DNA of 55,768 nt. Source: a bacterium. GTDB lineage: Bacteria; UBA9089; CG2-30-40-21. Positions 1 through 55,768 of the stretch are shown piece after piece. The notes under the pieces are model-generated. The model saw only the letters and a list, made by a program, of their open reading frames with translations, ran no database searches and had not been told where the DNA came from. The stretch is from contig JAHIZN010000456.1 in the NCBI GenBank assembly GCA_018814245.1, forward strand, positions 1 through 55,768. Reading direction: 5' to 3'. The translations under genes and the position numbers were made by a program. Numbering within the stretch: position 1 is the first letter of the stretch; each line of letters begins with the position of its first letter.

Positions 1-3000
1 CCATACCCGCTGCCGCTTATGGTAACAATTGTACCAACCGTACCGGCTGTTGGCATGACACTGTATACTTCCGGCAGGATACAGAAGGTACCCGTTGCAA
101 CCGCTGTTGTACTACTTGCCGTAACAAGTGTTTCACCATAGCCCTGCATATCAACCGTAAATGTCGTGCTGAATGAGCCATTGTTACTGGCAAATGTTTG
201 TCTGATGCTGTTGTTTGTCCCAAAGGCTATGGTTACACTATCACTGTCCGCATAGCCGGTACCAGTCACAGTCACCACTGTGCCAACCGTACCACTGCCC
301 GGCATCACGCTGACAACCTGTGGTTGAATAACAAACAAATTGCCTGCCGCAGCCTTTGCACCATTCGCCGTAATGGTTGTCGTACCATACCGCTGTGTAT
401 CAACTGTAAACGCTGCGACAAACGACCCGTCCGTGTTTGCCGATACTATCTGAATGTTGGCATTTATCCCAAGGCTAACGGTTATGGTCTCGCTTGCTGC
501 ATAACCCGTACCAGCCACAGTAACCACTGTTCCTACCGTACCAAATTCCGGCACCACACTGGTAACCTCAGGCAGAACAAAGAATCGTGCCTCTGCCATT
601 GAATCGTCAACAGCCGCTACGGTTGTTGTCCCATAGGGTTGGGCACCTGCCACAAAGCTCGTACTAAACAGACCAGTATCATTGCTGAGACAAGTAGCCA
701 CACTCCTGACAGCACCAAAGTGGATGGTGATAAGATCCATGCTGCCAAACCCAAGACCATTTACCTCAACCGTTATTCCTATGGTACCGGAAGAGGGTGA
801 AATTATTACCCCGCCAATGATCTCAAACACATTCTGAGCAGATGAGGACTGCATACTAAAGGCATTGATTGTTGTCCTGCCAACTGTCTGCGTATCCACG
901 GTAAATACTGCCTCAAAATATCCCTTACCATCTGCAACAGCTAACTGAATATTAGCATTAGTTCCAAAACCTATTATTATTGCATCTGTTGCTGCATACC
1001 CTGTGCCCTTAATGGTCACCATTGTGCCGACTACACCTGAAGATGGTCGTACAGAGAAAACATCAGGATTGATAAAGAGGCTATTTGTTGCTGCCTCTAA
1101 CGATGTTCCCCTTGCTGTAATAAGTGTACTGCCAAAGCTCTGAGTATCAATTGTAAACACAGTGGTAAACGATCCATTTATACCTGCTGTTGCTGATTGA
1201 ATGCTTTCATTTGTCCCAAACGCAACAGACACTGCATCGACTGATACATAGCCTGTGCCGCTGATTGTTACCACCATACCAACCGTACCTGTTGTTGGTG
1301 TTACGCTATACACCTCAGGCAGGATGCGGAATATATTAATCGCCAAGCTCACACCGCTTGCAGTAATGGTTGTTGTCCCAAACACTTGTGTATCAATTGT
1401 AAATGTTGTAGAGAACCAGCCACAAGTATCAGCCGCTGCTGTCTGGATGGCAGCATTTGTTCCAAAGCCTACGGTTACCCCATCATTCGCTGCATAACCA
1501 TTACCATCAACGGTTACTATTGTCCCCACGCTGCCCGATGGAGGCATAATGCTGTACACCGCGGGCAGGATACGGAAGATATTTGTTGCCGCACTTACAC
1601 CGCTTACGGTAATGGTTGTCGTTCCAAACGATTGAGTATCAACCGTAAATGTAGTGGCAAATGATCCATTTATACCTGCCGCTGCCATTTGGATGTTGGT
1701 ATTTATCCCAAAGGCTATTGTTATACTATCATTTACAGCATAACCAGTACCTGCCACGGTCACCACCATCCCAACCGTACCAGTTGTCGGCATCACACTG
1801 ACAACCGCAGGCTCGATGAAGAATGTATTCCTGGCTGTGGTTGAAAGGGTACCCCTTGCCCTTATGGTTGTTGTCCCAAACGCTTGCGTATCCACCACAA
1901 AGGAGGCAGCAAATAAACCATTTATATCAGCATAAACCGATGAGGTAATATTGGTATTATTTCCAAACTCAAAGGACATCGGGTCATATTTCCCATAACC
2001 AGAACCATTGATTGTTACCTTGGTTCCAACCGTACCACTGGTTGGTGTAACGCTATAAACCTCTGGAATAATCATAAACAAATTCAGACTGGCCTCAGAG
2101 CTTACACCCGTGGCTGTGATCGTCTTTGTTCCATAAACCTGTGTATCCACAGTAAAGTCTAAGCTAAAGAACCCGCTTGCATTTGCAGTTATTGCAGCCA
2201 TGCCGGGTTTATTACCAAAGGCAACTATTATGGCATCACTCACCGCATATCCAGCACCAGCAATGCTTACCATGGTACCTACAGAGCCGATTGATGGTGA
2301 AACCATGAACAGGCTTGCCCTGACAATAAAGCGATTGGCTGATGATGAGATACCACTGGCAGTAATGGTTGTGGTCCCATACCTCTGGGTATCGATCGTA
2401 AATGTGGTACTGAATGATCCATACGAACCTGCTGCTGCTGTCTGTATAGTGGCATTATTCCCAAACGCTATCGTAATATTGTCACTTGCAGCATAACCTG
2501 TACCGGATATGGTCACCACTGTGCCTACTGTCCCTGTTGTTGGTGACACACTGACCACCTGCGGCAGAATAACAAACACATTGCCTGCCACAGCTACAGC
2601 ACCGCTGGCAGTAATCGTGGTTGTACCAAACACTTGAGTATCAATCGTAAAGGTTGTGGTAAACGATCCCCTGCTGCTTGCTGTTGCCTGCTTAATGCTC
2701 GAATTCAATCCAAAGGCAATGGTCACGGTATCACTCGATGCATACCCTGTGCCGGATATGGTCACTATCGTACCTACCGTAGCAGCCGTTGGTGTTACCC
2801 GCCAGATTTGCGGCTTGATAAAGAATGTTGTCGCTACATTAGTAACACCGGTTGCCTTCACCGTGGTTGTACCATATCCTTGAGTGTTGACCACAAACGC
2901 CGCACTAAATACCCCGTCAGCACTGCATGTTACGGTAGTAATACCAGTGGTCAAACCAAGGTCAATCCTTACCACATCATTTGCACCAAACCCTGAGCCA

Positions 3001-4260
3001 TTCATATCAACAATTGTTCCAACTGTTCCGGTATTTGGTGAAATACTAAAGCCGCCATTAATGACAAAATAGTTGACTGCTGTCTGAGACATAAGGGCAA
3101 CAGCCTTAACTGTCACCGTACCAACCGGCTGGGTATCAACCGTAAAGGTTGTGCTGAACCAGCCGCGATTATCTGTGGTAGTTGTCTGAATGGTTGTGGT
3201 CACGCCAAAGGCAACAACTATTGCCTCACTTGCAGCAAACCCGCTGCCGCTTAAGTTAACTATTGTACCAACCGTACCGCTGCCCGGGCTTATCTGATAA
3301 ACCTGAGACTTGATAAAGAACACCCCTTTAGCCACAGCCCTTGCACCACTTGCGGTGATGGTTGTTGTCCCAAACACTTGAGTATCAATCGTAAAGGTGG
3401 TGGTGAATGAACCCTGACCACTGGCAGATGCCTGACGGATGTTGGCATTTGTTCCAAACGCCACGGTAATTGTTTCGCTTGCCGCATATCCTGTGCCAAC
3501 CAAGCTCACTATTGTGCCCACGCTTCCTGTTGTCGGGCTTACACTAACCACCTGCGGCTGGATGAAGAAGATGCTGCCTGCCACAGCGTTTGCACCAGAT
3601 GCAGTGATAGTTGTTGTCCCATACCTTTGAACATCAACCGTAAATGTGGTGCTAAATGAGCCGAAGCTGCTGACTGCTGGCTGTTTGATGCTACCGTTTA
3701 TCCCAAAGGCAACAGTTATTGTCTCGCTTGCACCGTAGCCAGTGCCCACTACAATCACCACCGTGCCAACCGTGCCAGTGATTGGACTTACACTGACAAC
3801 CTGTGGCTGGATAAAGAATACATTGCCTGCCACAGCGTTTGCACCAGATGCAGTGATAGTGCATGTCCCATACCTCTGAACATTAACCGTAAATGTGGTA
3901 GCAAATGAGCCACACACACTGGCAATTGTCGTCTGGATGCTTGCATTGGCACCAAAGGCAACGGTAACACCATCGCTTGTAGCATAACCCGTGCCACAGA
4001 TAGTCACCATCGTACCTACTGTACCAGCTGTCGGACTTACACTGACAACCTGCGGCTGAATAACAAATATACTGTGTGCTGCAGCCACTGCACCTGATGC
4101 AGTGATTGTTGTTGTTCCAAAGATTTGAGTGTCAACCGTAAAGCTGGCAGTAAACGAGCCTGCACTGCTTGCAACTGTTGTCTGAATACTTGCATTTGTC
4201 CCAAACGCCACAGTAATGGCATCACTTGCAGCATAGCCGGTACCGCTAATGGTTACCATT
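1..4260 (-). repeat. Block of about 17 modules of the QPQVVSV family. Units are 246-255 nt, with five consecutive 249-nt intervals between 2887 and 4132.
   Basis: F-x-V-D motifs at 151, 400, 649, 895, 1147, 1393, 1639, 1891, 2146, 2392, 2641, 2887, 3136, 3385, 3634, 3883 and 4132. Translated units resemble FFIQPQVVSVSPTTGSVGTIVSLVGTGYAASETITVAFGTNANIRQASASGQGSFTTTFTIDTQVFGTTTITASGARAVA. Neighbouring copies share exact stretches such as gcctgccacagcgtttgcaccagatgcagtgatagt. Overall DNA identity is lower than in the 246-nt arrays, very roughly 75-85% by eye. Confidence 0.7.
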
Positions 4261-7200
4261 GTACCTACCGTACCAATTGACGGCACCACAGATGTCACCT
4301 TAGCCTCAATAGAAAAGCTTGTGTACGCTGGCTTAGTGGAAACAGTCCCCTCTGCTGCTACGGTTAAGATACCATAGCTCTGAGTATTCACGGTAAAGAC
4401 AGCCTCAAATTCACCGCTATTGTTGGCTGTTGTGTAGATAATGCCCTGTGTGGTCCCAAGTGAAACCCTTACCTGCTCAGACGCTGCATAGCCATTACCA
4501 TTTAGGGTAATTATTGTACCCACAATGCCCTTATTCGGGGTAATCATGGTAATGTTGGTTTTAATAATAAAGTAAGCCTCAGCCATTGCTTCGCTTATCA
4601 GCCCTGTTGCCTTAATGGTTGTGGTGCCATAGACTTGAGTATCTACTGTAAACTTAGCCAAAAATCCGCCATACTGGTCCGCTGTTGTTGTTGTAATCGT
4701 ACCTGTCCAGCCAAAGTCTACACTGACAGTCTCACCCGGCAGATAGCCATTGCCCTCAACCGTTGCCATCACGCCTACGGTTCCACCGGGTGGTGAGAAT
4801 CGCGGCAAGACATTGGTTATCTGAGCATTCACAAAGAATCTCGTCGTAGCTGTTCCGGCTATTGGGCTTACAGCCACAACCGTCCTTGTCCCATAAGGCT
4901 GAACATCAACCGTAAACGAAACACTGAATGACCCATTCTGGCTTGAGGTCAGGCTGCCAAGTGCCGGGCTCCAACCAATACCAAATGTTACAACCTCACT
5001 TGCACCATAGCCTGCACCAACCATGCTTACCAATGTCCCAACGCTGCCCCTGTTTGGTGTTATCATCAGGATACCGGATAATATCCTGAATTGATTGTAA
5101 GCAGACTTGCCGCTACCTTGGGCAATAATTGTTGTCGAGCCAAACACTTGAGTGTCAACCGTAAATGAAGCCGTGAATGACCCCTGCCCACTGGCAACCG
5201 CTGTCTGGATGCCCGCATTAGTACCAAAGGCAACGCTCACAGCATCACTGTCCGCATAGCCTGTGCCGTAAATCGTTACCACCGTACCAACTGTTCCGAT
5301 CGTTGGCATCACACTCACAACCTGTGGCTGGATGCAGAATACATTCATGGCAGTACTCACACCACTTGCCGTAATCGTTGTCGTGCCAAACGACTGGACA
5401 TCAACCGTAAAGCTGGTTGTAAATGACCCACGCTGACTGGCAGCTGCTGTCTGGATACTGGCACTGGCACCAAAGGCAACGCTAACAGCATCACCTGATG
5501 CATAGCCTGTACCGCTAATCGTTACCACCGTGCCAACCGTTCCTGATATTGGCAACACATTATAAACCTGCGGTTTAATAAAGAATGCTGCCTCAGACGA
5601 GACAATATCTATTGCCTTAATTGTTGTTGTGCCATAAACTTGAGTATCAACCGTAAATACAGCATTAAATACCCCTAACCCATTAGTGGTTGCATAGCTA
5701 ATACTCTTTGTTGTCCCAAGATTAATCCAGATAAAGTCTGCTGCCTCATACCCATCACCAATAACCGTTACAAGTGTCCCAACCGTACCAGTGCTTGGTG
5801 TTACTGTCTTGATTCGAGGCGTAACAAAGAATGTAGATATGGTAGATTGACCAGATGTTTGACCATTAGCTGAAATGGTTGTTGTCCCATAGGGTTGAGC
5901 ATCCACACTAAAGCTGCCGGAGAATACACCATTTGCGGCAGAGATTATGACCTTAATCCCTTGTGTTACACCAACATCAACCCTGACCAATTCACTCATT
6001 CCATACCCGTCCCCTGCAATGGATACTATTGTCCCAACGCTGCCCCTTGTGGGTGTACTGGTTACTATCCTGCCTGTCAGAATAAATCCGCGCCAATCGG
6101 TCTGGTTCTGGTCATCAACATTGGTAGCTACAACTGTCTGCCAACCAGAAACCTGAGTATCAACCGTAAAGCTGATGTCAAAGGTACCGTCCGCGGCTGC
6201 TTGCTGGATAGCAATGCTCTTGCTGGCACCAAAGTCAATCTTGATCATTGCAGATGGCTGATAGTTGCTGCCAAATACCCTGATAATTGTGCCAATCGTT
6301 CCCCTTGTCGGTAACATAGAGACAATACCGGGTTTGACTGTAAACCGTATGTCATACTCATCCCTTGCCCCTGTATTCATACCTGTAGCCGTAATTGTTG
6401 CCACACCGCCAGGTTGACTTGTAACAACAAACTGTGCCGTAAAGCTGCCTGCCGCATTTGCAACCACAACTACAATCGCTATGTTCGTACCAAAATCAAC
6501 CTTTATTGGCTCACTCTTACCATAACCATTACCCCTGACCTCGACCACAGCATCTGTTGGACCAGCAATCGGATACACATAATATATATTTGGAGCTATG
6601 GCAAAGCCTGTCCCAATATTCTCGGTTGAGCTGACCCCATACACTGAGACTGTATTTGTCCCATAAGGCTGATCATCGGCTGTAAATACTGTTGTAAATG
6701 TACCTGCCCCTGTTGCCTGAACCGTTGACAGGGTAACAGTAGTACCAAAACTCATCCTTACGGTTTCGCTGCTGCCATACCCTGTCCCACTGACGGTAAT
6801 AAGACTGCCAACCGTTCCCTTAATCGGAGTCATCAGGGTCAGATTGCCTCGAATCATTACTGTCCTGATACTCTCATCACTAACCCCTCTTGCTGTAACC
6901 GTAGTTGTACCATAACCCTGAGTGTTTATGGTAAAGACACGAGTAAATGTCCCGCCGGTTGAGGCACTAAATGATAGAATTGTTTTTGTTGTTCCAAAAT
7001 CAACATTAATGGTCTCATAGATACCATATCCATTACCATTTAAGGTGACTATTGTCCCAACCAACCCTACCGTTGGTGTAATCGAATAGATGCTCGGCTT
7101 GATCTTGAATGCAATTGAAGATACCGCATCAGTATTTAACCCTGTTGCTGTCACACTCTTTGTCCCACTGAACTGTGTATCAACCGTAAACACAGCCGTA

Positions 7201-10200
7201 AACACACCATTTACATTTGAACTTACCAGAACAATGGTTGGTGTAGCACCAAAAGATAGATGAACAGACTCTGATAAACCATAGCCATTACCAACCACAG
7301 TCACCATTGTACCGATTGTTCCTTCCTGGGGTGATATGGAAACTATCTGTTGGATAACCTCGAATCTTGTATTTGCCGAGTATTGACTTGTTAGCCCTGT
7401 TGCAATAACCGTTGTTGTACCATACGGTTGAGCACCAATGGTAAATGTATTTGAGAATTGTCCGCCTGTATTGGCCACCATGGTTGCTATTGACCCAATC
7501 TGCCCAAAGCCAACCCTGATAACCTCACCACTCATATACCCATTACCACTTAAGAGAACCACTGTTCCCACGGTACCAATAGTTGGCGTAATCTCAAATA
7601 TCTGCGGAACAACAAAGAACAGATTATTGGCTGAGGACGAATACATACCCTTAGCCACAATGGTTGTTGTCCCAAACACTTGAGTATTTACCGTAAAGCT
7701 TAAAACAAAGACGCCATCAGCATCAGCCAATTTATTCTTTAAGATCTCAACAGTTGTACCAAAATCAATAGTAATAAGGTCATTCGCCGTATACCCATTA
7801 CCGCTAATGGTTATAGCTGCACCCACTGTACCGCTTGTTGGCATAACCCCATAGAATTGTGGTGTAATAAAGAAATATTTGTCTGCTGACGAAGAGCTGA
7901 TACCAGTAGCATTAATGGTTGTTGTACCATAGGGTTGAGTATTTACGATAAAGGCAGCCGTAAATATCCCCAAACTGTTGGTTATAGTCTCACATATTGG
8001 CTCAGGAATAGTACCAAACCTGACATATACGGTTTCTGAGCCAGCATAACCCTGACCAGAGATAATAACCGGGCTGCCAATTGTTCCTGATACAGGTTCA
8101 ACCCGGATCAATTCCGGAAGGATAGTAAAGCAGCTTGTAGCCGTACCCGCCACTGCACCCTTTGCCGAAATAATTGTACTACCATAGACTTGCGTATCAA
8201 CCACAAACATGGTTGTAAATTCACCTATAGCATTTGCTGTTGTCTCGCAGATGCTTGGCGTACTGCCAAAGTCAACCTGAATACTATCAGTTACCCCATA
8301 CCCATTGCCCATGATCATAACATGAGTACCAATGGTACCTTGTGATGGAGAAACTGTAATAACCCTTGGCAGAATCCTGATGTAGTCCTCAACCATGGTT
8401 TCTGCACCCATAGCCATAAGGGTTACTGTCCCATAAGGCTGGACATCAACCGTAAATTCTAAACTAAATGTGCCTATATCTGATGTTACAATATTACCAA
8501 TATTTGGTGTTGTCCCAAAACCAATAGTTACGGCATCAGCTGGTACAAATCCTGCCCCAATAATGTTTACTATGCTGCCAACACTGCAGGAGACAGGTGT
8601 AATCAGGATAATCTTTGGTATGATCAATAGAATATTTTCACTCACTTCACTAGAATTCATACCAAGACAAAGGATTGTTTTTGTTCCCTGGGGCTGGCTA
8701 TCTACAATGAAACTCCCACTAAACCAGCCATTCGCATCAGTACTAATTTCGTCCTGACCAGCCTGCTTATCAGCAAAGATAATAATCACTATTTCTGTAC
8801 TGTCATAACCATTGCCCTCAATATTAACAGTTGTTCCTACAGGTACCCGACATGGAGAAACCACAGATATATTACCCTTAATCCTGAAGGCTGCCTCACC
8901 TATAAGCCCTTCAGTATCTATTGCCACTACACTCCTTGAGCCATAAGGCTGCATGTCAACCGTAAATACAGCCTCAAACCTGCCATTTGCACCTATTATT
9001 GCCGTATTAGCAATATTTGCTGTACTGCCAAAGCTCAATACTATCCCTTGCCCAGCATGGTAGCCATCACCCGTAACCGTAACCACGCTTCCAACCACAC
9101 CAGAGGATGGTGAAAGATTGGCAATTCTCTGGGTAACCTTGAACATGCTACTTATCTGCTGCCTCGATATATTTCCATAAGCAACAATTGTTGCTGTTCC
9201 ATAAGGCTGATTATCAACCATAAATCTTGTACTAAAGCTGCCCCCGGCAGTTGCTGTAGCTATGGTAATTGTTTTGGTTGTGCCAAGATCAATTCGAATG
9301 GTCTCTGACGCTGCATATCCATTCCCTGTTATACTCACCCATGTTCCAACCGTACCGATAGAAGGTGTTAACAAGGTAATATTACCGCTAAGCAGGAATA
9401 TCCTGCTGCCACGGGCACCAGAGGTCTTACCAACAGCCTCAATGGTCACATTACCATAGCTTTGCATATCAACCGTAAAGGTTGTTGCAAATGTCCCGCC
9501 ATTACCAGATCCTGTTTCAAAACTGGCAATAGTACTTGTTATCTTGTTTGTCGTACCAAATTTCACATCTATTGTTTCGCTATACTTATAGCCTGCCCCG
9601 CTAATGGTTACTATCCTGCCCACCGTTCCAATGAATGGTATGGCTGTAGCAATATTACCCTGTATAAAGAAGTAATCATCATCCATTGCCAAACCACCTT
9701 CAGTATTGTAATTCTTCGCAATAATAGTGGTTGTACCATAGCACTGTGAATTCACTACAAATGTAGCACAGAATGTCCCCATGGGTGAAGCAGATACAGG
9801 GCTTCCAGCATTAAGGGGAATAGCTAATGTCTTTCCAAAGTTTATGGTCATACCGCTATTTGGCCAGAATCCGGCACCATATACGGTTACAGTCATTCCA
9901 ACCGTTCCACTACTTGGTGTTACAAGGGTAATCCCTGATTGCATCCAGAAGGTACTTGTGGTCGTGGCATTAGAATTCAGACCAAGTATCGGTATATTTA
10001 CCTCACCCTTTGCCTGAACATCTACGGTAAAGGTTGTCTTAAACCAACCACTTGCATTTGTACTTGTCATTTGTATGGTTGGTGTTGTCCCAAACCCTAT
10101 CTTTATTGCTTCTGATACTCCAAACCCATTACCTTCAATGGTAACTATTTTTCCTGAGAATCCAGTAGTCGGGTTCAGGGTGATAATATTTGGCAGGATA

Positions 10201-13200
10201 ATAAATGGTCTGGTCATGGTCACATTACTTTGTTTACCAGTAGCCCTGACGGTTGTAGAGCCACAGGATTGTACATCTATCGTAAATGTCGTACTAAATG
10301 CACCCTGATCCGTAGCCTTATTATTGGTATCAGACACAATCCCAATTGATGTTCCAAAGTCTATTCTGACACCCTCAAGACCACCATAACCACGACCCTC
10401 GACCACTACCTGACACCCAACCGTACCCATAGATGGTTCAATCTTTGTAATCTCGCCCTCAATATAGAATGGCACCTTAACTATCAGACCCTGATTATCT
10501 GCTTCTGACACAGTCACAAAGATATTTCCACCAGGCTGAGGTTCTGCATCATCAATCATAGCCGTAAATGTACCAAGCATTGATGTGTATGGGCTAAAAC
10601 CTGTATTCGGATCAACACCCCTCCACACATGACTGCCAAGATCTACCTCAATCAAAACAGTATCTGGATACACACTGTAACCATTCAGCGATGGCTCCCA
10701 ACCATCACCATTGATAATGATCGGCGTACCAATTGTACCCCGGGTTGGACTTATCGAGTATACCCTTGGAGTAAGCTTGAACCAGTCAATATCCATACGG
10801 TTGGATGTCTGACCTGTAGCAGTAATGGTCTTGCTACCATAGAATTGTGGATCACTAATGGTAAAGGTTGTAGAGAATTTGCCATTACCATCTGTCATGG
10901 GCTTGTTGATATTAATTGCTGTACCAAGGTCAATCTGAACATACTCGCTTGCATAATAACCTGCACCTTGCACGGTTACCACTGTACTCACTGGTCCTGA
11001 TGTCGGCTTGACCATGGTAATACCTGTAATAATAAAGAGCTGGTCATCCTTATCCCATGTATCTGTATCCTTTGCCCAAACAGTTATGCTGCCAGAGGCT
11101 TGAGTATCAACAAGGAAGGCAATACTAAAGCTGCCATTAATATCAGTATTACCGCCAGTTATTTCCAATGATGCACCAAAATCTATAACAATCAACTGCT
11201 CTCCACTAAACCCATTACCAAATACAGTAATCATAGCCCCAACCGTAGCTGAGTATGGAGAGATATAGGTAATAGCACCACGGATAAAGAAGCCTGTATC
11301 TGCCGGACACTTTGTTACCTGACCAGTACCCGTAATGGATTTATCCCCATAGACCTGCGTGTTTATGGTAAAGGTTGTACTGAATGTCCCTGACCAATCT
11401 GTGGTTACAAACCTGACAGATGGTGTAGTGCCAAAATCAATCCTTACCCTTTCATACAACCCATATCCAGTACCCTTAATGGTCACAATTGTTCCCACGG
11501 TTGCTGAAGTCGGCGTTACCCAGACCATCTGCGGGGTGATAAAGAACCTGTTTTCGGCTGCATGATTAGTATTTACACCAACTGCCTTGACGGTCTTTGT
11601 CCCATATACCTGAGTATCTATGGTGAATGTTGCTACAAATGTTCCTATATCTGAAGACTGCCCTGATGTAATATTGCTTGTTATGCCAAAGCTGACATTT
11701 ACGGTCTCATTTGCACCATATCCAGTACCGCTGATATTAACAGGTGTACCAACCGTACCTGTCGTTGGCACTACACTTACCACCTCTGGTGTAATACAGA
11801 ATACATTAACCGCTGAGGTTACACCACTGGCAATAATTGTTGTTGTGCCATACACTTGAGTATCAACTATAAAGCCGGCTGCAAATGAGCCATAATTGCC
11901 TACAACTGTGGTGGTTATGCTGACATTAGTACCAAACGCCACAGTAATAACATCGCTTGTCATATAACCGGTACCGCTAATAGTTACCATCGTGCCAACT
12001 GTGCCGGTTGAAGGCATCACACTAACAACCTGTGGTAAGATGCAGAAGCTATTGGTCGCTGAGCTTATACCGCTGGCTGTAATTGTAGTAGTTCCATAGG
12101 TTTGTGTATCAACCGTAAATATTGTGGTAAATGAGCCATATTGACCGGCAACTGTCGCATGGATGTTAACATTGGTACCAAAGGCAATATTCACAACATC
12201 ACCCGTTGCATAGCCTGTACCTGAAATCGTCACCACCGTGCCAACCGTGCCTGCTTGCGGCATTACGCTGACGACCTGCGGCAGAATGCAGAACACATTG
12301 ACCGCTGAGCTTACACCACTGACCGTAATGGTTGTCGTCCCATATTGCTGGACATCAACCGTAAACGCTGTGGTGAATGATCCATACTGCCCGGCGGACG
12401 CTTGCTGAATGCTGGCATTGGTGCCAAGGGCAATGTTCACAACATCATCCGCGCCGTAGCCTGTGCCTGAAATCGTAACATTTGTGCCAATCGTGCCTGC
12501 TTGCGGCATTACACTGACGACCTGCGGCTGAATACAGAACACATTAACCGCTGAGCTTACACCACTGACCGTAATGGTTGTCGTCCCATATTGCTGGACA
12601 TCAACCGTAAACGCTGTGGTGAATGATCCATGCTGACAGGCGGACGCTTGCTGAATGTTGGCATTGGTACCAAAGGCAATGTTCACAGCATCACCCGCGC
12701 CGTAGCCTGTGCCTGAAATCGTAACATTCGTACCAACCGTGCCTGCTTGCGGCATTACGCTGACGACCTGCGGCAGAATGCAGAACACATTAACCGCTGA
12801 GCTTACACCGCTGACAATAATGGTTGTCGTCCCATATTGCTGGACATCAACCGTAAACACTGTGGTGAATGATCCATGCTGACCGGCAATTGCTGTCTGA
12901 ATGTTGACATTGGTTCCAAAGGCAACAGTCACAGCATCACTTGCTGCATAACCATTGCCGCGAATGGTCACCACCGTACCAACCGTACCGGTTAAAGGTG
13001 ATACGCTGATCACCTGTGGCGAGATACAGAATATATTGACCGCTGAACCTACACCAGCAGCAATAATGGTTGTTGTACCAAATCGCTGAACATCAACCGT
13101 AAAGTTGGTGGTAAATGAACCCTGCTGGCTGGCAACTGTTGTGGCTCGGCTAATATTGGTGCCAAATGACACCTTAATATTATCATTAGCTGCATATCCG

Positions 13201-16200
13201 TTGCCGCTAATCGTTACCATCGTACCAACCGTGCCAATTGAAGGCTGAACGCTTACAACCTGAGGTGCGATGCAGAAGCTATTGACCGCTGAGCTTATAC
13301 CTCTGGCTGTAATGGTAGTTGTACCGTATCGTTGCATATCAACCGTAAATGAAGCTGTAAATGAGCCGTACTCATCGGCAACTGTGTTAGCTATGCTGAC
13401 ATTAGTACCAAACGCCACAGCAATACTATCCATTTCTGCATAACCTGTACCTTGAATGGTTATATTCATACCAATCGTACCAACTGAAGGCCGAACACTT
13501 ACAACCTGCGGCGTGATGAAAAATGTATTGACAGCCAAACCTGAACCACTAACAATAATGCTTGTTGTGCCATACGCCTGAGTATTAACCGTAAAGCTGG
13601 TTGTAAATGTCCCATCACTTCCGGCAATACCTGTGGCAATACTCTCTGTTCCGCCAAAGGAAACCTGTACAGACTCTCCTTGCCCATAGCCTGTACAACT
13701 AATCGTAACGATGCTGCCTACCGTACCCTGAGACGGTACAACACTTACCACCTCTGGCTCTATCCTGAACCATATTTGTGGTGACAGATTTGTTGTCTGT
13801 CCAATAGCAGTAATGGTCGTTGACCCAAACGATTGTGTATCAATATTAAATGTTGTTGAGAATATCCCCTCAGATGATGCTTGCGTCTCTGCTATCTCAG
13901 ATGTATGCCCAAGGTTTAATTTTATTATCTCCTCACTGCCAAACCCATTACCCTCTACGGTTACTGTTGTTCCAACCGTTCCATGTTCTGGTACAACGCT
14001 GGTAATCTTTGCCCCAACACCAAATACCCGGGTATATGGATGTTGTGTAATTACACCAGCAGCCGTAACCATCACGGTCAACACAGACTGCGGATTGGTA
14101 GTAAACACTGCGGTAAATGTACCCATTGCTGTGGACTGAGCAAGGACTATACTCTTGGTTGTACCAAAATCTATTCCTATATTCTCAAGCCCACCATAAC
14201 CATTACCCGTTATTGTTACGAATGTCCCAACCGTACCCTCTGTTGGGGTAATATCAATAGCTGTAATAATCTTAAACTCCTTGAAGCTGTTGATATAGTT
14301 ACCCGCATTCCTGCTTGTGGCAACCACACTCGTTGTCCCAAAACTTTGAGTATTCACGGTAAATATTGTTGTAAAGGTACCCTGACCGCTTGCCACAACC
14401 GTTGTCATGGTATTTGTAATACCAAGGCTGATTCGTACCGTATTTGTCCCGCCATACCCAGTGCCGCTAATGGTTACCAGACTGCCAACCGTACCGGTTG
14501 TCGGTATCACGCTGACAACATTTGGCAGGATGCGGAATATATTTGTTGCCACGCTCACACCACTTGCAATAATGGTTGTTGTACCATAGCGTTGTGTGTC
14601 AATTGTAAAGCTGCTGGTAAATGAGCCATAGTTACCGGCAACTGCCTGCTGAATACTAACATTGGTGCCAAAGGCAATGGTAACAACATCACCTGAGCCA
14701 TACCCTGTGCCTGAAATCATTACTATTGTGCCAACCGTGCCAGCTGTTGGCATCACGCTGATTACCTGCGGCAGGATGCGGAACACATTCGTGGCAACAC
14801 TTACACCGCTTGCCACAATCGTTGTTGTGCCAAACGCCTGAACATCAACCGTAAAGCTGCTGCTAAATGAGCCATCTATGCTCGCTGCTGCTGTCTGGAT
14901 ATTGGACTTGGTGCCAAAGGCAACAGTCACTACATCGCCCGATGCATAACCTGTGCCTGAAATTATTACTATTGTACCCACCGTGCCAGCTGTTGGCATC
15001 ACGCTCACAACCTGTGGCTGAATGCAGAATACATTCCTTGCCACACTCACACCACTTGATGTAATGGTTGTTGTCCCAAACGCCTGAACATCAACCGTAA
15101 ACGCTGTTGTAAATGAGCCCTGTTGACTGGCAACCGTTGTTTGGATGCTGGCATTAGTACCAAAGGCAACGCTCACAGCATCCCCCTCGCCGTAGCCTGT
15201 GCCTTCAATTGTTATCACTGTACCAACGCTTCCCTGTGCTGGTGTAACACTGAATACCTGCGGCAGAATGTGGAAGACATTGACCGCTGAGCTTACACCA
15301 CTTGATGTAATGGTTGTCGTTCCATACCGTTGGACATCAACCGTAAAGTTGGCAGTGAATGACCCCTGCTGACTGGCAACTGCTGTCTGGATGCTCGCAT
15401 TGGTACCAAAGGCAATGGTCACAGCATCACCTGCTGAATAACCTGTGCCTGAAATCGTTACCACTGTACCAACGCTTCCCTGTGGAGGCATTACGCTGAC
15501 AAGCTGTGGCTCTATTCGGAATACCTTCATCGGCTGTTGATTACTCTCCAGACCACAAGCTGTTACGGTCGTTGTCCCATAGATTTGAGTATTCACTGTA
15601 AACACTGCCGAGAATGTACCGGCAAGAGCTGCTTGTACCTGAGTTATACTCATGGTAGAACCAAGATCTATCCTGACCATTTCCTCGCCGCCAAACCCAT
15701 CACCAATAACAGTAACCAATGTCCCAACCGTTCCATGATCAGGTACAATGCTTGCAATCTTGGCACTTACCCCAAACAATCTTTGATACGGATACTGTGT
15801 GTTTAATCCTGTGGCTACAACTATTGACATCCCTGCCCGCTGTGGATTGCTCATAAATACTGTTGTAAATGTTCCCATAGCAGAGGTATGAGCAATAACA
15901 ACACTCTTTGTTGTTCCAAAGTCAATCTTTACATCCTCATCTGAGCCATAACCATCTCCGTTTACAACTACATATGTACCTACTGTACCCTCGCTGGGTG
16001 TGATGTAGATGGCTGTCGTAATCCTGAACCTATTGTATTGAGTAACCGGCATACCAGATTGATCCCTGCTGACAACGCTGGTAGCTGTTATACTTGTTGT
16101 CCCAAAGCTTTGCGTATCAACAGTAAACATAGCCGCAATCGTACCATTTTCAGATGTCTGTCCAATAACTATGCTTAATGTCTTGCCAAAGTCAATCCGT

Positions 16201-19200
16201 ACAACCTCACTTGCCCCATAACCACTGCATGTTACGCTAACCATTGTCCCAACTGTCCCGGAGATGGGTGTAATGCTCACCACCTCTGGCATGATATAGA
16301 ATGTGTTATCCGCTGCATGTTGTGTGACAATACCTGTTGCCCTTATGGTTGTTGTAGCATACCGTTGTGTATCAACTGTGAACATCACAGTAAATGTACC
16401 ATCACTGCCTGCCACACCAGTAGCAATGCTATCAGTCTTGCCAAACCCAATCTGCACAGCCTCACCTGAGCCATAACCACTGCATCTTATGATCACAAAT
16501 GTCCCTACCGTACCAAGGGATGGTGTTACGCTGATTACCTCTGGGGTAATATAGAAGATATTCTCTGCTACGGCACTGCTGTCCAAGCCTGTGCCGGTAA
16601 TGCTCTTAGTACCATAATGCTGTACATCTACCACAAATACGGTCGTAAATGTACCATCCTTATCTGTCATTCCAATTATCATGCTTTGAGTCTTGCCAAA
16701 GTCAACCCTGACACTTTCTAATCCTGCATACCCACTGCAGGAAATAGTCACATATGTCCCTACTGTACCAAGGGATGGCTTGATGCTAATTATTTGCGGT
16801 ATAATACAGAATGTTCTTGTTGTCAGATATTGCGTCTGTAATCCCTGGGCAGTGATGGTCTTTGTCCCATACCGCTGGGTGTCAACCGTAAACACCAAGC
16901 TATATGTGCCATTGTTGCTTGAAGTGCCAGAAACCCTGCCAACTGTCAGCCCAAAGTCCACATTTATGGCTTCACTGACACCATAACCACTGCCAATCAT
17001 GGTCACAAATGTCCCAACGCTGCCCCTGTCAGGGACAACGCTTACTATCTCTGGTATAATATAGAATGTTGTGCTCCTTGCATCCCTTGTTGTCATGCCC
17101 TCAACCACAATTGTTCTGGTGGCATAGCTCTGAGTATCAATCGTAAACACTACGGTAAATGTTCCATCCTCGCTGGCAAGTGGGGTGGCTATGCTGGATG
17201 TTTGTCCAAAATCAACCCATACAATCTCGCCTGAGCCATAGCCTGTGCAAGCAACTGTCACAAATGTCCCGACGCTGCCCATTGTCGGTGTCATGCTCAC
17301 TATTTCAGGCAGAATAAAGAGCGTGTTGGTCGCTGGATGCAGACTATTTACACCCTCAACCACAACTGTCTTGGTTGCATAGCCTTGTGTATCAATTGTA
17401 AACACTACGGTGAATGTCCCATCCCCGCTTGCCGCACCAGCTGCTATACTCACGGCATTGCCAAGATCAAGACGCAATGCCTCACTTTCGCCATAGCCTG
17501 TACCGCTAACTGTAACAGGTGTACCAACGCTGCCACTTGTTGGTACTACACTTACTACCTGCGGGGTAATATAGACGCTGCTATCTATCGGGTACCTGCT
17601 GGTTACACCAATAACAGTCAGTGTCTGTGTCCCATATCTCTGTGAATCAATGGTAAAGGTAGTGGTAAATGTTCCGCTGCTGCTTGCCATAACTTTGATA
17701 ATATCCACTGTCTTGCCAAGTGTCAGGCTTACTTCCTCACCAGCACCATAACCATCACACCCTACGGTGACAATAGTTCCTACTGTACCCATGATTGGTG
17801 TTACGCCAAGTATCTTTGGTGTAATATAGAATGTATTCTCTGCCTGAGCCTTGCTTGTCACACCCTGAGCAACAATACTCTGTGTTCCATAACCCTGCTT
17901 ATCAATCGTAAAGCTTGTGGTAAATGTTCCGTCAACACTGGCTGTAGCAGCAACTATAGTTATTGTTTTGCCAAAGTCAATCCGTACTCGCTCACCTGAA
18001 CCATATCCACTGCAGGTAATGGTAACATCTGTTCCAACCGTACCGATATTGGGTACAACACTGATTATTTCTGGAATAATACAATATGTCTTGGTTAGCC
18101 TATATCTGGTCTCAACACCCTCAACCGTTATGGTCTTTGTCCCATATCTCTGGATATCAACGGTAAAGGTGACGCTGAATGTTCCGTCGCTGCTTGTCAA
18201 TGGCTGCAGGAGATTTACTGTCTGACCAAAGTCAATCTGTGCCTTCTCGCCTGCACCATAGCCGCTGCCAACTACAGTCACGATACAACCAACAGTCCCT
18301 CTGATTGGTGTTACGCTGACTATTTCTGAAACAATGCAGTAATCATTAGAAAGTACCTGACCGGTTGTCAGCCCTGTTACCACTACTGACTTTGTTCCAT
18401 AAGTTTGAGTGTCAACGGTGAACACTATTGTAAATGTACCATCAATACCGGCACTGCTCACTACAATATTTGCAGTCTTGCCAAAGTCAACCTTTACCTG
18501 CTCACCTGTTCCATAACCAGTACAATCCACTGTTACTCTTGTCCCAACGCTGCCCTTATTCGGTGTCAGGCTTACTATCGCCGGCAGGATAAAGAACCTG
18601 CTTGTAGATACCTGTCCACTGACCACACCGATAGCTGACACGCTGGTTGTCCCATAAGCCTGTGAATCAATTGTAAATGTTGTTGTAAACAACCCTAATG
18701 CACTTGCCTGTATATCGGTAATGGTCATTGTCTTGCCAAGAGTTATTCGAACAAGCTCACTATCATCATAACCGCTGCCATTTGCCGTGACTATTGTTCC
18801 AATTGTGCCAGCCTCTGGTGAGATGAACAAGCCGCTGACAATGGTAAAGTGTTCATACGCCTTCTCACCAAACTCAACACCGCAAGCAACAATTGTCTTG
18901 TCCCCTGTTGGCTGCTTGTCAACCGTAAACACTGCTGTAAATGCACCCCATCTGCTTGCTGTCACCGTGGTAATGGTTGTTGTCTGCCCAAACCCAACCC
19001 TCACCTGTTCGCTTAAGCCATAACCATTGCCAGTGATGGTTATACTGGTGGTAACAATCCCTGACCTTGGGACAATGGAGGTGATGTTTGGCTCGATATG
19101 GAAGTACTTCCTGTCCATCTCACCACTGCTTGCACCTGTAGCCACAATGCTTGTTGTGCCATAGGGCTGGACATCAATGGTCAAACTGGCTGTAAATGCC

Positions 19201-20663
19201 CCGGCATAACTGCTCATGGTTGTTGTCATGGAACTAATCTCGCCCAGACCTATCCTCACAGCCTCACTTTCTCCATAACCGTCACCAGCTACTGTTACAA
19301 GTGTCCCCACTGTACCAGATGTTGGTGTTACATTCACAATATGGGAGTAAATAATCACTATCCTTTGATTTGTCTCACCACTCCTTACACCAGTTACAAT
19401 TACAGTAGTTGTGCCAGCTGGTTGGACATTAACCGTAAAGGTTGCCTCAAAATACCCTGTGGACATTGTGGTTACCGTACCAATCGGTTTTGTCCAGCCA
19501 AAGTCAAGCCTCACCTGCTCACTTGAACCATAACCTGTGCCAGCAACACTAATCATTGTCCCAACCGTTGCCCTTATTGGTGTTATCCTGATAATCTCAC
19601 TGTAGATAACCATGCTGTCTGCGTCAAACCCAAAACTATCATTGGCAACAATACTTGCTGTCCCTGCCGGCTGTGTGTTCACCGTAAAGGTTGTTGAGAA
19701 TGAACCAGTCACATCTGTACTTGTATTATTGATCCCCTGTGTTGTCCCAAGGTCAACCCTTATTGGACAATTCCCCACAAACCCATTGCCCTTCAGGATA
19801 ATCATTGTCCCAACCGTTGCCCTTGTTGGTGTTACAAGCGTAATCTCCGGCACAATCACAAAGCCCTTAAGATCAACCTCATTGGTATTTAAGCCTGTGG
19901 CAATAATGGTAGTCATTCCTCTTGGCTGTGTATTAACCACAAATGTCGCTGCAAATGTACCAAATTCTGTTGTTTCAATACTGCCAATGGATGCTGTTAT
20001 CCCAAAGCCTATCTGTACAACCTCTCCTGCCCCATACCCATCACCATGAATACTAACCGTACTCCCAACCGTACCAGATGTTGGCACTGGCTGATATATC
20101 TTGGCATCAATATAGAATTGCTTATAAGCCTCTACCACTGTATCCCTGACCGTTACGGTTGTTGTTCCTGACACTTGGGTATCAACCACAAACATGGCTG
20201 TAAATGTTCCATAAGCTGTCGGTGCAATTGGTCCCTGAACATTCGGGCTTAGACCAAAATCAATCCAGAGATCATCATTATCCGGCATACCAGATGCCTT
20301 AATTGTTACTGGTGTACCTACTGTGCCTGTTGTTGGAGTAATTGCGACCACCTCAGGCAGTATCATCAAATAGCCAATACCCTTTTCAGGTGTCGCAGTA
20401 CCAACACCAGTAATCGTTCTGATGCCATAAGCCTGCTCATCAACAATAAAGGTTACCACAAATGAGCCGTCTGCATTACTGCTTGTCCCGGCAATCGATT
20501 GATTTGTCCCAAAGATGATATTAATGCTATCATTTGCCGCAAATCCATCACCATCAATGGTAATTACTGTCCCTACTGTTGCTGCCTCTGGTGTTACCCA
20601 TGCAATATGTGGAAGGATAACAAACGATGTTGACAGCGAGACACCAGATGGTATGCTTGTTAC
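1..20663 (-). CDS. Literal open segment 2 of the giant gene (C-proximal part). It has 6,887 codons from just after TAA (complement of 20664-20666) to the left window edge. No stop is reached, so the 3' end lies outside the window.
   Basis: The main frame resumes the repeat register at 20639 (SLSTSFVILPHIAWVTPEAATVGTVITIDGDGF...). It was verified at every F-x-V-D and G-x-V-G motif down to position 36. The first in-frame GTG is at about 20459 and the first ATG at about 20370, where a gene caller might place an artificial start. Confidence 0.8.
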
Positions 20664-23600
20664 CTTAACAGTAGTTGTGCCATAAACTTGAGTATTAATT
20701 ACAAACGGTGCGGCAAATGAGCCGTTATCACCAGAGAATACTTGAGTAATCGTACCGGTTGTGCCAAAATCAACGATGATAACCTCACCAGATGGATAAC
20801 CAGTGCCCCAAACCATGGCCACCTGTCCTACTGTTCCGGCACCAGGTGTTACACCAATCAAAGGCATAATGGTAAAGCTGTTTGTTGCTGACTGATTTGA
20901 ATTTAGACCCAGAGCAGTAATTACTGTCTGCCCTATTGGCTGTGAATCAATCATAAAGCTTGCTGCAAACCGGCCATCACTGCTTGACTCAAATATGGGT
21001 ATATCATTGTTTGTCCCAAAGGTAATCCATAATGATTCACTGACACCATACCCATTACCAGCTACCGTTACCATTGAGCCTACTGTACCTGATAATGGCG
21101 AAACCATAGTAATATTTGATATAATATTAAATGCTGCCCAACTGACATTATTTGATACACCACCTGTGGCTGCAATCGTTCGGATACCGCAGGGCTGGAC
21201 ATCAACCGTAAATCCACTATTAAACACACCCATACCATTTGCCTGAACTATTGAGATACTTCTTGTCCAGCCAAAGGCAATCTCAATGGTCTCACTTGGC
21301 AGATAGCCATTACCCGTTAGATTAATTGTTGTCCCCACCGTACCCGTGGTTGGAGAATACTCTGCAATCTTGCTTGTAATCAGGAAGCTGTTAGCAAATA
21401 CCTGTTTAGAGTTTATTCCAGTTACGGTTATGGTTGTCCTGCCGGCTGGCTGCACATCAACACTAAAGGCTGTGGCAAATGTCCCGCGATCATTGGTATT
21501 TGCTGTCATAATGGATGCGGTTGTTCCAAAGTCAACCCTGACACACTCCATATAACCCCATCCATTACCGCTGACAGCTATCATCTGCCCAACCGTCCCA
21601 GAAAGCGGTGAGATAAAGGTTTGCGGTATAATACCAAACACACAAATAGCCACCCTAACCGGGCTGCCGGCACTAAGACCCGTGCCAATAATGGTTGTTG
21701 TGCCATAGCCTTGAGTATCAACCGCAAAGACTGACTCAAAGCTGCCAACACTATTTGCATAGACCGTGGCTATGGGCTTTAACGACCCAAAGTCAACCCT
21801 TACTCGCTCATTCGCCCGATACCCGGTGCCACTTACGGTTACCATTGTTCCAATCGTACCCATACTTGGTGTAATAACTACCTTGGGTGTAATAATAAAG
21901 TAACCATAATCAACACACCCCGTAGAAAGCCCGGCAGCAGTGATGGTCTTGGAGCCAAAGAACTGCTCTGTAGTCGTAAACACGGCGATAAATAATCCAT
22001 TCTGTCCAACCGTCACCTGCGTAATGGTTGGGGTTGTGCCCAAGCCAATAGACACTGTTTCACTGCTGCCATAGCCATTACCCCTCAGCTCAACCTGACA
22101 GCCAACCGTACCATTGTTTGGTGTTACAAGTATAATCCTCTGGGTAATAACAATCTTCTGAATGCCTGATAGTCCTGACTTCATCCCCAATACCTGAACG
22201 GTTGTTGTTCCATACGATTGAGTATCAATGGTAAATACAGCACTAAACACACCGGCATTAGCCTGAACCGTGGCAATCATCTGGCTTGTACCAAAGTTTA
22301 CTCTCACCATCTCTGTGGCATTATAACCATCACCATTGACTGATACATAACTGCCTACCGTACCACTCGATGGACTGATAGCAGCAATTCGAGCCTTGAC
22401 CAAGAAGGTAGATTCCTTACTCTCAGCTGTATTTGCCCCGCGGGCTGTAATCGTCTTTGTTCCGCCGGGTTGTGCCCTGACCATAAACACAGTCGTAAAG
22501 CTGCCAGCATTATCCGTCTTAACCTGCGACTCTGGATAAACATCAAAGTATATGCTTACATCCTCTCCTTGTCCATATCCATTGCCAAGCACGGTTATTA
22601 TGGTTCCAATGGTACCATCTTTTGGCGAAACATCTGTAACATTCCCACGGATAAAGAAGCTGCCATACCTTGGAATCCTTGAGCCTGTTCCCTCAGCTAC
22701 AACTGTTGTTGCCCCATAAACATGGGTATCTATGGTAAAGTCTGCCACAAAGGCACCGCTGTTATCGGTTGAGACAACTGCCCGGCTAACATAATTGCCA
22801 AAGTCAACCCTGATGACCTCACTTGCCCAATAACCGCTGCCGCATACCCTTACCATTGACCCAACCGAGCCCTGTAATGGTGTTACAGCATCCATCCTTG
22901 GTACAATAGTAAACACCCTGGTTGAATCCATTTCACCTGAGGTCATGCCATAGGCAGTTACTGTTTTTGGACCGCTTGGCTGGGTATCAATGGTAAAGGT
23001 AAACCCAAACACACCATCACTTGAAACAATACCCATACACCTGGTTATGGTATCACCCAGGCTAATCCTGATATCCTCGTTTGCCTCATAGCCATTACCA
23101 TTGATAAATACCGCTGTTCCCACCGTACCATCAACTGGTGTCATGGACAGGACATTAGCCTTGATATAGAACCCGCCGATCAGATCCTGCGGAGACTCTG
23201 AGGCAATTACCTCAACTGTGGTTGTGCCTGCTGCCTGGGTATTAATTGTAAAGCATGTTGTAAACTCACCGCAAGTGTTTGCATTTGTATTAATTATTGA
23301 CTGAGTACCAAAGAGGAACTCAATTCTTTCATCTGCTGTAAACCCATTACCCGTTACCGTAACTATACTCCCAACCGTACCAAACGACGGCACAATATTC
23401 GTAATATTGCCCTTAACAAGTAAGCTGTCTGTCTCTGTCGCCTGACTATCTATGCCTGTAGCCACCACACTGGCCACACCATAAGGCTGAATATCAATGG
23501 TAAATGTCTGCTCAAACCCGCCGCGATAATCTGTTACCACATTGGTTCTGCTCGTTGTCAGGCCAAAGTCTATCCTCACTATCTCGGAAGCTGCATAGCC

Positions 23601-26600
23601 ATCACCCTTAACCGTAATCAGCTTGCCTACTGAACCCTGACTTGGTGTTACCTGAGTAATATGCGGCTCAACCGTAAATATCTGGAAGGCATAAAGGTCT
23701 GTGTTCTTGGTTGAGTTTGCCATGACGGTTCTTGTCCCGACAGGCTGAGTATCAATGGTAAAGGTTGTGGAAAACACACCAAATTCATCGCAAGTAACCT
23801 CAGTAATCGTCTTAGTCCAGCCAAGGTCAATCTTCACCAGATCTGTAGCAACAAAGGCATTACCATCAACACGGACAATTGTCCCGACCGTGCCGTGTGA
23901 CGGCGAAAGTACTGTAATCTTGGCTGATATTCTATATTTATTGGCTGCCGACTCACTGCTGTTCATTCCATAGGCTGTAACCGTTGTCCATCCGGCTGGC
24001 TGCACATCAACGGTAAATACTGCGGTAAACGAGCCGGCATTATTTGTAGTTAATCGAGTAATGGTTGGTGTAATCCCAAAGTTTACCTCAATTTGTTCGT
24101 TTGCACCAAACCCATCGGCATAGATAGTCACCAATTCGCCAACCATACCCCAAACCGGTGAAACCTCATAGATATTGGAGAAGATCACCAGACTGTCATC
24201 ATCCCTCTCGCCTGAACCAATACCTCTTGCCGCTACTGTTGTTGTGCCGCAGGGCTGTACATCAATGGTCAGGGTGGTTGAGAAGTAGCCTGAGTAATCC
24301 GTAAGCGTTGTTGTCCTGGTCATGGTCCAGCCAAGGTCAATGGCTATGGTCTCGGTTTCCCCATAACCAGTGCCCTGAATGGTAATCGTCGTTCCCACTG
24401 AGCCCCTTGATGGTGAAACCGTGATAATATTTGAGTAGATACGCAATCCGGAGCGCGATACCTCCTGAGAAACAGCCCCTGTTGCAACTATCGTGGTTGT
24501 TCCTGCCGGCTGGGTATCAAGTGTAAAGGTAGTGGTAAACTCACCCGCAGCATTGCTCAATGTCTGTTGAATGCTCGCGGTATAGCCAAAATCAACCCTG
24601 ACATTCTCATCTGCTCCATATCCATTGCCGGCTACGGTGATGATTGTGCCTACCGTTGCCCTTGATGGACTGACAAGGATGATATTTGACCTGATAGATA
24701 ATGTCTTTTCTGACTGCTCCGTGCTTGTCAGCCCATATGCTGCTATGGTTGTTGTCCCAAATTTTTGGGTATCAATGGTGAATGATGCCTCAAAGTAACC
24801 GCGGTTATCCGTGGTTACATCGGTCATGGTTACTACATTCCCAAAGTCAACACGGATAACCTCACTTGCAAGGTAGCCATTACCAGTTACAAATATTGGT
24901 GTGCCCACACTGCCCTGGCCGGGTGAGACAACCACAACATTAGAATAAATCCTGAATATCCTTAACTCATCCTGCTGGCAATCAAGCCCATAGGCAATCA
25001 CGCTTGCTGTTCCACAGCTCTGAGTATCAATGGTAAAGGTAGTTGCAAACTGGCCCGCAGCATTGCTTGTTACCGCAGTAATGGTCATGTTTGTACCCAA
25101 GCTTATTCGTACTGTCTCGCTTCCGCTATAACCATCACCAGTAATAGTGACTATTGTTCCCACCGAGCCAAAGGTTGGCTTAAATGTGGTAATATGCACC
25201 CCTACTGTAAAGGTGGCATAACCCTTTTCATTGATATCCATGCCAGTAGCCAGTATCCTGTTTGGACCATTTACCTGAGCATCGGCAGTAAAGCTATAAA
25301 CAAAGGTGCCATTATCCTCTGCTATCGGCAATGGTGAGATAATCGCATTGGTTGTACCAAAATCAACCCTGATTGATTCATACTTTCCAAACCCATGACC
25401 CTCAATAGTAATTGGCGTACCAATGGTACCTGACACTGGTGTTGATGAGGCAATATCTGCATGGAGATAGAACAGCCTCTGATCCTGCTCATAGCTCTTC
25501 CTGCCAATAACCAGCACTGTCTTTGTCCCGGAAACCTGGGTATTAACCGTAAAGGTTGTATTGAATGCACCAGCAATATCTGTATAGACATCAACAATCT
25601 CAGCCGTAGCACCAAAACTAACCTTCATGTCCTCTGTTGGTCCAAAGCCCGTAGCTATCAAGGTAACAATTGTTCCCACTGAGCCGCGAGTCGGGGTAAT
25701 AGTTGTAATATTAGCATATATCTGGACGCTGCTTAATACCTTCTCATTAGTAGTCATTCCATTTGCTATAACTGTTGTTGGTCCCCGAACCTGTGTATCA
25801 ACAGTAAATGTTGTCAGGAACTCACCACTGCTATTTGCCTTTGTTATAACTCTTGACGGTGTTATACCAAAATCAACCCTGATAACCTCACCCGTATCAT
25901 CGCCATACCCATTACCAGCCAGGGTAATGATTGTTCCAACCGTGCCCCTTGTTGGTGAGGTCAAAATGATATTGGCACGGATGCCATAAATCCCTGAGGC
26001 AACCTCGCCAGTAGTCATACCAACAGCCTTAACCGTAGTTGTTCCAAAGGCTTGAGTATCAACGGTAAAGGTTGATATTATCTCGCCATCGTCCTCAGTC
26101 GTAACCATAGACATCGATGCCTTCTTGCCAAAGTCAATTCTGACCGCCTCACCCAAGCCATACCCATTGCCAAAGACCGTAACAAAACTACCCACTGTCC
26201 CATTATTCGGGGTAATATTAGTAATATTAGAATATATTGTAAGCGAGCCTTCAGCTGTTGGATCATAACTCGTTTGTGCACTCGGCTCACTGTAGACAAA
26301 TATATATGTGTTGCCTGAGGCTTGAGTATCAACCGTAAAGGTGGTTGAGAATGAACCATAGATTGAGGCTGCTGCTGCACCAGATTCAATAATATACGAA
26401 TTGTTTCCGAGCTTTATGCGAATATTCTCTGATGCCGTAAACCCTGTGCCCTCAATATAAATAGGCGACCCAACCGTTGCCATTGTGGGTGTTATATTAA
26501 TAATCTCTGCATAAATAGTAACCATACCTGCGGCTGCCTCACTTGAGGCTAATCCGTGAGCAGTAATGGTTGTCTGTCCTGACCCTTGAGTATCTATGGT

Positions 26601-29600
26601 AAAGGCAGCGGTAAATGTACCCATACCGCTGACAATAGTATTCCCAATGCTTTGGGTTGAGCCAAACTCAAGCTGTATCTGCTCACTCGCACCATAACCA
26701 TTACCAAGGATATTTACCCTTGTCCCAACCGTTCCCCTATCTGGTGTAACAAAGGTAACATTTCCATGGATGTACAGGGTTGTTAAGGCTGAGATACCGG
26801 TATTTTCTTTTGCCAAAACAGTGGTTGTGCCGCAGACTTGAGTATCAATGGTAAATATGGTGCTGAAGAGACCATTGTTGTCGGTCAATACGCTGGCTAC
26901 ACTCGGTGTCAGACCAAAGCTTATATTTACCGGTTCTCTATAGGAAAATCCTTCCCCATTAATCTGCACAACCCTGCCCACTGTACCGCTTGTTGGTGTC
27001 ACAAAGAGCTTACCGGTTATAACAAATATCGACTCTGCCCTTTGACCAGAATCTGCCCCTTCAGCAACTATGACGACATTTCCTGCCGGCTGGGTATCAA
27101 CCGTAAAGGTTACTGTAAATGAACCATCCTCTGATGTTACCCTTTCACACATGCTTCGACTCATGCCAAAGTCAACCCGAATCATCTCTAACTCATCAAA
27201 CCCATTACCAGAAACCGTAACTACTGTCCCCACGGTACCTGTATTGGGTGTTACCTGCCAGATGCTGGACCAGATGTTGGCATAGATATTCACACCGCTG
27301 TTCGCTGATTCCTTACTTATCCTGCCAATAGCCTCCACGGTCGTTGTCCCGCATTTCTGGGTATCAACCGTAAATACTAAGCTGAATAATCCGGTACCAT
27401 CTGTTTCAACCGTTCTGATGGGTAACCTCTTGCCAAGATTAACATCAATGGGCTCACTGGCACCATAACCATTGCCAAACAAGTTAATTGGCGTACCAAC
27501 CGTTGCCCTTACTGGTGACATGCTGATTATATTGCTGAAGATAACAAACCTTGAAATGCTTGACTCGTTGCTTTCCATACCGCTTACCATCACTGTTGTT
27601 GTGCCGCAGCTCTGAGTATTAATGGTAAAGCTGGCCAAAACCTTGCCATAGATTGAAGAGGTTACAATGGCAATGGATGCCGTTGTCCCAAAATCAAGCC
27701 TTACCTGCTCAGCATTACCATACCCTGTCCCAAGAACAATAACCACTGTTCCCACACTGCCGCTGGATGGTGTTACCTGAACAACACTGGAAACTATGGT
27801 AAAGCCATTGGTTGGTCTAACCTTAGAGATTAACCCATAGGCACCTATCTCTGTCTCACCGCATTCTTGAGTATCAACCACAAAGCTCGTTCTGAACACA
27901 CCATCTGCAAATGCTGTTGTCTGGGTAATCCCATACTTCAAGCCAAAGTCAATCCTGACACCCTCGCCTGACTGATACCCGCGACCCTCAATACTAACAA
28001 TCGTACCAACCGTACCGATTGTTGGGGTAACAATTACTATTTCAGGTACAATGGCAAAGTATGTATATGCATACTCATTGCTTGATAGTCCTGTGGCAGC
28101 CACTGTATTTGAACCCATGGGCTGGGTATCGGTAGTAAAGGTGATGTCAAATGAGCCGTATCCATCGCTCAAACAAGAAACAAGGCTCATGGTTTTGCCA
28201 AAGTCAATCCTTACCGTTTCGCTTGCACCATAGCCATTAGCCTTAACATTGATAACTATGGTCGCATAACCCTCTGTTGGTGTGATGTCAATGATATTGG
28301 CAAATATTCTGAACGGCCTGTCGTCTGTATCGCCTGTTGCCATACCAGTAATCACAATCGTCCTTGTGCCGGCGGCTTGCGTATCAACGGTAAAGGATGC
28401 ACTAAATACGCCGTCATTATTTACATCAGCCATTATTCGGGTAACCGTTGCCCCAAAATCAACCCTGACCGTTTCACTTGCACCATAACCATTACCAGTC
28501 ACGCTGACGAGTGTACCCACAGAGCCAATTGTTGGGGTAACCATGGTAATCTCACCACAGATACGGAACTGATACATACCGCTTAAGCCGGATGTATCAC
28601 TTCTTCCGGTAATCGTTACCGTACCTGATGGCTGAATGTCAACAGCAAATGTCGTGGCAAAGCTGCCCATTGCAGAGACTGACTTGGCTAATTTGATGTT
28701 TGCTGTCCTGCCAAAGCTGATATATACCTGATCCCCGCCAGCATAGCCATTGCCAAATACATTAATTGTTGTGCCAACCGAGCCGGTCTTTGGTGTAATA
28801 TCGTAGATAGCTGGCAGAATGAATATATTGGTTGTATCATAACACGATGCACTCCTTGCCGTAACCGTGGTTGTCCCTAACATTTGAGTATCAACTGTAA
28901 ATGGAATGTTAAATATTCCGTCTGCCTGTGGATAACCAGTGGTAATGGCATTGGTCAATCCAAAGTCAATGGTTATCTCTTCATCTATTGCATATCCTGT
29001 GCCACTGACAGTAATGATACTGCCAACTGTTGCCTGTACAGGTGTAATCCCGATAATCTCACCAATGATAACAAACTTATTCCTGCTGATTAGTCCGCTG
29101 CTGACCCCTGCAGCCGTAATGGTTCTTGTGCCCTGAGGCTGGGTGTCGGCTGTAAGAACAGCGACAAATGCACCATTAGTACCAACTGTGGTTGAGGTAA
29201 TGGATGTTGTCCAGCCAAAGTCAACACTTATCACCTCTCCGGACTGATACCCTTGACCAGAAACCGTTACCAGAGTGCCTACTGTACCAGATGGTGGTAT
29301 AACGCTGTACATCTCTGGCTCAATGTAGAATACATTGCTGGCACTGCTTACACCATTGGCAGTAATGGTTGTTGTGCCGAAGCGTTGTGTGTCAACCGTA
29401 AAGCTGGTGGTAAATGAGCCGTGCTGGCTGGCTGCTGCTGTCTGGATGTTCGCATTGGTGCCAAACTCCACAGTTACCACATCACCTGCTGCATAACCTG
29501 TGCCGCTAATCGTTACCACTGTGCCAACGCTGCCGGATGCCGGCATGACACTGACAACCTGTGGGGTGATATTAAACATATTGCTTGCTGAGCTTATGCC

Positions 29601-32600
29601 TTTGGCAGTAATAGTTGTTGTACCATACGCCTGTACATCAACCGTAAACGCTGTTGTAAATGAACCCTGCTGGCTGGCAACTACTGTCTGGATGGTGGCA
29701 TTGGTGCCAAAAGCAACAGTTACCACATCGCTTGCTGCATAACCTGTGCCGATGATCGTTACCACTGTGCCAACCGTACCTGTTGGAGGTACAACGCTGA
29801 CAACCTGCGGCAGGATATTGAAGACATTGACCGCTGAGCTTACGCCGCTGGCTGTAATGGTTGTTGTGCCATACCGCTGTACATCAACCGTAAAGCTGGT
29901 GGTAAATGAACCCTGCTGGCTGGCAACTACTGTCTGGATAGTGGCATTGGTGCCAAAAGCAACAGTTACCACATCGCTTGCTGCATAACCTGTGCCGATA
30001 ATCGTTACCACTGTGCCAACCGTACCTGTTGGAGGTACAACGCTGACAACCTGCGGGGTAATGAAGAAGTTGTTGATTGCTGAGCTTACACCGCTGGCAA
30101 TAATCGTGGTTGTCCCATACGATTGTACATCAACCGTAAATAAAGTGGTAAATGAGCCGTGCTGACTGGCAACCGCTGTCTGGATGCTCGCATTGGTGCC
30201 AAACGCCACAGTTACCGCATCACCTGATGCGTAACCAGTGCCAGCCACAGTCACCACCGTGCCAACGCTGCCTGTCGTTGGTACTACACTGACAACCTGC
30301 GGTGTGATGAAGAAGCTATTGACCGCTGAGCTTACACCCTTGGCAGTAATGGTGCATGTCCCATACCGCTGAACATCAACCGTAAACGCTGTTGTAAATG
30401 ACCCATGCCCACTGGCAGTTGCTGTCTGAATACTCGCATTGATGCCAAACGCAACAGTAATGCTATCACTCGCCGCATAACCTGTGCCGCTGATCGTCAC
30501 CACCGTGCCCACCGTGCCAGTCGTCGGTACAACGCTGACCACCTGCGGCTGAATGTTAAACACATTGACCGCTGAGCTTACGCCATTGGCAATAATGGTT
30601 GTCGTGCCATACCGCTGGACATCCACCGTAAAGGAATCGGTAAATGAACCATACTGGCTGGCAATTGCTGTCTGGATGCTCGCATTGGTGCCAAAGGCAA
30701 TGGTCACCACATCACCAGCTGCATAACCTGTGCCTGAAATCGTTACCACTGTGCCCACCGTACCGATTGGAGGCACAACCGTGATCACCTGAGGCAGAAC
30801 ATGGAAAATATTGACCGCTGAGCTTATGCCGCTTGCAGTAATGGTTGTCGTGCCATACGACTGGACATCAACCGTAAAGCTGGTGGTAAATGAACCATGC
30901 TGACCGGCAACCGCTGTCTGTATGCTCGCATTGGTACCAAATGCCACAGTCACCACATCACTGTCTGCATAACCTGTGCCTGAAATCGTTACCACTGTGC
31001 CAACTGTTCCGACCGCTGGCATCACGCTGACAACCTGTGGCAAGATGTTGAATACATTCATGGCAACACTCACACCGCTTGCCGTAATCGTTGTTGTACC
31101 AAACGACTGGACATCAACCGTAAACGCTGTCGTAAATGACCCATGCTGACTGGCAATTGCCGTCTGAATGCTAACATTGGTTCCAAAGGCAACGCTCACA
31201 GCATCGCTTGCTGCATAACCTGTGCCTGAAATCGTTACCACTGTACCAACGCTTCCCTGTGTTGGTGACACACTGACTACCTGTGGGATGATGTTGAACA
31301 TATTGCTTGCACTGCTTACACCATTTGCCGTAATGGTTGTTGTTCCGTACTGCTGAACATCAACCGTAAAGCTGGCTGTAAATGAGCCATATATACTTGC
31401 TGCTGCTGTCTGGATAGCGGCATTGGTGCCAAAGGCAACGGTTACAGCATCACTCACGCCGTAGCCTGTGCCTGAAATCGTTACCACTGTACCAACCGTA
31501 CCGATTGATGGCACAACCGTGACCACCTGTGGCAGAATGAGGAATGCATTTGTGGCAACACTCACACCACTTGCCGTAATGGTTGTTGTGCCATATGCCT
31601 GTACATCAACCGTAAAGCCGGCCGTGAATGACCCATATGTACTTGCTGTTGCTATCTGGATGGTGGCATTGGTGCCAAAGGCAACGGTTACCACATCGCT
31701 TGCTGCATAACCTGTGCCTGAAATCGTTACCACTGTACCAACCGTACCGATTGGAGGCACAACCGTAACAACCTGCGGCAGAATGCAGAAAATATTTGTG
31801 GCCACACTGGCACCACTTGCCGTAATGCTTGTTGTCCCAAACGCCTGGACATCAACCGTAAAGCTGGCTGTAAATGAGCCATGTTGACTGGCAATCGATG
31901 TCTGGATAGTGTCCTTAGTGCCAAAGGCAACGCTCACAGCATCACTTGCTCCGTAGCCTGTGCCTGAAATCGTTACCACTGTGCCAACACTTCCCTGTGC
32001 TGGTGATACGCTAACTACCTGCGGTGTAATAAAGAAGCTATTCACTGCTGAGCTTACACCCTTTGCAGTAATGGTTGTTGTACCAAAGCGTTGTACATCC
32101 ACCGTAAAGCTGGCTGTAAATGAGCCGTGCTGACTGGCAATCGCTGTCTGGATAGTGGCATTGGTGCCAAAGGCAACGCTCACAGCATCACTTGCGCCGT
32201 AGCCTGTGCCTGAAATCGTTACCACTGTGCCAACACTTCCTTGTGCTGGTGCCACGCTAACTACCTGCGGTGTAATAAAGAAGCTATTCACTGCTGAGCT
32301 TACACCCTTTGCAGTAATGGTTGTTGTACCAAAGCGTTGTACATCAACTGTAAAGCTGGTGGTAAATGAGCCGTATTGACTGGCAATTGTCGTCTGGATA
32401 GTGGCATTGGTACTAAAAGCAACAGTGATATTATCATTAGCTGCATAGCCTGTGCCTAAAATCATTACCACCGTGCCAACGCTTCCCTGTGTTGGTGTAA
32501 CACTGACTACCTGTGGTGTAATGAATATGGTATCTGTATCAACATCAGCCGCCTCAGCCAGCACCGTTGTCGTACCATAAACTTGCGTATCAATAGTAAA

Positions 32601-35600
32601 TACATTGGCAAATGCCCCATTTACATCACTGCTAATCATGGTAATAGTTGGTGTGCAGCCAAAATCAACCCTTACATCAGTATTTGCCGCAAACCCAGTA
32701 CCGCTGATATTAATTACCCTGCCTACGCTGCCCATGGATGGTGCTACGAGGATAACACCACGAATAACAAACACAGTCTTTTCTGCCGGGATACTCGTCT
32801 TTGATCCAATAGCCACAATGGTAGTCAATCCATAGGGCTGGTTATCAACCGTAAAGGTTGTTACAAACTCACCATTATTATCTGCAATAGATTTGGCTAT
32901 TGTTTTTGTTGTCCCAAAATCAACACTTATCCCTTCTGATGGTGCAAAGCCATCACCCATGACCGTAACGATTACACCAAGCGTTCCTTGAGCTGGTGTC
33001 ACAGAAACAATCTTTGGCTGGATGCCAAACATGGCTGTGGCTACACAACCAACATCACCTATACCCTTTGCCCTGATAGTAGTTAACCCTGCCGGCTGGA
33101 CATTAACCACAAATGTAGTGCTGAATGTCCCCAACCCTGAAGCAGGCTGCTGTAGGTTCCTTGGCTCAGTATCATTGCCAAAGTATATCTGCACCATCTC
33201 ATTTGTCTGATACCCATTACCCTGAACAGTAACAATAATACCAGTTGTCCCAAATGATGGTATGACCGCAGTAATATTGGGTATAAGCATGAACCTGCTT
33301 ATACCCACCTCACCAGAGCAGGTACCACTTGCCTTAATCGTCTTTGTCCCATAAACCTGGGTATCAACCGTAAATATCTTGATAAATACACCATCATTAT
33401 CAACCACTGGGTCAACAATAGACATGGTTATCCCAAAATCAATCCAAACCTGCTCGCCCGTCTGATAGCCGTCACCAATAACCGTGACAAAACTGCCTAT
33501 GGTTCCAATGGTTGGTATTACCTCACGAATCTTACCCAATATCTTAACGGTTGTCAGATTAGATAATCCGCTATTCATACCTGTTGATGTTAAGGTCGTA
33601 GTGCCATAGGGTTGTATATCTATGGTAAAGCCTTTGGCAAAGTACCCACTCACATCTGGTACAGCCGTAAACATGTTTGTAGTCTTACCAAAGTCTATCT
33701 GTACGGTCTCGGAGGCTGCATACCCTGCACCCTCAACCGTTATCCCTGCACCCACCACACCGCTTGCTGGTGACACCCATACCTTGGGTGTAATCCAGAC
33801 AAAATCATTGGCAGAGGCACCACAATTTTCACCCATACCCTCAACCGTGGTTTTACCACAGACCTGGGTATCTATAGCAAAGATTATTGTAAATGAGCCC
33901 TCTTCAGATGCGTTATCAACATACTGTATCCCGGGACTGGTCCCAAAATCTAACCTCACTGTCTCACTTGTTCCATAGCCAGTCCCACAAACCGTAATAA
34001 TCGTACCAAGCATACCTGTTGTTGGATTAACCACAATCTTGGGTATAATAAAGTGATACCTGCTGAATCCTGTTGGCGTGCTTAAGCCTGATGCTGTAAT
34101 TGTATGGGTAGCATACATCTGAGTATCAATTGTAAAGACTACACTGAACTCACCTTTTGTATTACTCACTGTATCAGTAATACTCACAGTCTTACCATAA
34201 TCAATGCATATCTTCTCGTTTGAGCCATATCCATTACCCATTACCGTAACCAAAGAACCAACCATGCTCATGGTTGGGGACACAAGTGTAATATTTTCAC
34301 AAATATGGTAATAATTATAAGCCTTTTCTCCTGATGGAATACCTTCAGCTTCTACGGTTGTTGTTCCATAGAGTTGAGTATTGATAATATAGCTAACCTC
34401 AAACTCACCGCGAGCATTGCTTTGAGTATTGGCAATCTTAGGCTCCATTATTGTTCCAAACACAATAAATACCTGCTCATCTGCCCCATACCCATTACCC
34501 TTGATAGTCACCAGACTACCAACTGTACCAAAGGATGGCAGGACATGGGTAATATTGGACTGGATCACAAATGGTGAAATAGTCATCTCAGCCGTACTGC
34601 TGCCATAAACCGTCACAATCTTTGTCCCATAGGGTTGAGTAGTGATAATGTATGTACCGGCAAAGGTACCATTCTCTGTAGTAAATATCCTATCCTCTAA
34701 TAATTGATCCCCAAGGTAGAATCTAATCCATTCCTTATTTCCATACCCATCACCATCAATACTAATTATGCTGCCAATAGAACCTCTGGTTGGTGTCATG
34801 TTCAGGATCTGACCACGAATAGTAAAGACATCATCATCGTTTAAGTGTGATTGCAGCCCTGTAGCAATAATTGTTGTTATGCCATAAGGTTGGGTATCAA
34901 CAAAAAAGCTCGTAGCAAACCCACCTTTTGTGTTTGCCATTACCCGTACTACATCCAGACTTTTACCAAAGTCAACCTGAATATTCTCACCAGCCCAATA
35001 ACCCTTACCCTCAACCTCAACCAATGTTCCAACCGTACCAGAACTCGGGCTGACAATAGAGATACCAGCATTGATACTGAATATTCTGGTATGTGTCTGC
35101 CCGCTCAATAACCCTATAGCCTTAACATCATGACCGCCTGTTGGCTGCTCATCCACCACAAAGCTCGTAGCAAAGGTACCCTTACTACTAGTTATTGCTG
35201 TGGCAATGGTTAGTGTGTAACCAAAATTAACCTCAATCTGTTCATCCGGACCAAATCCTGTGCCCTCAACTGTAACCATAAGACCAACGGTTCCTGTCTC
35301 TGGGCTAAGCACTGAAATCCTGGGCTCGATATAGTAATAAACCTCAGACTTGAGATATGGAGAACTCACACCATTTGCTTTCACGGTTTTTGTCCCATAC
35401 GGTTGTGTAGTTACGGTAAATGTTGCCATGCACCAACCATCAGCATTTGTAGTTGGCTGAGCCACCTTACCAGGCATGGTACCAAAGAATATGCTTACTG
35501 TCTCAGATGAACAGTATCCATCACTCACTATCTCAACCAATGCCCCAACAGAGCCAATGGTTGGCGTAAGCGACTGTATTCTTTGGGTAATAAAGAAGGT

Positions 35601-38600
35601 TTTATCATATGTCTCGCCACTTGTATTCCCTGCTACTGTTGCTGTTTTTGTCCCATACCTCTGGGTATTAATGGTAAATACAGTTGTAAATGAACCCTGA
35701 CTACTCGTTGTAGTGGTTATAATACTCGGGGTATGCCCAAAGTTTATCAAAACCTCCTCAGCCGAGCCATAACCTGTTCCCTTAACCGTAACAGGTGTCC
35801 CAACAGTACCTGTTGTTGGGCTAAAGCAATAGATATTACAAGTAATATCAAATATCCTCTGCACCTTCAATCCACTTGTCAGACCAGTGGTTATAATGGT
35901 AGTTGTCCCATATATTTGAGTATTTACTGTAAATACAACAGAGAATGTTCCGCATTCAGCGCTGCTTGTGCCAGGACTGCTGGCTATACATGTAGCCATG
36001 GTTGGCTTATTACCAAAGGTAAGGTGTATGGTCTCTGATATCCTGTATCCATTACCAATTACTGTTACTGACTGTCCTACTGTACCGGTTGTAGGAGTGA
36101 CCAAGCTTATGTTAGCAATAATATTAAAGTACTTATATGCTCTTAGCCTTGACTTTATCGCGCCAAAGGCTTCAACTGTGGTTGTCCCGGCTTGCTGAGT
36201 ATCAATAATAAAGCTTGTAGTAAATGAGCCATTGCCATTAGTCCATATGAAATAAGATTGCTTCGAATTTGTCCCAAAGCTTACCTTTATCATCTCAGTA
36301 GCCCTAAATCCATTACCAACAATCGTAACCATTGTCCCAACCGTACCAATAGACGGCGTTACCACCGTTATATTGCCAATAATCACAAACCCATCCGTAC
36401 TAACGAGCTTAGAGGTATACCCTGTAGCTATGATAGCTGTTGTCCCTGGATTACCAGCATTACATTGAGAGACTTGGGTATCAATGGTAAACGCTGCCTC
36501 AAATCTCCCACCTGGATTAGTATAAACCGCCTTAATCTTTATCTTTGTACCAAAATCAACATTTATCAACTCCTCTTTATAATACCCATCACCAGTCACT
36601 ACAACCGGTGTTCCCACAGTACCAACAGTCGGGATTATATTGCTTATCCTTTGTGTAACAAAGAAATAAACCTGATTAACCTTGCCGCTGCTAAGTCCAA
36701 CAGCAACTACTGTAGCTGTCCCATAAACCTGAGTGTCAACCGTAAGCATGGCTTCAAACCTTCCGCTATCACTTGTAGCAAGTACTGCCATGGTAACCGT
36801 TGTCCCAAAGGAAATCCTGACATCCTCAGCAACAGTAGTTCCATAACCATTACCCACAATCCTCACCTGTGTCCCAACCGTACCACTTGTTGGGCTCAGG
36901 ATAGAGATACCATAATTAACAACAAACTCAGTATAATCAATCTGACCTGATTCAATGCCCTGAGCAACAACCGAGTGTGTCCCTGCTGTCTTGTCATCTA
37001 TGGTAAATACTATCTCAAAGTTGCCGTCTGTCTGTGTATAACCCCTTGCTATAGTTATAGTTGTCCCAAGATTAACATGTATTTCCTCATCCCCTTTATA
37101 ACCATTACCAGTAAGTGTAACCGTTGTCTCTACTGGTCCGCTTGATGGCTGAATACCAGTCACCCGACCAGTAATAAAGAAGGCAGACTGGCTCTGCTCA
37201 GATGACCTGAACCCTACTGCAGTTATGGTCTTAGTAGCTGCTTCCTGAGTATCTACGGTAAAGGCAATGATAAAGATACCATTGTCATCTGTCTGTCCAG
37301 TTACTATCTGTCCATTGTTCCCAAAACCAATCCCTATATCCTCTACAATACCATACCCAACACCGCTAACCGTAACTATTGTTCCCACAGAGCCGGCAGT
37401 TGGTGTTACCTCAATAATCTTTCCATGAATATAGCAGCTATGTGTGGCTGCTGCCCCTGACAGGCTGCCTTCAGCTAATATGATTGTCTCGCCAGAGGGT
37501 TGAGTATCGATAGTAAAGCTTGTAGTAAATGTACCATCACTACTTGACATAGCCGAGCCAACATCCTGACTTGTACCAAAGTCAACAGATATGCTCTCGC
37601 TTGCACCAAATCCTGTAGCTGTAATTGTTACTATGCTCCCAAGTGTCCCGCCTATTGGTGTTACAGTAACAATATTGCCTGTTATCCTGTATATCTTCTC
37701 TGATACACACCCGCTGTAACCTCCCCTTACCCGTACAGTCGTCAGTCCATAGCTCTGAGTATCAACTGTAAATGTAGTCAGGAATGTGCCAAGCGTATTT
37801 GCCGAGACCTCAGTATACCCTATCCTGTCATTTGTCTTACCAAAGTCAATATGCAGATACTCGCCAAAGCCTAAACCTGCATTAGCCGTACCATCAAACC
37901 CATTACCCGCAACCGTCACCCAGCTGCCAACCGTACCAATGGATGGCGAAACACGGGTAATATTACCAATAATCATGAACTCATTGACAGCAATATCACC
38001 ACCAGTCCTTATCCCTTTAGCCGTAATGTTCTTTGTTCCATAGGGTTCAAGGTCAACCATAAAGCTGCCGGTAAATGTTCCAAATTGACTTGTTTGTGTA
38101 TACCCAATGGGCTGGTCACTGCCGCCTGTATACTTGTAAAATTCATTACCAAAATAGAAATTAACTGCCTCATTAACACTCCAGCCATCACCCTTGAGTG
38201 TTACAATAGTACCCACCGAACCAATGGTTGGACTGACAGAGTATATTCTTGGCATAACACAGAAGGCAATATTGCCGGCTTTAGTCTTTGTGGTCATCCC
38301 TGTAGCCGTAATACTATTTCGTCCATAGTGTTGCGTATCCACAGTAAAGGATACAGTAAATGTCCCATTCTGTGAGGATGTAATCTGAGCAATGGTTTTG
38401 GTTGTACCAAAATCAATAGTTATCTGTTCACTCTTTCCATATCCATTACCCTCTACTGTAATCCTTGTACTGATAATACCAGAGAATGGCTTCACTGAGA
38501 TAAGATTGCCGACAATACCATAGATATTCTGTGCTGCCTGACCAGAGTTTATCCCACTTGCTATAATTGTTGTTGTCCCAAATGGCTGTATGTCAATCGT

Positions 38601-41600
38601 AAAGATGGTCGTAAATTCACCAAGGTTATTGCTTCCAGGAGAACTTATAGAATCATTTGCTCCAAGTTTGATATTTATTGTTTCTGCAGAGGCATAGCCA
38701 TTGCCATAAACCGTTACCTTAGATCCAACACTCCCTTGTGTTGGTATAACTGAAACCACATTGCTATTGATAAAGAATCTATTAAATGTCTCCTGAGACG
38801 ACTCGCCAAACCCCTTAACCCTTATGGTTGTTGTCCCGCAACTTTGAGTATTAATGGTAAATATAGACTCAAAGTGACCATTTGCTCCGGCAGAGATAGA
38901 GGTAATTTCATCATTAAATGTACCAAAGTAAACCCGAATAAGCTCAGTATCGCTATAACCACCACCCGTTATAGTTACTATCGTTCCTACACTGCCAATG
39001 GACGGTGTCACCATGGCTGTATCACCTATTATCTTGCAGTACCCCAAAACAGCTGGTGTAGCATTTCCGCTAACTAATACAGCCTTTGTCCCATAGTTTT
39101 GGGTATCAATGGTAAAGGTGACCATAAATGAGCCGTTACTTACGGTATCGCCAACCGGTATTGTACCTCCATTACCAAATCGTACATAAACTACATCAGG
39201 ATAAACAAAACCATTCCCCCAAACCGTAATAACTTTGCCAACCGTACCAAATGTTGGGGAAATATCAGTCACTGCAGCCCGAATATTAAACACACCACTC
39301 TTTATCATGCCGCTATTTATTCCAATAGCAGATAAAACCCTGTTGCTAAACGGCTGAGTATCAGCCGTAAAGGTTGCTGAGAATGAGCCATAAATACTAC
39401 TTGTCGCCATAGTAATGGTCGGCGTTGTTCCAAGACTAATACGAATACGCTCAACACTGCCATAGCCGCAACCCTCAATAATTACCCATGTCCCTACCGT
39501 ACCATTTGTAGGCGTAATCAATGTCAAGCCAGTCTCAACCTTGAAATATCCCCTGCTTTCCTGATTAGATACAGGACCTGCTACTGTAATAGTTGTTGTC
39601 CCGGCTGGTTGTGTTGTCACTACAAAGGATGTATTATACTTACCCACACCATCAACTACAGCATGGGCAATTGTTTTGGTAAACCCAAAATGAACTTTCG
39701 CTATTTCACCAGAACCATAACCATCACCATTAACCGTTATCCTTGTCCCGACGGTTCCGCTTGAAGGATTAACAGACAATACCCTGCCCTTGATGATAAA
39801 GATATTCTGAGCAGTATGAGGATTATTCGTTGACCCCCATTTACCATCAGCAGTAATGGTTGTTGTTCCGCCCGGTTGAGTATTAACAACAAAGGTTGAG
39901 GTAAGTGTTCCGGCTGCGGATGCATAGTATGTCGGTCCATGATTTGCATTACCAAATGCATTCCAGATAGGCTCATTGGGTGCATACCCATCAGTCCATA
40001 TAGTAACAACCGTCCCTACACTGCCCTCAGTTGGCAATACCTTTAAGATTCTTTGTATTAGCTTGAAGGTAAGGGATGAGGCTGCAGCCGTCACCAACCC
40101 ATATGCTGTCACTGTCTTGGAGCCTTGAGAGGCCATATCCCATGCTTGAGTATCAACAGTAAAGGTAACTATAAATAATCCAGCCTCGTTTGCCTTGCAG
40201 GTAGCAATAGTCTTGGTTGAACCATAAGAGATACGGATGGTCTCACTTGCCCCATATCCAGCACCCATCATCATTACCTCTGTTCCAATGGCTCCTGAAT
40301 TTGGGGTAATCGTAGTCGCATCAACCGTAATAATAAACCGAACACTATCACTCCCGTTTGAGGTCAAGCCATATGCCCTGACATTAGTAAAGCCATACAC
40401 CTGTGGATTTACAGTAAAGCTTACACTGAATGTGCCGTCCTGCGTTGTCTCAATATTGGTAATACTCTGTGTTGTACCAAAATCAATCTGTATTGTCTCA
40501 TTTCCGCCATAGCCATTACCCTCAATCGTAACCCATGTACCAACCGTTCCCACAGTCGGCGAAAGAAGGGTGATATGGGCATAGATGCGGCATTCATTCC
40601 CTGCCTGCTCATTTGATGTTATCCCTCTGGCAAGGATGGTAGTTGTCCCCAAGCTTTGAGTATCAATGGTAAAGGCCGTACTGAATGCACCATATATATT
40701 TGTACTTGTCTGGACAATCGTTGCTGTCTTGCCAAAGTCAATCCCTATATCCTCTCCTGCACCAAACCCATCACCACACAGGCTGACAATTGTACCCACT
40801 GAGCCGGAATTCGGTGTTACTGACCATATCCTTGGCCTGATATTGAAGTAAATCATATCCTGCTCGCCTGTAGTTAAGCCGGTAACCAATACCGTTGTTG
40901 TTCCCTGTCTTTGAGTATCAATGGTAAATGTGGTTGAGAATGAGCCGTTTGCGCTGGCATTGGTTACAGTGATTGATCTTATTGTCCCAAAGTCAATCCT
41001 GAGTACTTCATTTGCACCAAAACCATTTGCCTCAAGTGTAACAATCATCCCCACGGTACCCGTATCTGGTGACAGGGTAATTATCTCTTGTGTAATCTTT
41101 AATCTATTGATTGAAACTGTACCAGAATCAAGGCCAGTAGCAAGAATGGTTGTTGTCCCATAGCTCTGAGTATCAATGGTAAATATGGACTCAAAATAAC
41201 CACAGGCATCTGTGGTCACCACAGAGATAGTTGTGTTTTGTCCAAGAGAGATTCTTACACCCTCAGTTGCCTTATAACCATCACCGATAACCGTAACAAA
41301 TGCCCCTACCGTACCAGTGATTGGCGAAACCGATGGAATAGCCGGATTAATGGTTATATAGCCAACATCCTCCTTGCCGGTAGATACCCCAACAACTCTG
41401 ATTGTAGTACTACCAAGCTGCTGCCTGTCAATGGTAAAGGTGGTGCTGAATGTACCCTCGCTTGATGCTTGCGCAATGGCTCTTGATGGTGTTGTCCCAA
41501 AGATAACATTAATGGTCTCTCCGCTGCCATAGCCATTGGAATAAATAGAGATAAGCGTACCAACCGTGCCCTTATTCGGCGTTATCAGCGATAGCTTGGT

Positions 41601-44600
41601 GATAATTATATAGGTATTTTCTGACAGAACACCTGTATTTGTCCCTGTTGCCCGAATGGTTGTTGTCCCATAGGGTTGTGTATCAACGGTAAATGTGGCT
41701 GTAAATGAACCCTTGATGTCGGTCTTTGCCCGGGTCATATCAAAATACTTACCAAAATCAACCACAATCCCTTCAGAGACACCATACCCATTACCAATAA
41801 CCGTCACGGTAGATCCAACCGTACCGCCGAACGGAATAACGAATGGAATGCTTGGCTCAATACGGATTTGCTGGCTCGCTGTCAGCTTGGAGTCAAGCCC
41901 GGTAGCCAGAATGGTTGTTGTGCCATAGGGCTGGGTGTCAATGGTAAAGGTAACGCTAAAGGTGCCGCCAACCCATAAATCATTCGCTGGTACTTGAGTA
42001 ACACCGCTTGTGGTTACCGTGGTTATGGTTCCATTTGTCCCGAAATTAATCCTCACGCTTTCTGTTGCATAATACCCGTTACCCTCAAGGCTGATGGTTG
42101 TACCAACCGTACCATGGGTTGGGGTACAGACAATAATCCTGGGAATGATAAAGAAGGTGGATGTGTCTCGTTGACCGGGATAGCCCTTGCTTCGGGCAAG
42201 GATGGTTGTTGTCCCGGCTGGACGGACACCTGTGGTAAAGTAAATCACAAATGTGCCCCTCAGGCTGTCTGTTGTAACAAGCTTATCGGTTTCACCCTCT
42301 GTGCTTACCTCTGTGGTACCAAAATACACCTTTAACTCATCATTGGCATAATATCCATTACCTCGCAACTCTATTTGTGTCCCTACCGTACCAAACGACG
42401 GTGAAACTAAGATAATCCTTGGTTCAACCTTGAATATGTTATAATTAATCTCTTTACTATCCATACCGCTGACCGTAATGGTATGCGATCCATAGGGTTG
42501 GGTATCAATAGTAAACACTTTGGTAAATGAGCCATTTGTTGAGGCATTGGTAGTTGTCAGGGTTGGATTCATCCCATACCCAATAACCACCAATTCCCCG
42601 CTTCCATAGCCATCAGCCTTGATGGTTACTACTGTCCCTACAGAACCCTCTCTCGGCGAATAGTAGATGATATTTGACTTGATAATAAAGAACTCTGAGA
42701 AGGTTGATGATGCTCCAATGTCTACGCCAGTAGCCATAACAGTGGTTGTTCCAAACGCCTGCACATCAACCGTAACCGGTACCACAAACGAGCCCGCAGC
42801 ATCTGTTACTGTAGTCGCAGCGGTTGGACTCTTGCCAAAGGTGATATGGATATTACCAGACGGATTATACCCATTACCTTCAACCGTAACCACCGCACCA
42901 ACTGTTCCGTATGGTGGAATAACATGTGTCAGTTTGACACCAATAAAGAAGTTGGAAATAGTGCCAACACCAGAGGTAAGTCCTGTCACCACAAGAGTCG
43001 TGGTACCATAAGGCTGTGGATCGGCATTAAACCAGCCGTCAAATGTACCTACATTCGTTGCATTCCATGTGGTTGCTGCACTCATACTAGTACCAAAATC
43101 AAGCTTAACCCTCTCACCATTACCATAACCAGTACCAACAACATAAACCGGTGTGCCTATTATACCACTACTTGGTGAAACAAGGATAATCTTGGGCATA
43201 ACACGGCAATAACCATAGTATTCGGCACCAGATTGCAAGCCATGGGCAGTGATGGTCTTTGTCCCGGTAAACTGGGTATCAATGGTAAACGAAGCACTAA
43301 ATGATCCCATTGGGCTGGCAAAGGTTGTAGTGATACTCCCTGTTGTTCCAAACCCTATACGAATAGGCTCGCCAGCATCATAGCCTGTACCGGCAATCAT
43401 AATGGTTGCCCCAACCGAGCCAAAGGTTGGGAATACACCAGTAATCTCGCGTTTGATGATAACAATAGCATCTGTTGATGTCCCACTGTTCAAGCCAGTA
43501 CAGATAACGGTTGTTGTACCTATGGGCTGGGTATCAATAGTAAATGTGCCGATGAATGTACCGCAAATATCTGTATGATTAGTATTGATTGTCTTGGTTT
43601 GACCAAAATCAACCCTGATATCCTCATCTGCATCATAGCCGGTACCCCATACGGTTATAATCCTTCCAACCGTACCATCTGTTGGTTGTACCCAGATATT
43701 AGGATTAATGATAAATATCATGGTAAACTGGGCAAGCACCACTGCCCCATGAGCAGTAATTGATGTTGGACCAACAGGCTGCTGATTGATGGTAAACTGA
43801 GTAATAAACACACCATCAGGTGTTGCTGTCCCTGAAATCATAGGATATGTTGTCCCAAATCTGACATTAACCATCTTGCTCCAACCATAACCCGTACATG
43901 TCAGATATACCGTACTCCCTACCGTACCTGCTGTAGGTGTAATTATCAAATTCTCAGTCATCTTGAACATGATGGTGCCCGATGCACCAGACTCAACACC
44001 ATGAGCCAGCACAACCACATCACCCCATGGCTGAGATGTAGCTGTAAAGTTAGCCGCAAAGACACCATTTGGCATAGCTGTAGCCGTGGTTACGGTTTTA
44101 TCATCCCCAAAGTCAACACAAACAATCTCATCTGCTTGATAACCTGTACCCTCAAGATGGATGAGCATCCCTACGGTTCCAGCCGTTGGGGATATGGATG
44201 TTACCCCTGTAGTGATATAGAATGTATCATTATCAGATGTCAATGAGGTAAGCCCTGTGGCAACAATGGTTGTAATGCCAACCGGCTGGGTATCTACCGT
44301 AAACATGGCCGTAAACACACCATGTATATTGGCTGAAACCAGGGTAATAGATGCGGTGTTCCCAAAGTCTATTTGGACAACCTCATCTGTTCCAAAGCCA
44401 TTACCATTTACCATAACTATGGTCCTTGCCACTGGCCCTGATGGTGGATCTACTTTGACAATATGCCCGATAACCTTAAGGAAATTCATTGCCTGCTGTG
44501 GATTGTCACCCCAACTGCGAGCCAGAACCGTACTTGTACCCGCTGGCTGAGTTGGTATATTAAAGGTAGTCACAAAGGCACCATCTGCATCAGTATTTAT

Positions 44601-47600
44601 AACACTTAAGTCTTGTTCTACTTGATAGCGTGGTTCAACATTTATATTTGTCCCAAACTGTATCCCAATCGACTCATTGGAACAATACCCATCACCCTTA
44701 ACCGTAACCGTTCTCCCCACCGTACCAGTATTCGGGCTTACCTCCCAGACCCTGGCAATGATACAATAGTCACCATCCGCCGCTTCGTTGGAAACAACAC
44801 CTGTGGCAATAATGCTCTTTGTCCCATAGGTTTGCGTATTAACCGTAAACACTGTGGTAAACGAGCCAATATTGTCTGCATAGGTTTCAGTAATACTTAT
44901 CGTATTCCCAAAGTCAATTCGTATCAGCTCATTTGTCTTAAACCCATTGCCCTTAATTGTGATCATGGTGGTTACAGTACCAAATGTTGGGCTAACTAAG
45001 GTTATCTCGGTCTCAATGGTATAGAAGTTAATGGATGATGTCCCTGATGATGTCCCTGTAGCAAGGATAGTGGTCACGCCCCACCCTTGAGTATCAACCG
45101 TAAAGGTGGTTGAGAATGAGCCGTACTTGTCAGCCTGAGTATATACAGACCTGCTTGTCCCAAAGTTTATCCTCACACCCTCATTAGCCGCATAGCCGTC
45201 ACCCTCAACATAAACACTGGAGCCAACCGTACCATGGTTTGGTGAAACAAATTCAACCTTTGGATTGATGATAAATGTTTCAGATGCAGATATACCTGTA
45301 GATAATCCATATCCGGTAATTGTTTTTGTACCGAGCGGTTGATGGTCAATGGTAAAGATTACTGTAAATGACCCATACTTTTCGCTGGTTGCATAGGCAA
45401 TGGTTGGTGTGGTGCCCAGATTGACCTCAATCCGTTCCTTGTAGCCATAGCCATTGCCAGAGACCGTGACAAATGTCCCTACCGTGCCATAATTTGGTGA
45501 AACCCTGATAATCCTCGGCAGAATAGTCAGGGTATTGGTTGCCATATTAAGGATAGAACCAGAGGCAACAATGGTTGTTGTGCCATAGATTTGCGTATTT
45601 ATGGTAAAGACAGCAGTAAATGTTCCGCCCGCACCGCCAGTCATGCCAGAACCGCTTACCCCACTTGCCAAAACCAATGCCCTGGATGGTGTTGTCCCAA
45701 AGTCAACCTGTATTGTATCTGAGGCAGCATAGCCATTGCCCCAGATGGTTACCATTGTGCCAACCGTACCAGCAGCGGGTGTGACGCTATATACCTTGGC
45801 AGTGATATAGAAGGTAGTCGCAGTAGCCACAGTATAATAATCATGAGCCGTAATGGTTGTTGTCCCGCCGGGCTGGGTATCAATGTCAAACTCAACCGCA
45901 AATGTACCATTCGGTGTGGTCTGTGTTGTAGCAATATGACCGGCTGGATAAATCCGACCGCCAAAATCAATCCACAAGTCTGCCGTGGGACTATATCCAT
46001 CACCAGTAACCGTGATATGCGTCCCAACCGTACCGCTACTGGGCAGAACATGGGTGATATCCGGCTTGATAAAGTAATTAATAGATGCCTGCTGATTTGT
46101 TTTTAAGCCCTTTCCTGTGACGCTCTTAGTGGCATAGGATTGCGCATCAATCGTAAACACGGCTGTAATCTCACCCATAACTGTTGCCTGAGTTGTGGTT
46201 ATGCTTGTATTCTTACCAAGGCTGATTCGGACATTTTCAGTTGCCCCATACCCATTACCATATACCGTAACAGGGCTTCCTACTGTGCCGGTCGTTGGTA
46301 CTATGCCAGTTATATTGGCTGTAATTGCAAATGTACCAGAGGCATTAGCATCCGGACCGTTGGTATCGTAGGCAGTAATGGTTGTAATCCCCTGTCCTTG
46401 CGTATCAACCGTAAATGTAGTTGTAAATGACCCCTCTGCCACAGAGCTGGTAAGTTTAATAGAATCATTTACACCAAACTTGATCCGTACCCCTGAGTTT
46501 AGCCCAAACCCATTACCAGCCACAGTCACAATCGTCCCAACTGAGCCGGTGGTTGGTGCTACGGTAATGATGTTGGACTTGATGCCATAGAAATTATAGG
46601 CAGAGCATAACGAATCCGTACCCATGCCGGTTAGCGTTGTTGAGCCATAGGGTTGTGTATTAACCACAAAGCTCATGGTCAAGGTACCATCGATTGATGT
46701 ATTATAGGCACTATTCTTATAGTAGCTATCTGTTCCAAAGTGCAGCCAGATCTGTTCCTGCTCACCATAACCAGTCATATAAACCGTAACCGTTCCACCA
46801 ACCGTACCAAACGATGGTGACAGGCTAACCACCTCTGGAATAATCTTATAATATCTGTTGACCACCTGTTGTGTATCCGTACCAGTAACGACCACGGTCT
46901 TTGTCCCATATATTTGGGTATCCACCGTAAATATGAGGCTAAAGTCACCCTTGACATCTGCACTCGGTGTCTCGATTGGCATTGTCTTGCCAAAATCAAT
47001 GGTTACATTTTCACCTGATCCATACCCAGTGCCGACAATGGTAATGAAGCTGCCTACCGTCCCATAGGTTGGGGTAACAAGCGGCACATCTGATTCAATA
47101 TGGAATCTGTTATCTGCCAGATGATTTGTCTCATCCTGCAAGCCTGCGGCAATGACACTCTTTGTTCCATAGAACTGGTGATCAATTGTAAAGATGGTGG
47201 TAAACATGCCGCTGATATCGGTTATTGGTGAAGCAATGGTTGTTGTTGTGCCAAAGGTTATTCGAACAGTCTCTGTGGCTGCATAGCCCTTACCAATAAC
47301 GCTGACCATTGTCCCTACCGAGCCAGTACTTGGTGTAACAACATGAACCTTTGAGGCAATAAAGAAGGTATCATCATCAACCTCTTTAACACCATTAATA
47401 CCAGTAGCAGTCACGGTTGTTGTCCCATAGACCTGAGTATCAATCACAAACCTGAGTGAGAATGTACCGTCAAATGATGCTGGTCCAAAGACTATCTGCG
47501 GCGTTGTCCCAAACTGAATGGATATGGTATCAATGCGTTCATAGCCATCACCAAGTATCTCAACATCCGTACCAACCGGTCCGGTATTTGGCAGAACATG

Positions 47601-50600
47601 GGTAATGTGCTGGAATATCGTACAAGTTGTTGTAGCTGCTACACCAGATGCGATACCCTCTGCTGTTACCGGACGCGGACCATAGGCTTGAGCATCAATG
47701 GTAAAGGTTGTATTGATATTGCCTATCCCTGATGCCTGGGTAGTAGTAATGGTATTGTTTGTCCCAAAGCCTATTCTTACCTCTTCATATGCCTGATAGC
47801 CCGCACCCCAAACATTGATGGTTGTACCCACGCTCCCTGTTTGAGGCGTAACAAAGATACCGGTGGTAATCTTGAAGTAGTTATAGTGTGACCAGTTAAG
47901 GGTAGTACTTGTCACCCTGACCGTAGTGGTCCCAACCGGCTGGGTATCAACCACAAAGTATGCCACAAAGCTGCCGTCATTAATAGCACTTGCTGTTGCT
48001 GACTCAATCTTTGTTCCAAAGTCAAGACTGACAGTCTCTGATGCTACATAACCAGTACCCCAAACCGTAACAACTGTACCCACAACACCCTCGGTTGGTG
48101 ATATTCTCCAGACCTCTGGCTTGATGACAAAGGTATTGTATGCCTTTTGCAATGCCTTATTCATCCCCTCAGCCGTAACCGTGGTTGTACCGGCTTGCTG
48201 TGTATCAATGGTAAACCTGATGGTAAACGAGCCATCATGGCTTGCTTTAAGCAGGTATGCAATCTGTGGTTTTGTTCCAAAGTGGGCATAGATGAATTCC
48301 TCATAACCATACCCTGTCCCAAGTATGGTAACAACTGTCCCAACCGTACCCGCGGATGGTGAGACATAGGCAACGCTTGCCTCAATCAGGAATTGACGAG
48401 AATCAGTCCTGTTTGAGCTAAGCCCAATAACCGTCACGGTCTTTGTCCCATAAACCTGTGTATCAATTACAAAGGTTGTGGTAAATGAGCCGTTGACATC
48501 ACAGGTTGTTCTGGTAATGGTTGCATTCTTGCCAAGACCTATCTGAATAGGCTCAGAGCTGCCAAAGCCATTACCAGAAATCATGACAACCGTTGTAACC
48601 GAACCCTTGGTTGGTGTCATATCAGTAATCACTGATGAGATATTAAACTGCTTCCAGGAAGTAACACCCGTAACTGTTCCTGCAGCCATAATAGTACATG
48701 TTCCATACGGCTGGAGATTCACGGTAAATATTGTGGTAAATGAACCTGTATTATCTGTATCTACCAGCTTCACATCCGGCGTTGTCCCAAAGTCAACCAT
48801 GATGTTCTCAATTGCACCGTAGCCATTACCCTTGATGGTCACTAATGTACCCACAGAGCCAAATGTAGGCAAACAAGAGAATATATTCGGCAGGATGCTT
48901 GCCGTACCAGCTGACCTTACCTGATAGAAATCATCGTGAGCCGTAATGGTTGTTGTACCATACACTTGTGTATCAATCGTAAATGCAGCCGTAAATGAAC
49001 CATTAACTTGAGCATTCACACTAACAATAGCTGTGGTTGTACCAAACTCAATCCTCACCAATCTTGATGCGCCATACCCATTACCAGCAACCGTAATCAC
49101 TGTCCCCACCGTTCCCTTAACAGGTGTTATCAGGATGATGTTTTGCAAAATGGTATTTGTCCCTTGATCACTAATCCCATTTTGATCATCATAGGCTCTA
49201 ATGGTTGTGGTGCCATAGCTCTGAGTATTTATGGTAAACTGCGTGGTAAATGAACCGCAATATTCTGCCCATGTTGTTGTCATGGTTTGAGTATTCCCAA
49301 ACTGTACCCTGATATTTCGAGCCATCCCAAACCCATTACCAGCTACTGTTACCCATGAGCCGACTGTTCCAGCCCTTGGTGTTATCAGGATGATATTGGG
49401 CAGAATAGTGTACTTCTTGCGAATTGTCAACTGATTATCATCGTCGTGTGCCCCAATTGTTACTGTTCCATAGTATTGTGTATCAACCGTAAAGCTGACA
49501 GTAAACGAGCCCTGTACATCAGCATAGGTATTTATCTTTGTGGTAACACTGCCAAACTCAAGCCGTATCTGTTTGCCTGAGCCATAGCCATTGCCAGCCA
49601 CGGTTACCATGGATCCAACCGTACCCCTGCTTGGTGTGATATTGATTATCTCCGGCAGGATGGTATACAGCTTTGAGGCACTTGCCAATCCATCTGTAGC
49701 TGTAATGGTTGTTGTACCATAGCTCTGAGTATCAACCGTAAATGTAGTGGTAAATGAACCATATTCCGTGACAATAGTTGGTACAGGTGTAAGCGACCGA
49801 TTCATATTTGATCCAAATTCAACACAGATGATCTCACTTGCTCGATACCCATTCCCAGCCACTGTCACCAAGCTGCCAACCGTACCCCTATTGGGTGTTA
49901 CCATAATTATCTCTGGCAGGATAAACAGTGTCCTCTTGATACAAATTCCATGGGTATCATCCCATGCAGTCAGGGTTGTTGTTCCATAACCTTGAGTATC
50001 AATGGCAAAGGTATGGGTAAATGTACCACCTACACTGGCAAGCTTCTGGCTCAGGGTTGGAGTGGTTCCAAACTCAAGCCTTACCCAGTTATACCTGCCA
50101 TAGCCCTGACCAGATATAGTTATAAAGTCACCCACCGTACCTGTCGTCGGACTCAAATAAGTAATGCTCTGCAATATCTTAAAGTCAATACTTGCCACAC
50201 CGCCCGAAGAAAGCCCGGTAGCAATTACTGCGCTCGTTCCGTACGCCTGTTCATTAACCATAAACTCACGGATAAACGAGCCGTCAGCATTTGCCCCAAC
50301 CGTCATGGTCAGCGTACTGCCAAAGTCAATCCTGATTGTTTCACTCTTGCAGAAGCCGTCACCATAAAGGGTTATGGTTGTTCCAACCGTACCCTCTGTG
50401 GGTACAATGCTCGTCAGCTTGGGCATTACCCTGAGGGTATAGGTGGCATAATACTGTCCGCTATTTAATCCATAAGCAGTAATGGTGTTTGTGCCTATGG
50501 ACTGGCTGTCAATCGTAAATGATGCCTCAAAGTAGCCATCAACTGTTGACATGGCAACCGTAATACTCTGTGTTGTGCCAAATTCAATCCTTACCTGCTC

Positions 50601-53600
50601 AATCCCTCCAAACCCATCACCTGTCACGCTCACCATTGTGCCTACTGTGCCAGAGAGTGGTGTTACCAAGGTAATATGCGTATCAATCTTCAGTTTATCG
50701 TAAGCCCAGATAATACTTGGTGTTTCCTCATCCCATGCTGCAATGGTTGTTGTCCCATACGGTTGAAGGTTAATGGTAAAGCTGGTTGTGAATGTACCGT
50801 ATCTGTCAGACATGGGCATAACAATCTTAGCCGTACTGCCAAAGTTAATATTAATGGTATCGGTTGCCCCAAAGCCGTCACCTCGTACCGTAATCACTGT
50901 CCCCACGCTGCCATGGCTTGGTGTTACCAGAATAATGTTTGGCAGGATCCTGCATACATTCCCGGCAGTATTCAGCCTGCATGCAGCTGTAATGCTCGTT
51001 ATCCCATAAGGCTGTGGGTCAATGATAAAGGTTTGACTAAATGTCCCTGACTCAGAGGTTGTCCCAACTGCCTTGCTCTGTATTGTGCCAAAGTCTATCC
51101 TGACCGGGAAGTTGGCGGAATACCCATCAGCCTTAATGGTAATTGTTGCTCCTACGCTGCCCTCACTTGGACTGACAGAGAAGACATGTGACTGAATATA
51201 GAATGTCCGGGCAGCCACACGCAGTACATCCCCGCCCTCTTCCCATGCAGTAATGGTTGTTGTTCCTGCTGGCTGCGGGAAGCCTGACTCTGGTGTATAG
51301 GTGTAGACAAATGTCCCCTTATCTTGTGTCTTAATTTGGTTACTGCTTGCTGTCCCTGGTCTTGTACCAAAATTGATGTACACCCATTTAGCAGAGCCAT
51401 AGCCGCTGCCAGAGATTGTCATGGGTGTTCCCACTGTACCTGTGGTTGGTACCACAGAATAAACCTCTGGAATGATGAAAAATCCGTTGTATGCCGGCCG
51501 TTTGGAATCTGGTCCTGTAGCTGTAATCACCTTTGCTCCAAAGGCTTGCGTGGTAACAGCAAAATTAGCCGCAAAGCCGCCATCACCTGTGGTCATTGTA
51601 CCTGAAATAATGGTCATCTTTTCTGCACCAAGCAATATCTCAATTGCCTCTGTGGATGCATACCCATTACCAGACACAGTTATCATTGTTCCAACGCTTC
51701 CAATGGTCGGGGTAACGCTATAAACCTGAGTGATAATCTGCATGGTATTTTCTGAATAATGAGCTTGAGCAAAGCGTCCATAACCTGTAATGGTTGTTAT
51801 CCCATACGCTTGGGTATCCACTGTAAACGAGGTGCTGAATGTCCCTGAGATATTTGTATGACCCATGGTAATGGATGTGGTATTGCCAAATTTAACGCTA
51901 ACCGTACCAATTGCACCATAGCCGTCCCCATAAATAGTGACCATGCTTCCAACCGTAGCCGCATTGGGTGTTACCTGATATATCCTTGGTGTAATTGTAA
52001 ACCAATTATCAGCCGTAATCTCTGTTGCCATATGATAGACAGTGATTGTGGTTGAGCCATAGGCTTGAGGTATTGTTGTATCAAGATAGCCTGTAAATAT
52101 TCCCCTGTCTGATGTTTCAATATCGAGCCTACCCACAATGTTACTCCAACCAACATTATCCTCTGTTCCAAATTTAACAGAAACAGTACTTGTTCCCGCA
52201 TAGCCTGTGCCATAGATGGTAATCACTGTGCCAACCGTACCATTCAGCGGACTCACGCTAACTATTTCAGGCATAACCTTTATCTTTCGTATACTAACAT
52301 CAGCTGTGGCTTGGCCAGTCACAGTCAGTGTCTTTGTCCCAAACACCTGAGTATCAATGGTAAAGGTTGTGCTGAATATTCCATCATACTTGCAGTCCGG
52401 TGCAGCAATTGGTGTTTTTAAGCCAAAGTCTATGGACACTGTCTCTGAGGCACCATATCCATTACCAGTTACCGTAATGGTTGTCCCTACGCTGCCATTG
52501 GTAGGTGAAACAAGGGTAATCTCGCCACGAATCCTGAATTCTTTCGTGTACTGTCTATTAACCTCATCGGTTGTACCATAGGCTGTAAGGCTTGCTGTCC
52601 CTGAGGGCTGAATGTCAACGGTAAATGTAGTGCTGAATGAACCCTTGTTACTGGCACCAATTGTAGTAATCGTTTGTGTCCAGCCAAGGGCAATCCTGAT
52701 CAATTCGGTATTGGCATAACCATCACCAGCAACCGTTACCCTTGTCCCGACTGAGCCAATTGCAGGTGTTACACTCACAATATGAGAGGTGATAACTACT
52801 ACTGCGGTATCCAATTTACCTACACAATCCTTGGCTGTTACAGTTGTTGTCCCATAGGGTTGGGTGTCGATGGTAAAGGTGATAGCAAATGTCCCATCAG
52901 GTGTGGTGTTGCCTGTTTTAATGACTGGCGTACCACCAAACTCAAGGAATATCTGACCAGCATTATATCCATTACCATAAACAGTAATCACCCTGCCCAC
53001 CGTACCGCTTGTTGGTGTCAGATATGTCAGGTTATGCAATATCGTAAACCCAATCATACCAACAGAGTTAGAGCTAATGCCAGTAGCTGTCACGGTCTTG
53101 GAACCATAGATCTGTTCGTTAACAATAAAACTCCCCTGTATCCAGCCATTGGTATCCGCTGTACAAGTATTGATGGTGGTTGTCTGCCCAAGCTCTATTC
53201 TGACCTGCTCACCTGCCTGATACCCACCGCCAGTGATTGAAACCAATGTCCCAACCGTACCCTGAGCAGGGCTAATGGTCGCAATACCTGTGGTAATCCT
53301 GAATATCTCATCATCCTTGGTCAGGCTGCCTGTAGCAAGAACGGTGGTTGTGCCAACAGGTTGGGTATTAACAGTAAAGGTTACTGCGAATGTGCCGAAC
53401 TCGCTGGTTATGGCAGTATTTATACCATTTGTCTGGCCAAAGGTTATAGGTACGGATTCATTCCTGCCAAACCCATCACCAGTTACCGTAACCATTGTTC
53501 CAACCGGACCAGATGCCGGCAAGACACTGGTGATATGTCCATCAATCCAGACATAGTTTGTGGTGCTCTGTAATGACTTGCCTGCACCATACCCTGTTGC

Positions 53601-55768
53601 CTCAATGGTTGTTGTCCCTGAAATCTGTGTATTGATTAGGAAGCTGGCACTGAATGTTCCACCATATGCCTTGATTGGTGATGGGTTAGTTGTAATAATA
53701 CCAAGTATCCCCAGATTGATACTGATTGATTCTGCCTCAGAATATCCATCACCCCAAATCGTTATCCTTGTTCCAACGGTACCTGTTGTTGGTGATACCT
53801 GCCATAGTCTGGCTACAAGCTTGAGCAGCCTTGAATCGCTCCTGCCTGAATCAAGCCCTGCTGCTATCACGGATCTTGTTCCATAGGTTTGGGTGTCAAT
53901 CGTAAATGTTGTGGTAAATGAGCCATTTGCATCTGTTGTTGTCTCACCTATGACTGTGGTCATGGTTGTTCTGTTCCCATAGCTTATCTTAATAGTTTCA
54001 CTTGCTCCATATCCATTGCCGCTGATGGTTATCTGTGTGGTTACTGAGCCAATGGTTGGGGTCATATTTGTTATCACTGATGATATATTGAATACATCCT
54101 CAAATACACGACCGCTTGTCAGCCCTGTTGCCATGACTGTCTTTGTGCCGTAGACCTGCAGATCAACAGTAAAGCTGGAGGTAAATAAACCGCTGTCATT
54201 TGTTGTGACTGTGGTGATTGTCGCATTATTCCCAAATGTTATGTGTATATCCTCATTTAGCCCAAACCCATTGCCATTGACAGTTACCATCGTTCCCACT
54301 ATCCCGCTCTTTGGTGTGTAGTTGTAGAAGTTGGGCAGTATGGATAGTGTTCCCTTAGCATTAGTTGTGTCATCATAGGCTGTGATGGTTGTTATCCCAC
54401 AGATTTGTGTATCTATTGTAAATATAGCGGTGAATGAGCCGTTTGCTTCTGCTGTGGTTGTGGTTATGGCTGTATTTGTACCAAGCTCTATCCTGATACC
54501 CAAGCCTGTCCCAAACCCATTGCCTCGAACAGTTACTATTGTTCCCACACTGCCGGTGTTGGGTAGGATGGAGATGATGTTGGGCAGGATCTGGTATGTT
54601 CGCTCAACATTCCTTAAGCTGACATTACCTATGGCTGCTGCAGTTACTACTCCATAACTCTGCGTATCTACCGTAAATGTTGTGCTGAATGAGCCTTCGC
54701 TTGAGGCACTGGTTGTCCTGATGCTTGTATTGCTTCCAAACTTGATCCTTACCAACTCGCTGTCACCATATCCGTCACCGGCTATGCTTACCATGGATCC
54801 CACTGTTCCGGAAACAGGGGTAAATGCAATTATCTGTGGATCAATGACAAACACATTAGCAGCTGAGGTTACACCTGATGCTGTAATGGTTGTTGTACCA
54901 CATGGTTGGGTATTGACAATAAATATGGTGGATAATGTCCCCATGCTGTTTGTGGTGGCATAGGTTATGCTTGCATTCCTGCCAAACCCTATGGTAACAC
55001 TCTCACCTGCTGCAAAGCCATCTATCCAGATGGTAACAACCGTCCCCACAGGTCCCTTGACTGGTGAAACAAGAGTCATCTTGGGCAGGATGAAGAATGG
55101 TCGACTAACCACCTTATCAGATACATCCAATCCTGTTATGGTTATGGTTGTAGTGCCATAGGGCTGCTGATTAACGGTAAACCCAACAACAAATGAACCA
55201 TTTGTTCCAGCCAAAATATTAGGCCATGCGGTAGAACCAAACCCAACAGCAAGTAACTCTGTAGAACCATACCCATTACCACTAACAGTTACAAGTGTTC
55301 CTACTGTGCCCATGCTTGGTGTAACGCTATACACATTTGCCAGTATCGTAAATACTCCTCCGGCTGTACACGGCTGTATTCCGTTATACGCCGTTACGCT
55401 GGTTGTCCCAAAGGCTTGCGTGTCTACAGTAAATACTGCGGTAAACGAGCCGTTATTTGCTGATGTGATTGTGGTTATGGTTGCATTTCCGCCAAACGCC
55501 ATTCGTATCGCATGGCTTGTCCCAAACCCATTGCCTTGAATGGTTACCATTGTGCCAACGCTGCCCTCTGTGGGCGAGATGGCGATGATGTTTGGTGTGA
55601 TACAGTATGTAAATGTTCCTGCCTCTATGCTGTTGTTGTCATCATAGGCAGTGATGGTCTTTGTCCCATAGCTTTGGGTGTCAATGATAAAGGCTGCGGT
55701 AAATGAGCCGTTTACTGCTGAGGTTGTCCATGTTATGGTTGAATTGTTGCCGAATTTCACCCTGATGG
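1..55768 (-). CDS. Giant tandem-repeat protein made of about 218 IPT/TIG-like (Ig-fold) modules. Internal fragment, partial at both ends. Conceptual translation is 18,588 codons once one +1/-1 indel pair near 20.6-20.9 kb is corrected.
   Basis: Complement strand translated by hand. Representative unit complement(29745..29990) = GYAASDVVTVAFGTNATIQTVVASQQGSFTTSFTVDVQRYGTTTITASGVSSAVNVFNILPQVVSVVPPTGTVGTVVTIIGT. The F-x-V-D type motif (plus-strand atc-aac-cgt-aaa and variants) occurs 218 times. Its spacing is 246-297 nt and always a multiple of 3, except around 20.6-20.9 kb. The G-T-V-G-T motif (plus tgt-acc-aac-cgt-acc and variants) occurs once per module. In every module but one, both motifs have codons starting at plus positions divisible by 3. 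The phase is the same at both window edges (right edge IRVKFGNNSTITW..., left edge ...TIVTISGSGYG). No gene start or stop was seen. The family call rests on motif resemblance to IPT/TIG domains, not on a database search. Confidence 0.85.
5100..5590 (-). repeat. Two-unit island of the homogenised 246-nt family, embedded in diverged modules.
   Basis: F-x-V-D motifs at 5155, 5401 and 5647 are spaced exactly 246 nt. Positions 5341-5430 are about 89% identical by eye to 31055-31144, which lies 26 kb away in the largest array. Confidence 0.65.
11600..13760 (-). repeat. Array A: nine F-x-V-D motifs spaced exactly 246 nt (82 aa), made of homogenised tandem units. Boundaries are good to about 100 nt.
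   Basis: Motifs at 11617, 11863, 12109, 12355, 12601, 12847, 13093, 13339 and 13585. Unit 12241-12486 versus 12487-12732 shows about 15 mismatches in 246 nt. The 85-nt run 12301-12385 is repeated exactly at 12547-12631. Confidence 0.85.
13760..14300 (-). repeat. Spacer cassette copy 1: two atypical 85-aa modules following array A.
   Basis: Translation: ...IITAIDITPTEGTVGTFVTITGNGYGGLENIGIDFGTTKSIVLAQSTAMGTFTAVFTTNPQSVLTVMVTAAGVITQHPYTRVFGVGAKITSVVPEHGTVGTTVTVEGNGFGSEEIIKLNLGHTSEIAETQASSEGIFSTTFNID... It is colinear with copy 2 at 15540-16120. Confidence 0.7.
14300..15530 (-). repeat. Array B: five F-x-V-D motifs spaced exactly 246 nt, same family as arrays A and C.
   Basis: Motifs at 14353, 14599, 14845, 15091 and 15337. 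A 47-nt exact match (15438-15484 = 31215-31261) links it to array C. Confidence 0.8.
15540..16120 (-). repeat. Spacer cassette copy 2, homologous to 13760-14300.
   Basis: Translation: ...RITTAIYITPSEGTVGTYVVVNGDGYGSDEDVKIDFGTTKSVVIAHTSAMGTFTTVFMSNPQRAGMSIVVATGLNTQYPYQRLFGVSAKIASIVPDHGTVGTLVTVIGDGFGGEEMVRIDLGSTMSITQVQAALAGTFSAVFTVN... It has the same order and the same unusual F-x-x-N-P-Q and FGV-x-AKI-x-S-x-VP-x-HGTVGT features as copy 1. Confidence 0.7.
16120..18800 (-). repeat. Array E: eleven F-x-V-D motifs spaced exactly 255 nt (85 aa). This subfamily has F-Y-I-x-P-E-V/I-x-S-V-T-P linkers and a Cys two residues before G-Y-G.
   Basis: Motifs at 16117, 16372, 16627, 16882, 17137, 17392, 17647, 17902, 18157, 18412 and 18667. 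Examples: TFYIMPEVVSITPISGTVGTMVSVTCSGYG, NIFYITPEVISVTPSLGTVGTFVIIRCSGYG, FYITPKILGVTPIMGTVGTIVTVGCDGYG, YCIIPEIISVVPNIGTVGTDVTITCSGYG, FFILPAIVSLTPNKGSVGTRVTVDCTGYG. Confidence 0.75.
20594..20950 (-). other. Frame-displaced repeat module. It forms a 118-codon ORF in the adjacent frame (TTG at 20950-20948 to TAA at 20596-20594). Positions 20639-20938 encode a fully normal IPT/TIG-like module.
   Basis: Hand translation in the frame with codon starts equal to 2 mod 3: (M)IHKPIGQTVITALGLNSNQSATNSFTIMPLIGVTPGAGTVGQVAMVWGTGYPSGEVIIVDFGTTGTITQVFSGDNGSFAAPFVINTQVYGTTTVKVTSIPSGARCQHRLLSFHILHG*. All family motifs are present (P..GTVG, GTGY, FG, GSF, F-V-I-N-T-Q-V-Y-G-T-T-T). The ORF is bounded upstream by TGA (complement of 20951-20953). 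It is not listed in the supplied ORF track. Confidence 0.8.
20784..55768 (-). CDS. Literal open segment 1 of the giant gene (N-proximal part). It has 11,660 sense codons from the right window edge to an in-frame TGA (complement of 20784-20786). The 5' end lies outside the window.
   Basis: Main frame checked at every module motif from 55681 down to 20947. After the extra base at about 20939 the main frame reads ANRADSNYCSGSKFKSVSNKQLYHYAFDWCNTWCRNSRTGGHGLGHWLSIW and then stops. An automated gene caller would probably end a CDS here. Confidence 0.8.
29100..32780 (-). repeat. Array C: fifteen F-x-V-D motifs spaced exactly 246 nt. This is the largest and most homogenised tandem array in the window.
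   Basis: Motifs run from 29146 to 32590 in steps of exactly 246. Positions 29656-29810 versus 29902-30056 show 2 mismatches in 155 nt. The 92-nt run 32008-32099 is repeated exactly at 32254-32345. Confidence 0.85.

Follow-up and report, generated by a model that had tools for sequence, protein, structure and literature searches.

Ig-repeat adhesins exported by T1SS include SiiE of Salmonella, which contains 53 BIg domains, MpIBP of Marinomonas, which contains ~120 identical 104-aa repeats, and LapA. Eukaryotic titin is an intracellular protein in which Ig and FnIII domains are combined with a kinase. The gliding adhesin SprB has a length of ~6,500 aa. SprB is a T9SS-secreted protein of Flavobacterium johnsoniae with a mass of 669 kDa (PMC9127263). 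No larger T9SS cargo was noted in the papers examined, and SprB is several-fold below the protein described here in size.

Few genes exceed 10,000 codons, and very few lineages are reported to have genes of more than 30,000 codons. West-Roberts et al. (2023) distinguish a large class (at least 10,000 aa) and a giant class (at least 30,000 aa). The giant genes of Candidatus Omnitrophota, of the Archaeovorin and Dockerin types, reach 85,804 aa, and within PVC lengths above 30,000 aa are reported for Omnitrophota only; Desantisbacteria, T9SS and Ig-like arrays are unmentioned in that study (10.1101/2023.11.21.568195). The same work groups together the single-domain giants, namely the RCC1-type genes of Oscillospiraceae, SwmB of Synechococcus and titin, and lists giant proteins of 36,805 and ~25,000 aa in Chlorobium chlorochromatii CaD3 (10.1101/2023.11.21.568195).

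The stretch of DNA analysed here, 55,768 nt long and referred to as the window, is likely to be an internal piece of a real giant surface-fibre gene from an uncultured relative of Desantisbacteria, with export of the product by Sec and a T9SS-like route. The evidence for each part of this reading is discussed in the following sections.

A single reading frame tiled by Ig-like units

Translation of the reverse complement of the window at offset 2 yields 18,588 codons, well inside the large class, with no stop, where ~1,080 stops are expected from base composition (probability of none ~1e-483). The remaining five frames contain 485, 626, 1107, 1247 and 1696 stops. The window is one uninterrupted internal piece of a single real bacterial gene, and since the units at both of its edges are truncated, the gene runs on past both ends (Table 1). 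The encoded product has a mass of 1.93 MDa and a pI of 4.7. A scan of the window for tRNA, Rfam families and other embedded features found none.

These observations agree with the original prediction, in which one giant gene lacking both of its ends was proposed to fill the window in this frame; besides the absence of stops, the tiling by 219 units, the cut terminal units, and the selection and extension seen in an ortholog (next section) bear it out. The gene had also been said to be hidden from the list of open reading frames, and indeed the ORFs listed for the window are all of 230 aa or less, because frames running off both window ends go unlisted. One detail of the prediction does not hold: the stretch at 20664-20786, the supposed 300-nt exception to the frame, is in frame, free of stops and situated within the ordinary unit 137, and no stop occurs anywhere else in the frame either.

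A home-made HMM tiles the product with Ig-like domains, leaving no gap longer than 15 aa. The units, 82-104 aa in length, follow one another head to tail without linkers, and the window product contains nothing else. The median amino acid identity between units is 39%, and for most of them the best paralog is at most 60% identical. Positions P8, G11, G14, G23, G35, G49, F51, F55, Q60 and G63 are near-invariant, and structural core residues are kept in at least 90% of the units.

Structure prediction with AF2 gives a seven-stranded model for a single unit (pLDDT 93.6) and, for three units, a model with strands continuous over the domain borders (pLDDT 95.7, pTM 0.84). The last strand of each domain would pass directly into the first strand of the next domain, and a stiff beads-on-a-string rod would result. 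The top Foldseek match of the single-unit model is domain D of cyclodextrin glucanotransferase (CGTase), with a TMq of 0.65, and a PDB profile search with the unit identifies the same domain (E 0.0014), which we take to be of the E-set/IPT type. The three-unit model matches tandem Ig arrays, for example SiiE (2yn3/2yn5, E about 1e-7), invasin and Bap.

Many IPT/TIG matches had been expected, and this is borne out only in part. Pfam TIG (PF01833) is found in aa 1-5000 of the window product (143 bits, E 2e-42), where four of ~59 units match individually, while aa 5001-10000 give no Pfam family, and neither do two further segments of 400-500 aa. The kinship of the unit to the IPT/TIG family is real, with most units too divergent for the Pfam model. 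Sequence searches of Pfam, NCBIfam and PDB are mostly blind to the unit; its domain identity rests on structure prediction and Foldseek. As modelled, the unit is a divergent E-set, IPT/TIG-like domain with a seven-strand Ig-like beta-sandwich fold, which supports the earlier view of the locus as an Ig/IPT-like array of the surface-fibre type.

The array resembles SiiE, MpIBP and LapA in being a linker-less rod of tandem Ig-like beta-sandwich domains with acidic composition. It differs in containing 4-8 times more domains, in giving no BIg matches in Pfam, and in that neither an RTX/T1SS C-terminus nor an N-terminal retention module was detected. The repeats of MpIBP are homogenised, whereas those of the window are ancient and individually conserved. 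With the single-domain giants the locus shares one domain type along nearly the full length, the logic of an extracellular or structural fibre, and growth by tandem duplication. The Oscillospiraceae genes, however, encode RCC1 propeller blades rather than an Ig-like E-set fold and belong to another lineage, and titin differs from the single-domain array in its mixed domains and intracellular location.

Table 1. Features of the window, with positions on the forward strand
Feature	Position	Strand	Description
Single ORF, internal piece of giant gene	3..55766	-	18,588 codons, neither start nor stop, 219 Ig-like units in tandem
Unit 1, cut by window edge	55596..55766	-	matches HMM positions 30-79 only
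Young expansion block, units 91-103	29319..32516	-	13 copies of 82-aa / 246-nt unit
Unit 137, normal, in frame, contains 20664-20786	20613..20867	-	HMM 67 bits
Third block of young 82-aa subfamily, units 158-161	14526..15509	-	ortholog assembly breaks here
Second block of young 82-aa subfamily, units 165-172	11790..13757	-	neighbours at most 94% nt identical
Unit 177, sole strongly divergent unit	10458..10769	-	104 aa, HMM 18 bits, best paralog 36%
C-terminal-side region, units 196-218	75..5819	-	82-85 aa units, many from young subfamily
Unit 219, cut by window edge	3..74	-	first 24 aa only

Collinear ortholog, selection and length of the gene

The best protein matches to the window product are MAG fragments of Candidatus Desantisbacteria, and judged from these matches the source bacterium is related to that group. 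A degenerate pattern that covers both window ends, and that does match the window itself, gave 0 hits in each of three collections, of genome, metagenome and viral contigs, so the source contig is in none of them. In public MAGs the gene appears solely as fragments, dozens of them, annotated as 'hypothetical protein, partial', and protein databases lack the giant protein. A profile search over 1.84 billion representative proteins found arrays of the unit domain with no more than 26 units in close relatives (4,177 aa) and 75 weak stretches in distant ones (7,284 aa). No sequence relationship of the Chlorobium giants to the array unit appeared in the protein searches run.

Related loci were sought with an alignment of the young 82-aa subfamily. 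The MAG Yes70-11 (JASEHA01), which is unmentioned in the Yessentuki aquifer paper (PMC11708057), contains an ortholog that is collinear with the window unit by unit over the whole 55 kb, at 79% nucleotide and ~77% amino acid identity. The ortholog occupies JASEHA010000001.1 (57.2 kb) and JASEHA010000002.1 (33.3 kb), each open from end to end. These contigs, NODE_1 and NODE_2, encode 19,075 aa with 223 units and 11,115 aa with 133 units, respectively, with units throughout and no gap longer than 20 aa. Between window and ortholog, dN/dS is 0.225 overall and 0.13-0.30 across all 44 segments of 425 aa, at a dS of ~0.7; on this comparison the array is kept unit by unit under purifying selection. 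The array would have originated by ancient tandem duplication, followed by unit-by-unit retention under purifying selection and, later, by a few recent local expansions of the 82-aa unit.

Units 91-103 represent such an expansion, with 82-95% amino acid identity to the nearest copy and a local GC of up to 0.51. The ortholog has ~3 units in place of these 13, and the count may be wrong in one of the two assemblies. In the third young block, the short-read assembly of the ortholog is split between NODE_1 and NODE_2, and the window spans the break. Unit 177 has a canonical first strand and a remodelled remainder; its 78% conservation in the ortholog marks it as a maintained variant domain.

A shorter repeat gene that was concatenated or over-expanded during assembly, leaving a 55.8-kb ORF that exists in no genome, would fit a sequence that is repetitive throughout at the protein level, the near-identity of neighbours in the young 246-nt blocks and the ~10 extra units of block 29319-32516. 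Against this stand the divergence of most units from one another and from their best paralogs, and the scarcity of exact DNA repeats, the longest of which is 92 nt, with 77-mers repeated at only 25 positions. The independent assembly of a different species also has the same unit order across 55 kb at the nucleotide identity given above, and neither positional orthology nor a dN/dS of 0.23 is expected of an artefact. For the overall structure such an artefact is already refuted, and we regard it as very improbable; the concatenation named in the original prediction as a possible undoing is thus excluded except for how many copies the young 246-nt blocks contain. A pseudogene-like repeat expansion, decaying or without function, that is open only by chance or composition and makes no protein might be suggested by the extraordinary size in a probably small genome. 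The chance of a stop-free frame calculated above, the low dN/dS in 44 of 44 segments, the conserved core residues, the confident AF2 models and the conservation of even the divergent unit 177 all contradict it, and the selection analysis leaves it effectively refuted, with a likelihood close to nil.

The ortholog continues beyond the window by 6,474 aa on the N-terminal side (NODE_1) and by 6,112 aa on the C-terminal side (NODE_2), and the window joins the two contigs across a gap of only ~165 aa. As both contigs are fully open and are bridged by the window, the gene of the sister species has at least 30,190 aa. The giant class of at least 30,000 codons is thus reached through the ortholog contigs, the window itself showing 18,588. 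Judged from the ortholog and from contigs of relatives, the full gene would have at least 30,000 codons, possibly ~40,000, and it is among the largest prokaryotic genes seen.

A longer reconstruction is possible, and we put it forward tentatively: NODE_64 (start), NODE_1, NODE_2, NODE_59, NODE_225 and NODE_33 (end) of Yes70-11, 39.4k aa in total, may be parts of one ~40,000-codon gene for a T9SS-type cargo, of which the window's gene would be the counterpart. Such a gene would span ~118 kb and encode ~4 MDa with at least 450 Ig-like domains. No suffix-prefix overlaps for chaining start, middle and end were found among the Yes70-11 contigs, and the only sequence common to those compared is 106 nt between NODE_225 and NODE_1.

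In size class the gene is similar to those of Omnitrophota, which likewise fragment in assemblies and fill whole contigs, come from uncultured lineages of groundwater or close to the PVC group, and have been proposed to act in attachment between cells. The Omnitrophota genes, in contrast, encode mosaics of several domains, with numerous transmembrane regions as well as SecA-DEAD domains and enzymes, and lie beside T2SS genes. Here, one Ig-like domain is repeated in a T9SS-type context, and no transmembrane or enzyme domains occur in 18.6k aa of the window product or 30.2k aa of the ortholog; SecA-DEAD and dockerin/EF-hand domains are likewise missing, and Pfam gives TIG only. The giants of Chlorobium chlorochromatii CaD3 are comparable in size, come from a diderm bacterium and have repeats implicated in partner-cell attachment, and they differ in possessing haemagglutinin, fibronectin and toxin-like domains together with a peptidase.

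Gene ends in relatives and a candidate export route

The gene ends, the export route and an adhesive or fibre function are read from the ortholog and from contigs of relatives. Two start contigs, NODE_64 (L009) and L032, have a TTG start, a GGAG Shine-Dalgarno motif and the signal peptide MDGKPKHFILILIAAFMLIGSVITASA followed by TV, conserved in the two assemblies. The encoded proteins begin with MDG(K/R)PK.FILILIA...TASA followed by TVTIT, after which the units set in; the Sec signal peptide was judged by eye. End-bearing contigs with the array domain are NODE_33, L031, L052 and L053. On the end-bearing contig L007, the C-terminus scores marginally with TIGR04183 (23.6 bits, cut-off 23); further matches are to the CTDs of PorU (E 8e-12) and PorZ, and the scores against Pfam PF18962, CHU_C and FlgD_ig stay below all cut-offs. 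The last 110 aa of the gene end are conserved in four assemblies, and a second type of repeat fills ~1,760 aa ahead of the CTD. The gene directly downstream belongs to PorV/PorQ (NF033709, 141 bits, cut-off 90), and a left-truncated huge ORF followed by PorV is an arrangement common to four assemblies. We also note that smaller proteins of the same lineage pair the array domain with a Por_Secre_tail CTD.

SprB is similarly a very large, repetitive, beta-rich surface filament; it carries a Sec signal peptide and, at its C-terminus, a T9SS sorting domain, and it depends on a PorV-family shuttle (see also PMC9127263). At the relatives' gene end, a T9SS-type CTD is encoded next to a PorV/PorQ gene. 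The CTD of SprB is of type B (TIGR04131), whereas the gene end of the relatives matches type A (TIGR04183). The window protein further differs in its length (a minimum of 18,588 aa in the window and of 30,190 aa by the ortholog), in its single kind of Ig-like unit and in a host outside Bacteroidota.

No physical link connects the start and end contigs to NODE_1 and NODE_2, and they could therefore belong to a second gene with the array domain. On that account, the gene would be real and giant and no T9SS substrate, and the contigs with termini would derive from other, smaller paralogs, which do exist, the array domain being present in many proteins of 600-1,750 aa in these organisms. The marginal CTD score points the same way, as does the published view of T9SS as confined to Bacteroidota/FCB (PMC7463736, PMC12398890). 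No paper linking Desantisbacteria with T9SS was found. The protein could then be a T1SS-type adhesin like SiiE, MpIBP or LapA, be associated with T2SS as proposed for the Omnitrophota giants, or be anchored in the membrane. The scan of Yes70-11, however, gave a single start-bearing contig and a single end-bearing contig that contain the array domain, at a coverage similar to that of NODE_1 and NODE_2 (16-25x), and four of four end-bearing contigs are cut at the contig edge inside the array after 8-12 units, as expected for pieces of an array of great length. RTX, T1SS or transmembrane features were apparent neither in the 30,190 aa of the ortholog nor in the window, and searches of Pfam and NCBIfam gave no BIg or RTX match, either in the window or in the orthologous C-terminus; only the generic tandem-Ig architecture is shared with RTX-type BIg adhesins of T1SS. 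We consider a secretion route other than T9SS, and an origin of the termini from smaller paralogs, unlikely.

The Sec signal peptide, the CTD and PorV/PorQ at the gene ends of relatives make a Sec/T9SS-like route the most likely mechanism, and the protein is probably exported in this manner. The gene would start with a Sec signal peptide with the units directly after it, and would end with ~1,760 aa of the second repeat type, a type-A T9SS C-terminal sorting domain and, adjacent to it, the PorV/PorQ outer-membrane gene. Sec would carry the protein to the periplasm, from where a T9SS-like translocon would take it across the outer membrane, with the CTD and PorV as guides. The protein may then be displayed as, or released as, a roughly micrometre-long acidic surface fibre with a role in attachment or spacing relative to other cells or to surfaces. 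The best reading of the product is a cell-surface fibre or adhesin on the micrometre scale.

The locus adds a lineage related to Desantisbacteria to the few with genes of this size, and does so with a different architecture, in which one Ig-like domain is repeated hundreds of times; the window is the piece that ties two whole-contig ORFs of a public MAG into one gene. The unit-by-unit conservation, with a dN/dS of 0.23 and no homogenisation, provides a natural data set on why hundreds of near-equivalent domains stay intact. If the Yes70-11 fragments do form one gene, it would hold the longest single-domain tandem array known in prokaryotes, and its product would be a T9SS-type cargo ~6 times the size of SprB, made by a lineage that lies outside FCB, and a fibre of 1-2 micrometres, longer than the cell producing it. 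The link to T9SS, if true, would raise the question of how a multi-megadalton all-beta chain crosses two membranes, and would put the taxonomic limits of T9SS in question.

Open frame and Ig-like units

The minus-strand frame window:3-55766:- (codons at plus-strand 3k..3k+2) contains 0 stops in 18,588 codons, as anticipated by the original prediction of a single open frame across the window, and the remaining five frames contain 485-1,696. About 1,080 stops are expected from the base composition of the window, and the probability of finding none is ~1e-483. The gene was also correctly said to be hidden from the ORF track; the longest listed ORF is 230 aa because ORFs open at both window ends are omitted from the listing. 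The exception to the frame claimed at 20664-20786 was not borne out, and this stretch sits in an ordinary in-frame unit. No tRNA or Rfam families were found in the window. The plus-strand GC skew is negative in all 2-kb bins, the coding strand being G-rich throughout, which could reflect co-orientation with replication or just Gly/Val/Thr-rich codon content.

The window product (1.93 MDa, pI 4.7) is abundant in T, G, V, I and S. When searched with an HMM derived from the window sequence, it is covered by 219 consecutive Ig-like domains, or units, of 82-104 aa (mode 85), with all gaps ≤15 aa and incomplete units at both window edges. In the unit consensus, nIvsVtPtsGTVGTvVTisGnGYgasEtvridFGttasIttttasanGsFtttFTVDTQpYGTTTItAtG, P8 and G49 are invariant in an aligned sample of units, and G11, G14, G23, G35, F51, F55, Q60 and G63 occur in ≥90% of units. 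The median pairwise identity among units is 39% and the best paralog is ≤60% identical for most, which indicates that the copies are old. The exception is a young subfamily of an 82-aa / 246-nt unit, and GC rises locally to 0.51 in its 13-unit block. Unit 177, counted from the N-terminal side, keeps the canonical first strand (PRVYSISPTRGTIGTPIIINGDGW), while its remainder is remodelled with insertions. It shares 78% identity with its positional ortholog in NODE_2 (aa 1413-1516), a contig of the related genome Yes70-11, which argues for a maintained special domain, possibly a functional site within the rod.

Coordinates of distinctive units in the window and of the gene preceding the start in relatives
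Feature	Coordinates	Strand	Description
Young-subfamily block	29319-32516	-	13 units, 82-95% aa identity to nearest copy
Young-subfamily block	11790-13757	-	82-aa / 246-nt units
Young-subfamily block	14526-15509	-	82-aa / 246-nt units
Scattered young-subfamily units	75-5819	-	82-aa / 246-nt units
Unit 177, sole truly aberrant domain	10458-10769	-	104 aa, HMM 18 bits vs mean 80
IPT/TIG protein directly upstream of giant-gene start	L009 572-2500; L032 2787-4751		PF01833, E 2e-21; 643-655 aa; conserved between two species

AlphaFold2, with paralogs as alignment, predicts a seven-strand beta-sandwich for a single unit (pLDDT 93.6) and, for three units (pLDDT 95.7, pTM 0.84), a last strand that continues into the first strand of the next unit without a linker. 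The single-unit model is closest to domain D of cyclodextrin glucanotransferases in Foldseek (TMq 0.65), to which a profile search of PDB sequences also leads, and the three-unit model matches tandem-Ig proteins including SiiE, invasin and Bap. The Pfam TIG model matches 4 units in the first 5,000 aa and 0 in the next 5,000 aa. Models and searches together point to a divergent E-set/IPT-like family.

Collinear ortholog in a sister species

Exact direct repeats in the window reach 92 nt at most, and the assembly is therefore not intrinsically ambiguous. A pattern scan recovered 'bacterium isolate Yes70-11' (JASEHA01), a GTDB-representative MAG with a collinear ortholog at ~79% nt identity. Its longest two contigs, NODE_1 (57,225 bp) and NODE_2 (33,347 bp), each have one frame that stays open from first to last base (0 stops; 673-1,516 in other frames) and consist of 223 and 133 copies, respectively, of the window's unit and nothing else. 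In protein alignment, window aa 1-13,436 correspond to NODE_1 aa 6,475-19,075 and window aa 13,600-18,588 to NODE_2 aa 1-5,003, with ~77% identity, unit for unit; the window spans the break between the two contigs, which falls in the young block at ~14.5-15.5 kb. The dN/dS between window and ortholog is 0.225 overall and 0.13-0.30 in all 425-aa segments (dS ~0.7), indicative of purifying selection on all parts of the array. An assembly artefact is excluded by this selection and by the same unit order in another species whose assembly is independent, and a pseudogene by purifying selection in every part together with the collinear order. The ortholog extends beyond the window by 6,474 aa on the N-terminal side and by 6,112 aa on the C-terminal side; the sister-species gene would thus comprise no fewer than 30,190 aa, and neither of its ends is reached.

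The sole discrepancy in copy number is the block of 13 young units, to which ~3 units correspond in NODE_1 (~42628-43330); the ~10 extra units represent either true, rapid variation or a short-read MAG collapse. The first 425 aa of the window are 57% identical to NODE_1, against ~77% elsewhere. NODE_225 (4,307 bp), with a coverage of 58x, about double the ~24x, matches window 53737-54080 and 55266-55762 on the N-terminal side in non-collinear order, and has 106 nt in common with NODE_1 (21098-21203). At or just before the upstream edge of the window, these features suggest either a segmental (multi-unit) duplication that has been collapsed or a region that varies. NODE_225 (1,435 aa) and NODE_59 (3,240 aa) are also fully open and bring such sequence in Yes70-11 to 39.4k aa; no overlaps joining the fragments were found among the contigs compared.

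Probable gene ends and export route

The ends and context of the gene were inferred from contigs of relatives, on which the termini have no physical link to the array. In Yes70-11 NODE_64 (L009) and the JGI contig L032, 78-80% identical in nt, the start is a TTG codon accompanied by a GGAG Shine-Dalgarno motif, and the signal peptide that it opens (MDGKPKHFILILIAAFMLIGSVITASA followed by TV...) is of the classical kind, as judged by eye. Units follow directly and run to the contig end, with a run of N in L009 shortly past the start. The end is present in Yes70-11 NODE_33 (L007), JGI L031, ENA L052 and the Candidatus Desantisbacteria contig L053, in each of which the ORF is cut at the contig edge; three have 8-12 units at that edge, and L053 begins within a second-repeat region. 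This region, ~1,760 aa of repeats of ~115 aa each (L007 ~1859-6790), is conserved in the four assemblies, with the motif PVLSW.G..GYE.DGV.P..G....F.F.V.YTD.D...P..GYPKV.I ... YSYKFEA.D, and has no Pfam or NCBIfam match. A conserved C-terminal domain (CTD) closes the ORF. Its score against TIGR04183, the type-A sorting domain of T9SS, is marginal (23.6 bits, cut-off 23); it likewise matches the CTDs of PorU and PorZ, and the Pfam equivalents stay under their cut-offs. The next gene encodes a PorV/PorQ family outer-membrane protein (NF033709, 141 bits, cut-off 90) with orthologs 74-84% identical at the same position elsewhere. Further downstream (L052 9554-15426, L031 10108-11220) are a response regulator, a GAF-HD (c-di-GMP phosphodiesterase-like) protein, a CHASE2 histidine kinase and a TMEM260-like/TPR protein, possibly a regulatory and glycosylation neighbourhood for a Thr-rich fibre. 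Smaller proteins of these organisms combine the window-type unit with beta-helix, cohesin or dockerin modules and a Por_Secre_tail CTD.

What the window encodes is an interior stretch of a giant acidic chain of Ig-like domains, all-beta in fold and under selection. Export of this chain would begin with Sec and proceed across the outer membrane through a T9SS-like system, with the CTD and PorV as guides, and the chain would end up on display as a long fibre whose likely role is to attach the cell to mineral surfaces or partner cells, or to space it from them. The leading alternative is that the gene is real but has other termini and is exported in another way. It stays viable since the termini are unlinked, the match of the CTD is marginal and T9SS is held to be specific to the FCB group (PMC7463736, PMC12398890). 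We nevertheless consider it rather improbable and favour the T9SS-like route. SiiE extends 53 domains over ~175 nm, roughly 3.3-4 nm per Ig-like domain. At this spacing, the window's 219 units would measure an estimated ~0.7-0.9 micrometre, and 356-450 units ~1.2-1.8 micrometre.

Known giants and host lineage

In its proposed mode of working, the protein is similar to the giant tandem-Ig adhesins SiiE, MpIBP and LapA, and likewise to SprB, a 669-kDa T9SS adhesin (PMC9127263); the features that define the T1SS/RTX class are absent. In contrast, the Omnitrophota giants are transmembrane-rich mosaics with SecA-DEAD domains beside T2SS genes (10.1101/2023.11.21.568195). That survey finds proteins of >30,000 aa within PVC in Omnitrophota only and does not mention Desantisbacteria, and no paper that we found connects this phylum with T9SS; the closest conceptual relatives are the survey's single-domain giants, Oscillospiraceae RCC1-type genes, SwmB and titin. 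Across 1.84 billion representative proteins, arrays of the window's domain reach at most 26 units in close relatives and 75 weak stretches in distant ones. We therefore place the gene, as a record-class member, among the giant repetitive surface-fibre genes, a kind already known.

Neither the three DNA collections nor the protein collection searched contains the sequence of the window itself. Its best protein matches are 'hypothetical protein, partial' entries of 0.5-1.7k aa on 2-5 kb contigs of groundwater Candidatus Desantisbacteria MAGs, and the Desantisbacteria label derives from these hits, not from phylogeny. The fragments share 36-44% identity with paralogous units and 60-67% at apparent positional orthologs. 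A 5,397-bp contig labelled Candidatus Woesearchaeota archaeon (L013, JACQXV010000080.1), with one frame fully open and 72-75% nt identity to window 53097-55754, looks like a piece of the bacterial giant gene that was binned with an archaeal MAG by mistake. In a Marinifilum sp. (Bacteroidota) MAG contig (L021, DYDG01000063.1), one encoded unit has 63% identity to the consensus of the young subfamily, a hint that bacteria with a classical T9SS share or exchange this domain. MAG AAB296 alone holds ~19k aa (hand-summed) of Desantisbacteria fragments, which suggests that the giant gene is a feature of the lineage, shattered by short-read assemblies.

Follow-up and report, generated by a model that had tools for sequence, protein, structure and literature searches.

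The window, by which we mean the entire 55,768-nucleotide stretch of DNA analysed here, comprises positions 1-55,768 of contig JAHIZN010000456.1 in assembly GCA_018814245.1 (lineage UBA9089 / CG2-30-40-21). Its minus strand, on which the original prediction was silent, is a single reading frame, in which none of the 18,588 codons is a stop, and the other five frames carry 485-1,696 stops each. The 55.8 kb lie entirely inside one giant gene of the Candidatus Desantisbacteria lineage, and encode a segment of 18,588 aa with a mass of 1,926 kDa (1.93 MDa), close to the 2 MDa that had been anticipated, and a pI of 4.7. The composition is likewise the one foreseen, being rich in T (16.6%), G (12.0%), V (10.6%), I (9.0%), S (8.7%) and A (7.0%), with D, E, K and R together contributing only 10.6%. 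Within the window we found no Rfam matches and no tRNAs, NCBIfam scans of its pieces returned nothing, and its translation contains neither TM-like segments (scanned as 19-mers) nor cytoplasmic-type domains. A search of 5.8 billion proteins with the first 849 aa gave nothing that is more than 70% identical. N-glycosylation sequons number 174 against an expectation of 197±12, and are thus not enriched.

An HMM built from the window's own modules returned 219 matches, which represent 217 complete modules and one truncated module at each end of the window (Table 1). This bears out the earlier claim of about 218 tandem modules and nothing else, reached by counting an F-x-V-D type motif; the motif itself occurs only 92 times in its strict form and 201 times as F-x-[VI]-[DN], and it is the HMM that upholds the number. 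The mean period of the 217 complete modules is 85.29 aa or 255.9 nt, practically identical to the predicted 256 nt, and their lengths are distributed as 85 aa in 90 cases, 82 aa in 33, 83-84 aa in 38 and 86-96 aa in 54, with one module each of 81 and 104 aa. Scores above 55 bits were obtained for 213 of the 217 complete modules, the lowest complete module scoring 45.7 bits. Successive module envelopes are nowhere separated by more than 7 aa, and non-repeat domains were looked for and none was found in the window, in agreement with the proposal that there is no room for a foreign domain. An apparent gap of 67 aa is the interior of the 104-aa module 176 (aa 14996-15099), which carries insertions and is matched over HMM positions 1-30 only, with 16.5 bits; its period of 312 nt exceeds the 297 nt that had been given as the upper limit of the spacing.

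Most modules share about 40% amino acid identity, with their neighbors as much as with any other module. We detected no super-repeats or block duplications in the window, as mean identity stays at ~0.40-0.45 at lags of 1-12 modules and diagonal runs do not exceed 3 modules. The longest exact DNA repeat in the window is 92 nt, and synonymous sites are saturated among most modules (pS 0.70). The predicted arrays of 246-nt units do exist, and are made up of modules of an 82-aa A subfamily; TRF places them at 29346-32523, 11979-13596, 14485-15528 and 5126-5657. Their description as homogenised does not hold, since their nucleotide identity is only 66-89% and their pS ~0.49, and these arrays are old. 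In the array of modules 90-102 each module is 81-92% identical to its nearest neighbor at the amino acid level and 66-89% at the nucleotide level.

Table 1. Features of the window in order along the encoded protein; all lie on the minus strand
Feature	Position	Strand	Basis
Stop-free frame, internal gene fragment with both ends open	3..55766	-	Frame scan; dN/dS 0.22 vs ortholog
C-terminal two thirds of an end-cut module (aa 1-53)	55608..55766	-	HMM positions 34-80
217 complete IPT/TIG-like Ig-fold modules (aa 54-18560), head to tail, linkers <=7 aa	87..55607	-	HMM, structure models
Block collinear with JASEHA010000001.1 (Yes70-11), ~79% nt identity; modules 50-89 and 103-142 with one-to-one orthologs	18980..43149	-	Alignment
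Modules 55-57, modelled with AlphaFold2 as three beta-sandwiches in a row	40848..41612	-	AF2
Modules 90-102, an array of 13 A-subfamily (82-aa) modules; ortholog has only 3 at this site	29331..32528	-	Identities, TRF
Stretch 99.76% identical to independently assembled ENA metagenome contig ERZ928008, k127_350250	21274..24241	-	Alignment
Modules 157-160, A-subfamily array; the relative's assembly breaks here between its two contigs	14538..15521	-	TRF, orthology
Modules 165-171, A-subfamily array	11802..13523	-	TRF
Module 176, the longest (104 aa), TIG module with loop insertions; sole period >297 nt	10470..10781	-	HMM
Block collinear with JASEHA010000002.1, ~78% nt identity; orthologous modules 184-216 (336-8630)	1708..8688	-	Alignment
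Modules 196-217, C-terminal part of the window, many A-subfamily modules (82-84 aa) among unique ones	87..5585	-	TRF, HMM
First 28 residues of a further end-cut module	3..86	-	HMM positions 1-28

Structure prediction agrees with the Ig-like, IPT/TIG-type fold that had been proposed for the module. AlphaFold2 models of three consecutive modules (pLDDT 97.2, pTM 0.86) and of a single module (pLDDT 92.3) assume an Ig-like beta-sandwich of seven strands in each module, free of helices; the inter-module confidence may be overstated, as the three-module alignment was made from paralogous triples. Foldseek searches with the three-module model recovered tandem-Ig rods and surface proteins, with the SiiE structures 2yn5 and 2yn3 among the best (E=1e-7), along with the archaeal S-layer protein 7ptp (E=1.1e-7), Bap and the repeat region of MpIBP, whose structures 4p99 and 4kdv are also listed in the fold searches. 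Query-normalised TM scores of 0.61-0.64 were obtained to domain D of CGTase, the Sec5 IPT domain and SGBP-B, and of 0.55-0.71 to the neocarzinostatin family, in all these cases with weak E-values (3e-3 to 0.09).

At the sequence level, the Pfam TIG model (PF01833) matches the window's first 743 aa with 59.9 bits (gathering cut-off 20.9) and its first 4,650 aa with 163.9 bits. At E<=0.01 it is recovered in only 19 of 150 three-module pieces; the consensus module has no TIG match in Pfam, and three of four 4,650-aa pieces gave no family at all. Because smaller pieces do match TIG, we attribute the empty large pieces to filtering or limited sensitivity and not to missing homology. The modules are mutually homologous by our own HMM, which makes TIG membership transitive, and the recognition of only a minority of them by Pfam TIG points to a divergent subfamily, which we term D-x-Q. 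A search of the module profile against PDB sequences found as its best match the TIG domain D of cyclodextrin glucanotransferase, weakly (E=0.0012) and over an N-terminal strand segment, and the profile of the three-module alignment found nothing in the same database. The module consensus, SVTPTSGTVGTVVTISGNGYG, contains the TIG signature P-x-x-G-x-x-G-[GT]-x-[VI]-T-[VI]-x-G-x-[GN]-F, in which P12 is invariant and G15, V17, G18 and G27 are conserved in at least 90% of modules. Gln64 of the D-x-Q motif is 98% conserved, and more distant TIG arrays carry Pro at this position. These observations support IPT/TIG as the best available label for the module. An ester or isopeptide bond formed by the canonical mechanism was considered for the invariant Gln and ruled out, as neither His nor Lys is conserved in any module column, reaching at most 5% and 16%, respectively; ester-bond domains appear among the fold matches only weakly (E=0.03-0.05).

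The MAG Yes70-11 contains a collinear ortholog, whose modules correspond one-to-one to those of the window at 70-93% amino acid identity, as against ~50% for the best paralog. Over 101 module pairs (8,635 codons) the dN/dS is 0.225 with no pair above 0.51, and even the 18 most variable module columns are still 62.5% identical between the orthologs. The giant gene is real and under purifying selection. Since its modules keep one-to-one orthologs at a dN/dS of ~0.22, the array is ancient and was not recently amplified, and each module keeps its own identity between species, as in titin and unlike in many bacterial adhesins, whose repeats have been amplified of late. Fragments from at least 5 Desantisbacteria MAGs tile the gene, including pieces in AAB296, AAB267, COZ71, COZ13 and HY793 that match specific positions of the window at 65-85% identity, and the extensions of the ortholog beyond the window are tiled likewise. 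Relatives in short-read MAGs are shattered into contigs of 2-4 kb.

The sampled parts of the ortholog (L001, L002 and L003) consist of modules wall to wall and are open throughout. It stays open in TIG modules over 12.9 kb lying ~5 kb N-terminal of the window, and over 10 kb past the window's C-terminal end, thereby adding 49 modules on the N-terminal and 43 on the C-terminal side. The composite of window and ortholog comprises at least 309 modules and at least 26,000 aa with neither terminus reached; it skips ~5 kb of the relative between L003 and the window's N-terminal end, with the frame sampled on either side. Searches for the termini with the outermost parts of the ortholog (the end of L001 and the start of L003) returned only internal orthologous fragments.

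As both the gene and its true ortholog are sampled without their termini, the signal peptide, anchor, tip and sorting domain are extrapolated from paralogous or more distant arrays, at 37-63% identity. Two related arrays (P0041 and L009) begin with a Sec signal peptide followed directly by modules, and a third (P0121) has an NHL propeller between the signal peptide and the modules. At the other end, a TIG array of the D-x-Q subfamily (L008) terminates in a T9SS-type C-terminal domain, which is recognized by PF13860 (E=4e-4) and by the NCBIfam PorU and T9SS-dependent C-terminal regions (E=4.5e-9), and a PorV-like gene adjoins this array. A T9SS-type C-terminal domain also ends P0046, and PF18962 or PF13585 is found at the C-terminal end of P0029, P0037 and P0060.

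Based on these observations we propose that the window encodes the shaft of an extracellular cell-surface fibre, exported via Sec and a T9SS-type system, which functions as an adhesin or tether or as a polyvalent surface; we assign this reading a probability of roughly 65%. We infer secretion and the export route from the sequences of the relatives only. By analogy to these, an N-terminal signal peptide would direct Sec export of the giant protein, and a T9SS-type C-terminal domain would sort it to or through the outer membrane. Stacked in tandem, the modules would give a thin rod, to which the window alone would contribute ~0.7-1.1 micrometres and whose length in the complete protein would exceed 1 micrometre. 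Such a rod may display functional domains on its end at a distance from the cell, and so act as an adhesin or tether, or may itself be the long polyvalent surface.

An unlikely alternative, which nonetheless deserves attention, is that the protein is a component of a coat or sheath, present in many copies along or between cells in an S-layer-like or matrix lattice of modules. The structural matches to the archaeal S-layer protein 7ptp and Bap would suit such a role, the Thr-rich outer strands could pack together, and purifying selection on every module, variable surface columns included, fits extensive lateral contacts. However, S-layer proteins are normally small and abundant, whereas a subunit of 26,000 or more aa would be costly; moreover, propeller or other 'head' domains, as found in the related arrays, are typical of adhesins. 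The overall design of a giant tandem Ig-like rod is also shared with the RTX adhesins of the LapA, SiiE and MpIBP class, which use C-terminus-first type I export and are retained by an N-terminal plug, and the repeats of SiiE and MpIBP are among the Foldseek matches. Membership in this class is nevertheless very improbable. The 18,588 aa of the window contain 0 RTX nonapeptides or GGxGxD motifs, and the only conserved acidic columns of the module, D62 (75%) and E32 (65%), form no conserved cluster of the kind that makes up the Ca2+-binding junctions of BIg domains. Further, the modules are TIG-like rather than BIg, with Big_6 matching weakly in 7 of 150 three-module pieces, and the relatives have Sec signal peptides, T9SS-type C-terminal domains and a PorV-like neighbor.

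We find it hardly plausible that the gene is a decaying or non-functional relic, or that it encodes a titin-like intracellular scaffold that is not secreted. Diverged modules conserved by position are indeed a feature of titin, but the dN/dS of 0.22 together with the absence of stops excludes decay, and the signal peptides and outer-membrane sorting domains of the related arrays argue against a cytoplasmic location. Next to no credence is due to an assembly artefact, in which reads of many shorter TIG-repeat genes were chained via shared repeats. Such chaining would accord with the fragmentation of the short-read MAG relatives, with the break of the relative's assembly at A-subfamily arrays and with the differing copy number of one A array (13 versus 3). 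Against it, the modules average 40% amino acid identity with no exact repeat longer than 92 nt, two assemblies made independently agree in order, module for module, along stretches of 24 kb and 7 kb, a third is 99.76% identical across 3 kb, and a chimera would not hold one stop-free frame for 55.8 kb. Realistically, an assembly error could affect no more than the number of modules within the A arrays.

When the module profile was searched against 1.84 billion representative proteins, none of the best 150 matches exceeded 72 modules in a single protein. Against what was searched, the module count is thus as exceptional as had been predicted, and the array is among the longest single-domain arrays encountered. 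Size alone is no record, because giant proteins of up to 85,804 and 147,155 aa are described in the literature on Omnitrophota; a literature search on giant genes in Desantisbacteria yielded no paper that connects the two. The giant proteins of Omnitrophota (Archaeovorins, dockerin-type proteins and tandem-repeat scaffolds) are likewise from uncultured PVC-related bacteria, are likewise fragmented in short-read MAGs and have been proposed to act at the cell surface. They combine many Pfam domains, HEAT/TPR repeats, enzymes, dockerin, TSP3 and tens to hundreds of TM helices, and in their tandem-repeat members no single Pfam recurs more than 41 times, whereas a single type of domain makes up the 18,588 aa described here, in which TM segments and enzymes are absent.

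A giant rod of mutually diverged tandem Ig-like domains is likewise found in SiiE of Salmonella enterica, which has 53 BIg domains in 5,559 aa with Ca2+-binding junctions between them and is exported by the T1SS. Its domains are, however, of the BIg rather than the TIG-like type and are outnumbered fourfold by the modules of the window alone, and the window has no RTX or acidic junction motif. MpIBP of Marinomonas primoryensis (~120 BIg repeats, 1.5 MDa) is similarly a very long extender made of one module, which lifts terminal ligand-binding domains off the cell. Its repeats are nearly identical copies, in contrast to the modules of the window, which share ~40% identity, have a pS of 0.70 and retain one-to-one orthologs, and which number at least 217 (at least 309 in the composite). 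Titin, with ~300 Ig and FN3 domains, offers another parallel in having hundreds of beta-sandwich modules, with dissimilar neighbors and positions conserved between species, and the ~40% identity between neighbors in the window fits the sequence-diversity rule proposed for titin-like proteins. However, titin is intracellular and eukaryotic, with two module types, a kinase and PEVK, and is encoded by spliced exons, whereas the present gene is prokaryotic, has one module type only and runs as an ORF without interruption. The IPT/TIG proteins (CGTase domain D, plexin, Met, the Sec5 IPT domain and fibrocystin) share with the module a common fold and the signature P-x-x-G-x-V-G-T-x-V-T-I-x-G-x-G-[FY]; known members have 1 to ~14 TIG domains. 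The modules described here differ from them in the D-x-Q motif with its 98% conserved Gln, and most fall below Pfam detection. SprB of Flavobacterium johnsoniae (6,497 aa, T9SS) is a large repetitive surface filament with a C-terminal sorting domain, as found in relatives of the window gene, but its repeats are not TIG modules, and the window gene's own C-terminus lies outside the data.

The gene takes a known design, the giant tandem-Ig surface protein, to an extreme, with one module type in at least 217 copies, no interspersed domains and an ancient origin. Its recognition implies that the entries named 'hypothetical protein, partial' which appear by the dozen on contigs of 2-4 kb in Candidatus Desantisbacteria MAGs are pieces of this one gene, the larger part of which escapes standard Pfam scans. 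Going further, we tentatively entertain a doubtful but possible joint reading, in which a single polypeptide of ~27,000-30,000 aa or more would contain more than 300 consecutive TIG modules, each conserved since before the split of the Desantisbacteria. Such a protein might be a position-coded, micrometre-long tether or ruler, in which each module surface is separately constrained and which sets the distance or contact to a partner cell or mineral surface, with the invariant Gln of D-x-Q acting, unlike in other TIG domains, as an inter-module lock or cross-link. Were this reading true, the array would be the longest homotypic domain array known. The gene provides a natural test case for translation, export and the avoidance of misfolding in very long multidomain chains.

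On the minus strand (reverse-complement offset 2) the window is a single frame of 18,588 codons with 0 stops, and the remaining five frames have 485-1,696 stops each; the GC skew is negative over the entire plus strand, as is expected from one long gene on the minus strand. Opposite the giant frame the plus strand has four antisense ORFs of 152-230 aa (see table), and nothing marks them as genes. T, G, V, I, S and A abound in the translation, which shows the recurring pattern '...SVxPxxGTVGTxVTIxGxGYGxxExVxIxFG...GxFxxxFT[VI]DTQxYGTTTIxAxG...'. An HMM seeded with 70 modules recovered 219 hits across the protein, namely 217 complete modules (numbered here from the N-terminal end) and one truncated module at each window end, with at most 7 aa between modules. 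Their lengths are 85 aa (n=90), 82 aa (n=33), 83-84 aa (n=38), 86-96 aa (n=54), 81 aa (n=1) and 104 aa (n=1), with a mean of 85.29 aa or 255.9 nt; the one apparent gap, of 67 aa, is the interior of the 104-aa module, which has loop insertions. The encoded segment has a mass of 1,926 kDa and is acidic (pI 4.7, net charge -413), and no RTX nonapeptides, TM-like segments, Rfam families or tRNAs were found in the window. The original prediction of about 218 IPT/TIG-like modules and nothing else, spaced by about 256 nt, dominated by these residues and weighing about 2 MDa, is thus sustained, except that its maximum period of 297 nt is exceeded by the 312 nt of the 104-aa module.

Features of the window and of related loci
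Feature	Modules	Position	Strand	Basis
A-subfamily array	90-102	window 29331-32528	-	HMM modules + Tandem Repeats Finder
A-subfamily array	157-160			
A-subfamily array	165-171			
A-subfamily modules, scattered	196-217			
104-aa module with loop insertions		window 10470-10781		
Example module with F-T-[VI]-D-T-Q		window 41103-41357	-	
Antisense ORF		window 13983-14624	+	
Antisense ORF		window 36258-36950	+	
Antisense ORF		window 49950-50468	+	
Antisense ORF		window 52782-53240	+	
Secretin and S8 peptidase genes		L012 8475-9773		
PorV-like/UPF0164 barrel gene		L008 8274-9260		
~115-aa repeat		L008 about 2800-7800		
~115-aa repeat		P0121 aa about 680-1160		

Structure prediction bore out the proposed Ig-like fold. 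Given an alignment of 150 three-module segments taken from the window, AlphaFold2 modeled modules 55-57 as three all-beta units with seven strands apiece and no helices (pLDDT 97.2, pTM 0.86; pLDDT 92.3 for one module alone). Foldseek searches with the three-module model retrieved rods of tandem Ig-like domains as well as surface proteins, among them SiiE BIg50-52 (E=1e-7), an S-layer protein, alpha-2-macroglobulin MG domains, DSCAM, Bap and the MpIBP repeat region. The single module matched small Ig-like sandwiches, with weak E-values throughout, including TIG domain D of cyclodextrin glucanotransferase (CGTase; TM 0.61-0.62, rmsd 3.2-3.4), the Sec5 IPT domain (TM 0.61) and Bacteroides SGBP-B (TM 0.64). 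The IPT/TIG label is supported by Pfam PF01833 (TIG), which scores well over cut-off in the N-terminal part of the window protein, and by the top PDB sequence match of the module profile, again CGTase domain D (E=0.0012), over the strand pair 'PxxGxVGxxVTIxGxGFG'; the Pfam TIG model detects only 19 of the 150 three-module pieces and does not match the consensus module. The modules are a divergent TIG subfamily with the hallmark D62-x-Q64, in the motif F-T-[VI]-D-T-Q: Gln64 is conserved in 98% and Asp62 in 75% of modules that are otherwise about 40% identical, and more distant TIG arrays lack this Gln, with Pro in place of Asp62. Across the modules no His, Lys or Cys is conserved alongside Gln64, which could cap a loop, contact the next module or form a non-canonical cross-link.

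A scan of GTDB species representatives uncovered the MAG 'bacterium isolate Yes70-11', represented here by three sampled stretches (12.9, 21.7 and 19.2 kb) of its two longest contigs. Each is fully open in one frame and encodes the same modules only, and two are collinear with the window at ~79% nucleotide identity. Window modules 50-89, 103-142 and 184-216 have one-to-one orthologs in them with 70-93% aa identity, as against ~50% for the second-best, paralogous matches. Over 101 orthologous module pairs (8,635 codons) dS is 0.64, dN 0.144 and dN/dS 0.225, with no single pair above 0.51, and the 18 columns most variable among paralogs are 62.5% identical between orthologs. Furthermore, window 21274-24241 has a 99.76% identical counterpart in an ENA metagenome contig (ERZ928008), and fragments annotated as 'hypothetical protein, partial' on 2-4 kb contigs of several Candidatus Desantisbacteria MAGs (locus-tag prefixes AAB296, AAB267, COZ71, COZ13 and HY793) match specific window positions at 65-85% identity. 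In light of this module-level orthology, the dN/dS values, the ENA contig and the fragments, it is very unlikely that the gene is an artefact of assembly or a decaying pseudogene; the same results assign the organism to the Desantisbacteria lineage. Since every module is under purifying selection, the entire length must matter. The sole structural difference from Yes70-11 is array 90-102, with 13 modules in the window versus 3 in the relative (modules 41-43 of stretch L002), a difference of 2,460 nt reflecting either a true copy-number change or a collapse in the short-read assembly of Yes70-11. The break between its two contigs appears to fall inside an A array matching window modules 157-171. 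At both ends of the ENA contig (L011 1-56 and 3025-3074) some 50 nt are unrelated and create a spurious start and stop; a short-read assembler probably produced these ends as chimeras.

On average, two of the 217 modules share 40% identity (maximum 92%), no block duplications or super-repeats were found among them, and outside the A subfamily adjacent and distant modules are equally alike (39.9% each). Sequence diversity between adjacent domains is known to limit misfolding, and the low identity of neighboring modules fits this rule. The A subfamily comprises about 38-51 modules of 82-84 aa, and its arrays are all that Tandem Repeats Finder detects at the DNA level. These arrays had been described as homogenised, which they are not: within array 90-102 nucleotide identity is 66-89%, with mean pS 0.49 and pN 0.16. 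Only a few array pairs (e.g. 100/101, pS 0.18) postdate the divergence from the closest sequenced relative (pS 0.43), and no exact DNA repeat in the window is longer than 92 nt.

In Yes70-11 the array continues beyond both ends of the window. Stretch L003 of Yes70-11 holds 49 full modules with no ortholog within the window and, judging by the contig geometry of this relative, would lie ~5-18 kb N-terminal of the window's N-terminal end; stretch L001 continues for 10 kb (43 modules) beyond the C-terminal end. Desantisbacteria fragments (65-85% identity) tile each of the two extensions, with which the composite of window and Yes70-11 comes to 309 modules or more and some 26,200 aa, the ends of the gene lying further out. 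Adding the intervening 5 kb would give about 27,900 aa, and the gene may come near 90 kb if both Yes70-11 contigs are fully coding. No protein as large was returned from sets of 1.84 billion and 5.8 billion proteins, and hence these sets may under-represent giants. A profile search of the former, made of representative proteins, gave 8,772 matches at E<=1e-3; among the best 150 of these the highest module count per protein is 72, in P0139 (L014 3718-25572), a complete 7,284-aa protein of a high-GC organism with about 70 distant TIG-like modules and a C-terminal end of PKD domains and a TM anchor preceded by a poly-Gly run. The Omnitrophota giants surpass the window gene in size (85,804 and 147,155 aa) but differ from it in build: they are mosaics, TM helices are numerous in them, and no single Pfam occurs in more than 41 copies. 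Our literature search found no paper tying Desantisbacteria to giant genes or TIG arrays.

Evidence on the termini comes from relatives with arrays of the same D-x-Q subfamily. Protein P0041 and the gene in L009 start with a typical Sec signal peptide, with modules directly after, and in P0121 a signal peptide is followed by an NHL propeller and other domains and then by 21 unbroken modules up to the contig edge. Directly upstream of this giant TIG-array gene are a secretin gene and an S8 peptidase gene. At the other extremity, the L008 gene has A-like modules, ~1,770 aa of a ~115-aa repeat and then a C-terminal domain matching FlgD_ig and the C-terminal ends of T9SS PorU and T9SS-dependent models, and a gene for a PorV-like/UPF0164 outer-membrane barrel is immediately downstream. 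P0046 has a C-terminal domain 'YPNPF...GIYFY...KIGLIR' (PF13585, weak), and the shorter relatives P0029, P0037 and P0060 have PF18962 or PF13585. The ~115-aa repeat (~15 copies; '...P.LSW.G..GY..DGV.P..G....F.F.V.Y.D......GYP.V.I......YSY.F.A.D..G..A.G.P....GP.V') has no Pfam or NCBIfam match; in the L008 gene, which is from a metagenome, it separates the TIG array from the C-terminal sorting domain, and in P0121 it is near the N-terminus.

We propose that the protein would leave the cytoplasm through Sec, that a T9SS-type C-terminal domain would direct it to the outer membrane, and that it would be displayed there as a very long, thin, acidic fibre, of which the window would encode the shaft only. 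In bacterial rods of tandem Ig-like domains, such as SiiE and MpIBP, each domain adds about 3.3-5 nm; at this rise 217 modules would span about 0.7-1.1 micrometres, and at least 309 would exceed 1 micrometre. The main rival to such a fibre is a role in a surface coat or sheath. An intracellular scaffold is unlikely, as is an adhesin of the T1SS/RTX type. The gene does share its design with the giant tandem-Ig surface proteins SiiE, MpIBP and LapA; however, it falls outside their families because its modules are TIG-like rather than BIg and it has neither RTX repeats nor a conserved Ca-binding junction motif.

The Desantisbacteria-lineage scaffolds L005, L006, L007 and L013 are TIG array throughout, and are divided into two 'genes' only by N runs or by a 4-nt overlap resembling a frameshift error; such false splits inflate the gene counts of Desantisbacteria MAGs with pieces of one or a few giant genes. 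As neither Pfam hmmscan nor NCBIfam yields any family on the 4,650-aa pieces from window 3-13916, 13917-27866 and 27867-41816 (minus strand), all made of TIG-like modules, automatic annotation will call the gene a 'hypothetical protein', as has already happened in Desantisbacteria MAGs.
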